Shown here piece by piece: positions 1 to 64,000 of a stretch of DNA of 64,000 nucleotides (position 1 is its first letter; each line of letters opens with the position of its first letter). Made by a program: the position numbers and the translations under genes. The stretch spans positions 113,832,001 through 113,896,000 of the forward strand of contig NC_082706.1 of the NCBI RefSeq assembly GCF_030144855.1, written 5' to 3'. This DNA comes from Hypanus sabinus (lineage: Eukaryota). A model generated the notes under the pieces. That model was not told where the DNA came from and ran no database searches. It saw only the letters and a list, made by a program, of their open reading frames with translations.

Positions 1-636
1 TCGTGTGGATAATTAGGATTGATACAGATGTATATAGGCGTGGATGAGGGAAGCCGAAAGGGCACATTTTTGTGTGTATGCTTCCATAATTTTCAAATCT
101 TTCCTAAACTGTAGTGTCCATTATTGGATGTAGATGGCCAAACCAGAGTTTCATAAAGATTTGAATTAATTTCCTTTTATACTCCTCACCTCAGTTCATG
201 AAGCCCATTCCTCAACATGTTACTTTGAGAGATTTATGCACACCCACATTGATGTCCCTCACCCTGCACGCACTTTAGAGCTCTACAATTAAAACACTGT
301 ATTATCTCCCCACATTTTCTTCTGTCAAAATGTTCACTTCACACATCAGAATTGCATTTCATCTGTCACTTATTTGTCCATTCTGCAAGCCTACTATACC
401 TTTTCAGATGTTATGCCACGTGTCCATGTACAAATAAATCATATATATACATAAATAATTGATCCCAGCATCAGTCCCTGGAGAGTACCATTGTGAACCA
501 CTATCCAGTCAGAAAAACAACAATTTACTATGATTCTCTGCTTATCATCCCAGGAAATTGTAAAATCTGTGACTAATGGTTAGCCTTTTATCTATTTTAT
601 TCCTGCTCTAGAAAACTCTCTGTCCCTTATCCCTAC

Positions 637-752
637 TCTCAGCCTGAAGCATCAACTGTTCATATCCCTTCATAGATGCTGACTGAACTGCTGAGTACCT
701 CCAGCATTGTGTGTGTCTACACAACATTTAGTATCTTCAGAATCTCGTGTCA
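637..752 (+). mobile_element. Penelope-like element terminal fragment with decayed hammerhead remnant
   Basis: catagatgctgactgaactgctgagtacctccagcattgtgtgtg matches the PLE terminus at 24370-24420. Confidence 0.7.
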
Positions 753-1839
753 CTTATCCATTAATTAGCCTGAGTTATATTCTGTAGCCTATGGCATGAT
801 TTTCCAAAGCCCTCATTTCTGTTTTCTGATTATGCCTGCACTGAAGTACTGTGTCAGAAGGCTTTCAGATGTCCTTAGACAAATATACTGCATTGCCTTT
901 CTTGATTGTGTTGGAAATCAACTTGCATAACAATTTGAATAAATCATCAAATATATATCTTATTTATTAGATGTTTGATAGATACTGGTCAAACCACAGG
1001 AAAAGCTCCTTTCTCTTGTTTAAGTTGTGCTCTAGGAACACTTACAATAACTTGAGAGAACAGGGAAAGCCTTTTGGTTTATCATCGCACACAAAAGACA
1101 ACATCCCCAGCAGCATAGCACCTAGTCAACGTTACATTGAGGTGTACGGCTTTTTACTGTTATCACACAACACTGCAAGCCCTGAGACTCATCTGACACA
1201 AGAGAGTTGAAGATTGTTTGTGAGGAAGGAGGAAGAACAGACAACAAAATAGAGAAAGAGGAAGAAAAAGCCATGATTTGGGTAGGGCGATTGGGAATGG
1301 ATAAGTTAACAAATTTCACAACATACGCCGGTGATAATAAACCTGATTATGCGAGAGAATATCTTAGTGTTTATTGGTTTATTACTGTCACGTGTACCGA
1401 GATACACTGGAAACTAAAGTTTTACAAATCATCCTTACAGACCATTACAAAATATAATTATATTGAGATATTACAAGGAAAAAGCAATAACAGAATGCAG
1501 ATTATGTTTAGCATTATAGAGAAGGTTCATTGCAGGTAAATATTAGGGTGCAATGGAATTGGGTAAAAGTGAAGATGTCTAGAGTAGGTGGGGTCTTTGA
1601 CTGTGCTGGCTGCTTTATTAAGGCAGCCAGAAGTGTGGATAGAGTCTATGTTTCATTAATATTCCCAAAGTAATTCATACCGATATGCATTTTTCTAACA
1701 ACATGGGAAGCACTACGTCCTTTCAGTCCTATGCCAGCTTTCAGAGAAATCCTATTGTTACCATTCCCCGATTATTCTCTCTCATTTGCCTCTGAATTTC
1801 CCCCCACCACCCCCCCCAACTCTCCCACCACCCACAAAC

Positions 1840-1978
1840 ACTGGGGCCAATTCATCTTTGCTGATAATCCTCCCAGCACATCTTTGGTAAGTGGGAGGAA
1901 ACCCACACAGTCATGGGTTGAATGTTCAACTTCCATGTTACACCCTAAATCCCGGAGCTGTGTGACCACCATGTCACC
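1840..1978 (-). mobile_element. Degenerate V-SINE-like fragment
   Basis: catctttggtaagtgggaggaaacc matches the V-domain of the copy at 59945-59975. Confidence 0.55.
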
Positions 1979-3129
1979 TCAGGACCTTCTTTTCCATTCT
2001 CCATCTCCAATTTTTTCCCCACTATTCCAAGCATAGCTAGTTATAAGATTACAAAAAAATTCGGAGCGGGAGAAAATACTGGCATATTTGGATATAACAT
2101 GCAAACAGGCAGGAAAATCTCTATTAAAACTGCTGGGGAATCGTGAGTGAAACAGGAACGACAAGTGAATAGTTAGCATTTGATTTAAATGGAAATAGAA
2201 AGAATTGGAATTATCACAGATTATCTTGAAAAGCACGGGATTGTGTTTTTGATTAAAATTGGGATTAGGAAACACTTCTTAATTGAATCAGAGTTAGATT
2301 CCAAGCATTAGAGCTGCTGCTGAATTACAGAAAACAGGAAATATGCTGGGAGTTATCAGCATAATGCAGGCATGTAGGACATCAAGCCAAAAGGGCAGGG
2401 GATTGATTTTTTTTTAACATTAGATTCTTATTAGACATGCGAGGTCTCACTGCAATCATCACTGTAAAAAAAAATGAGGTACATTTGAATTCCTTTCTCA
2501 GGGGTGGTTTGCATACAGGGATGTTCACTTCTAAGGGATGAATACTGCAGGCACTGCTTCTTTAAGATCAGCCTTCTGTCATCTGTCCTGTTTATGGAAA
2601 CTCTGTCAAAGTGTTGCTCAGTTCACTGGGGCCGTGTTCCGGCCAGTTACAAAGACTTACAGATGGTTGGAGGGGGGTGCTGTGGAGTGGAGGGAAATGG
2701 TATTACTGCTGCTGCCCTCTGCTGACCAACTGTGTTCATAACAAGGAGTGAAAATCCCTCTGAGAAAAAAAACACAGCAGCAGAAATGAACCAAGACCCA
2801 GAATTTTCTGGAAACGATGGTAAAGATCAATATTGGGCTCCAATAATTAGCAAATTCAGAAGTCAGTGGTGAGATTTACCGAGTGTAATGCCACTTTATG
2901 TTGTGGAGGAGCAGTAGGTCCCATCTATGAGGCCTCGAAAAATTATACCATTCATAACATAATTTCATTGCATCAATACATTGAGGTTGTACGAATGAAA
3001 GTAATACTGAATATGTGATGACATTTACGGAGAAAATCAGCAAATGCAGGCAGACAATAAGGTGCAAGGCCATAATGGGGTAGATTGTGAGGTCAAGAAT
3101 CCATCTTATTGTACAAGAGGTTTGCTCAG

Positions 3130-3500
3130 TAATCTTATAACAATAGGTCAGAATGCTGTAACATATTGTAATCAATTCACATCTCTCCTAAACCCCAGGA
3201 TATATGTGCCTAGCTTATCCAACTTTTCCTCATAAAGCAACCTGCCTGTTCCAGGTATCAGATAAATTTGTCTGAACTGCTTCCTGCTCATTTGCATCCT
3301 TCCTTAAATTAGGAGACCAAAATTGTACACTTAAGATTTTATTTCACCAATACCATATATATCTGAAGCATAGCTCTCTACTTTTGGATTTTACTCCAAA
3401 CATTAATATTCTGTAAGCGTTCCTGATTAATGTACTATCTTACCTAGCTAGCATTTTGCAAATCATGTCAGTAGAACACCTATCTGCATCTCAGAGCTCT
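3130..3500 (-). mobile_element. Old CR1 LINE fragment
   Basis: tccttccttaaattaggagaccaaaattgtacac resembles the reverse of the CR1 ORF2 (VQFWSPYLRKD) coding region. Confidence 0.55.
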
Positions 3501-4061
3501 GAAACTCCCTTAATTTATCTTTCCTATCAAAACTGGTAATCAATATTTGGTTTATTATTCTCACATGAGCTGAATCACAGTGAAAAAGGATTTTTATATT
3601 CCATCCATACAGATCATTCCAAATATAAGGTAGTACAGAAGATAAAAGCAACTACAAATTGGGAAATATAGTTTTATAGTTAGAGGAAGTGCAGAACAAG
3701 TATACAAGTACAATGCAAGGGCCACGGCGAGGTAGATTTAAGAGATCAAACGTTCATCTTAACGTGCAAGAGGTCTGTTGAGACTTTAAGACTGGTGGTG
3801 CATCTTTTCAGACATTTGTGTCAAAAGAGAAAGGTTCTTGGTAATTGTGCTAAAAGGATTTAAATGCATCAATGCGAAAAATGTTGTGTACAAAACCCAA
3901 GATGCAGCAACTGACAGAGTGTGAAGGAAGATGTAATCACCACCTTCAAGAGAAGACTGGAGTAATATTTGAAAGTACATTGTAGGACTATGGGAAAATG
4001 TGAGGAATTGGACCTGCTAGCAGTATTGTGACGTGAAAGACAGCAAAATTTTGATTGCAAC

Positions 4062-4216
4062 ATTTAAGATAAGATTCAATAAGTACATGGATGGGAGGCA
4101 TATGGAGGACTATGGTCTAGGTGCAGGTCAGTGGGTTTAAGCAGATTAATAGTTTGGCATTGACTACATGAGCCGTAGAGCTTGTTTCTGTGCTGCAATC
4201 TCTATGACTCTATAAC
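4062..4216 (+). mobile_element. CR1 LINE 3' end
   Basis: catttaag...gtacatggatgggagg...tttctgtgctgcaatctctatgactcta; same 3' tail as other CR1 copies in the window. Confidence 0.65.
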
Positions 4217-5094
4217 CTATAAAAAATTTATAATTGATTGAGAGCAGTAATGTTATACATTATACTTTATTAAATCTTTGGGATTTGAACAGTTATTACT
4301 AGTGTGGTAATGGGTCATGTGTTAAACAGCTTAATTAAAGCTAGTTGCTATGGTGATTTGTCAGGCAGCAGAAAGTTGTTTGATTATGTGTATAAAAGAT
4401 TTTCCAGTGATGGAGAGAACTTCACTTTTAGGTTGGTATTGTAAGTGGTGTCAACTGCCTTAAACCAGAGAAGATACTCTTATATTCACTGTTGCCAGGA
4501 GCCCCTGACAGTAGAAGAAATGAAAGAACATTGTTTTGCTTGAGAAACTGTTTGTTTCTTGGGTTAATTGACTGAATTTCCCTGTTGAACCTTGGTCACA
4601 TATGGTGTCAAGGGTTTATTAAAGAGGTTTGCTATTGGCAGGGGTCTGCACCAGCAGAAGGCCTACGAGAGTTGAGTTTACTTGTAATGGGACAGTCTGC
4701 TTTTTTTTGCTTGATATTAATTGCTTAATAAAACAATTTTCTTGAACATATTGCAGCCCTGTTTAATAAACCAGCATCTTTAAACAATGGCTTTGCTCTT
4801 GCAAAGACTCAACATGAAGATGAAAGGCCATTCTGTACATGGCTAGCAGTGCCATTTTGAGCATTTATGCAGTGACGCCAACTATTCAATATATCCATGA
4901 ATGACTGATAACACAATAATGTTACAAAAATAATTGTTAGATGAAATACTTTTGTAACAGGTGAATGTGAGATCATCCATTTTAAGGAATAAAATCTGGA
5001 AAAAGAGGGGTTCCAAAGAGTTATAAAATATTCATTAACATTCACCATGAAAATGTAGTTTGGTACAGAACTAACCCAAGAATATACTTTGAAA

Positions 5095-5505
5095 TTTAGA
5101 CCAGGAGTAGGTCACCAAGTAAGTCAAGCTTGGGCTCCCTTTTGATATGATCATGGCTGATCCAAATTTATTTATAATGAGCTGGCCTCCATCACCCCCA
5201 GGGCAGAGAATTCCAGAGATTCATTATCCTCTGAAAGCAGAAATTTTCAAACACTCAGTATTAAATGAACAGCCCTTTATTTTGTAGCTATGTGCCCTTG
5301 CTTAAGCTCTTCAACTAGTGAAAACATCTCCGTTTTTACCCTGCCAAGCCCCCTGAGAATTTTGTTTGTTTGAATATGTTCTCCCCTTATTCATCTGAAC
5401 TCCAGGGAACACAGACCCAAACTGTTTAGCATCTGTTGATGGAACAACACTCCATCCCTAGAATTAGCCTGATGAATCTCCCCAGGACTGCTTTCATTGC
5501 TACTG
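5095..5505 (-). mobile_element. Old CR1 LINE 3' fragment
   Basis: caggagtaggtcacc...gggcagagaattccagagattc; homologous to 54345-54850. Confidence 0.65.
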
Positions 5506-6594
5506 CAGTACCGTTGGTACATTATCTCTGCAAAGTCCTGCAGCTTCATTGGATGGATAAATGAACAAGTGTCATCATTCTCTCCCAGGCTAGGGTTCCC
5601 TCCACTGAGGCTCTGACTACACTCGTTTGCCGACCAGCCATGTCATTCATGTGCCTGGCACTTGCTACTGCTTTCTCAAAGGTGCTTAGAAAAGATGCAA
5701 CATCTGCATTCCTGCTGGATTGAGAGTGCTCAAAACAGGGAAAGGGGCATCTAGGATGGAATTGAGAACCTCATGCTCATTGAGAGAGAGCACAAGAAAG
5801 TCCAAGGTAAATGGTAGAAGGAGCCCCCCCCCCCACCCAATCTCACAAAGTACCCATGCATCACCAATCTCCTGTCCCTTCTTTGCATCCCATGCTGACT
5901 TCACAGAACTATAGTGGAATCAAATCTCTGAAGGTCAGCCCAAAATGATTAATGTATTGATTTTAGTAGGCCATGCTATTAGTTTTTCTTTCTTAGATTC
6001 ATTATCTTTTTTTTTACATCTTTAAGAACATGTTTAAGGAATCTGAAACTGTTAGCTACGGAATTGAAAAGCTGACATAATGGGTATAAATGATGGTTTG
6101 ATAATTTTACTGTCACTTTTACATATAATGAGGAACTTACTGGAGAAAGATGGCAATATTTATATGCTTTTATTGGCACTGGATTGTTTGTGCCATTTTC
6201 TTTGTATCATTGATTGGCATTACATTTTGACTTCAATACCAATCAGCAAGACTGGCATGGTATCTGACATTAATTGATTTTGATGTTGCAATATACACTG
6301 ATAAATTATCTCCTTTCCTCTTACAAATGAACTCAGTAATTCCTAAGATGACATCATTCGAATTTGTGGTGTGCCATCTCTCCTCTTTTCCCTGATAGTT
6401 CATCTATGGCCCTAAATGTAATGAAACACTTTCCAATGACTCCGTAAGGGATTTTGATTGATGTATGGTGGTTGAAAAGCTTTTGAACAACTCTCAATTC
6501 ATTCAGCATCTTACATTTTAACCAGGAGCAGGAAGATAGAGGTTAAGTTCTAAGATGAAGTTTTATTCTCTGTATTGGATACCACTTTTATAAA

Positions 6595-6850
6595 TAGAGG
6601 TATGATCTCAGAATAAGGGGTAAATCATTAGAACTGAGATTGGGAGAAATTTCTTTACAGTGGGTTGAAAATATTTTGAATTCTCCATAGGAAAGGCTGT
6701 GGGTACTCAGTTCCTCCATACATTCAAAGCTGCGATTAATAGCTTTTGAGGCATTGAGGAAATACAATAATACTGAGATTGGGCAATAAAGTATTGAAGC
6801 ATGAGCAATGATCTTATTGAATGATTGAGCGTGTTCAAGGGCCCACATTA
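6595..6850 (+). mobile_element. Old CR1 LINE 3' fragment
   Basis: tctcagaataaggggtaaatcattagaactgagattgggagaaatttctt, the CR1 ORF2 C-terminus. Confidence 0.6.
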
Positions 6851-7266
6851 GAATGATATTCATTCAGTCCTACCTCTGCCATTTAGTAATCTTCCCCTGG
6901 AACTTTCTTTTAATGACAATGAAGTCAGTCACAGGTTTTCTCTTTCTGTTTTTACTTTTTATTGCCTCAACCTCATGTATTGTCAATTCTCCTATTTCCC
7001 CATTGCATCCTTGAGCCATTTACTCATGCTTGCCATAACCCTTTCCCTTCTCCCCTCTCTGCTTTCTGTTAGTCCTCCTATCTGTGCTTATTCCTTCCTT
7101 GGACATCAATTCATTCCAACCCTCTCCCTTTCATTTATTTATCTCTTCTATTTTTCCATGTTCTTTCTGCTGTTTTTCACTAAATTTAACTAATTTTCAT
7201 TCATTCCTTCACTCTTGTTTGATATAGTTATGCTCAGTAATCTATTTGATGCTTTCCTCTGAACAG

Positions 7267-7351
7267 TATCACTGTGAAGGATCTAAAGACCATGCTTCCT
7301 CAAGTCAACTATAGAGTTCCAAATATGCGGTTCCTGAGAGACAAGTTGTTG
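7267..7351 (+). CDS. PLCG1-like: PLC-gamma exon (~exon 5, 85 nt): [30 protein letters not shown]-hand region
   Basis: Boundaries aacag|t and ttg|gtaagt; matches PLCG1 [27 protein letters not shown]. Confidence 0.95.
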
Positions 7352-10300
7352 GTAAGTGAAAGTAATTCAACCACTGCTTTTGAATTTGTTCCATTTATCA
7401 GAAACTGTGTCTCTTAATGTAATCCGATAAACGTGCTTTATATGACAGAACCGCTTTACGATAGATGCCATAGTATCTGTCATGCACCTGGCCCTGACCC
7501 GCCTAGCAAACAAGGACACTTACATCAAAATGCTGAATGCACAATAGTGGTTGCAATATTGGAAACAGAACACTTTTATTATCATTATGAAAGAATTCCT
7601 AGTAAACCTGACTCTTTGACTTGTCAATTTAGTGTAGCTGTACTGAACTTTTGAAATCAGGAAGCCCCCAAGCAAGTTTCAAAAACTCTTATTTCCCTTA
7701 CCTCAGGAAAAAGCCCTTTACTGAGAAGTTGATTCATTCCTAAACATAAAGACATTAATAAAATGTATCAGGCCATTCAATTCACTGAGCCTGCTGGAGA
7801 GTTCTTTAACAGCATAAGATATAGGAGCCAAATAAGGCCATTCGGTCTGCTCAGCCATTTCATCAAGACTAGTCCGGTTTTCCTCTCAGTCCCAATCCCC
7901 TGCCGTCTCCCCTTATTCTTTCATGCCCTGACCAATCAACAATCAATCAAACTTAAATATGTATAAAGACTTGGACTCCATAGCTGTCACAGAATTCCAC
8001 AGATTCACCACTCTCTGGCTAAAGAAACTCCTCCTCATCTCTGTTCTAAAAGTATGCCCCTCTGTTCTGAGGCAGTGTCCTCTGGTCATAGACTCTCCCA
8101 CCATATTTAACATCCTTTCCACATCCACTATATCAAGGCCTTTCAGCATTCTATAGGTTTCAATGAGGTCACCCCTCATTCTTCTGAATTTGAGTGAATA
8201 CAGGCCAAGAGCCTTCAAATGCTCTTCATGTGACATACCGTTCAATCTTGGACTCATTTGTATGATCATTAATATCACGGCTAATCCAACCTTTAGCCTC
8301 AACACTTTCTTGGCTGGCTTAATAAATCTGTGAATCCCGTCAAATTTATCTGCATCAATCTGATTATATTCACTGACTTAGCATTCATAGCTTCTGGGGA
8401 ATTCAGAAAGAATTCTGAAGACTTATAATCCTCTGAGAGAAAGGATTCATTTCATTACTCTGACATTGCACCTACTGATTTAAGACCTCCCTTCTCACCA
8501 GGTGAAGGTTCCCCTAAATACCCACCCTTTCTCTCATCCTCAGAATCCCACATATTGCAATGAGTTCATTACCAACGGGGCTCCCGTAGAATTGAATTTG
8601 ATAGCACAACTGTCCAGTGGCATGGACACCCATCCTCATGAAGTGCTTTGAGCAGCTAATAATGGCACATATCCAAAACTCCATTCCTGCCACATTGGAC
8701 AGTCACCACCATGCCTTCTGCCATGCACCTGCCCCTGACACACCCAGGAAACAGGGACACTTACAGCAGAATGCTGTTTCTGGATTTCAGTTTAGCATGC
8801 AACACTATTGCCTGGCAGACTCTGGTGAGCAAATTCCTATCTCTTGGTCTAAATGCACCTTGTACAACTGGTTGTTGGACTTCCTAACGAACAGACCTGA
8901 GATAGTCAGGATGCATAACTGTTCCCCGAGAGCTGTGCACTCTGCTCACACATGACCGCACAGCTGACCACTCCAGCAATCATATTGTCAAGTTCTCCAA
9001 AGGCACAGCAGTGGTGGGGCCCAACAACAGTGATGAGATGGCTTACAGAGAAGAGATGGAAGAGCTCGAGGCCCTGGTGTTAGTCAAATAACATCTTCCT
9101 TAATGTCAACAAGACAAAGGAGATGGTTATCAACTTCAGGAGAACTTGCACCAATCACAGCCCCTTTTACATCGGCGGCACTACAAGCAGTTTCAGACTT
9201 CTGGATGTGCAAATCACATGTGACCTCCCATGGTTCCAAAAGCTCATCCTACACAGTCAAGAAAGCTCATCAAGGTTTCTACTTTCTGAGGAGGTTGAAG
9301 AGAACTGGATCTTGCACATTCATACTCACATCATTCTACAGATGCACGATAAAGAGCATCCTAACAAACTGCATCACTGCTTGCTATGGAAATTGCTCTG
9401 TGGCAGACAGAAAGGCTCTACAGTGGATGGTCAAAACTGCCCAATGCTTCACCAGCACCGGGTCACCCATCATCGAGGACATACAGTATATACAGAAAGG
9501 AGCGGGAAAAGCGCCAGTGAAGGAGCCCACCCACCCTGCTCATGGACTGCCCATAAAAGAGGAAGCTATGTAACATCCATGCCAGGACTACCAGGCTCAA
9601 TAACAGTTACTTTCCCCAAGCAGGAAGGCTGATCAACACCTCCACCCACTAACTCACTACTACTTTATTATTTTCTGTCAGTCACCTTATGTACAGCTTA
9701 GCATCAATTTATGGACATACAATCATTCTATTTCTACCAAGATAACTTCAGTGTTTATATTTATTGTATTTTAAGTTATTATTGGGTTCTTTATTGTTTG
9801 TGTTTTTTGATCTGGAGTAACAATTATTTTGTTCTTCTTTATACTTGTGTACTAGAAATCACAAACAACCTTGAAGCTTGTTATAACCCAACCTGATAAT
9901 AATGACAATTTCAGTTTGGTTTTGAGTGTGTGTGCTGCTTGTCTGTGCCTTTAAAATCCTGGACCATGAATAAGCAACCTGTTAAATGAGGGATATTTCC
10001 CAGGTCTACTGAACAGTTCATAACAAAGTTACACAAACAAAATGCTGGAGGAACCAGCAGGTCAGGCAGCATCAGTGGAGAGAAATAAGGAGTCGATACC
10101 CCGATGAAAACTTTGACTCGTTATTCCTCTCTATAGATGATGTCTGATCTGCTGTTCCTCCAGCACTTGTGTGTGTTACTCAGGATTTCCTGCATCTGCA
10201 GAATCTCATGCGTTCATGATTTCATAAAAAAAGGAACTGAATTTAGGGGATATCAGTGAGACTTCATAACTTTTATTCTGCTTGCTTAGGTATTGCAAAA

Positions 10301-13300
10301 GATCACATTGCACTATTTGAGGACAGGAGGCAGTTTTCCTTGAACGACATTGTTTTCTCAGTCAAACTGACTCTACACTGATTAAGTGTCCATTCATTAA
10401 GTATTTTTATGTGAGTTATTGCGTGCAAGTTGTTTGATGTAACACCTCCCATATTTCAGATGTAGTTCTTTTTTGGGATATCTTGAGGATATGATAAGCT
10501 ATTAACATAAACAAAGGCCTTTCATTTATTCTTTATGCCATTCTGACATTATGTCAGCTTGCCATTGGATAATGGTTGCCAAGATATTATGCATTACTCC
10601 AGTTCCCTTGTGGCAGAAAGAACCATGTAAATCTCCCAGTATGAACATTCTATTGTAATCTCTGATCATTCCCATTGTTTTAGCTTCCTTGCCATAATGC
10701 ACATGAAACCCATGATGCCTGTACCATTTCTCCTCACTGCTATATACTCTTCTTACGAGAGAGAGTGCAAACTCCGTAGTTTGTCGTTCAACCTTCTCCT
10801 CCCAATTTAAGACAATGACACAAAAACACTTCTCAAATCCAACGAATCCATTTTATAGATTTTGCCATGTAGGAAATAGAAGTTGGGCATAGAATGGCCA
10901 TAACTGCTACTGAATGCTGACAAAACATTGAAACCTTATCAGCAATGTAAAGTAAATTCTATACTTCCACAAGGCAATTTGAGGAAATTGGATTCCAGTG
11001 TGTCACTGCTGATGGCACCAGGTTTTGAGATGTGTTCGTTGTGTTATTGTTTTAACATAACTTGAGAAGAAAAAGTTGAAAGAACAGACGCCGATTTGAA
11101 TAGAGCTGAGTTCATACTGTCTCCTACAGTATCTCTAGATTTGTTTTTAACTGCAGAGGAGAAGAAGAAAGCAAGAACAAGAGTGGGGCCATTCAAACTT
11201 TTAAGTGTGCTGTGCTATTCAGTATTATATCATTATTACTGATTAACCATTTCATTAATCCACTCTTATTCTTTCCCTTGATGCCTTCTGTAGAAGTTTA
11301 TTCAGGTTCTTCTTAAAAATATTCAGAAACTTGTTCTCTACAGCTTCAACGGTGGTGAATTCCATGGATTCACCATTTTCTTAGGGAAGAGTTTTAACCG
11401 GATGTCAGCCCTAGATCCTTTGCCCCAAGACAATCACTTATTGTTCCAAACTCTGCAGTCAGGGTAAACATCTTTTTCACATCCAGTCTGCCGAAATCTG
11501 TCAGAATTTTGTAAGTTTCATTCTTTTAAGCTGTATTGAATGCAAACTTTCCTCTGGTCAAGTTAATCTCTCCTCATATGGTTGTCCTGCCTCTCAGGAA
11601 TCTTCACTGTACTCCTTTCTTAGGTGAGAGGATTGAAGCTACACACAGTGTGGTCTCATTATCACTTGGTAAAGCTAAGTGAACTCTTGGTGGAGTGAGG
11701 CAGTCTCACTCTCTGGTGAAGGTACCTTATCAGAGTTCATGAAAGGTGGCTTGAAATTGGGATGTGTGGTGGGAGTAACAAAATTATAGATAGGGGTACA
11801 AATAGGGTGAATCCGTTCTGGATTTTCTCCCATCAGCTTGGGTGAGAGTAGAACTAGGAGGCCATAATTTTAGAGTAAATATTGGAAGGTCCAAGGGGAA
11901 TCTGAGGAGAAATGTCTTCATTCAGAGGCTGGTGCAAATGTATAACAAGCTGCCCACATAAGTGGTGGATATGGGGTCAATGATTACACTTACTGTAAGA
12001 GTACATGGATGAGGGAGATTTGGAAGGATATTGTCGGGTGCAGGTAGATGGGACTAGGCAGATGAGCTGAAGGGTCAGCGTCTGTGCTGTATTACACTAT
12101 GATCTGATAACAGCTGTTCAGATTGGAGATGGTACGCAGTGCACACGCTGTGCTCTGATGGCAGAGAGAGTGAACTTTCGGGACGGTGGATGGGGTACCA
12201 GTCACGTGGGCTGCTTTATCCTGAATGCTGTGACTGGCTTCTGGGTAAGGTTTAATGTCTATGAATTCCAGACTGAGGTGGATGGAAACAAGGTCACTCT
12301 GAAGGTTGTTGGTTGGATCTTTCATCTCATTCATCAATAAACTATCTTTGCTGAAGCCAAATTGCTAACTATTTCCAGTATGAGACAGTGAAACATAAAA
12401 AACTTTTTTATACTTCTAAAAAGTCACAGCAAGCTGAAGGGCTTGTTCTTTAGGGAACTGAAGGTTATTGTAACACATGCAAACAGCTCAAATTCTCTGG
12501 CTCGCCGTGAATCCAGTACATTTGAAACTCTGGGAATATCATGTGCAGAACATAATTGCATGAGAATCAATAATATGGATTGTAATGATACAGTGATACC
12601 CTGAAGCATTTGCTGTATAAGATCTGGGATCAGTAATTTTTAAAAAGATTTTATCTTCAGATTTAATAAAATGAGAGCATCCATGAAGAGGCATTTTGTA
12701 CTTGGCCTGCAGGCAAAGATCAAATTGGATGAGCTAAATTATTTGCAGCTCTTTCCAGTAATCTTTAAGCACAATGGTGCCTCTGCTGGTGAATATGAGA
12801 CAGGCTGTAGATTCATAGTACTTGTTCTTTGTTCATCTTCCTGACAGGAACTGGACACGAGGATGGATATAAACTATGCACACTTTGTTCAATTCTACAG
12901 AAACCTGATGTTTGATGCACAAAAATCAGTGAGTATTTACTTGAAAAGTTGGATCAACTGCAAAATTGATGTACTGATCAATGAATATGAAATTTACTAT
13001 ACTGCATGCAGTTTCTTCTTTATAAAATAATTACATAACTATTTTACTACAATACATATTCACTCTATTGTTTTCTATCATTATATGCAGTTCGGTATCC
13101 TCTACAATAAACAATCCAATAATCCTTGATCTGTTGACAATCTTTATTTTCTTTTAACAAAGCAATTTCCCTACTACACATTTTGCTCCTATTACCTATG
13201 GTAAATCTTGGGCCCATTGTTTTCTATAATTTGGGAAGTGAGTTGCAATGTTAAATATGGCTATTTAATTTGGTGGACATTAATGCACCATTGAAACAGT

Positions 13301-16300
13301 CTATTTCATATTAAGATTTACTTTTCTATCTTAATTTTTAGACAATTATATAGTTTAGCTTTTTCTTTCCTGGCTTGTTGTGTGTGAGTAATTCGTACAG
13401 TATTTGTCAACTTGGTGATATTCCAACTGCAGGATGCCAAAAATCATAATGAGCTGGTGTTTGACAGTGACCAATGCCAGAGAGGATAAGAGCACACAAG
13501 AGCGATCAGCAGCAAGTGCTGTTAGCATCACTTGACTCTCTCATCTGAAATTCTGTGCCTCCAATTTCTATTGATGTTGAGTGACCTACCCTGCAGGCCA
13601 TAAGGAAACACCAGAAGCTCAGACTGATGTCATCTTTTGTTTTTGCACGGCTGCTGATGTGTGGGATCACTTTCCACTTCTGCAAGCCCAGACTCCTGCC
13701 CTGTTGAAGGTTGAAGTAGGTTAATCAGCTCTCCCCAGCTGGTAACTTCTTCAGAATGCCAGTTTGACAATGTAGCCTACTAGCTGCATGTACAGTAAAT
13801 GAAATTGGGCCTTTAGGGGAAATTAATCAATTAACTAAGTAGGGAGATATGTGATAAATTTATTTCTATGAAGCTGAAGTTACCCATTTGGACCCAAAAA
13901 AGATATGTCTGGGTTCTTCTTAGATGATGAAATCCATAAGAATGGGATCCAAAAGAGACTTGGGTTCCAAACCAGATGGATTATTAAGATACCTTAGGCA
14001 ATTAAACAAAATGATCACTAATGTTACTGAAAGCTGGAGGACTAGGACATAAGGATAAAAACTAATGTCACCACTGTACAAGGCTATAGTTAGTTATGTA
14101 AGTACTTCTAGACACTGCAAAAAGGATGTATATATTTGCTTTGGAAGCAATGCAGCACAGAATGTTTATTGATTGTTGAGATACTTCATATAATCAAACC
14201 CTGGCTTGATTACATCACTTTTTGTAAATATTCTACGTGAAGATTTGGCAAGATATCTGAAACTTTGACAAACTTCTGTAGCTGTGTTGTTGAGAGTATA
14301 TTAACTGGTTGCATCGCAGCCTGGTATGGAAACACCAGTGCCCTTGTTTGGAAAATCCTACAAAGAGGTAGTGGATGCATCTTATTCCATTACAGGTAAA
14401 GCCTTCCCCGTCATTGAACACATCTAATCAGAGTGTTGTCGCAGGAAAGCAGTATCCATGATTGAGGGCTCCCGCCACCCAGGTCGTGCCCCCTTCTTGA
14501 CGCTGCCGTCACAAAGAAGGTACAGGAGCCTCAGAACCCAGACCACCAGGTTCAGAAATAGTTTTTACCCCTAAACAATCAGGCCCTTGAACCAGTGGGG
14601 ATAACTTCACTCAACTTAACTCACCCCATCATTGAACTGTTCCCACAACCTATGGACTCACTTTGAAGGACACTTTATCTCATGTTCTTGATACTTATTG
14701 CTTAGTTATTATTATGATTATTATTGTTTTTATTATTATTGTTTTCTCTCACTCTGTATTTGCACCATTTGTTGTCTTTTGTACATTGGCTATTTGTCTT
14801 TTTTGTTGGGTGTGGTCTTTCATTGATTCAATCATGTTTGTTGGATTTACTGTGTATGTCCACAGGAAAACAAATCCCTGGGTTGAATTTAGTATCGTAT
14901 ATGTAATTCAATAATAAATTCACTTTGAACTTTTGAGAGTTTTATCTACTTGTAGGTGACTCCAGAAAAGGAGGTTATATAGAATGTCAAAGACAAGTCT
15001 TTTTGGAATGAGGTTATGAAACCATTTGCCAGACAGACATTTCTGCAAAAAATGTTAACTGTTATTTCAAAACTATGACTGAATCATTCCTGTTAAACAG
15101 AGTTATTGAAGAAACAGAAAAAACGATGGCGATGTGGAATTAAGTCACAGAGCAGGCATTAGTTTATTGAATAGTGGAAGAAGTCGGAGAGACTAAATAG
15201 CCCATTTCTGTCCCAGAGTTCCTTAAAATGACTTGACTTTAGAGCTGCAATAAACAATTGTTAGCAGATACATTCTGATCCCCACTGAATTCTTATGGTG
15301 TCAGTACCTTGTGGCTAGTTTTCTGAATAAAGTTGACTGCAACTTCAGCGACAAGATCCTGTCTGTGGCTGGGGGTTCAGCGATGTAAATCAGCTACTTG
15401 GTAGTGTAGGTGGACTTGGGGAGAGGGTGGTTGGTGAAGGGCACAATGAGAACAAATCTCAAACATGATAATGCCAAGAAAGGACTCGCTAGCTTGGCTG
15501 ACTTTCAAAGCTATCAAAACGCTAAATGTTTAGCAAATAAAATAGAAAATGTTGGAAATACTCAGCAAGTCATGCAGCATCTGGGGAGAGAGAAGCTGAA
15601 TTTAAATAACTGACCTTTCAGAAATCTCTGAACTTTTGAAAGATATTTTAATTATTATTTTTCAATAAGCATAAATGATTTCAAAGTACTTGAAAATTAA
15701 GTATTTTTTGGAAAATATTTAAATTTTAATTGCTTTAAAAGTAAATTGAAGCCACCAAAACATATTAACTAAAGGTTACCTTTGCCCTTTGTAGCTCTTC
15801 CTCTTAGATCCTACCTTGGTCTGATTGGTTACACAAGCTCCCAGTATAAGTGGTGAAGTATTGCCACAACTTTGTATTCAAGTGGTGCAGCACACGTGAG
15901 AACATACTGGTGAATTGCTGCCAAAATTTGAGATTTATAAGTTTGTACATATCTTTATTGATCACCCCTGGTTATCCATTGTTTGCACAAATCCATAGAG
16001 TTATATCAATTAAATTCTCCCAGAAGTTCAGTAGTTAATAAGTCATGGCTTGATTACATCACACTTATTTCTAAATACCTGTTGTTTTGTTTTTGGTGTA
16101 CAGGTAATTGAGCAGCTGGAGCTGTCTTTTCCTCTAAGGTAAGGAAATATTCATTGATTTATCCTGAGTTTTTTTCAATTTTCACTTTCTACTTTTACTC
16201 CATGTAAAAATAAATTTATTTTAAAAAATGACAAACTAATTCTCATTTTCTTAAGCCTAGAATGAAATTAGATATGATCAGTCATCCTTGTGTTTTATTA

Positions 16301-19300
16301 TGATTTTTTCTGCTAATACATTTTTTGGCATAGATCTTTTAGAAAAATTGTAACTGTTGAATCATTGATAAATATATAGAGCACAGATCAAGGCTGACAT
16401 TGCCGTATGGAAATAATTAGTGCTACATCTTAAAAGATAAAGTGAAACTCTTTCCAATTTCTCAGATTATTGTAGAAGAGCTCATGGGACACTCTGAAGA
16501 GTAAGGATTTCCTGATCAAAAATCTTGTAATCAAAAATTATCCTGTACTAAAAAATGAACGAGTCAATTTATTTGATCAGTATTCTGCTGTTGTTTCTGG
16601 GAACAACAAAAGTTGCTCTGTTTCCTTTCTAAAATCATAACTAAAAAATATGATCAAACTTGCCACGGTATCTTCAGTAAGGAGGTATACCTTGTTAACT
16701 GCCCCTCTCTCTGTAGATGCTGCCTGATATGCTAAGTTTTCCTGCCATTTTATGTTTTTTTGTCAAATAGTGCTATTCATAATGTAAATTTTTGCTCATG
16801 TTTGGCCTTTTTATTGCACACAGGAATATGGAGAGGCCTGAACTCTGCCAAATAACACTGTTTGATTTCCAGAAGTTTTTGCAATATGATCAAAAGGTAA
16901 GCAACCTGAAGATGGATTATTCTTACTTTATATCGATTAATGCCTGGAATACACTGCTGGAATTTGTAGAAGAGACTGATTCGATTGGAACATTTAAGAG
17001 ACTCTTAGATGTAGGAAAAATGGAAAATAATGCGCTATGGAGGGGATAAGGGTTAGGTTGATTATGGAATAGGTTTATATTGATTGGCACAACACCTTGA
17101 GCTGACAGACCTGTACTGTGCACACTGTTCTATGTTCTGCGTTCTAATGTACCTCAGAATACATAATTGAATGCAAAGGTTCCAAGGTTGTGAAAGGGAT
17201 TATTAAAGAAAACACAAATCTTTGAAGTATCTTGACCATTACAGCAGGTTTGACAGTGAATCCAGCAAACCAACTTAGCATGGATCTCTGCCATTTTATC
17301 ATTTTGGAATCATAATTGTTTAGAGAGCCATTGGCACACTGGGGGGTTTATATACTAAATGGCACTATTTTATGTAGCACTAAATATTGGGCCCTGCAAT
17401 ATGATTTAGGCCAATTACTTTGATTTTAAGGTTCATAATATCAAAACCTAGTTTTTAGGGGTGCGTCTAGAGTGGGTTTTGGGCTAGTGAAAACCGAGGG
17501 AATACTTTTCACATTTTACACAGTAACAATAACAACTTTCTTGATACAATGGTAGGCAGTTTAGAAGCCTGAAGTCCAACACCAGCATTTGAAGGAAAGC
17601 TACTCTTCCCTTCATTCATTTGGGGTTTGAATCAACTTGCACAACCCTAATTAGTATAACAACATTATGACCATTTTAACTATTTTGCACTACAATGGAC
17701 TTTTATAAGAATTCTTACATTGATCTTTCTTGTTAAAATTCTGTATAGTTTATGTTTAATTTATACTTTTCTTCTGAATGTTGCGCCACTGAGTAGGAAT
17801 TTGATTGCCCTGTGCATACATGTACTTGTGCGTATGACTATCAACTTGACTGACTTTGACAACCCCAGTTATAACTTCCTTGATCGTCCTATTAAGGTAA
17901 TAAAACTCCTCAGTGGGAGAGTAGGCAATAGTTAGCATCACGTCAAAGATTATGTTTGGATAGGTGGCCAAGGAGTTCAGTTGAGGAGGAAAGAAAAATA
18001 TGTTTAGGGAGTGAATTCCCTCAAGTCAAAGCACCCAATAGCAGGTGACATTTACTAATTGATGACTTATCATTGGCTTTGCTTGGTCAATTTTTCTTTC
18101 TGAGAATCAAATAAAGCAGTGATTGGAAAACAAAAGTTCGAGCTATTGAAATGAAAGTATTTAGAATTGAATGAACAAACGTGTGGAGTTTTGGAATTCT
18201 ACTTTCTGATGGTAAATGGGAAAAAAATTAATATGGATTGAAGTTATTAGAAGTGAATATTTAAAAAAATGTTAGCAGCATGTGCAGGATAAATTTTTAA
18301 TTTCAAATTATAATCTTTACAATTGGTAAGTACCTAATTTGTTCAAATGCATTGATTTAATACATTACTACATGGATTACATTAATTTAATTGCATTTTT
18401 TATTTATAGATCTGGAATGTGACTTCATTAATTATGTGCTCTTGTTTCCTTAGGAAAGTTGGGCAAATGACACTAACAAAGTTCGAGAATGCATCTTTAA
18501 TTATTTTAAAGACCCTTTACGGGAGACTTCAGACCCTGTTTTACAACTTGATGAGGTAGATATAGATTTGCATTATTATCTCAGCTTTTGGTAAATGTCA
18601 AACTGTGTACATTCTTCTTTATAGGATAATTGCAAATAGCTCATTTTTAGCGAAGGCATACTTGGAATTAAAATTTTCTTTTATTGGGGGAATGGGATGG
18701 GAAAACTGGCAGTTTTTCTCAATTCCTAACTGGTTAGAGGATTCATGGGAAACAGCTCTCATCTACTGGGAGTCAGTAGGATAAGAAAACCACCACTTAA
18801 GCTTTGAGAGTTGTGCTTTCAATGCTTGGAACACTTGATGAATGTTTGATGACACAGTGTCTCTTTATGCAAGAATTAAAGGAGCAAATTTTCATCAAAG
18901 AATCACAACAATGGACATTGTTTCATGCAAAAAGTGCACACTTCTTGCATCTGACATTTCCTTTCACCTCAGAGGACCACTCATTTTATTTAAAATGCTT
19001 TTAGTATGAAGTACTCCATTTGATGTCACCTGAACAAGAAGGCATATATGCTTTGTGCTTCTAGACTAACCAAAGAAACATGCTGTCTTCTTAATTATGG
19101 CATTCATAACAAGAGATGCAGAACTCGCCTCAGAAATTTAAGTGATTCCTCTACATGTTCATGTAGCTTGAGCAACATTGTGAACTGAGTTTCATGAGCT
19201 GAAATTTACTGCCCTGATTCATGGATGGATTCAACCCAATTTTGTAGATTGCACAAGATTTTCTTTTCTTCATCCTTTCTGAGTTATAAACTGGAGTTAT

Positions 19301-22300
19301 AAAAAAGTCTGCTGGCAAGATGAAATAAATGGCAGTGAAATAATGTGATATATCATTGGCATGTGAACTAATGCATCTGAAAAGTTTGAAGCCGCTGTAT
19401 CGTTATATCATTTAAAGTTTGTTCAAGGTTAAGTGTCATTCAATTATACATGAATACCCATGAATACAACCAAAATAAACAATGTTACTGCAGGGCCAAA
19501 GTGCAAAACACAGTACCAACAGCCATACGCTGCACAAGGCACATGTAAAACAGGGGGCATATGTAAGATAGCGAGAATGTATAAGATTCCTGTAAAATAT
19601 AGTCAGGCAAAAAAATAAAGTTGAAGTCTGTGAGTCCACAAATGTTGCAATAGTCTGCTTGTTTTCTGCCAAGTGAACACTAGGATTCAGCACCGACTCC
19701 AGCATGGACTCAGTGCCTCACCACCTCTGGCACTCCAGTGGAGCACCCAACTCTGATGCCTTGGCCTGAGCGGCTCCAAACATGCAACACCATGGCTTGA
19801 GGGCTAGTTCTTGCTATGGCCAAGGCCATGTAGTTCCCCTGCCGCCCGCCCCCTCATTTGCTTATAAAGCAATGGATTGGACTTTCACACCACCAACGTC
19901 TAATAGGGTCTTGCAGTCACAAGATGAGTGACTAAGATGATCACTCGCTGTTGGACTAAACACTTTGTTTGCACACCATCACCTCTCTGTCGCAATTGCA
20001 ATGAGCAACTCGCTGATGGTGTAGACCCACAGTACTTTAAGTTCTTAATGTCCAGCAGGGTTTTGCAATCACAAAAATAAGTTTAAAAAAAGACAGGAAC
20101 ACCTTTGGTTGACCCTGTAGAAACTACATCTGAGCGGGCAAATATCTTACCAAAAGTAAATGAGGTAACCAATTCATATTAATCAATAATTACCTGAGTG
20201 ACTATCCCCATGTATCCATTCTTATATCGACAACCTCCAGACAAGTTTTCTGAACACTCCTTCAAAATATTTCTAGCTAAGCACCTCAAGGAATCCTGAA
20301 CATACACCATCCTGTTGTAGAAGAAGACAACATGGTATTTAAATAAGGATTTTCCTGCTGATTCCAATTTATTTAGTTCTGTGTGTTTACAGATGATAGG
20401 TTTGCAAATAAACACTGTTGGTTTGAAGGGTGGGTATACATCAGTTCACATTAGGATTTAAAAATATGAACATGTGGGGAGGGTTCTGTATTAAAAAAAG
20501 CAATAGTGAGAATTGTTTTCTATGTGGCTTAAAATGTTAGCAAAAACAACAGTAATTTAGGGATTCTAATAGAATGATCTAAAAATGCCACTACAATTTA
20601 CGATTTAAAGTTAATTTTGGCATTGCGCAATTTTAATTTACAGTGAAGTGCTATTTGGCATTCACAGTTAATTATGCTACAATTTCTGCATCTTATTCTA
20701 AAAAATTGCTATCACTTTAACCATTTTTGGTAAAGATTTTGACCACTAAATGGTAGAACTCACTTCCATAGCCTCATGAAAACATGCTATTTCCTTCTAA
20801 AATATTAGTGGACCAGTCGATGTTGAATGTTTTAATATCAGTAGCACACTTGCAGAAAATTGATATCAATTAGTCTGATACTGAATGAAATGATTAGAGA
20901 CTAGAAACAAAATATCCAGGTCCAAAATTTGCCTTCCAACTACCATACAAATTTTCAACCTATACATACTGTCTTCCTTAAGCAGAAGGCTACTTAATAA
21001 TCTGTTTTAAAATCTCAATGGAAGGAGACCGTTGCTCTGTTTATTAAGTGCTATTAGTATTTTGATATTTAGTTTATCTTGTTATTTTAATATGTAAGAA
21101 AACATCAGACTTTGACTCTAATGCCACCATATCTTAATCCCTAATGGTGTGTATTTTTTCAAGTTATTCTGTAACTAAATTATTAAATTGCTGGGTGTTC
21201 TTTGTGGGTCGTGTAGGTTTACCCTACATCTGTCAATTGAAGCCTGGCCCTCTCAGGAGCTTGGGCCACACATTTTAATGTAGCATCTCAGAGCAGGTTC
21301 CCTCTCATGAGCTCTATGATATGCATCATCATATACCATTTTTATATATATACACACACACCTTATTGAATTTTTTGAAGAGGTTAGTAGGAAAGTTGAT
21401 GAGGGTAAAACAGTGGATGTTGTCTATATGGACTTTAGTAAGGACTTTGACAGGGTTCCACACGGAAGGTTAGTTAGGAAGGTTCAATCGTTAAGTATTA
21501 ATATTGAAGTAGTAAAATGGATTCAACAGTGGCTGGATGGGAAATGCCAGAGAGTAGTGGTGTTTGTCAGATTGGAGAACAGTGCCTAGTGGTGTGCCTC
21601 AGGGATCTGTGCTGGGTCCAATGTTGTTTGTCATATACATTAATGATCTGGATGATGAGATTAGATAAATTGGATTAGTAAGTATGCAGATGAGACTAAG
21701 ATAGGTAGCATTGTGGATAATAAAATAGGTTTTCAAAGCTTCCAGAGAGATTTAGGCCAGTTAGAAGAGTGGGCTGAAAGATGGCAGATGGAGTTTAATG
21801 CTATTAAGTGTGAGGTGCTACATTTTGGTAGGACTAATCAAAATAAGACATACATGGTAAATGGTAGGGCATTTAGGAATGCAGGAGAACAGAGTGATCT
21901 AGGAATAATGGTGCATAGTTACCTGAAGGTGGAATCTCATGTGGATAGGGTGGTGAAGAAAGATTTTGGTATGCTGGCCTTTATAAATCAGAGTATTGAG
22001 TTTAGGAGTTGGGATGTAATGTTAAAATTGTACAAGGCATTGGTGAGGCCAAATTTGGAGTATTCTGTACAGTTCTGGTCACCGAATTATAGGAAAGATG
22101 TCAACAAAATAGAGAGAGTACAGAGGAGATTTACTAGAATGTTACCTGGGTTTCAGCACCTAAGTTACAGAGAAAGGTTGAACAAGTTATGTCTTTATTC
22201 TTTGGAGCGTAGAAGATTGAGGGAGGACTTGATAGAGGTATTTAAAATAATGAGGGGGATAGACAGAGTTGATGTGGATAGGCTTTTTCCATTGAGAGTA

Positions 22301-25300
22301 GGGGAGATTCAAACAAGAGGACATGAGTTGAGAGTTAAGGGATAAAAGTTTAGGGGTAACACGAGGAGGAACTTCTTTTCTTAAAGAGTGGTAGCTGTGC
22401 AAAATGAGCTTCCAATAGAAGTGGTAGAGGCAGGTTTGATTTTGTCATTTAAAAATAATTGGATAGGTGTATGGACAGGAAATGAATGGAAGGTTATGGA
22501 CTGAGTGCAGGTAGGTGGGACTAGGTGAGAGTAAGTGTTCAGCATGGAGTAGAAGGACCGAGATGGCCTGTATACGTGCTGTAATGGTTATATGGTTATA
22601 TACCATAGTTTAGAGTTGGATAACTGAGGTATTTTGAATCCAATCATATTTCAAGTGATTTTCCATCTAAGAAGTTCCAACTCCTCAGTACAAATTCAAC
22701 AAACAATTGCAGTCATAAGTGCTGACCAACAAAGCACTGTAGATGCTGGACATTTAAAATAAAAATGGAAAATGCTGAAAATTCACAGCAGTTCAGCCAG
22801 CAACTGTGTAGAGAGTAACAGAGGTAACATTTAATTCAGTGGCTCTTCATCAGTAATGTCATTGAGAGCTCTCCTGAAGGCTCAAGGACCTGAAAAGGTA
22901 CACACTCAAAATGCTGGAGGAACTCTGCAGGCCAGGCAGCATCTATGGAAAAGAGTACAGTCAACGTCACAGGCCAAGACCCTTCAGCAGGACTGGAGTA
23001 AAAAGATTAGGAGGGGGGAGGGGAGGGAGAAACACAAGGTGATGGGTGAAACTGGGAGGAGGGGAGGGGTGAATTAAAGAGTTGGGAATTTGATTGGTGA
23101 AAGAGATGCAGGGCTGGAGAAGGGAGGATCTATTAGGAGGGGACAAAAGGCCATGGAAGAAAGAAAAAGGAGAGAGGAACACCAGAGAGAGGCAAATAGG
23201 AATGGGTAGTAGAGGAAGGGGGGGGGGGGATTACCAGAAGTTTGAGAAATTGATCTTCATGCCATCGTGTTGGAGGCTACCCAGATGGAATATAGAGTGT
23301 TGCTCCTCCAAACTGAGTGTGGTGCCATCACAACAGTAGAGGAGGCTATGGATGGACATGTTGGAAAGGGAATGGAAAGTGGAATTAAAATGGATGGCCA
23401 CTGGGAGATCCTGCTTTTTCTGGTGGATGGAGCTTAGGTGCTCAGTGACGCAATCTCCCAATCTATGTTGGGTCTACAGGAGGCTACACCAAGAGCATTG
23501 GATATAATAGATGACCCCAACAGGGATGAATGGACAAGGGAGTCACTTAGGGAGCAATCCCTGTGGAAAGCAGAAAGTGGGGGAAAGGGAAAAGGTGTGA
23601 TCGCTCCCTACATGACTTCATTATCCATTCATTCCTCCCCACTGATCTCCATCCTGGCACTTATCTTTGCAAGCGAAACAAATGCCCCACCTGCCTCTAC
23701 ACCTCCTCTCTCACTACTATTCAGGGCCCCAAACAGTCCATCCAGGTGAGGTGACACTTCACCTATGAGTCTTTTGGGATCATCTACTGTATCTGGTGCC
23801 CCCGGTGTGGCCTCTTGGATATCAGTGAGGCCCAATGTAGATTGGGAGACCGCTTCACTGAGCACCTGTGCTCCGTCTACAAGAGGGATTTCCCAGTAGC
23901 CACCCATTTTAATTCCACTTCCCATTCCCATTCCCATTCCAATCTACGCCCTCCTCTACTGTTGTGATGAGGAACAACACCTTCTGTTCCATCTGGGTAG
24001 CCTGGAATTGATGGCATCAACATCGATTTCTTGAACTTCCAGTAATGCCACCCTCCTTCTCTCTTCCCTATTCCCATTTCCTTCTCTCACCCTAACCCCT
24101 TACCTGCCCATCACCTCTCTCTGGTGCTCCTCCCCCCTTTTTCTTTCTTCCTTGGCCTTCTGTCCCTCTCCTATTAGATTCCCCCTTCTCCAGCCCTGTA
24201 TCTCTTTTACCAATCAACTTCCCAACTCTTCACCCCTTCCGCACTTCTAGTTTTACCTATCTGCTTGCATTTCCCCCTCCTCTTCCCACACCCTTTTACT
24301 CTGACTCCTCATCTTTCTTCTCCAGTCCTGCTGAAGGGTCTAGGCCCAAAATATCTACTGCACTCTTTTCCATAGATGCTGCCTTGCCTACTGAGTTCCT
24401 CCAGCATTTTGTATATGTTCCAGCATCTGCACATTTTCCCTTGTTTGTGACCTAAAAAATTAATTATTTTTCTCTCCATAGAAACAGCCAGAACATCAAT
24501 TTTTCCAGCCTCCTGTGGTAAAATCAAGCAGTTACACGCCATTTCCTCATCTAACTTATTCTCCTTTGGGAATTCACGCCTCTAGTGTTATCTAAATCCT
24601 TCAGTCTGCCCCTCCCTCCTGTAATACAGAAGTTTTGAATTGTCTTCTACCATCTCTAACCATTTTGATCTTGCACAAAGGACGTGACTTTTAGTGAAAA
24701 AAAGAATAAGCTTTTAAGATGGGTAAAGCATGAAAACTGCTATTGTTCCTATATAGAATGATGGTATATTTTTCTTTCGTCTTTTAGTTCTTGGCATATC
24801 TGTTCTCTAAAGAGAACATGATCTTGGACTCCAGGTTTGAACGAGTGGCTCCTGAGGAAATGAACCACCCTCTTTCTAACTACTGGATCTCCTCCTCGCA
24901 CAACACGTTAAGTAACGCTCTATATTTTTAAAGTACCATTGATGAAACCTGATGTTTCCCACCTGTCCTTTAGCTTGAAGTGTGATGTGATGTCAGATTT
25001 GACAAACTTGCCTCTGGAAGCCGAATCCTGAGATTATAAATTGGGTTCAGGAAAACAATTTAGTCAGAGAAGAGGAAGTGTGTGCACACAAGGTGTGCTC
25101 ATAAATTCACAGTACAGTCTGGCCCAGTTCAGACTGTATTTTCCTTCCTCTGTGTACTGAGTCAGCCCATATGAACAACCATCCACAGAAGGTCTTTAGA
25201 CTTCACTATTTGCCGTTACTATTCAATATTCATTTGGCTGAGACGTGGAGGTGGGTGGAAGTTTGGGATGTGAGGTTACCCTGAGGTTCCTGCCAGGATG

Positions 25301-28300
25301 ATTCTTGCCACAGCATTTGTAAGAACCTGTGCAAGTTGGTCCATCTGATTTCTATTCCTTTTAGAATGGAAGGTCCCAATGGGCTCATGGTCAAAACTAA
25401 GGTGTCAGTGTGTGGAATCAGAGCCGTGGGTCTCATCAGTGAACTAGCAGGACTTTGAGAAACAGTTTGGTGATGCGGGTTGGTCTTATTGGTGCTATAA
25501 AACTTTATATGGGAAACCACTGGTGGGAGTGCGGATAGTGGAAGAAAAGGAACAAACAATTGTGGACCTTTATGAATGTTAGAGCATTGAATGCAAGAAA
25601 GAAAGAAATGCTGAATTGATCCAACACATTTCATTACCTCGAGACATCCCTCTATGCTAATGGAGAGAGGTTTAATTATCAGTTGCCTCACACCAGGTGT
25701 TTAGGCAGCTGTGATGTTTGGGTTTAACAGCAAAATTAAAAAGAAATTGCATCTAAAATCTGCCACACTCCCCTTCTTTACTGTGATCTCTTGGTAGCCA
25801 CCAATCATTCCCTAATCTCTTCTACTTCTGTTTCACTCTCATCCTGTTCCTCTATTTCCTAGTAAACAAATAGTCCATGCCTGTTTTCTCCAGCAGCCTG
25901 GAGAGTTATGCTCTAAGGAAATGATAAAGATATTCAATGGTAAATTATTTTAATATTGTACATTTCCCTGTATTTCCAAGGCCCACCTTGCGACTGCACA
26001 CTAACGGTCCTGTCTGTAATCATTTCAGTTAAGAGTAACATTGACAGAATGGCTGAATTGCTCTTCATCTCTTCCAGGTATCTGACCGGAGACCAGTTTT
26101 CCAGTGAGTCGTCATTAGAAGCCTATGCCCGATGCTTGAGGATGGGATGCCGCTGTATAGAACGTAAACCTTCTCTCCTTTATCAATGTAGCTTTTAGAT
26201 TTTCATCTTCCTGTGATGCCTACTCCAGTGGTGATGTGTTTCCCCTAAACTTCGGCTTGAATAGTGAATTTCTATGACAGTCAGTAAGGCTAGGACCAAG
26301 CTTGTTTGTGATTAGCTCATTAGCTTAGCCTCTCTGCTCTCACCTATATACTCTGTGAGTTGTCTTCAGCCTAGACTGCTATGTAGTGTTCAGAAGTACA
26401 AATGCTGATTTTCCACCACTTAACTTAGAGTGATGACAAATGCAAATGAAATATGTGTTCTGTCTTGAGTTATTCAGCAATAAGTGACCTTGAAACATTG
26501 TCCTTACTTTATCTTTGCTTTTTACATGTTTTCTGTATAAATATTGTTGGCAGGAAGTAAACAAAATAATATCATTTGTGGAAAATAAGATCTGGCTCAG
26601 GGTATTTACAGTTTTTAAAATTAAAGAGTGTCCATTATTTCTGGATGGTCATGGAAGAAATTTAATGAAAGGGGTGAATCTTGCAACATGTTTTCTTGTC
26701 AATGCTAACTTATGACTAGAAATTATGCACTTAATTTGTGACAAGGAAAGAAAGCTATGAATTGGTGATAGAAAAAGCGATGAGAAAACAAGATCCCAAT
26801 TAAATTACATTTTATTATAGTTCAAGCCTATCATCAGTTGTTAATTTATATGTAGGTGCCCTTTTAACACACTTTGCTTCTTCATGACATCTCCAGTTTA
26901 CTGAGATTGAGATTTTTTTACCAGAAGATAAAATGCACCCTCTTGTGGAGATTCTGAAAAGCTCACTCACTAAGATTGAAGGTCTATTGAAATAAATCTA
27001 TGTTGTTACTAATTGATTATCTGCTTTGCAGTGGACTGCTGGGACGGCCCAGATGACCTGCCAATTATTTATCATGGGCACACACTTACCTCCAAAATCA
27101 AATTCTTGGATGTACTTTATACAATAAAGGAGCATGCCTTCGTTACCTCAGAGTAAGTTACTACAACGCGTTAGACAGTCATCCTGTATAAGATTGCAAA
27201 CAAGTAGTTCAATTATTCAGTTTCTCTAAGTAATTCTTCTTTATAAATTGCATCAAGATCTTCAATTTCCTTTAGACCAAAATGTCCATGCTTGTTCTAT
27301 CCTTCCCAAATTGTCCTGTCTCCATTTCCCCTTTCTCTTTAGGAGTTCAGACAGCACCAAGACCACTTTACCCATTATTCCCATTTTATCTCTGTTCAAT
27401 CCTTTCACAGTCCTGTTCACACATCCTTTTTATCCTCCATCATCTTAGGGTTCTCAACCCTCCAAACTTGGGCCTCTCTTTTCCTGATCTCAATACCATT
27501 TACAGGTAGTATTATTTGTAGATATTTTCACAAATCTGTTTTTTTCCTTCTCTGCTGTTAACCTTAACTCTTAAATCCCCCTATCACTTTTCTGTCAAGT
27601 TAAAAATGATAGCCTCTGATTATTTTTTATCTTGCACCCCTTTCATCACCCTGGATTATTTTATATTTCCACGTCTATTCCATGGACTGGAATACTTGAA
27701 GTAAACCCTCAATTTCCTCTCTCACCTCACTGAAAATCATCCTCTTTGATTTGTATTTGGATATCACTTCAGATATTGCTCAGTGTTTGGGTTTCAGAAG
27801 CAATTTTAATTCCCAGAATGTCTGTGGTCTGGGGTCTCAAGGATAAAAACAAAGAGCTGATGCAAGTTTCATTCCCAATTGAAAGGAGTGAGACCTTTCA
27901 GCAGGTGGTAAAATAAGATTATTTTTTATTTGCTCAACCTAAAAAAAAGCTCAAAATTAATGCAATCCATATCATTAATATAATTTTCATTTATATGGTG
28001 TATTTCACATCTTCATGTCTATCCAAGTTCCAAGTCAGTCAAGTCAAAGTAAAGATTCTTATGTCAGCACACAGACAAAAACTGCTGCAAATTGTACAGC
28101 TAGTTACATGTGGAAAGAGCAATGAATAATCAGTTAATCTATATTTGGTTGAGTGATAACTCAATGCCAGATTACTGGCAGAGCACTATTCTTTCGCAGC
28201 TTCAACACATCTGGTCCTCTAGAGTAAGAATCTTTCAATAGTCAAGTGTTTGCAAACAAGTGTCTTTTTAATAATACCTTTTTTGGTAATTAATTTTTAT

Positions 28301-31300
28301 TTTCTGAAATGAGAATGATGCATCCAATCTGAACCAAAACTATATCAGTTGCCATGTGTATACTTCCAGGTATCCCATAATCCTCTCTATTGAAGACCAT
28401 TGCAGTGTTGTGCAGCAGCGAAATATGGCATCTTACTTCAAGAAGGTTTTTGGGGACATGTTGTTGACCAAACCTGTGGACATCAACGCAGATGAACTTC
28501 CATCACCCAATCAGCTGAAGAAGAAAATCCTGATAAAGGTAGTTGAAATAATTGCATGGTGGCAGAAATACTGTGTGACTTAATCTGTCTGTAATGTTGA
28601 ATTTGAGTTGCATTACATTCTTTAACAGGACTGCTGAGATTTCTTGTGCCAGCTTTAAACATAGAGGAGTTCAGCACAAGAACAGGCCCTTCAGTCCATA
28701 ATGTGCTGAACTAAATAAATCAGTAATCAATTTCCCAACTAAACTAAGCCCTTCTGCCTACACAGTGTGCATACCCTTCCATTTCCTGTGGATTCATGTG
28801 TCTAAGAGACTCTTGAAAGTTTCTACCATATTTGCCTCTACCACCACCCCAGACAGTCCATTGCCTGCATCCACAACTCTCTGTGTAAAAAAAAAATCTC
28901 CTTTGAAGTTTCCTTGCTCACCTTATATACATGCCTTTTGGTATTTGATATTTCAACCCCAGGAAAAAGATACTGGCAGCCTTCTCTATTTATGCCACTT
29001 ATAATCTTATAAAATTATCAGATTTCCCCTCAGCCTCTGTCGTTACAGAGAAAACAACCCAAAGTTGCCCATTCTGTCTTTATAGCACAGGCCATTTAGG
29101 CAGAACCTCTTCTGCACCCTCCCAAAACCTTGCCGTTCTACAACGGGGCAACCAGAACTGAATGCTGTACTCTCATGGCTTACAAGAGTTGCGTAAAGCT
29201 GCAACATAGCTTCCCGACTCTTGAACTCAATTCTTTGCGTAACAAAGGCAAGCATGCCATACCTTCTTCACCACCCAATCAATCTGTGTAGATGCCATCT
29301 GCATTTTAGCACTGTTAAGGATCTTACCATTAACAGTGTACTGTTCCTTTACATTTTATCTCCCAAAATGCAACACTTAACATTTGACCGGGTTAAACAC
29401 CAGCCATTTCTCCAGCTATATCCATAATTCACTAAATTCTTTGCAAGTCTTCTATACTATCCATAATACAAACATTTTTGTCTTGTCTGGAAATTTACTA
29501 ATCCGCCCACCTGCATTTTCATCTAGGTAATTTTTATATATCTCAAACAGCCAGGTTCCCAGTATACCTGTGGAACACCGGTAATCACAAACCTCCAGGC
29601 AGAATAAGATCCATTGACCACTACCTTCTGTTTCCTGTGGACAAGCTGATTCTGAATCCAAATGGCTCATTCACCATGGATACCATGCAACTTAATTTCC
29701 TGAATGAGCCTCCCAGGAAAGAGCTTGTTAAATGCTTTACTGAAATCCATGTAGACAACATCCTCAGCTCTACCTTCATCAGTCACTTTTGTCACTTCCT
29801 TGAAAAACTCAATCAAGTTTGTTGGACAAAACTTGCCCTGCACAAAGCCATGTTAACGGTGCTTTCCGAATGCCCATAAATAACCCTCTTCAATAACTTC
29901 CCTACCACTGTTGTAAGACCACTGATGTATAATTTCCAGAATTATCCCTAGTTCCCTGATTGAATAATGGAATAACATTAGCCACGCCGTTCCTCTGGAA
30001 CCTCACCTGTGGATAGACGACACAAAGATGTTTGTCAAGGCCCCAGCCCCAGTAATCCTATCTCTTGCCCCTCTCAATATATTTCATCAGACTCCAGGTA
30101 CTTATCCAGCTTAATATGGTGTAAGAGACCTAAAATTACTTTCTTCTTTATCTCAAAAAGCCCTATCAAATTAGCATGTTCCACACTGATCTCCCTAACC
30201 TCCACATTCTCCTTGGCAAATACTGATGCAAAGTACTGATTTAGGACCTCATCCATATCCTCCACCTCCGCCTCCAAAGCATGTTCCTTGCTTTATCCTT
30301 GAGTTACCCTACCCACTCCGACTCCCTAGTTTGTATAGAATGCCTTGAAATTCTCCTTATCCAACTTGCCAAAGACTTTTCCTACCCCCTCCTGGCTCTC
30401 CTGATTGCCCTCTTGAGCTCTTTTCTGGCTTTTTTATAATTCTAAAGGCCATTGTTTGATCTTAGCTTTCTAAACCTTACATATGTTTCCTCCTCTATTT
30501 TGACTAAATGCACCATCTCTTTCGATACCCAAGATTCCTTACCATAAGACCATAAGACATAGGAGCAGAAGTTGGCCATTCAGCCCATCAAGTCATGAGC
30601 TGATCCAATCTCCCCTTTAGTCCCATTCCTCTGCCTTCTCACCATAACCTTTGATGCCCTGACTACTCAGATACCTATCAATCTCTGCCTTAAATACACC
30701 CAATGACTTGGCCTCCACTGCCACCTGTGGCAACAAATTCCATAGATTCACCACCCCTGGCTGAAATTTTTTTTTCGCATCTCTGTTCTGAATGGGCGCC
30801 CTGCAATCCTCAAGTCATGTCCTCTCGTACTAGACTCCCCTACCATGGGAAACAACTTTGCCACATCCACTCTGTCCATGCCTTTCAACATTTGAAATGT
30901 TTCTATGAGGTCCCCCCTCATTCTTCTAAACTCCAAGGAGTACAGTCCAAGAGCGGTCAAACGTTCTTCATATGCTAACCCTCTCATTCCCGGAATCATT
31001 CTAGTGAATCTTCTCTGAACCCTCTCCAACATCAGCACATCCTTTCTTAAATAAGGAGCCCAAAACTGCACACAGTATTCCAAGTGAGGTCTTACCAGTG
31101 CCTTATAGAGCTTCAACATCACATCCCTGTTCCTATACTCTATTCCTCTAGAAATGAATGCCAACATTCAACCTGGAGGCTAACCTCAAGGGTACCCTGC
31201 ATGAGGACTCCCAAGTCCCGTTGCATCTCAGAACTTTGAATTCTCTCCCCATTTAAATAATAGTCTGCCTGTTTATTTCTTCTACCAAAGTGCATGACCG

Positions 31301-34300
31301 TACACTTTCCGACATTGTAATTCATTTGCCACTTCTTTGCACGTTCCCCCAATCTATCCAAGTCTCTGCAGACTCTCTGTTTCCTCAGCAATATCGGCCC
31401 CTCCACCTATCTTTGTATCATCAGCAAACTTAACCACAAAGCCATCTATTCCATAATCCAAATCATTCATTCATATTCAAGGTAAAAAGAAGCAGACCCA
31501 ACATGGACCCCTGTGGAACACCACTGGTAACCGGCAGACAACCAGAATGGAATAATTTATTCCCATTCTCTGTTTCCTGCCAATCAACCAACGTTCCATC
31601 CACGTATGTAACTTCCCCGTAATTCCATGGGCTTTTATCTTGTTTAGCCATTACTTTGCCATTCCTGTCCTTCCTTTTTGTTAGAACATATTGAACTCTG
31701 CACATTTGGTCTCCACACCCTCCACATTTCAGAATGAACTTGCTCAAAAATAGCTATTCTAATTAACTATCTTTAGTTCCTACCCAGTACATTTACAATT
31801 TCCTTTGCTTCGATTTATTTTCTGCACACTTATTCTTCTTTATAGCTATTTAAAGACTTAAGGAATTGTGATCACTGTTACCTATTTTTTCTCCCACTGA
31901 AAGGTGGGTCACCTGGCCAGGTTCATTACCCAGCACCAGGTCCAATATGGCTCATTCTCCCTTAGTACTATCTGCATATGCATATTGATTTAAGAAGCCC
32001 TTCTGGATCTACGTAACAAATTCTGTCCATCTAAACATTTTGCACTAAGTTCCAGTTTACATCAGGAAAATTGAAGTCAACCACTACAACGATCTTGTTG
32101 TTTTACCATCTTTCCCTAATCTGCCTGCATATGTGTTCCTCAGTGTCCTGGTGGCTAGCTGGGGTTCAAAGCAATTGCATCTGTCTTATTTTTGAGTTCT
32201 ACTGTAGGCTCAGTGGATGAGCTCTCCATTATGTCTCCTTTGAGTGTGGCTGTGCTATTGTCCCTGATTAACAGCACAGTTCCTCCCCACCACCCGCATC
32301 CCTACATTTATGTCCTTTCCCTATTGTTTCTAAAACATCAAAACCATTGGAACATTAGGTTTTCATTCCTGTCCCTGCCTCAACCATGTCTTTGTACAGC
32401 CATAACATTATGTAAGCCTCCTCATATTTCTTTACATGTAAGCCCATAAACATCATTAAGAATGAAAGGAGAAGCATAAAAAGAACTGTTGGCCAGCAGA
32501 AATAATTGCATTCACACTAACAATAAATCATTACTTTCAAACTATTATACCAGTTGTTGCTGTTCCCCTCTGTACTTTGTGGCACATTGGGTGGCAAACT
32601 TTGCCATTTCTTTTTGCAATTGTCTGCTTTTTGTGAGGCTGAGTTGCTAGCTTGATGCTCAACCCAGAATGGATGGAAAGTCTGCAAGGTGCCAGCCGGA
32701 TTCGAACCTGGGACCACTCGCCTCAAAAGGCAGTGCAAGTGCCACTACACCACCAGCCAGCATATTACAATTTTATAGAACAGTGAAAAAATTCATCCTA
32801 TCTTGTACACTGTCTGTTGATACTGATGTCTTTCACTGACCTTTGTAGACGTGTAACTGGCAATGGCAACTGTTGCTTTTTGCAATGCAATGCAATTGAC
32901 TGTTCATAGCCACAATCCTGTCTAGTTCATGGCAGATGGAGAACAGTTGGTGATATGCAGTCAATCTATGCATTATTTTTATCATAGAGAAATGAATTAA
33001 TTCAGAAGTGAAGTTAATGTTGGAAACGTTTATCGTATTATTATTTTAGGAACTTCCTTTAGCATTTTTGTTGCTTACATCCTCAGTCATTTCTTATCAT
33101 AATTTACAGAACTCTTACAAAACCCCACTTTTCCAATAAAGACAATATCTGTCTTGTTAGAATGTGCCTTCTTTTGTGCTGCCTGAGAGTGGTAATCATA
33201 AGACACTGCAACAGAATTGGGCCATTCTATCATGGCTGACCTATTATTGCACTCAACCCCATTTTCCTGCCTTCTCCCTGTAACCTTTGACGCCCTTCCT
33301 AATCAAGAACCTATCAATATCTTATTTAAATATCCCCAATGACTTGGCCTCCGCTGCCGTTTGTGGCAATGAATTCCAAGAATTTATTACCTTCTGACTG
33401 AAGAAATTCCTCCCCATCTCTGTTCCAAAGGGATGTATCATATTGCACAAATTAGCCATTCCTGTACACCTGAAAAGACAGGAAACAGTGTTTCCTCCTG
33501 CAGCCCATTAAGGAGCAGAATTTACAGAGATTTCACTTTCCAAAGGAACAAACAGAGAATTATCTCGCATGGTTCAAACAAGTGTATAGCCCCTGCCACC
33601 ATAGTTAATAACCTGTCAAATTATATGCAGTATCTATTCCATGTGGTCATGCTATTAGGGACATCCTAAACCTCTTTCAAACAGTTGTGTGCAGCTACAC
33701 CAATTGCAACCGGAAAACAATTTAGTAGGATTAAGGTAAATCCGAAGGCATTTTATCTGTACATTATAACCAAGAGGGTAACTAGAGAGAGGGCATTATC
33801 ACTGAAGGGCAAAGGAGCCAGAAGCCAGAGGAAATGGACGAGGTACTAAATGAGTTCTTTACACTGGTATTCACCAAGGAGAAGGTCTTGAAGGACCATG
33901 GAATCATAAAGAGCTATGTTGACATTCTATGGCAAATTGATTCAAGAAGGAGGAGGCGTTGGGTCTCTTGAGGAACAGTGAGGTGGATAGGTCCCCAAGG
34001 CATGATGGGATCTAGCTTGGGTAACTGAGAGAAACAAATGAGGAGATTGCTGAGGTTTTGACAGAGATCTCTGTATCCTCTTTAACCAGAGATAATGTTC
34101 CAGAGGACTGGAGAATTATTTTCTTTAAGAAAGCAATAGGGACGGACCAGGAATTTATAGCCCAGTGAGCCTAATGTCAAATAGGGAAATTACTAGAGAA
34201 GGTTTTTAGGGATAGAGTCTATTTATAACTGGAAAAACATAGACTTATTGGGGATAGTTAACATTGCTTTGTGCAGGGAATGCCAAATCTTATAAACGTG

Positions 34301-37300
34301 GTTGAATATTTTGAGGAAGATGATTCAGTTAGGGTCGAACAGCAGATGTGGTATACGTGGGCTTTAGTAAAGCATTCAACAAGGTCCCTCATGGTAGGCA
34401 GATTCAAAATGTTGTAGCACACGGGATCTATAGAGACTTGGCAGATGGGGTTCAAAATTGGCTTGGCCAAAGAAGGCACAGAGTGGTGTTGGAAGGCTGT
34501 GACCAGTGGTGTTCCATAGGGACCAGAGCTGGGCTCCCTATTAAATGATTAGGATGAAAATATAGATAGGTTGATCAGTAATTTTGAAGACAACACAAAA
34601 ATTGTTGGTGTGGATATTGAGGAAGGCTGTCAAAGGATATAACAGAATATAGATCAGTAAAATATGAGAAATGAAAGATGCAGTTTAATCCAGAGGTATT
34701 GTATGAGTTGCACTTTGGGGTATCAATGTAATTTGAAGCTACACAGTAAAAGGCAGGGCACTTAGGAGAACTGATGTACAGAAAGATCTTGGGATGCAAG
34801 TCCATTACTCATTGAAAATGCCGACATAAGTAAATGGTCGGAAAGATGCTGCATTGAACTCAATTTTGTTAATCACCTCTGGGCACTATTTTGGTAACTT
34901 TAACAATATACTAACAGCAGCAATATGTAAAGGAACTTAGCATAGCTAAATGTGAAATCACCCACCTTGGAACTCAAAGAAATAGAACAGAAGAGTTTCT
35001 AAATGGTGATAGTCAAGAAACAATGAAAATCTGAAGAGTTAGTGAACCACATGGGCTAATCTTCATCTTCATGTTAAGAGCATTCAGCAAGGCTCATAGA
35101 ATTATGGCTGTGTATCTAACGGATTTGGGTATGAATGCGTGGAAGAATGCTACATCTATGCTAATCCCTGTTATATAACAGCAAGGGTAATGTGAATGGC
35201 ATCACACCCTGGGGTGATCTTATTGACCTAGTGGTACCTAGAGTTATCAGTGATACCTGGGTTCCAGGGGTTAAATTACAAAGAGATTCCACCTAGCAGG
35301 GGTCTATTGCCTGGAATTTGATTAAGGGACAATAGCCTCAAAGTTTTCAAGGTATTAAGAGGAATTATTATCATGGATGGAAAGAAGGTATTTCAACTGG
35401 TAGTACAGAGGTAGAGTACAGACAATAAAAAATAGCACCAAGCTTTACAGAAGTTGAGAAAGAACACCTTGTCATGTAAAACTTGATAGTTGTTTGATGT
35501 GTTGAGATCGAAGATTTTTTTTCAATGAAATTTAGTTGTGGGTCAGCCACAATCTCTTTAAGTAATGGTTCAGGCTGACAGGAGCAAATGGCCTATTCCT
35601 TTTCCTTTGATCTAATTCAGAAGGACAGCTTCTTAATTTTCTTTAGCTTGTTAGATTGGTGAATCAAAAAGTATCATTTGTTGAAGATGCGGCAGTCTTT
35701 TGTGTGCTTTAAGTTTACCGAGTTGGCTTTCAGTCTTACATAATAATATTCATTTTTTTCTTTACTTCTGACATAAAGCACAAGAAGCTGGTGGAAGGTA
35801 ACCTATACGAAGAGGTTTCATCAACCAGCTATTCAGAAAATGACATCAGCAACTCCATTAAAAATGGAATCCTGTATTTGGAGGATCCCATTGATCATGT
35901 GAGTACAACCCACATTTACCAGCACCACCACCTTTTCTTTGCTGGTATTAATCTATTATTCTTTTGTTCCATTCCTAAGAACTTGCATTTGTTTGAGAGA
36001 ATTAGCTTATGGTTTGTTGTGCAAGCACAGAGAATAATACAGGAAATGTTGAATCTTGAAGATTGTAGAAGCAAGTTAAGATGAGGAAAGCGAATTGAAA
36101 TGATGATTTAGTGCAGTGTTACAAGTCTTCATTTCAATATCATTAGAATATGGGAAAGCATTAACGTGCACAGAATCAGAGTTTAGAGGAAAAAGGTTTA
36201 ACAGAAAAAAATTCTCACTGCAAAAGAGAAAAGGGCTGGATTTGAAAGATGGGCAACTTTTTCTTCTATCCTATTCATATTTGATCACTGGGCAGATTCA
36301 GAATATCTGTGGTATTCCTGTCAGGATCACAATATATTAAGCAATTGAAAAGCATGTTCTATCACTTTCCCAGCACTGTTAAAGACATTAGTTCCCATAC
36401 TAAAAGGTCAGCTGGATGAAATGAACCTGACAGAGTGCATCGGATAAGTATCATGCACATATTTCTGCATCAGTAATTTGTGCTCCTAATTTCAATAAAC
36501 ACCTGCACTGACTCACTGAAAAGAAGCAAAAAAACAGTCCACAGTGCAATTTGTTAGAAGGTAATTATTCTCAAGAGCTCTCTGGTAACTACTAGAAATG
36601 TAGTTGTGGCTGATAAAGTCACATAGTGGGGCAAATAATGTCAGTATGGACCCTAGACACAAAAACAGAGAGCGAAATTAGCTTTATTTGTCACATGTAC
36701 ATTGAAAAATACAATGAAAGGTGTCATTTTGCATCAAATCAAAACAGTGAGGATTGTGCTGGCAGCCTGCAAGCATTACCATGCTTCTAGCACCAACAGA
36801 GTATGCTCACAACTCACTAACCCTAATCGTATGTCTTTAAGAATGTGGGAGGAAACTGGAGCACACAGAATCAGAATTGTAATCTTACAAAGACTTGTGT
36901 TCATTCTTTGCAGAATTGGAGTCCTCATTACTTTGTCCTGACTAGTAATAAGATCTATTACTCTGAGGAAACATCCAGGTATCAGAACAATGAGGATGAG
37001 GAGGAAGAAGAACAGAAAGAGGTTTGCAAGCAGTTTTTATTGGTTCCTTACTTTGAGGGCACCAACCTACTCTGAAGTGCAGATGCACTATCAACAACAG
37101 GCTGTCTTTGTGTGGTGATACTTGAGCTTGAGAGATGAAGTTAATTGTGCCATTTCTGTCATCAGAAATCCATGCAAAATAGCCTGTCAGTGGTATTCAG
37201 TTTTGCTAATGCCAAATTTATCCCCTCACATACACATATTGAAGTAACTTAAGTATCCTTTGTCTGAAAACAGGCCAGTGACTAGTGGTGTACTGTAAGT

Positions 37301-40300
37301 GTTGCACTAGTGGTGTACGTTAGGAACATAAAAACATAGAAAACCTACAGCACAATACAGGCCCTTTGGCCCACAAAGTTGTGACGAACATGTCCCTACC
37401 GTAGAAATTACTAGGCTTACCTATAGCCTCTATTTTACTAAGCTCCATGTACCTATTCAAAAGTCTGTTAAAAGACCCTATCATATCCGCCTCCACCACC
37501 GTTACCAACAGCCCATTCCACACACTCACCACTATCTGAGTAAAAAACTTACCCCTGACATTTCCCCTGTTCCTACTCCCCAGCAGCTTAAACCTGTGTC
37601 CTCTTGTAGCAACCATTTCAGCCCTGGGAAAATGTCTCTGACTATCCACATGATCAATGCCTCTCATCATCTTATACACCTCTATCAGGTCACCTCTCAT
37701 CTTCTGTCACTCCAAGGAGAAAAGGCCGAGTTCACTCAACCTATTCTCTTAAGGCATGCTCCCCAATCCAGGCAACATCTTTGTAAATCTCCTCTGCACC
37801 CTTTCTATGGCTTCCACATTCTTCCTGTAGTGAGGTGACCAGAACTGAGCACAGTATTCCAAGTGGGGTCTGACCAGGGTCCTATATAGCTGCAACATTA
37901 CCTCTCAGCTCCTAAATTCAATTCCACGATTGGTGAAGGCCAATACACCGTACGCCTTCTTAACCACAGAGTCAACCTATGGACTTGGACCCCAAGATCC
38001 CTCTGATCCTCCACACTGCCAAGAGTCTTACCATTAATACTATATTCAGCCATCATATTTGACCTACCAAAATGAACCACTTCACAATTATCTGGGTTGA
38101 ACTCCATCTGCCACATCTCAGCCCAGTTTTGCATCCTATCAATGTCCCGCTGTAACCTCTGACAGCCCTCCACACTATCCACAACACCTCCAACCTTTGT
38201 GTCATCAGCAAACCCATCCCTCTACTTCCTCATCCAGGTCATTTATAAAAGTCACAAAGAGTAAGAGTCCCAGAACAGATCCCTGAGGCACACCACTGGT
38301 CGCTGGCCTCCATGCAGAATATGACCTGTCTACAACCACTCTTTGCCTTCTGTGGGCAAGCCAGTTCTGAATCCACAAAGCAATGTCCCCTTGGATCCCA
38401 TGCCTCCTTATTTTCTCAATAAGCCTTGCATGGGGTACATTATCAAATGCCTTGCTGAAATCCATATACACTACATCTACTCTTCTTCCATCAATGTGTT
38501 TAGTCACATCTTCAAAAAGTTCAATCAGGCTCGTAAGGCACGACCTGTCTTTGACAAAGCCATGCTGACTACTCCTAATCGTATTATACATCTCCAAGTG
38601 TTCATAAATCCTGCCTCTCAGAACCTTCTCCATCAATTTACCAACCACTGATGTAAGACTCACTGGTCTGTAATTTCCTGGGCTATCTCTACTCCCTTTC
38701 TGGGATAAGGGAACAACTTCCACAGCCCTCAAATCCTCCGGAATCTCTCCTGTCCTCATTGATGATGCAAAGATCATCGCCAGAGGCTCAGCAATCTCCT
38801 TCCTCGCCTCCCAGAGTAGCGTGGGATACATCTCATCTGGTCCTAGCGATTTAACCAACTTGATGCTTTCCAAAAGCTCCAGCACATCCTCTTTCTTAAT
38901 ATCTACATGCTCAAGCTTTTCAGTCTGCTGCAATTCATCACTACAATCACCAAGATCCTTTTCCATAGTGAATACTGAAGTAAAGTATTCATTCTTCTGT
39001 TATTTCCTCCGGTTCCATACACACTTTCCCACTGTCAAACTTGATTGGTCCTATTTTTTCACATCTTATTCTCCTGCTCTTCACATACTTGTAGAATGTC
39101 TTGGGGTTTTCCTTAATCCTGCCCGCCAAGGCCTTTTCATGGCCCCTTCTGGCTCTCCTAATTTCCTTCTTAAGCTCCTTCCTATTAGCCTTATAATTTC
39201 TAGATCTCTAACATTGCCTAGCTCTCTGAACCTTTTGTAAGCTTTTCTTTTCTTCTTGACTAGATTTATTGCAGCCTTTGTACAGCACAGTTCCTGTACC
39301 CTACTATGACTTCCCTTGTTAAACATGATTCGTATAACTGATTTAGACATGAATGGACAATGCTTGATTAGTAGATTTGCAGATTAGGAGGCGTTGTGAA
39401 TAGTGAAAATAGTTATCATGGTTAACAGAGGACCTTGATCAGTTCAGGAAGTGAGGTAAGGAGTGGCAAGTGGATCTCAATACAGAAAAATGTGAGGAGA
39501 TGAATTTTGGAAAGTCGAACCAGTGTAAGACTTATACAATAAATGGTAGTGCACTAGGGATTGTATTAGAACAAAGGGACAATTGACTACAGGTGTTTAA
39601 CTCATTAAAAGCAGCATCACAGGTGGACAGGTTGGTGAAAAAGGCTTTTTGCGCATTGGCCTTCATCAGTCAGGGCACTGAGCACAGGAGTGGAGACAGT
39701 TGTGTTAAAATGGTATACGTCATTGGTGAGGCTGCAGTAGGAGTTCAGTGTACAGCTTCGTTTGCCACTTCATCATATCACACACATCAGGTGAACTGCA
39801 TCACGATACTTTAAAAAGTAAAATTAATTTACATAGACTGTTGTTGGGAATTCGCTGTACATATTTGCTGCAGTAGAATTATCGGGCACTATTGCAATTT
39901 AAGAATGTCCCATGGATACCATTAGGCTAAAGAATAAAACCCAAATGTTCATTTCATGATGAGATGCAGGCTTTTTCTTATGATTATTATCTCCACGTTT
40001 AATAGAGTTACATCATTTTTGAGTAGTTGGCTGATACGTTAGGGAATAGAAAAATACTACATAATGATTGTGGCTCTGGACCAGTTCATTAATCTATTTG
40101 GTAGTTCTAGCTTAACCAACAGCCTTATTATGTGCTTCTGATGAGCTTTCCAAAAGCCAAGAAAAATATGTGATATAACTAGTACATCAAATTCTGTGAC
40201 AACATTTACTGTTTGATCCCTGGCTCAATATAATTAGTACCATGGAATTAGATATACAGTGGCATGCAAAAGTTTGGGCACCCCTTGTCAAAATTTATGT

Positions 40301-43300
40301 TACTGTGACAGCTAAGAGAGATGACCTGATTTCCAAAAGGCATGAAGATAAAGATGACACATTTCTGTAATATTTTAAGGAAGATTATTTTTTTATTTCC
40401 ATTTTTTTACAGTTTCAAAATAACAAAAAAGGAAAAGGGCCCGAAGCAAAAGTTTGGGCACCCTGCATGGTCAGTACTTAGTAACACCCTCTTTGGCAAG
40501 AATCACAGCTTGTAAACGCTTTCTGTAGCCCACTAAAAACCTTTCAATTTTTGTTTGGGGGGGGGGGATTTTCACCCATTTTTCCTTGCAAAAGGTTTCT
40601 AGTTCGTTGAGATTCTTGGGATGTCTTGCGTGCACTGCTCTTTTGAGGTCTATCCACAGATTTTCAATGATGTTTAGGTCGGGGTTTGTGAGGGCCATGG
40701 CAAAACCTTCAGCTTTTGAGGTAGTCCATTGTGGATTTTGAGGTGTGTTCAGAATTATTATCCTGCTGTAGAAGCCATCCTCTTTTCATCTTCAGCTTTT
40801 TTTGTTAAAACAGACGGTATGACGTTTGCTTCCAGAATTTGCTGGTATTTAATTGAATTCATTCTTCCCTCTACCAGTGAAATGTTCCCTGTGCCACTGG
40901 CTGCAACACAAGCCCAAAGCATGATCGATCCACTCCCGTGCTTAACAGTTGGAGAGGTGTTCTTTTCATGAAATTCTGCACCTTTTTTCTCCAAACATAC
41001 TTTTGCTCATTGCGGCCAAAAAGTTCTATTTTAATTTCATCAGTCCACAGGACTTGTTTCCAAAATGCATCATAGAACCATAGACCATTACAGCACAGAA
41101 ACAGGCTTTTTGGCCCTTCTTGGCTGTGCCAAACCATTTTTCTGCCTAGTCCCACTGACCTGCACCTGGGGCATATCTCTCCAAACCCCTCTCTTCCATA
41201 CACCTGTCCAAGTTTTTCTTAAATATCAGAAGTGAGCCCTTATTCACCACTTCATCAGGCAGCTCATTCCACACTCCCACCAGTCTCTGCGTGAAGAAGC
41301 CCCCCCCAAATGTTCCCTTTAAACTTTCCCCCCTTCATCCTTAACCCATGACCTCAGGTATTTTTCTCCCCTGGCCTCAGTGGAAAAAGCCTGCTTGCAT
41401 TCACTCTATCTATACCCATCATAATTTTTTATACCTCTATCAAATCTCCCCTCATTCTCCTACGCTCCAGGGAATAAAGTCCTAACCTATTCAACCTTTC
41501 TCTGTATCTCAGTTTCTCAAGTCCCAGCAACATCCTTGTAAACCTTCTCTCCACTCTTTCAACCTTATTAATATCCTTCCTGTAATTCAGTGACCAAAAC
41601 TGCACACAATACTCCAAATTCGGTCTCACCAATGCCTCATACAACCTCACCATTACATTCCAACACTTATACTCCATACTTTGATTTATAAAGGCCAATG
41701 TACTAAAAGCTTTCTTTTCAACCCTCTCTACTTGTGAAGCCTCTTTTAGGGAATTATGTATCTGTACTCCAGATCCCTCTGTGCTACTGCACTCCTCAGT
41801 GTCCTAGCATTTACCTTGTATGTTCTACCTTGGTTTGACCTTCCGAAATGCAATACCTCACACGTCTGCATTAAAGTCCATCTGCCATTTTTCAGCCCAT
41901 TCCTCCAACTGGTCCAAATCCCTCTGCAAGCTTTGAAAACCTTCCTCACTGTCCACTACACCTTCAATCTTTGTATCATCAGCAAATTTGCTGATCCAAT
42001 TTGCCACGTTATCATCCAGATCATTGATATAGATGACAAATAACAATGGACCCAGCACTGATCGCTGTGGCACACCACTAGTCACAGGCCTCCACTCAGA
42101 GTAGCAATCCTCCACTACCCCTCTCTGGCTTCTTCCGTTGAGCCAATGTCTAATCCAATTTACTACCACTCCATGTATACCTAGTGACTGAATCTTCCTA
42201 ACTAACCTCCCATGCGAGACCTTGTCAAAGGCCTTACTAAAGTCCATGTATACAACATCCACTGCCTTCCCTTCATCCACTTTCCTGGTAACTTCCTCGA
42301 AAAACTCTAATAGACTGGTTAAACATGACCTACCTCGCACAAAGCCATGCTGACTGTTTCTAACAAGTCCCTGTCTATCCAAATTCTTATAGATCCTATC
42401 TCTTAGTATTCCTTCCAATAATTTACCTACTACCGATGTCAAACTTACCAGCCTATAATTTCACAGCTTACTTTTTGAGCCTTTTTTAAACAATGGAACT
42501 ACATGAGCTATCCTCCAATCCTCCGGCACCTGACCCATGGATATTTACATTTTAAATATTTCTGCCAGGGTCCCTGCAATTTCAACACTAGTCTCCTTCA
42601 AGGTCCAAGTGAATACCCTGTCAGGTCCTGGGGATTTATTTACTCTGATTTGCCTCAAGACATCAAGCACCTCCTCCTCCTTAATCAATATTAAGTTCCA
42701 TGACCTCCCTACTTGTTTGCCTTGTTTCCATGGATTCCATTCCAGTTCTGTTAGTACTTGTTTAGATGTTTATTCATGCTTGTTTAGATGTTCCTTTGCA
42801 AACTTCTGACACTGAATTTTGTGGTGAGGATGCAGGAGAAGTTCTCTTCTGATGACTCTTCCATGAAGGTCATATTTGTGCAGGTATTGCTGTACAGTGG
42901 AACAGTGCACCACCACGCCAGAGTCTGCTATATCTTCCTGAAGGTCTTTTGCAGTCAAGCAGGGGTTTTGATTTGCCTTTCTAGCAATCCCTCGAGCAGT
43001 TCTCTCGGAAAGTTTTCTTGGTCTTCCAGGCCTCAACTTGACCTCCACCATTCCTATTAACTGACATTTCTTAATTACATTACAAACTGGGGAAATGGCT
43101 ACCTGAAAACGCTTTGATATCTTCTTATAGTCTTCTCCTGCTTTGTGGGCATCATTTATTTTAATTTTCAGAATGCTAGGCAGCTGCTTAGAGGAGCCCA
43201 TGGCTGCTGATTGTTGGGACAAGGTTTGAGGAGTCAGGGTATTTATAAAGCTTTGAAATTTGCATCACCTGGCTTTTCCTTACGATGACTGTGAACAAGC

Positions 43301-46300
43301 CATAGCCCTGACAAGCTTATTGAGGTCTGAGACCTTGGTAAAAGTTATCTGAGAGCTCAAATCTCTTGGGGTGCCCAAACTTTTGCATGGTGCTCCTTTC
43401 CTTTTTTCACCCCAAAATTGTACAAAACAAAAATAATGCACTAATCTTGCTTAAAATGTTGAAAAGAATGTTTCATCTTTAACCTTATAACTTTTGGAGA
43501 TCAGTTGATCTTCTATTCACTTAACTATTCACAGTGACAGAGATTTTGACCGGGGTGCCCAGGCTTTTGCATGCCTCTGTATGGATGGATTGAGACGTAT
43601 GTGATATTTGGTAGTAAGCACAACAAATAATACTTGAGGCAGAAGTGCAAAGAGGTGCGATGGTCTTCCCAGTTAGAATTTTGTCTGTAGCAGCCCCATT
43701 AAAATATTATTAACTGATAAAATAATTGAGCCCAGCTTCTCCTCTTTTTCTGTTCTTTGTTGAAATTCACTTCATTGCTTTGGAAGAACATTATAGAGAA
43801 CCACTCTCAAATAAGGCAATTGTTATAGTTCTCCACCAAAAGGTAGCAAGAGCTCTGGCTAGCTAGCGGTTTTAATATATTCAACACAGATATCAGGCGC
43901 TTACACATTTTGGTTTGTGGCTCTCATCAGGAATTCAACAACAATGATTTGCACTTCAGTGAAAAGTGGTTTCATGGAAAACTTGGTGGAGGGCGAGATG
44001 GTCGTCAGATAGCGGAGAAGCTTCTCCATGAGTACTGCACAGAGACTGGAGGAAAAGACGGCACCTTCCTTGTCCGGGAGAGTGAAACATTTGTGGGAGA
44101 CTATACCCTGTCTTTCTGGTAGGTAGCAACTAGACACGTAGTTAAACAAATCTCAATATTAAACAGATGGGCTATTTGAAGGGATTTAGAACCACTTTTA
44201 TATCATTAAACAACAATCTAATCAACAGGCCACAGTAGAGAGTATCCTAACATGGTGTATCACTGTAGCAGAGAGCAAGGCTCGACAATGCGTAGTCAAA
44301 ACTGCCCGATGCATGATTTTCACCTACCTACCTTCCATCAAGGACATGTATATACTGAATATAAAAAGGTGCCAGAAGAGGGCACCATCATGAAGCCCAC
44401 ACCCATCCTGCTCATGGACTGTTTGTTCCATTCCCATTAGGGAGGAGGCTAGCAGCATCCACACCAGGGTATCACTCAAAATACCGTTACTTTTCCCAAG
44501 CAGTAAGGCTGATCAACATCTCTACTCATTAACCCAGCCCTCCACAACCCTCACCACCACTATTTTATCACTTCTTATCAGAGTCACCTCACATACAAAC
44601 ACTCCTATGCTTAGGGTCACTTTATGGACATAAAATCAACAATCAATCTCTGATATAATCTATATGTATATTTATTGTGCATTTTTTATTATTGTGTTCT
44701 TAATCTAATTGAGTTTTTATCTGGGCTGCATTGTTGGATCCAGAATAACAATTATTGTGTTCTCCTCTACAGTTGTGTCTACTAGAAAAGACATTAAATA
44801 GTCTTGAATCTTGAAAGGAATAATGTTTGGTTCGTGCACTTCACTGTCAAAGAGTGTCGCTACACGTCTTACTAAACATTTCATTGTCAATGTCAATACT
44901 GACTAAAGGGAAAGGTAGCAAATAGAGCCAAAATGGGGAAGAATGGAAGAAATATGTGTTTCTACAGATACTCAGATTATGGGCTGTAAGACCCCAGACG
45001 CACTGAGAAGCTGACAGCAGAAGTCACCGTGTGTTGGCTGGTTCTTGTGCTGAGTTGACTGCCAGTCCTCAATGGCTCAGTTTCAAGAAAGTATCATGAG
45101 TATCATAATAATTTACTGGACACACTTCATGTGCTTCCCTGGTGTCCCACCCACACTTACATACTTTATACTTGCCCTTACAGATCAGATATGTGGCCAT
45201 GAGCATTTAGATGGGCCCAAGGTACACCTGTCTTTTTCTGGGATTAGGAACTATTTTTGTCTCAATCCTTTTGAGGCCCATTTCTTCAATTCATTTTCCT
45301 GTAAATCAATACCTGCATGCTTCCTAAATTCATATGTTATTACCTATCCTGCAATTTCCATACTGCTCTCACTTTCATGAATGGCCCCTCTCTGCCTTCC
45401 CTTCCTTTTCTGAATATCTCCCTCTCTATCTCAGGAATGTGACTAAACAAATACAAAACCACAGCAATCTTGATTATGAGGGGTGATTGATAAGTTCATG
45501 GCCTATGGTAGAAGGTGTAAATCTTAGAAAACCTAGCACATTTATTTTTCAATATAGTCGCGTCCTACATTGACACACTTAGTCCAGTGGTCGTGGAGCA
45601 TACAGATCCCTTCTTTGTAGAAGTGGTCCATAGCAGAGGTGATTGTTAAGTTTGCGGCCTAAGGTAGAAGGAGATGAGTTATACAGCCTTCATTAAGTGC
45701 ATGTGCAATTCAACTCTTTGAGTGATTATGCAGAAAATTTGAAGTTAATAACTCCTTTCCTTCTATCAATGACTTGAGTTTCTTTGGTTTCTTGAGAAAA
45801 TACCGCTCTGGGTAAAGGACAAAAGCAGCAGTAAAACTCTTCAGATTGTCGCATTTCTGAATCTTTGTACTATGATTAGTAATACCTGCATTTTATCATT
45901 CACAACCTTCATCGTAATGAATGAAATGAGTTTGTAGAAGCTTAGAACTCCAGGTTGTAGTACTGTAGGAATTCAATACTGTATATGCAAATAAGTACAA
46001 TTGTGATTTGGAAATGAGTCACAGACATGACCTCAGGGAGAGGTTCAAAAGTTCAAAAAAAGTGGCATCTCCCCAAATTCATTCCCACAAAATTTAATAT
46101 ACCCTGATTATTTGGAAACAAGCAAAGCTTCACTGATTTGATCTCTTGCTAAGCAAGTGGCCTTTATTTTAATTTAGGGAAAGTAATTTCATTGTAAAAT
46201 GACATCACTTCAATTTGATGCAATAATTCTAGACTGGCAGGCATCACTTTCAAGTACTGTATGTTCTTTCCATTCAATTACAGTGATTAGCAGCTACTTA

Positions 46301-49300
46301 ACTGAGCAATAAGCTTTGTTATCAATGTGGTCTGGATTCAGGAGGGTGAAGGGGTGATAAGACATAGGTAGTTACACTAAAGGTGTAGGACACTGTAAAC
46401 TGGGTGACAGGAAGAGGAAAGGGGTTAAGGAGCCTGTGGCCATCCCCCTCAACAACAGATGTATAACTTTGGATACTTTTGGGGGGGGGGGGAATGACCT
46501 AACAGAGGAAAGTCACAGAAGTTAGGACTCTGGCACTGAGTCTGCCCCTGTGACTCAGACAGTAAGGGGGGAAAAGAGGCACACTGTGGTGATTGGGGAT
46601 TAGTTAGTTAGGAGAACCAACAGGAGGTTCAATGGGCGAGAACGAGATTCCATGAGATGATATGCTGCCTCCTGGGTACCAGGGTCCAGGATATCTTGGA
46701 TCAAGACTTCAGCATTCCGAAGTGAGAGGGTGAATAGCCAGAAGTCATGGTCCGTGTAGGTACCTATGACATGGGTAGAACAAGTGGCGAGCTTCTGGAT
46801 AGGGAGTTCAGGGAGTTAGGTGCTAAGTTAAAGGGTTGTGATTTCAGGATTGCTACCCATGCCACATGCTAGTGAGGCTAGAACTAGAGGGAGATTATAC
46901 AGTTTAATACATGGCTCAGGAGATGGTGTAGGAGGGAGTGCATAAGATTTTTGGATCGTTGGGTTCTCTTCGAGATAAGATGGGACCTGTGCAGAAGAGA
47001 TGGTTTGCACCTGAACTAGAGGAAGTCTAATATCCTGGCAGGAAGGTTTGTTAATGCTACACAGTGGGATTTAAACTAGAGTTGCAGGGGAATGGGAACT
47101 AGGTTGCCAGAACAGTTAGTGGAGAGGTTGTGGAGGCAGATGTTGGTAAGACTTCAGACGAAGTTAAGAGTTAAAAGTTTGCAGCTTTTGATTGCAGATT
47201 GCAGATGATTGCAGCTCAGTTGTAGGTTGGTAGGTATGATATGGTAGGCATCATTGAATCATGGCTGAAAGAAGAATATAGCTAGGAGCTTAATGTCCAA
47301 GGATACACATTGTGTCAAAAAGAATAGACAGGAAGGCAGAGGGGGTGGCATTGTGCTGATGGTAAAAAATGAAATCATATCATTAGAAAGAGCTGACTAG
47401 AATTAGAAGGTGTTGAATCCTTATGGATAGAGCTAAGGAACTGCAAGGGTAAAATGACACTGACGGGAGCTGTATATAGACCCCCAAACAGTAGTAAAGA
47501 TGTGGCCTACAAATTACAATGGGAGAAAGAAAATGCATGCTGAAAGGGCTGATTTTTTTAGAGCAGCTCGTGGTGGAGCCCACTTGAAGATCAGCACTTC
47601 TGGATTGGGTTTTGTGCAATGAAGTAGAATTGATTAGAGAGCTTAAGGTAAAAGAACCCTTAGGGGAAAGTGGAGGGTCAGGTAGCTCTGAGGAAGTAAA
47701 GCTACAGAAGGATTTAGGCAGATTAGGAGAATGGGCAAAGAAATGGCAGATGGAATACAGTGTCAGGAAGTGTATGGTCATGCACTTTGGTTGAAGAAAT
47801 GAAAGGGTTGACTATTTTCTAAATGGAGAGAAAATTGAAATAAAAACTGAAGCACAAAGGGATTGGGGAGTCCTTGTACAGGATTCCCTAATGGTTAACT
47901 TACAGGTTGAGTTTGTGGTGAGGAAGACAAATGCAATGTTAGCTTTCGTTTCAAGAGGACTAGAATATAAAAGCAAGGATGTAATGCTGAGTCTTTACAT
48001 AAAGCACTGGTGAGGTCTCACTTGAGTATGGAGAGCATTTTTGGGCCCCTTATCTTAAAAAGTATGTGCTGAAACTGGAAAGGGTTCAAAGAAGGTTTAC
48101 AAAAATGATTCCAGGACTGAATGACTTGTCTTATGAAGAGCGTAGGATAGCTCTGGACCTGTATTCACTAGAATTCAGAAGAATGAAGGGTGACCTTACA
48201 TTCATATTACTATAGCCCACCAAGAGAAATTGAAAGTCGATACCCCTGGGCATGGCACACAGAGTCTTTCAAATATTTGGGCATCATTACGCCAAAAGTT
48301 TTGGCAAAATTATCAGAATGTAATTATCAGCCTTTATATGAAAAAATTAAGGAAGATGTGGCAAGATGGAGCCTGATTCCTTTTTTCAGTCTCAGTTCAA
48401 GGATTGAGTCTATTAAAATGAATATACTGCCCAGACTGTTATATCTCTTTCAGACCCTACCAGTAGAGATTAATCAAAATCAATTCAATGAATGGAACAA
48501 GATGCTATCAAGGTATATTTGGCAGGGTAAAAGCCTAGAGTTCGACTAAAAACTTTGCAATTAGCAAAGGAAAAGGGGGGGATGGGGCCTACCTTCTCTT
48601 AGAGATTATTATTTTGCAGCACCATTGAGAGCTGTGATATGTTGGTGCAACCCATCATATGACGCTCAATGGAAAAACATTGAGGAGCGGGTACTTCCCA
48701 TCCCCATACAAGCAATTTTGGCTGATAACAACCTGCAAGGGTACATAAATACTATTGATAACCCATGGGTGCAATTGACTCTTAATATATGGAAAACTAC
48801 TATAAAAGAATATAATCTAGAAGGAGATATTGCAATTCTTAAATGGTGTGCATATGACTCTGATTTTACACCAAATAAATTGGATGCTAGATTTAAGGAT
48901 TGGACAGCTAAAGGAATAACAGTTCTTTGCAACATAATGAAAGAAGGAACACTGTTCAGTTTTGAAATGCTTAAAGAGAAACACTTATTAGAAAAACAAG
49001 ATTTTTATTGGTATTTACAGATGCGACAATATGTTAATAAGACACTTAAAAATGTAACCAAGGCAAATACAATCTTGATAGAGTTCTTTAGAATATAATT
49101 CAGATGATGGTAGTAGAATCATTTCAAGTATGTATAAGGGGTTGTCAAATCTTAAAACACATTTGACTTCATACATTAAAACAAAATGGGAGAAGGAAGG
49201 AGGGATAATTATATCTGAGGATGAATGGACAACAATATGGAGATATCAATGGAAGTGTACCAATTCACAGAAATGGAGGGAGTTTGGATGGAAAAACTTG

Positions 49301-52300
49301 ATAAGATATTTTATTACACCCTCTCAGAAATCCCATTATGATAGTAACCTCCCTGTTTGCTGGAGAAATTGTGGAAATCAAAATGCAAATCATTATCATA
49401 TTTTTTGGGACTGCCCTGTTATCAAAAACTATTGGAGGGGGATACACAATGCCCTACAAGATATCTTTAAATGTGAAATACCCTTGGAGAGTAAGACCAT
49501 ATATTTTGGATATATACCTCAAGAATGGTTGAAAAGAGATGAATATTTAATGAATATACTGTTGGTGGCTGGTAAAAAGACTCTTACCAGGAAATGGTTA
49601 TCGCAGGAGAGCCCAACTTTAAATGCATGGATGGAAATTACAATGACATTTACAAAGTGGAGAAGATAACAGCATTTGTTAATCATAAGCTGGAAAAATT
49701 TGATTCATACTGGGAAAAATGTTTTCACTACATAATGCCTCATAGGCCTGATTTTATTCTCACAAATCAATGAATCTGTTGTAAAAAAAATCACTCCTTA
49801 CTTGTACATAGTTCTTTCCTTTTGCTTGTTTTTTCTTTCCTCTCTTTTCTATAAGTGTATACCCCAGATAAATACTTTGTGGAGATTTTGTGATATATAT
49901 GTACAAAGTCTGAAATACATCTTATGGAAATGTTTGTTTGATGAACTTCAATAAAAAAATAAATTACAAAAAAGAAACCTATTTCCATGAGGAGAAGGAA
50001 GGTCATCAAAGTTTACAAAAAGCCAGTGAGCTCATCTTGAAATATTTTCTCCTCCCTTTTAGAGTTAATCCTGACCAGAATTTAAAAGGTACCAATAATG
50101 ACATGATTAAAATGAAATAAGGAGAATAAGCATACTCTCTTCGTATTTTGCTCAGTACATTTAAGAGAATGACCTTTGGTTAGGATTCTCAACAAAAAAG
50201 TTAATTGCCCTGAGTACTGCCCTGAGAATTACTACTCCTGGGTATACTATGAAACAGAATCTTTACCTGTTTTCTATAATCAACGGGTTTTTCTGTAACC
50301 TACATTTTCTGTTTATACAGGAGATCAGGACGGGTTCAGCATTGCCGTATCCACTCACGACAAGAAGCTGGCACAACAAAGTTCTACCTGACTGACAATC
50401 TGGTCTTTGACAGTCTTTATACACTGATCAGTCATTACCGGGAGGTTCCACTGCGTTGTAATGAATTTGAAATGAGATTGACTGACCCAGTACCACAGCC
50501 AAATGCTCATGAAAGTAAAGAGTGAGTATTATGCAGAATAAGGTTACACAAAGATGGAAAGGGGGAGGCGTATTAATGCATTTGCAGGAACTCTGCTGTG
50601 CACGTTGCATAGAAACCCCACAAAAATTCTTCAAATATGTTGCCTTTCCCTGTGCTTTGCTGTTATACCTTTCTTTCTGGATTAAGAAATCTAATTTAAG
50701 GTCCACAAATGAGATAGTATCAAGTCTGAGGAGTGTAAGAGAAAATGTTCAAGTTGAATTTCACTTGTCATTCAACTACACACATCTATACAGCGAAACA
50801 AAACAGCATTCCTCTGGGGCAAAGGTGCAAAATATAGTCACACACAGCACATTTAGTTACAAAAGCGCGTACAGTCGTGAAAATAATATTAGCACCAGTT
50901 CCTGAGTGGCATGGCCTGAAGATTAATGGTGCACGGGATGGTGTCTTGGAGCCATGAGAGTCGAACCAAATAGTGCTTCAGTGTTAACAAGCTCGGAGCA
51001 TAAAAAAGCAGGTGCAGGGGTTTTCACTGTAAACACAAAGTACACCTCAGATGCTGTGGTAAAATCAAGATGTACAAAAAAGCTGGATGAAATCAGCAGG
51101 TCGGGCAGCATCCATTGAAAGAAGCAGTCAACGTTTCAAGTCAAAACCCTTCGTCAGGACTAAAGAAGGAGGGGGCAGGGGCCATATAAAGAAGGTGGGG
51201 AGAGGGTGGAAAACCAATCAGAGGAAGGATCAAAGGGTGGGGGAGGGGATAGGCAGGAGAGGTGAAGAAGGAATCTAAGGGGAAAACACTATGGGTAGTA
51301 GAAGAAGGCAGGGTCATGAGAAGTGATTGGCAGCTAGAAGAGGAGAGAGAGTGAAGGTGGGATGGGGAAGGGGGAGGGAGAGAATTACCAGAGTTGCCGA
51401 AGAATTCGATGTTCATACCAAGGGGCTGGAGACGACCCAAACAGTATATGAGATGTTGTTTCTCCATCCGAACTTTGGCCTCATCATAGCAGTAGAGGAG
51501 GCCGTGTATGGACATATCCGAATGGGAATGAGAGGGAGAGTTGAAGTGAGTGGCAACCGGGAGATCCTGTCTGTTGTGGCGGACGGAGCGTAGGTGCTCG
51601 ATGGAGAGACCCAATCTGCGTTGGGTCTCTCCAATGTAGAGGAGGCCACACCAGGAGCACCAGATGCAATAGATTATCCCAACAGACTCACAAGTGAAGT
51701 GTTGCCTCACCTGGAAGGACTGTTTGGGGCCCTGAATGGTGGTAAGAGAGGAGGTGTAGGGACAGGTGTAGCACCTGCGCTTGCAGGGATAGGGGCCAGG
51801 TGGGGGATCTGTGGGGAGGGACGTGTGGACCAGGCATTCGCGGGGGGACGATCCCTGTGAGAAGCAGAGAGGGTAGAGAGGGAAAGATGTCCTTAGTGGT
51901 GGGGTGCTGTTGAAGGTGGTGGAAGTTATGGAGGATAATATGTTGGATCCGGAGGCTGGTGGGGTGATAGGTGAGGACAAGGGGAACACGGTCCCAGTTG
52001 TGGTGACGGGAGGATGGGGTGAGGGCTGAAGTGCGGGAGGTGGAGGAGATGTGGGTGAGGGCATCATTGATAACGGCAGAAGGGAAACCACAATTCTTAA
52101 AGAAGGATGACATTTGGGATGTCCTGGAACAGAAAGCCTCATCCTTGGAGCAGGTGTGGTGGAAACGGAGGAACTGGGAATAGGGAATAGCATTTTTACA
52201 TTTGGCAGGGTGGGAAGAGGTATAGTCGAGGTAGTTATGGGAGTCAGTGGGTTTATAGAAGATGTCAGTGGACAGTCTATCTCTAGAGATGGAAACCGAG

Positions 52301-55300
52301 AGATCAAGAAAGGGGAGAGAAGTGTCCGAGATGGACCAAGTGAATTTGAGGGCTGGGTGAACGTTAGAGGCAAAGTCAATGAAATTCACAAGCTCAGCAT
52401 GGGTGCAGGAAGCAGCACCAATGTAGCCGTCAATGTATCGAAGGAAAAGTTGGGGAGTAGTACCAGTATAGATTTGGAGCATAGACTGTTCCACATAACC
52501 CACGAAGAGGCAGGCATAGCTGGGGCCCATGCAAGTGCCCGTAGCTACACCCTTGATCTGGAGAAAGTGGGGAGAGCCGAAAGAGAAGTTATTAAGTGTG
52601 AGTACCAGTTCCGCCAACCTGAGGAGTGTGGTTGTGTTGGGGAACTGGTGAGGTCTATTGTCCAGAAAGTAGCAGAGGGCTTTGAGGCCTTCTGGATGGG
52701 GAATTGAAGTGTATAAGGATTGGACATCCATTGTGAAAATGAAGCGGTCGGGACCAGGGAACTGGATGTTATTGAAGAGGTGGAGGGCATGGGATATATC
52801 CTGGATGTAGGTAGGGAGTGACTCAATTATGGGTGACAAAATGGGAGTCGAGGTAGGCAGATACAAGTTTGGTGGGGCAGGAGCAGGCTGAAACTATAGG
52901 CCTACCAGGACAGTCAGGCTTATAGATCTCAGGGAGGAGGTAAAAGCGAGCAATGCAGGTTTTGGGAATTATGAGTTTTTTCATTGAGAATGGAAGGTCT
53001 CTGGAGTTGATAAGGGCAGTGATGGTACGGGAGACCATCATTGTAGTTGCTTTCATCTTGGAGATACTGCCAAGGTGAATATTTATTGGCTCTAATGTTG
53101 CGCAGTAAATGTAATGGTGGGCATTCATGAACTGCTGAAAAACTTTGTGGTGAGGTGCTCCTTCAATAGCTTTAGACTAGCAGTTACCTGTTTTTAACCC
53201 ACAAACAGTGAAAGATGAGTGATGTACAGTGTGTTCAAATTGGGCTGTTGTATGAACTGGAAAAAGGACTTGGTGTACTAAAATATCCATGGGCCTGCCC
53301 TCTGAGATATGAAGACCACAGGTTCCAGAAACCAAAAAAAGAAACTACAGAACCCAAAGTGTGAAAATGTGGGGATACATGTTGATTGAGAAGAGAGTGC
53401 TTTGTGATATAGGATCATAATTCTAAGGATAAATTGTTCTTTTAGGTGGTACCATGCCAACTTAACGCGGTTACAGGCTGAGCACATGTTAATGAGAGTG
53501 CCACGGGATGGAGCCTTCCTGGTCCGAATGAGGAACGAGCCCACCTCTTACGCTATATCATTCCGGTGAGTGATGATGAATTTTATGTCTGAATTAATAC
53601 TTTTACAAGCTACACAGATTTTATTTTAGAGACTTTATACAGATGAAATGGTCGATCATTCCGGCAGTATGGAAAGAGTTCCTGCATAAGTTGACCATGA
53701 ATATAAGCAAACGACAAAATTTTCTGTCTTTTGAAGGATCATAATATGTTCACTTGGGTGATCTATTTCAAATCTAAGTCTACTAGTACGAATTTTGTTT
53801 CATTGACAAAGGGAAAATAGTCCTGAATTAGGAGTAATGATACATATGGTTAGCTAGGCCAATGATTGATCTGAGGAGAGGGAAAATATTCATCCAGAAT
53901 TGGTTCAGAGTAGCTTGCTGCCTGCCTTTGTTTACCTCCTGTAAACCCTGTTCTTACCTGAGCAATTCCTTGGATGAGCAGTTCATCAAGGAAGTAGTGC
54001 TAATTTGAAAAACCAGGACCTTTCAGTTGTAAATCCTAAGTGTATGAATGGGATTGCTGAACAAGTGCTTGTTGTAAGCTTCAGGTCAAGTTTCCCATTG
54101 GGAAATTATAGAGGTTTGTGCTTCACTGCTAAATGTCCACTCCAATGTCAGAGCACGACAAGCTTAGCAGGGGCAGACGGCCACATTGATACTTGGGTCT
54201 TCTGCATTCAGCCATACTCCTGCACAGTTATGGATGTGAACACTTTTTGTAAAGTTATAGGCCATTATAAAACCCCACTAGGTGGAACACCTCTGAGCTT
54301 GAAGTACACCTGAATAAAAATGCTTCAGCCCCAATAATAAAATCATAAGAACATAAGAAGTAGGAGAAGGAGTAGGCCATCCAGCCCATCAAGACTGCCC
54401 TGCCATTCAATAAGGTCATGGCTGATCTGTCTGTAAACTCAGCTCCATCTACCTGCCTTTTCCCCATAACCCTTAATTCCCCTACTATGTAAAAACCTAT
54501 CTAACTGTTTCTTAAATATATTTAGTGAAGAAGCCTCAACTGCTTCCCTGGGCAGAGAATTCCACAGATTCACCACTCTCTGGGAAAAACAGTTTCTCCT
54601 CATCTCCGTCCTAATCTTCTTCCCTGAATCTTGAGGCAATGTCCCCTAGTTCTAGTCTCACCTACCAATGGAAACAACTTTCCTACTTCTATCATATCTA
54701 TACCTTCCAAAACTTTGTATGTTTCTATAAGATCCCCTCTCATTCTTCTGAACTCCAGAGAGTATAGTCCCAGGAGACTCAATCTCTCCTCACAGGTTAA
54801 CCCCTTCATACCAGGAATCAACTGGTGAACCTCCTCTGCACTGCCTCCAAAGCCAGTGTATCCTTCCTCAAGTATGGAAACCAGAACTGCACACAATACT
54901 CCAGGTGCGGCCTCACCAGTACCCTGTATAGTTGCAGCATGAATTCAATCCCTCTAGCAATGAAGGCAAACATTTTGTTAAGATTCTTAATAACCTGTTG
55001 TACCTGCAAGCCAACTTTTTGCGATTCATGCACAAGCACTCCCAAGTCCCTCTGCACAACAGCATGCTGCAATCTTTCACCATTTAAATAATTACCTGCT
55101 CTTCTATTATTCCCTCCAAAGTACATCATCTCACATTTACCAATGTTGTATACCATCTGCTAGACCTTGGGCCATTCACTTAACCTATCTATATCCCTCT
55201 GCAGACTCTCCACATCCTCTGTACAATTTGCTTTTCCACTCAGTTTAGTGTCATCAGCAAATTTTGCTACGCTACACTCAGTCTCCTCTTCCAAGTCGTC

Positions 55301-58300
55301 AGTATAAATGGTAAACAGCTGCGGACCCAGCACCAACCCCTGGGGCACCCCACTCACCACTGACTGCCAGCTGGAGAAACAAACATTTATACCAACTCTC
55401 TGCCTTCTATCGGTTAACCAATCCACTATCCATGCCAATACACTTCCTCCGACTCCATGCATCTGTGTCTTATTTAGAAGTCTCTTGTTTGGCACCTTAT
55501 CGAATGCCTTCTGGAAATCCATGTATACGACATCCACCTGTTCCCCTCTATGCATTGCACTCACTATGTCCTCAAAGAACTCCAGTAAGTTTGTCAAACA
55601 GGACCTGCCCTTTCTGAATCCATGCTGATCCTTCATCTTGAGCAGAAAGTTCACTGAATACATGTAGAATTATTCAAAAATGTTTTTTAAGTTAATCTTG
55701 TGAGTTGTGAGATCCATATTTCTCTTGTCATTAGTCACGCTTATCATGTACCTAATCAATGAAAATAGTTTCTAAGGTTATTTATTGGACCCATCTGCTT
55801 TGTGATTTCCAGGGCAGAGGGAAAAATTAAACACTGCCGTATCCAGCAGGAGGGACGCCTTTTCATGCTGGGAAGCTCTGCAGAATTTGAGAGCCTGGTT
55901 GACTTGGTGAATTATTATGAAAAGCACTCTCTGTACCGGAAAATGAAACTGCGATATCCAATCAATGAGGAAACGTTGGAGAAGATGGGCACAACAGTAA
56001 GTCTGGAAAATGAGCAATATATTCCTTTATTTTTCCTTTTTTACTTGCTTTCCTGCTGCTGTTTGGTACTGGGCTACATTTTCTCATTCTGTGTGAAGAA
56101 TGGGGCCAAGCAACCTTCAGTCAGATGACTAGCTACTGATTAGAGCAGCAGAGAAGTGCCTTTAGTGTTTAAGGACTTGCCATGCAAAAACTTTTAACCC
56201 TCTTGTTGTAACTTGTGTTGTGAACAGTAATATACACACACATTCATGTGAATATGCACATATTCTAAATACCTAAACTCAAAAAAAAAACAAGCTGTCA
56301 TATCAGATTGCCCATATCCCATGGAGAAAATGAGAAAGGTCTCCTTAGCAGGTTAGCTACACTGTTCAACAGACAAAAGATTTTTAATCTTATGCAAGTA
56401 TATGGGAACATTGGGATACACTGGAGAGCACATGTGGAGCGGAGCAAGTAATGTTGTAAATCTGAGAGTATTATCGACGTCTTGAGATGACCTGACTCAC
56501 CATTGGGAGACAGGAATATTTTCATGAACGTGGGCAGATTTACTACTTTATGTTATTTAACATCCTCCCTAAGAAACAGGAGACTGTCGGTAAAAGGCCA
56601 CAAGGTTGCTAGCTTAATAAATGAAATGAGAACAAATAGCTGGGTGAGTTTTCAACAAGGCAATTTTGTACCCTATTTTTCTTGTTTGTTAATGTTTTTC
56701 CTGAGAGGAACAGTGGCAAGAAAATAACAAGAATTCATCTTATTTAGACAAAACAGGACTGGGGTCAATTAGCCTATCAGCTGCTTATGATCAAGATGAA
56801 GATAAAAAGAAGTATTAATGAAAAATGAATTAGGACAAACTCAGTCTTATGTTGTTGCTCTTCTTGCAGTGGACATTTACTTTACAGTCTATTTTTCTTG
56901 GCAACAAACAATCTTCTGAATGAACTCAGCGGGTCTGTGGGATGAATGGAATTGTACGTTTCGAGTCAAAACGCTGCATCAGCATTCCTTTCCTCCCACA
57001 GATGCTGCTCGATCTGCTGAGTCCCTCCAACGGATTGTTTGTTGTGCCAGATTCCAGCCTCCACAGTCTCTTGAGTCTCCAGCTGTTCTCCTACTGACTA
57101 CGATTTAATTTTTTTCCAGGAACTGGACTATGGAGCCTTGTACGAAATGCGGACACCTCATTTTTATGTTGAAGCAAATAAGATGCCTACAGCAAGGGTA
57201 AGATAAAGTCTTAGTCTGCAGGGTTGGATGATAATGGGAGAATTTTCCTTTCAGTATTAGAGTCAGGCTGGATCCTTTCATTCTTAGTTGTGAGCGATAA
57301 TTTGAAATGAGCCTGCTGACATCTTAATTAAGTTCCTTGTATGCAGAGGCAAATGGACACTGAAATGGTAGCTTTACTCAGACTATAGGGTGTCCAATGT
57401 GGGAAATGCAAAATGTACATTTGTTAGTACCTTTCTAATGTTGTTTAAGACACTTGTTGGGGGAGGTAAGAGAACTTTATCCTTTTGCTAAGCCCTTGCA
57501 TCGCTGGCAGACATTTAAATGTACTCCCATCTCAGTAGATGTTTTGCATTTTGTTTGGGTATAGGCCCTGACAACCTGTCATCAGGGAGCTGGTTCTCTT
57601 CACTGATCCCTGCCACAGGCTAAAGAGTTTAATATGATTAGCCACCCCCTACAGTTTATACAGAAGCCTTAATGCCAGATTGAAAAATTAAAGGGTGTCA
57701 TTTACACCTCTCCATTGATGCTGCCTGATCTGCTGGGTTCCCTCAGCATTTTGTGTTTCAAGCGAAAATGCGAGATTGCTTGATCCTGGTTTCTATGTGA
57801 GTATATAGTTCAGTTCAATGAAGCTTAATATTTCCTTCCTTCTAGTGCACAGTTAAAGCTCTGTACGACTACAAAGCCCAGCGGGAGGATGAGTTGTCCT
57901 TCTGCAAGCAGGCCATTATTCACAATGTCGACAAGCAGGAAGGTGGATGGTGAGTTTGCTGATTTTCTACTTGAAATAGATTTTTGTTTTTTCAATTTGG
58001 ATGTGATGCCAGCTCATATTGCTAATGACAATAAGGAAGCAGAGTAGAATATTGCTAAAGAAGATCGATCATAACAAACTTTGAAAAGCAGATGTGGGAA
58101 ATTTAAATCATGTGAATGGGCAGAGAAGAAAGAAGGGGAATGGGGGGCTGGGAGGGGCAGAGGCTGACAGCTGGGAAAATGGAAACTGAGGAGATGTGGA
58201 GCATTACAGACTGAGGCCCCAGTGTAAGATCCTGACAGGTGGGAATTTAATTATGAACTGAAGGACCGGTGGTTGGGAATTGAGAGTAAAAGACTGAAGG

Positions 58301-61300
58301 TTTGGAGCAAGAAAATGCACATTTGGGAACATAGAATTAAACACTATAGATCTAATATTCATTGAACGCATATAGACTTTATCCTGCTTAAATTACTAGC
58401 AAATAGGTTTCTCAATCATAACATAAGGTATCATGGAATAAGAAAATACTTGAAGTTGAACATAATTTACATTTGAAAGGACTTTTCCGATTTGGTATTG
58501 ATATTATTCTAAATTTACAGTTCACATTCCACTTGTTTGATTCCTGAAAAAATGTCTGATCAATTGAAACTACAAGAAGTCCCTCTTTACAGGGGCCACT
58601 TGTTCCTAGAAAAATACATCACAATTTTTTATAACATGAAGCAACATCATATGCATGTGTGAAGAAAAGCAACTTGCAAGAAAAAGTTGTGTTTATTTGT
58701 TTACTTTTTTCACATAAATTCTGAGAGTTTGAATTTTATTTCCATATCTCAGATCTTTTGGATAGTGACTGATGAATTCTATATGGACAAATTTCCTTGA
58801 TGGGCCATAACACATGGGTCACTGTATATGGAGGCCATGTAATTTATTAGGACATGCACAAGCAGTAGACAGAGTGCAGATATCTCATTTTACTGTGATG
58901 AAATTGAGTCATTGTGCCTGTACCAAAATATTAAAGACTAATGCTCTTTTGACCTTCAAGTCTGGTCCAAAACTCTTGAGTAACACTTCATATCAGCTCA
59001 ACATATGTGCACATTTATATTGTGCTGGGGAGCATTTAAACTAATTTGGTAGGGGGATTGAAACAATTGATGGACAATTGGTTTAAAAGTCAATGCAGTG
59101 TGCAGTGAGACTGTGAGGAAGGACAGGCAAGAGATGGGGCAAAATTGCAGTCAGTGGGATGAAGTGAAGTGTAACATGTGGGCAAAATCGAAAAGGGTGA
59201 TGAGCATAGGATTGAAGGCGTTATATTAGAATATTCACAGTGTATGACATAAAGTAGATGATCTTGTTGTGTAGTTAGAGATTAGTAGGGATGACATTTT
59301 GGGCATCACTGAGTGACTGAAAGAACAAATTTGGGAGCTTAACATCCAGGAATACACACTGTTTCCAAAGGATAGGCAGGTAGGCAGAGGGGATGGGGTA
59401 ACTCTCTTAGTAAAAAGTGAAATCAAATCCTTAGAAAGGTGACGTTAGGTCAGAAGATGTAGAATCCTTTTGGGTAAGAATCTGCAAGGGCAAAAAGACC
59501 CTGATGGGAGTTATATACAGGCCCCTGCATAATAGCTAGAATGTGGGATATAAATTATGTGGGTAGAAAAGGCATCTGATAAGGGCAACTTTACAATAGT
59601 CATGGGGATTTCAATATGCAGGTAGACTGGGAATACCAGGTTGATAGTGCTAGATTCCAAGGGAGGGAATTTGTAGAATGCCTACGAATTGGCTGTTTTT
59701 TAGAGCAGCTTGTGCTTGAGCCCACTAAAGGAAGGGCGATTCTGGATTGGGTGCTGTGTAATGAAACAGATTTGATTAGGAAACTTATGGTAAATGAATC
59801 CTTAGGAGGCAATAATCATAATATTTATTTAGAGATACAGTACTCTTCTAGCCCTTTGAGCCATGCCACCCCAGGAATCCCCAGTTCAACCCTAGCTTAA
59901 CCCATGAGACAATTTACAATGGCAGATTAACTTACCAACCGGTACATCTTTGGACTGTGGGAGGAAACTGGAGCATCCGGAGAAAGCCTTCTTGTTCCAC
60001 AGGGAGGATGTACACACTCCTCACCGATAACTTTGGAATTGAACTTCAAGCTCTTAACACCCCAAGCTGTAATAGCATCACGATAACCACTACATTACTG
60101 TGACATAGGTAACCACTACTACCTCGATAGTGTTAGAATTTACCCTGTAGTCTGAAAGGTGGATGTATCCGTATTACAGTGGTGTAAAGGGAATTACAGA
60201 CTTGAGAGAGGAGCTGGCCAAGGTTGATTGGAAGGGAGCACAATCAGGTATGATGGTAGAACAGCAATGGCTGGTCTCTCTGGAGGCAATTCAGATGGCG
60301 CAGGTCAGATACATCCTGAAGGTGAAAAAGTCTTCTAAGGGATGGATGAGGCATCCACGGCTGACAAGTGGAGGGAGCTTCACTCTGCATCTGACCGCAG
60401 GAGTGTATGATGGGACAGTGTAACGACAGTATAAAGTGAGGGCATATAATATAGTAAAAAAAAGTGTGAAGTTAGAGGATGGGAAACTTCAAAAAAAACA
60501 ACAGAAGGCAACTAAAAAAGTAATAAGGAGAGAAAAGATGAAATATGAAGGTAAGCTGGCCAATAATATCAAAGAGGATACCAAAAGTTTTTTTCAGCTA
60601 CGTAAAGAGTAAAAAGGAGGCAAGAGTGGATATTGGACCACTGGAAAATGACATTGAAGGGGTAGTAATGGGGGACAAAGAAATGACAAACAAACTTATT
60701 AAGTATTTTGTGTCAGTCTCCACTGTGAAGATACTAACAGTATGCCAGAAGTTTGAGTGTCAGGGCAGAAGTCAGTGTATTTGCTATTACTAAGGAGATT
60801 GTGGAGGCATTGGTAACACTCTTTCAAGAATCACTAGATTCTGGAATGGTTCCAGAAGACTGGAAAATTGCAACTGTCGATCCACGCTTTAAGAAGGGAG
60901 GGAGACAGAAAAAAGGAAATCATAGGCCAGTTAGCCTGACATCAGTGACCGGGAAAATGTTGGAGTCCAGTATTAAAGATGAGGTTTTGGAGTTCTTGGA
61001 GGTGCAGGATAAAGTAGGCTAAAGTCAGCATAGTTTCCTCAAGGGGAAAGCTTGCCTGACAAATCTATTGGAATTCCTTGAGGAAATAACAGGCAGGATA
61101 GATAAAGGAGTCAGTGTATGTTGTTTGTTTGGATTTTCAGAAGGCCTTTGATGAGCTGCTACACATGCAGCTGCTTAAAAAGATAAGAATCCATGGTATT
61201 ACAGGAAAGTTACTAGCATGGATAGAAGTTTGGCTGACTGGCAGGAGGCAAAGAAAGGGAATAAATGGGACCTATTCAGGTTGGCTGCTGGTGACTAGTG

Positions 61301-64000
61301 GTGTTCTATAGGGCTTAGTGTTGGGACTACATTTTTTCACATTATATGTCAATGATTTAGAAGACAGAATTGGCATTCAATATAATGATATGTGGAGGGG
61401 CAGGTAGTGTTGAGGAAAAGGGGAGTCTGCAGATGGACTTAGATTAGGAGAATGGACAAAGAAGTGGCAGATGGAAGATAGTATATGAAATGTACAGTCA
61501 TGTACTTTGGTGGAAGGAATAAAGATGTAGACTATTTTCTAAATGGTGAGAAAATTCAAACATCAGAGGTGTAGAAGGACCTTGGGAGTCCTTGTGAAGG
61601 ATTCACTAAAGGTTAACGTATAAGTTGGGCCAGTAGTAAGGAAGCCAAATGCAGTGTTAGCATTCATTTTGAAAAAGCTAGAATATAAGAGCAAGGGTGT
61701 GATGTTGAGGCTCTATAAGGCATTCACCAGACCACACTTGGAGCATTGTGAACAGTTCTGGACCCCTTAACTAAGAAAAGATGCATGGCATTAGAGATGG
61801 TCCTGAGGAACTTCATGAGAAATATTCCAGTAATGAAAGGGTTAACGTGTGATTAGCGTTTTATGGCTCTGTGTGTGTACTCACTGGAGTTTAGAGGAGT
61901 GAGGGGAGATCGCTTTGAAAATCTCATACATTGAAAGGCCTAGATAGAGTGGACGTGGAGAGGATAATTCCTATAGTGGGTGAGTCTAGGACAATAGGGC
62001 GTGACCTCAGAATAGAGGGACATCAATTTAGAACGGGGATGAGGAGGAAATTTGAATCTGTGGAGGCAAAGTCATCGAGTATAATTAAAGAGGAGGTTAG
62101 TAGGTTCTTGATTAGTCGGAGCGACAAAGGTTACAGATAGAAGGCAGGAGAATGGTGTGAGAGGGATAATAAATCAGCCATGATGGAATGGCAGAGCAGA
62201 CTCGATCAGCTGAGTGGCCTAATTCTATTCCTTTGTTTTGTGGTCTCATGAACGTTTACTGGACTGTGCATTCTCGAGCATGTACGTGCACATTTGACTA
62301 GGTATCTGTGTGTGTGCGTGTCTGTATAAGTATCAACTGAACTCACTGAAACATTTCAAAATAATGTAGTGATTCAAACTAAAACTAATAATGAGCTATA
62401 TCTATAATTTATTAATCCTTCTAAGTCAGGTTTTAATCTGATGGTTTGATATTTAAGAGGGTTGCGGATGAACCACTGGTGATATATTTCTGTATCAGTA
62501 TTGTGTGGGTGGGTGGGTGGAGTGGAGAGGGGTCGAGGCGCTATCAGAGTAGCTTGGAACATGATGCCATTTCTGTAGAAGGTACTCACCACAGCCACTG
62601 GTGGTGAGATGGAATGAATGTTTATGGCAGTTGATGATGTGGCCTGCTTTGTTTTTGAGGATGTTGAGTTTCCTGAGTATTGTTACTCATTGGACCAACA
62701 TAAAAACTTAAGAAAATTCGAGCAGGAGTTAGGCCACTCAGTTTCTCATATGTGCCCCAGCATTCAATATAATTGTGGCAGATTTCATATAGACCTCATC
62801 TCCCCTTTACCAAGATGCTGAATGGCATGGAATGTTTCACTTATGAGGAGACACTGCAGAGGATAAGTTTGTTTTCTCTTGACCATTGGAGGTTAAGGGG
62901 TAACATAAATGAGGTGTATAAAACTCTGAGAGCTATAGGTAGTGTAGACTAAAAAAAAATTCCCCATACTGGAGACAGATAGAACTAGAAGATTTAGGAT
63001 AAGGGTGTAGAAGATTCAGAGGAGATCCAAGGGTTTAATCCAGAGTGGTGAGTGCTTGAAGTCCACTGCCTAGGAGGGTGGTAAAAAGAAACACGAGGCA
63101 TCTGGATAAACACCTGAATCACTTAAGCATAGAAGGTTATGGGCCAAGTGCGAGAAGATGGAATAAATCAGAAATGGGTACCCACTCAACAGTGTGGACA
63201 TGGTGAGCCAGGGGGCCCTTTTCTATGCTGTTTAACTCTGTAACTGTACTGTATCATTTCCCTAGAGCCATAAAATTCCTAGTCTTTTTATAAAAAATGT
63301 TCTTTCTCTTTAAGTACTCACATTGATCTGCCTGCTCAACCCTCTTGGGTAGAGATTATTCTATCACAGTCCTGACTTTTGCCATGAGGTTGGCAGAATC
63401 TCCTATGGTATATAAAGCCTTGAACACTACTTAATTATTTCTTTTTTCTGTATTTGTTTGTAATTTACAGTTTTTTTAATGTCTTTGAAACCTGTTCCTT
63501 TGGTGCTATTTGTAACTCCAATCACTGGAGTGCTTTGCCTTCAATCCCCATTGATTTCAGTTTTACCAGCCAATCTGTTACACACATTTGGACAATTGCT
63601 TTGATGCCAAGGGTAGTCACTCTTAATTTACTCCTTGAATTCAATTTCATGGTTCATGTCTGGACTGAAGTTGTCATGTGGTCCTGTCAAACTCATTCTA
63701 GTGCATCAGTGAATAAGTAGGTATTGGCCCATTGACACACTGTCGTCTCCCCACTGATGAGTGAAGGCAGACTGACTGGATACTGAATAGCTGGTTTGAA
63801 TTTATCGTGATAGTGACGGAGCAGAACTGAACAAAAAGACCAAGAAAACAAAGAAGCTAATAAAATGGAAAGTGTGCTTTCATAGATGGATCTCTTCTTA
63901 AATACTGTTGGTCTTCTTTTCCTCATCATGAATATTTTCTCCAAACTCACAATCAGGTGGCGAGGGGATTATGGAGGCAAAAAGCAGCTGTGGTTTCCAG
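7267..64000 (+). CDS. PLCG1-like: Phospholipase C gamma (1-phosphatidylinositol 4,5-bisphosphate phosphodiesterase gamma-1-like); partial spliced gene, 18 exons in window, open at both ends
   Basis: The 18 GT-AG exons join in one open frame. Motifs seen: [39 protein letters not shown] (X box), two FLVR SH2 motifs, [15 protein letters not shown] and GGWWRGDYGG (SH3). Exon sizes and phases match the PLCG1 pattern as recalled. Confidence 0.97.
7814..8260 (-). mobile_element. CR1 LINE 3' fragment nested in an older CR1 (~7742-8570)
   Basis: ORF 7943-8305 reads [29 protein letters not shown]...[12 protein letters not shown]; cataagatatagg tail. Confidence 0.85.
8615..9875 (+). mobile_element. Rex1/Babar-clade LINE, 5'-truncated and degenerate
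   Basis: [31 protein letters not shown] and [30 protein letters not shown] are typical of the Rex1/Babar RT and C-terminus. Confidence 0.85.
10030..10210. mobile_element. Palindromic MITE-like element built from two inverted PLE termini
   Basis: Left arm aaaatgctggaggaaccagcaggtcaggcagcatc...gagtcga is the reverse complement of right arm ttgactc...gatgatgtctgatctgctgttcctccagcacttg. Confidence 0.75.
11185..11660 (-). mobile_element. Old CR1 LINE fragment
   Basis: gaattccatggattcaccattttc and other CR1 3' motifs in reverse orientation. Confidence 0.55.
11770..12100 (+). mobile_element. CR1 LINE 3' fragment
   Basis: agaactaggaggccataattttagagt...gtacatggatgaggg...tctgtgctgtattacactatga. Confidence 0.65.
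12848..12928 (+). CDS. PLCG1-like: PLC-gamma exon (~exon 6, 81 nt): [27 protein letters not shown]
   Basis: Boundaries gacag|gaa and tca|gtgagt; phase 0/0; similar to PLCG1 DITYGQFAQLYRSLMYSAQK. Confidence 0.92.
14232..14932 (+). mobile_element. Rex1/Babar-clade LINE 3' fragment
   Basis: aacttctgtagctgtgttgttgagagtatattaactggttgcatcgcagcctggtatggaaac encodes (F)[19 protein letters not shown]; ends ataataaattcactttgaacttt. Confidence 0.8.
16104..16138 (+). CDS. PLCG1-like: PLC-gamma micro-exon (~exon 7, 35 nt): [11 protein letters not shown](R)
   Basis: Boundaries tacag|gta and aag|gtaagg. A 35-nt exon restores the frame between the phase-0 and phase-2 neighbours, and a T-rich tract lies upstream. 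Confidence 0.88.
16824..16896 (+). CDS. PLCG1-like: PLC-gamma exon (~exon 8, 73 nt): [24 protein letters not shown]
   Basis: Boundaries cacag|g and aag|gtaagc; ERPELC motif shared with PLCG1. Confidence 0.95.
16940..17145 (+). mobile_element. CR1 LINE 3' end
   Basis: [24 protein letters not shown] followed by the tail ctgttctatgttctg. Confidence 0.7.
18454..18555 (+). CDS. PLCG1-like: PLC-gamma exon (~exon 9, 102 nt): [34 protein letters not shown]
   Basis: Boundaries cttag|gaa and gag|gtagat; DPLRE...LDE motif. Confidence 0.94.
19418..20140 (-). repeat. Unclassified interspersed repeat with a Rex/Babar-like 3' tail
   Basis: 19420-19560 resembles 50745-50860 (gtcattcaa...cagggccaaagtgcaaaacacagt). 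The body is not recognised. Confidence 0.45.
21361..22602 (+). mobile_element. CR1 LINE, 5'-truncated (RT C-half and 3' UTR)
   Basis: [19 protein letters not shown] and KYADET motifs; ORF 21713-22345 [19 protein letters not shown]...[17 protein letters not shown]; tail (atggttat)n. Confidence 0.95.
22728..22856 (-). mobile_element. Old PLE terminal fragment with partial hammerhead core (CUGAUGA retained)
   Basis: gtagatgctggac...aaaatgctgaaaattcacagcagttcagccagca...cttcatcagt. Confidence 0.6.
22900..23598 (-). mobile_element. Penelope-like element 3' part (GIY-YIG C-terminus and terminus); left arm of an inverted pair
   Basis: ORF 23231-23461 [37 protein letters not shown]...[24 protein letters not shown] is homologous to the PLE at 51030-53040. 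Confidence 0.9.
23599..24450 (+). mobile_element. Penelope-like element 3' part (Zn finger, GIY-YIG and terminus); right arm of an inverted pair
   Basis: [33 protein letters not shown]; ends with the same terminus as 22900-23000 in opposite orientation. Confidence 0.9.
24788..24906 (+). CDS. PLCG1-like: PLC-gamma exon (~exon 10, 119 nt): [39 protein letters not shown](T), start of X box
   Basis: Boundaries tttag|ttc and ac|gttaag; includes the catalytic His of SSHNT. Confidence 0.97.
26078..26163 (+). CDS. PLCG1-like: PLC-gamma exon (~exon 11, 86 nt): [28 protein letters not shown](L)
   Basis: Boundaries tccag|g and c|gtaaac; essentially identical to the PLCG1 X box. Confidence 0.98.
27032..27152 (+). 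CDS. PLCG1-like: PLC-gamma exon (~exon 12, 121 nt): [39 protein letters not shown](E)
   Basis: Boundaries tgcag|tg and ga|gtaagt; second catalytic His (YHGHT). Confidence 0.98.
28370..28538 (+). CDS. PLCG1-like: PLC-gamma exon (~exon 13, 169 nt): [56 protein letters not shown]
   Basis: Boundaries tccag|g and aag|gtagtt; end of X box. Confidence 0.98.
28655..32300 (-). mobile_element. Older, long CR1 LINE (endonuclease to 3' end), interrupted by a younger CR1 at ~30542-31648
   Basis: Minus-strand fragments [34 protein letters not shown] and [14 protein letters not shown]; CR1 homology resumes after about 31650. Confidence 0.85.
30542..31648 (-). mobile_element. Younger CR1 LINE nested in a CR1
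   Basis: Tail (ccataaga)n at 30542; ORF 30748-31167 [24 protein letters not shown]...[12 protein letters not shown]; [12 protein letters not shown]. Confidence 0.93.
32553..32760 (-). mobile_element. tRNA-derived SINE with intact Pol III boxes
   Basis: On the minus strand: A box TGGTGTAGTGG (32742-32752), B box GGTTCGAATCC (32698-32708), and a (CAA)n-like tail. Confidence 0.85.
33197..33440 (-). mobile_element. CR1 LINE 3' end
   Basis: cataagacac...ccccaatgacttggcctcc...tgtggcaatgaattcc; homologous to 30545-30800. Confidence 0.8.
33730..34840 (+). mobile_element. Degenerate CR1 LINE RT region
   Basis: [28 protein letters not shown] and other RT remnants. Confidence 0.8.
34950..35610 (+). 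mobile_element. Very old CR1 LINE 3' fragment
   Basis: tttctaaatggtga...caaagttttcaaggtattaagagg...aaatggcctattcct. Confidence 0.55.
35779..35898 (+). CDS. PLCG1-like: PLC-gamma exon (~exon 14, 120 nt): [40 protein letters not shown]
   Basis: Boundaries taaag|cac (AAG acceptor) and cat|gtgagt; [20 protein letters not shown] as in PLCG1; start of split PH. Confidence 0.96.
36678..36872 (-). mobile_element. V-SINE-like fragment, 5'-truncated, ending about 40 nt upstream of the exon 15 acceptor
   Basis: V-domain gtatgtctttaagaatgtgggaggaaactggagcac; tail gctttatttgtcacatgtacattgaaa. Confidence 0.7.
36914..37021 (+). CDS. PLCG1-like: PLC-gamma exon (~exon 15, 108 nt): [36 protein letters not shown]
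   Basis: Boundaries tgcag|aat and gag|gtttgc; N-terminal half of split PH. Confidence 0.96.
37322..39320 (-). mobile_element. CR1 LINE (~2 kb, RT and 3' end) inserted in an older + strand CR1 (~37262-39760)
   Basis: ORF 38205-38966 [16 protein letters not shown]...[14 protein letters not shown]...YMDFSKAFD...VPQGSVLG; ORFs 37898-38182 and 37320-37700. Both flanks show + strand CR1 RT sequence. Confidence 0.95.
40257..43579 (-). mobile_element. Tc1-family DNA transposon with IR/DR termini (~210-bp TIRs) and TA target duplication; transposase pseudogene interrupted by a CR1
   Basis: Ends TA|CAGTGGCATGCAAAAGTTTGGGCACCCC and GGGGTGCCCAGGCTTTTGCATGCCTCTG|TA. Inner DRs at ~40446-40463 and ~43368-43388. 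Transposase pieces: MGSSKQLP...[40 protein letters not shown]. Confidence 0.96.
41073..42750 (-). mobile_element. CR1 LINE inserted in the Tc1 transposase ORF
   Basis: ORF 41858-42442 [22 protein letters not shown]...YMDFSKAFD...KFADDTK; tail tagaaccatagacc at the left junction. Confidence 0.95.
43931..44118 (+). CDS. PLCG1-like: PLC-gamma exon (~exon 16, 188 nt): nSH2 first half, [62 protein letters not shown](W)
   Basis: Boundaries atcag|gaa and tg|gtaggt; FLVRES motif. Confidence 0.98.
44240..44814 (+). mobile_element. Rex1/Babar-clade LINE 3' fragment, same family as 8615-9875
   Basis: gtcaaaactgccc...acccatcctgctcatggactg...aagcagtaaggctgatcaac shared with 9430-9640; tail tcttgaatcttgaa. 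Confidence 0.8.
45477..45770. mobile_element. Mariner-type non-autonomous element (MITE) with an internally repeated TIR and a damaged right end
   Basis: TA|TGAGGGGTGATTGATAAGTTCATGGCCTATGGTAGAAGG, repeated at ~45636-45673; partial inverted copy (ccttcta/tcaat) at ~45760-45770. Confidence 0.6.
46335..48197 (+). mobile_element. CR1 LINE with ORF1 esterase remnant, APE endonuclease remnant, a large internal deletion and RT C-terminus
   Basis: gtggtgattggggattagttagttagg (VVIGD*LVR, GDSL-like); [11 protein letters not shown]; [11 protein letters not shown]; ORF 47612-47794 jumps from ELKVKEPLG to [20 protein letters not shown]. Confidence 0.85.
48198..49973 (+). mobile_element. L1-clade LINE, 5'-truncated ORF2 C-terminal half with 3' UTR and poly(A) signal
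   Basis: [31 protein letters not shown], cysteine-rich [20 protein letters not shown]; AATAAA at 49950 and an A-rich end. Confidence 0.93.
50321..50521 (+). CDS. PLCG1-like: PLC-gamma exon (~exon 17, 201 nt): nSH2 second half, [66 protein letters not shown](E)
   Basis: Boundaries tacag|g and ga|gtgagt. Confidence 0.98.
50745..50960 (-). repeat. Interspersed repeat 3' end with a Rex/Babar-like tail
   Basis: Similar to 19420-19560. Confidence 0.45.
51030..53040 (-). mobile_element. Penelope-like retroelement (RT and GIY-YIG endonuclease), 5'-truncated and frameshifted
   Basis: [101 protein letters not shown]. Confidence 0.96.
51126..51161 (-). ncRNA. Minimal type I hammerhead ribozyme motif in the PLE terminus
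   Basis: Minus-strand RNA AGUC-CUGACGA-AGGGUUUUGACUU-GAAAC-GUU-GACU: helix I AGUC/GACU, both core boxes intact, palindromic AACGUU in place of helix III. Confidence 0.8.
53446..53565 (+). CDS. PLCG1-like: PLC-gamma exon (~exon 18, 120 nt): cSH2 first half, [39 protein letters not shown](R)
   Basis: Boundaries tttag|g and cg|gtgagt. Confidence 0.98.
54344..55630 (-). mobile_element. CR1 LINE, 5'-truncated (RT to 3' end)
   Basis: ORF 55160-55663 [19 protein letters not shown]...[10 protein letters not shown]...KFADDTK; tail (cataagaa)n. Confidence 0.95.
55813..55996 (+). CDS. PLCG1-like: PLC-gamma exon (~exon 19, 184 nt): cSH2 second half, [61 protein letters not shown]
   Basis: Boundaries tccag|g and aca|gtaagt. 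Confidence 0.98.
56901..57080. mobile_element. Palindromic PLE-terminus element with a central hammerhead-like motif (56956-56982, minus strand)
   Basis: caacaaacaatc...actcagcgggtc...tgtggga is inverted to tcccacag...gatctgctgagt...gattgtttgttg. The centre reads CUGAUGC-AGCGUUUUGACUC-GAAAC-GUA on the minus strand. Confidence 0.75.
57120..57197 (+). CDS. PLCG1-like: PLC-gamma exon (~exon 20, 78 nt): cSH2-SH3 linker [26 protein letters not shown]
   Basis: Boundaries tccag|gaa and agg|gtaaga; the three tyrosines correspond to PLCG1 Y771/Y775/Y783. Confidence 0.96.
57698..57760 (+). mobile_element. Short PLE terminal fragment
   Basis: ccattgatgctgcctgatctgctgggttccctcagcattttgtgt. Confidence 0.65.
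57846..57949 (+). CDS. PLCG1-like: PLC-gamma exon (~exon 21, 104 nt): SH3 [34 protein letters not shown](W)
   Basis: Boundaries tctag|tgc and tg|gtgagt; ALYDY SH3 motif. Confidence 0.98.
59030..62250 (+). mobile_element. Long degenerate CR1 LINE (endonuclease, RT, 3' UTR) carrying a SINE insertion
   Basis: [33 protein letters not shown]...[35 protein letters not shown]. Confidence 0.92.
59824..60102 (-). mobile_element. V-SINE-like tRNA-derived SINE inserted in a CR1
   Basis: Minus-strand A box TAATGTAGTGG, B box AGTTCAATTCC, V-domain ctccggatgctccagtttcctcccacagtccaaagatgtac. Confidence 0.8.
62815..63242 (+). mobile_element. Old CR1 LINE 3' fragment
   Basis: cacttatgaggagacactgcagaggataagtttgttttctctt...tatgctgtttaactctg. 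Confidence 0.7.
63957..64000 (+). CDS. PLCG1-like: PLC-gamma exon (~exon 22, cut by window end): SH3 [14 protein letters not shown]
   Basis: Acceptor atcag|g; matches PLCG1 [15 protein letters not shown]. Confidence 0.97.
   Translation, partial: MARGLWRQKAAVVS

What the first reader, a model, noticed from the sequence alone, without database searches (positions are those of the whole stretch)
7267..64000. The PLC-gamma looks like a third vertebrate paralog, neither canonical PLCG1 nor PLCG2
Seen: an intact frame with both catalytic histidines. Compared with the recalled human proteins, it carries PLCG1-type segments ([26 protein letters not shown], GKLGxGRDGR, [15 protein letters not shown]...FYVEAN) and PLCG2-type residues (LMFxxQKS, NKVRE, LHFxEKW, [22 protein letters not shown], HYRE, LTDPVPxPN, the one-residue-longer [18 protein letters not shown]). 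The segment [12 protein letters not shown] matches neither. Inference: an ohnolog kept in non-mammalian vertebrates and lost in mammals, usually labelled 'gamma-1-like' and functionally little studied. Caveat: the shared residues may simply be ancestral states.
Basis: partly seen in the sequence, partly recalled or inferred. Interest (0 to 1): 0.7.

Follow-up and report, generated by a model that had tools for sequence, protein, structure and literature searches.

The report
Third PLC-gamma paralog in a stingray
The window holds the middle 18 exons of an intact stingray gene for a third phospholipase C-gamma. This ancient sister of PLCG1 is kept from sharks to birds, was not found in mammals, is labelled only 'gamma-1-like' in databases, and appears unstudied.

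Summary

- **Gene model.** The + strand carries 18 exons (7267 to 64000), all with AG..GT borders. They splice into a stop-free 672-aa peptide covering the EF-hands, the X-box with both catalytic His, nSH2, cSH2 and most of SH3.
- **Identity.** The peptide is 100% identical to RefSeq 'gamma-1-like' proteins of two dasyatid rays, Hemitrygon akajei and Hypanus sabinus. It is about 76-78% identical to true PLCG1 and 53% to an invertebrate PLC-gamma. On raw tblastn pieces it is nearer to PLCG1 than to a PLCG2-type protein.
- **Tree.** An ML tree gives two separate jawed-vertebrate clades. PLCG1 (100/100) includes human and the ray's own second gene. 'PLCG1-like' (99/98) includes the window, sharks, coelacanth, lungfish, amphibians, reptiles, birds and ray-finned fishes. 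No mammal was found in it.
- **AU tests.** Placing the window inside PLCG1 is rejected (p about 1e-89). A cartilaginous-fish-only duplication is rejected (p = 0.002).
- **Synteny in relatives.** Sparrow has TOP1-PLCG1-ZHX3. The like-gene sits beside EEF1D or NAPRT and a CYLD-like gene in gar, fugu, lizard and starling.
- **Mosaic residues.** The 'PLCG2-type' residues are mostly retained ancestral states.
- **Prior knowledge.** The gene is annotated (chicken symbol PLCG1L), but I found no paper describing it.

Interest is moderate.

The parts
7267..7351 (+). Exon (85 nt, enters in codon phase 2), EF-hand 1 region; first exon of the gene inside the window
   Evidence: AG at 7265-7266 and GT at 7352; identical to P0270 residues about 171-199
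12848..12928 (+). Exon (81 nt), EF-hand region, ...LMFDAQKS
16104..16138 (+). 35-nt mini-exon encoding [12 protein letters not shown], the signature of the PLCG1-like clade
   Evidence: The same 35-nt exon occurs in starling, gar and lizard; the homologous sparrow PLCG1 exon is 23 nt. The peptide is invariant apart from V/I across the like clade and 4 residues shorter in PLCG1
16824..16896 (+). Exon (73 nt), EF-hand 2, NMERPELC...
18454..18555 (+). Exon (102 nt), EF-hand 2
24788..24906 (+). Exon (119 nt), start of the catalytic X-box; first catalytic His codon at 24899-24901
   Evidence: PF00388 match covers the whole profile, 224 bits
26078..26163 (+). Exon (86 nt), X-box
27032..27152 (+). 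Exon (121 nt), X-box; second catalytic His codon at 27079-27081
28370..28538 (+). Exon (169 nt), end of the X-box
35779..35898 (+). Exon (120 nt), X-Y linker and N-terminal half of the split PH domain ([20 protein letters not shown])
36914..37021 (+). Exon (108 nt), split PH N-half and acidic linker
43931..44118 (+). Exon (188 nt), nSH2; phosphotyrosine-binding Arg of FLVRES at 44075-44077
   Evidence: 104 bits to PLCG1 chains against 78 to PLCG2 chains in the PDB
50321..50521 (+). Exon (201 nt), second half of nSH2
53446..53565 (+). Exon (120 nt), cSH2; Arg of FLVRMR at 53525-53527
55813..55996 (+). Exon (184 nt), cSH2; [10 protein letters not shown], which lacks the 1-residue deletion of PLCG1
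57120..57197 (+). Exon (78 nt), cSH2-SH3 linker with the three regulatory tyrosines (57129-31, 57141-43, 57165-67), equivalent to Y771/Y775/Y783 of PLCG1
57846..57949 (+). Exon (104 nt), SH3
63957..64000 (+). Exon cut by the window end, SH3 ([14 protein letters not shown])

Best explanation
The window carries the central part (residues about 171-843 of about 1300) of an intact, annotated stingray gene for a third jawed-vertebrate PLC-gamma, here called PLCG1-like or PLCG1L. It is the sister paralog of PLCG1. The two arose by a duplication before the split of cartilaginous and bony vertebrates, and after the PLCG2 line (and, on this tree, the hagfish gene) had branched off. The second vertebrate genome duplication is the likeliest source. 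PLCG1L is retained in elasmobranchs, coelacanth, lungfish, amphibians, reptiles, birds and ray-finned fishes, was not found in mammals, and evolves more slowly than PLCG1. Inferred mechanism, as for PLC-gamma-1: a PIP2-hydrolysing X/Y catalytic core is held inactive by the split-PH/nSH2/cSH2/SH3 array. The nSH2 docks on phosphotyrosine partners. Phosphorylation of the Tyr equivalent to Y783 lets cSH2 bind it and releases the active site. Shown here: gene structure, intact frame, conserved catalytic and regulatory residues, phylogeny, and synteny in relatives. Inferred: enzyme activity, regulation, expression and the genome-duplication origin.
For: - Gene model: 18 exons with AG..GT borders and a 672-codon open frame.
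- Identity: 100% to Hemitrygon akajei XP_072904691.1 (P0270) residues 170-843 and to the Hypanus sabinus protein. 95-96% to shark, sawfish and skate like-proteins, about 89-90% to bird, salamander and lungfish like-proteins, and 76-78% to PLCG1 of ray, shark and human.
- Careful ML tree (LG+C20+F+G4, 44 rows, 1305 columns): PLCG1 100/100, like-clade 99/98, the two together 98/98, each repeating the species tree.
- AU tests reject the window inside PLCG1 (p = 1e-89) and a chondrichthyan-only duplication (p = 0.0017).
- A true PLCG1 exists in the same ray species on another chromosome.
- Synteny: NAPRT-L in fugu, EEF1D-L-CYLD-like in gar, L-CYLD-like in lizard and starling, against TOP1-PLCG1-ZHX3 in sparrow.
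- Rare changes: the 35-nt mini-exon against 23 nt in PLCG1; a 1-residue deletion only in PLCG1; an RDG insertion shared only by PLCG1 and the like clade.
- Slower evolution: ray to bird is 85.9% for the like gene and 78.1% for PLCG1.
- Canonical PLC-gamma Pfam layout, with both His, both SH2 Arg and three Tyr conserved.
Against: - With only the 674 columns the window covers, monophyly of the like clade is weak (SH-aLRT 51.5). Exclusion of the window from PLCG1 stays at 99.9.
- The outgroup sample is thin: PLCG2 is represented by two partial, long-branched proteins (frog, carp), cyclostomes by hagfish only, and there is no lamprey.
- Synteny could not be read at this locus.
- The human map positions used for the genome-duplication argument (EEF1D, NAPRT, TOP1MT, MAFA on 8q24.3) are recalled, not tested.
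- Absence in mammals rests on one capped word-based search.
Confidence: 0.88

Rival explanations
1. It is simply the PLCG1 ortholog of a slowly evolving cartilaginous fish, and the PLCG2-like residues are ancestral states.
For: It is nearer to PLCG1 than to PLCG2: 104 against 78 bits for the nSH2 exon. Many of the odd residues are indeed ancestral.
Against: The same ray species have a separate 'gamma-1' protein on another chromosome that groups with human PLCG1. The AU test rejects this placement at p = 1e-89. The window also lacks the PLCG1 deletion and the 23-nt mini-exon.
Confidence: 0.02
2. It is a lineage-specific duplicate of PLCG1 made within cartilaginous fishes.
For: Both copies are labelled 'gamma-1(-like)' in sharks and rays.
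Against: Orthologs with the same signature mini-exon and conserved neighbours exist in gar, lizard and bird. The AU test rejects a clade made of all chondrichthyan copies, with delta lnL 460 and p = 0.0017.
Confidence: 0.01
3. It is an ancient paralog, but it arose by a local or segmental duplication in the jawed-vertebrate stem rather than by the second genome duplication.
For: The tree dates the split only to before the chondrichthyan/osteichthyan divergence and after the hagfish branch. No paralogon-wide analysis was done here.
Against: The two genes are on different chromosomes in rays. In sparrow PLCG1 is on a 15.4-Mb chromosome and in starling the like gene is on a 150-Mb one. From recalled human maps, the neighbours belong to paralogous families: TOP1/TOP1MT, ZHX3/ZHX1-2 and MAFB/MAFA on 20q12 and 8q24.
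Confidence: 0.08
4. It is a decaying or non-functional copy.
For: None beyond the lack of expression data.
Against: The frame is open over 18 exons with all splice sites canonical. Identity is 100% between two ray genera and 86% between ray and bird, higher than for PLCG1. The catalytic and regulatory residues are kept.
Confidence: 0.01

Closest known systems
PLCG1 (phospholipase C gamma 1; rat and human structures 6PBC, 7Z3J)
   Same: Same domain order: PH, EF-hands, X, split PH, nSH2, cSH2, SH3, Y, C2. Both catalytic His are present. The SH2 FLVR arginines sit at the same numbers (586, 694). The tyrosines equivalent to Y771, Y775 and Y783 are kept, and the RDG insertion in nSH2 is shared. 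Identity is about 71-72% over the full length within one species, and 76-78% over the window part.
   Different: It forms a separate clade with a different chromosome and neighbours. The EF-hand mini-exon is 35 nt against 23 nt. It has no 1-residue deletion in cSH2. It evolves more slowly. No mammalian member was found.
PLCG2 (human structures 8JQG, 8T7C)
   Same: Same architecture. It shares several residues that PLCG1 has changed, such as GSSAEF-type length, [12 protein letters not shown] and IIHNV.
   Different: The relationship is much more distant: nSH2 scores 78 against 104 bits. PLCG2-type proteins branch outside hagfish + PLCG1 + like clade. PLCG2 lacks the RDG insertion and the DYGALYE..FYVEAN linker.
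RefSeq '1-phosphatidylinositol 4,5-bisphosphate phosphodiesterase gamma-1-like' / chicken PLCG1L
   Same: This is the same gene. The window peptide is 100% identical to XP_072904691.1. The chicken symbol PLCG1L is listed as an annotated gene in PMC10591418.
   Different: That paper treats PLCG1L as 'chicken lineage-specific'. Here it is shown to be shared by sharks, rays, lobe-finned and ray-finned fishes, amphibians and reptiles.

Membership tests
PLC-gamma (any isozyme) | PI-PLC X-box with the two catalytic histidines | tested here: met
   PF00388 matched over profile positions 1-144 of 144, 224 bits. His codons at 24899-24901 and 27079-27081.
PLC-gamma (any isozyme) | nSH2-cSH2-SH3 array inserted after the X-box | tested here: met
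   Two SH2 stretches and SH3_1 in the window peptide. Both FLVR arginines are present.
PLC-gamma (any isozyme) | Y-box, C2 and N-terminal PH domain | not testable with these tools
   These parts lie outside the window. They are present in the full-length protein P0270, which is identical over the shared 674 residues.
PLCG1 orthogroup | Groups with human PLCG1 in a gene tree | tested here: not met
   The PLCG1 clade at 100/100 excludes the window. AU p = 1e-89.
PLCG1 orthogroup | TOP1 and ZHX3 as neighbours | tested here: inconclusive
   Not readable at this locus, where the gene spans 252 kb and has no neighbour within 10 kb. Orthologs in gar, fugu, lizard and starling have other neighbours. 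Sparrow PLCG1 has TOP1 and ZHX3.
PLCG1 orthogroup | Clade signatures: 23-nt EF-hand mini-exon and the 1-residue deletion in cSH2 (GNS-EF) | tested here: not met
   The window has the 35-nt exon and the undeleted GSSAEF.
PLCG2 orthogroup | Groups with PLCG2 in a gene tree | tested here: not met
   The PLCG2-type frog and carp proteins, identified through the PDB, branch outside PLCG1 + like clade + hagfish.
PLCG1-like (PLCG1L) clade | Groups with the bird, reptile, amphibian and fish 'gamma-1-like' proteins | tested here: met
   Support 99/98 with full-length rows, but only 51.5 SH-aLRT with the window columns alone.
PLCG1-like (PLCG1L) clade | 35-nt mini-exon encoding [VI][11 protein letters not shown] | tested here: met
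   Window 16104-16138. The same exon is found in starling, gar and lizard.
PLCG1-like (PLCG1L) clade | EEF1D/NAPRT and CYLD-like neighbours | not testable with these tools
   The window lies wholly inside the gene, and the ray locus was returned without DNA or neighbours.

The most novel reading that the evidence does not exclude
Jawed vertebrates ancestrally had three PLC-gamma isozymes. The third, PLCG1L, is a product of the second genome duplication and sits in the region that corresponds to human 8q24.3. It is under tighter constraint than PLC-gamma-1 and was lost only on the mammalian stem, possibly together with a neighbouring CYLD-like gene. If so, PLC-gamma work in zebrafish, Xenopus and chicken has an unrecognised third player, and mammals are the exception rather than the rule.
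Probability: 0.6. Interest if true: 0.55.

Novelty: new member of a known kind. Interest (0 to 1): 0.45.

Why it matters
Textbooks and reviews count two PLC-gamma isozymes. This analysis shows a third one that is older than the shark/bony-fish split, is present in the non-mammalian jawed-vertebrate groups sampled (elasmobranchs, coelacanth, lungfish, amphibians, reptiles, birds, ray-finned fishes), and is better conserved than PLC-gamma-1. It keeps every catalytic and regulatory residue checked.

That matters for reading loss-of-function work on plcg1 and plcg2 in fish, frog and chicken, where a third isozyme could compensate. It also matters for orthology tables, because the 'gamma-1' and 'gamma-1-like' labels are mixed across species. 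And it adds a clean case to the study of which duplicated genes mammals lost.

It does not open a new kind of biology. The gene is already in RefSeq, and the mechanism is expected to be that of PLC-gamma-1.

Tried and rejected
- **Spliced peptide as a query.** It could not be passed to the database tools. I used one exon to reach full-length representatives and then full-length protein ids.
- **AU test.** The treekit AU test under the mixture model did not finish in about 490 s. A 44-taxon LG+F+G4 run timed out. I replaced both with iqtree2 -fast, LG+G4, 25 taxa.
- **Neighbour look-ups.** The look-up of encoding contigs gave no DNA or neighbours for the two ray genes, whose ranges are 252 kb and 192 kb. 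It had no record for P0210, P0205 and P0319.
- **Other tools.** The protein-atlas search gave only generic PLC clusters and no taxon range. An Rfam scan of the whole window found nothing at gathering score.
- **Literature.** Six paper searches for a third PLC-gamma, PLCG1L, PLCG3, plcg1a/b or 'gamma-1-like' found no study of this paralog. The only trace is the chicken symbol in a gene list.
- **Not obtained.** A PLCG2 from a cartilaginous fish, or any lamprey PLC-gamma.
- **P0002.** I first took it for a close relative of the window. It is a rattlesnake fragment, and the nSH2 exon is simply very conserved.

Full report
**What is in the window**

I used the stingray protein P0270 as guide. For each intron I chose the GT/AG pair that gave the best alignment. 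This yields 18 exons: 7267-7351, 12848-12928, 16104-16138, 16824-16896, 18454-18555, 24788-24906, 26078-26163, 27032-27152, 28370-28538, 35779-35898, 36914-37021, 43931-44118, 50321-50521, 53446-53565, 55813-55996, 57120-57197, 57846-57949 and 63957-64000. Every exon is bounded by AG and GT.

The splice is 2018 nt, or 672 codons without a stop. The gene runs off the 3' end of the window inside the SH3 domain. Its first roughly 170 codons lie upstream of the window, since tblastn at E<=10 finds nothing before 7262.

Pfam finds EF-hand 2 of PLCG, a complete PI-PLC X-box (224 bits), two SH2 domains and an SH3 domain. These residues are in place:
- the two catalytic histidines (24899-24901, 27079-27081);
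- the FLVR arginines of both SH2 domains (44075-77, 53525-27);
- the three linker tyrosines equivalent to Y771, Y775 and Y783 of PLC-gamma-1 (57129-31, 57141-43, 57165-67).

The introns hold decayed retroelements.

**Whose gene it is**

The spliced peptide is 100% identical, 674 of 674 residues, to residues 170-843 of P0270. P0270 is XP_072904691.1, 'gamma-1-like isoform X1' of the red stingray Hemitrygon akajei. The peptide is equally identical to the Hypanus sabinus protein P0438. The window therefore comes from a dasyatid stingray. This agrees with other notes of this scan that call the genome an elasmobranch. In the H. akajei assembly the gene spans 252 kb.

**Two PLCG1-type genes, not one**

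Identity of the window peptide to other proteins:

| Compared with | Identity |
|---|---|
| 'gamma-1-like' of sawfish, sharks, skate | 95-96% |
| 'gamma-1-like' of coelacanth, salamander, bird, lizard, lungfish | 89-91% |
| 'gamma-1-like' of ray-finned fishes | 80-86% |
| 'gamma-1' of ray, sharks, chimaera, coelacanth, bird, human | 76-78% |
| hagfish PLC-gamma | 63% |
| an invertebrate PLC-gamma | 53% |

Database searches with a shark 'like' protein and with the other shark protein return two disjoint sets.
- The first set holds sharks, rays, coelacanth, lungfish, frogs, salamander, turtles, lizards, snakes, birds, bichir, sturgeons, gar, bowfin and teleosts. It holds no mammal, although the list reaches down to the other paralog at 71% identity.
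- The second set holds sharks, rays, chimaera, coelacanth, caecilian, turtle, birds, bowfin, sturgeon and a long run of mammals including human.

Chiloscyllium, Heterodontus, Leucoraja, Latimeria, Amia, Acipenser and birds appear in both sets. Hemitrygon akajei and Hypanus sabinus each have a separate 'gamma-1' on a different chromosome: 175 Mb against 225 Mb, and 170 Mb against 215 Mb.

**Phylogeny**

I built a careful ML tree with IQ-TREE under LG+C20+F+G4 (PMSF), using 44 rows and 1305 columns. Support is ultrafast bootstrap / SH-aLRT.
- PLCG1: 100/100.
- The 'like' clade with the window: 99/98.
- The two together: 98/98.
- Hagfish as their sister: 89/80.
- The PLCG2-type frog and carp proteins lie outside. 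I identified them as PLCG2 through the PDB (1215 bits to PLCG2 against 892 to PLCG1).

Each of the two clades repeats the species tree, with chondrichthyans against bony vertebrates. A quick tree with more rows places two teleost proteins (Scleropages, Coryphaenoides) in PLCG1 as well, so teleosts have both genes.

AU tests used LG+G4, 25 taxa and 10,000 RELL replicates.
- The ray gene inside PLCG1 is rejected (delta lnL 110, p about 1e-89).
- A duplication confined to cartilaginous fishes is rejected (delta lnL 460, p = 0.0017).

One weakness remains. With only the 674 columns that the window covers, PLCG1 still excludes the window at 99.9, but monophyly of the like clade drops to 51.5 SH-aLRT. 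The like clade keeps many ancestral states, so its unity rests on the full-length data, the rare changes and synteny.

**Rare changes**
The same 35-nt exon, with the same borders, is present in starling, gar and lizard. The homologous exon of sparrow PLCG1 is 23 nt. The peptide [VI][12 protein letters not shown] is invariant from rays to birds and teleosts. The PLCG1 counterpart is four residues shorter and variable.
- PLCG1 alone has a one-residue deletion in cSH2 (GNS-EF against GSSAEF). Hagfish and PLCG2 have the longer form.
- The RDG insertion in nSH2 (GKLGxGRDGR) and the DYGALYE..FYVEAN linker are shared by PLCG1 and the like clade. They are absent from hagfish, PLCG2 and invertebrates, which fits the two being sisters.

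**The mosaic explained**

Within the window part, 13 columns are fixed in each clade but differ between them. In 7 the like-clade state is the one seen in outgroups, in 3 the PLCG1 state is, and 3 are mixed. The stem of PLCG1 is also longer, 0.27 against 0.098. The like gene is more conserved than PLCG1 for every species pair tried, markedly so for most: ray to bird 85.9% against 78.1%, shark to bird 86.2% against 79.6%.

**Synteny**

The window lies inside the gene, and the ray locus is too long to fetch. I therefore read the neighbours in relatives.

| Species | Gene order |
|---|---|
| Sparrow (15.4-Mb chromosome) | TOP1 - PLCG1 - ZHX3 (canonical PLCG1 setting) |
| Fugu | NAPRT (NAPRTase_N + NAPRTase_C, 552 aa) - like gene |
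| Gar | EF-1 beta/delta protein of 732 aa (size of long EEF1D) - like gene - CAP-Gly + UCH (CYLD-type) gene |
| Lizard | like gene - CAP-Gly + UCH gene |
| Starling (near the end of a 150-Mb chromosome) | like gene - CAP-Gly + UCH gene |

From my own knowledge of the human map, not tested here: NAPRT and EEF1D are adjacent on 8q24.3, close to TOP1MT and MAFA, with ZHX1 and ZHX2 on 8q24.1. Their paralogs TOP1, MAFB and ZHX3 flank PLCG1 on 20q12, and MAF lies near PLCG2 on 16q23. That pattern is what two rounds of genome duplication would leave. The tree shape (PLCG2,(hagfish,(PLCG1,like))) fits a PLCG1/like split at the second, jawed-vertebrate round. This step is inference.

**Mechanism**

By homology with the solved rat and human PLC-gamma-1 structures, to which the ray-clade protein aligns over its whole length, the protein should be a PIP2 phosphodiesterase. 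It would be autoinhibited by its SH2-SH2-SH3 array and released by phosphorylation of the Y783-equivalent tyrosine. All residues needed for that are conserved. Activity, partners and expression were not tested.

**What is known**

RefSeq annotates the gene as 'gamma-1-like' in dozens of species. A chicken transcriptome paper lists PLCG1L among annotated 'chicken lineage-specific' genes (PMC10591418), which the present tree contradicts. Six full-text searches found no paper that describes a third PLC-gamma paralog. The library does not cover most subscription journals, so this is not proof of absence.

**Limits**
- No reads or expression data.
- No lamprey and no chondrichthyan PLCG2 in the tree.
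- PLCG2 in this genome was not looked for.
- Absence in mammals rests on one capped search.

**Verdict**

This is a real, intact, already annotated gene. Its status as an ancient third PLC-gamma not found in mammals is well supported here and apparently undescribed. Interest is moderate.

Noticed in passing
window 38205-38966 (-) and 41858-42442 (-): Two intronic ORFs on the minus strand with reverse-transcriptase domains (RVT_1, E about 1e-24). They are decayed non-LTR retroelements inside the 6.9-kb intron between the exons ending at 37021 and starting at 43931.
   Followed up: partly
window 9037-9570 (+) and 49130-49669 (+): Further retroelement remnants in introns. One ORF matches the 'ALKBH8_N' model (E = 1e-8), a region I recall as common in LINE tails. 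The other has a weak zf-RVT match.
   Followed up: partly
window 51126-51161: Another note of this scan (s1-193298) reports a minimal hammerhead ribozyme here, at the end of a Penelope-like element. Rfam finds no family at gathering score anywhere in the window. In 50900-51400 it finds no hammerhead even at E<=1. Minimal split hammerheads may escape these models, so this is not a refutation.
   Followed up: partly
window 51141-52866 (-): Two long overlapping minus-strand ORFs (412 and 392 aa) with no Pfam match, in a G-rich, low-complexity-looking stretch of the intron. Their nature was not determined.
   Followed up: partly
L003:70973-74710, L004:99661-102570, L002:29961-38392: In gar, lizard and starling a CAP-Gly + UCH (CYLD-type) gene sits directly downstream of PLCG1L. 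It may be a CYLD paralog. The chicken paper also lists CHD8L next to PLCG1L among supposedly bird-specific genes. This hints at a block of duplicated genes missing from mammals.
   Followed up: no
P0433 (Myxine) and P0075 (Eptatretus): The hagfish 'gamma-1-like' protein lacks the RDG insertion of nSH2. It branches before the PLCG1/PLCG1L split at 89/80 support. That would date the split to after the cyclostome divergence, if the placement of this long branch holds.
   Followed up: partly
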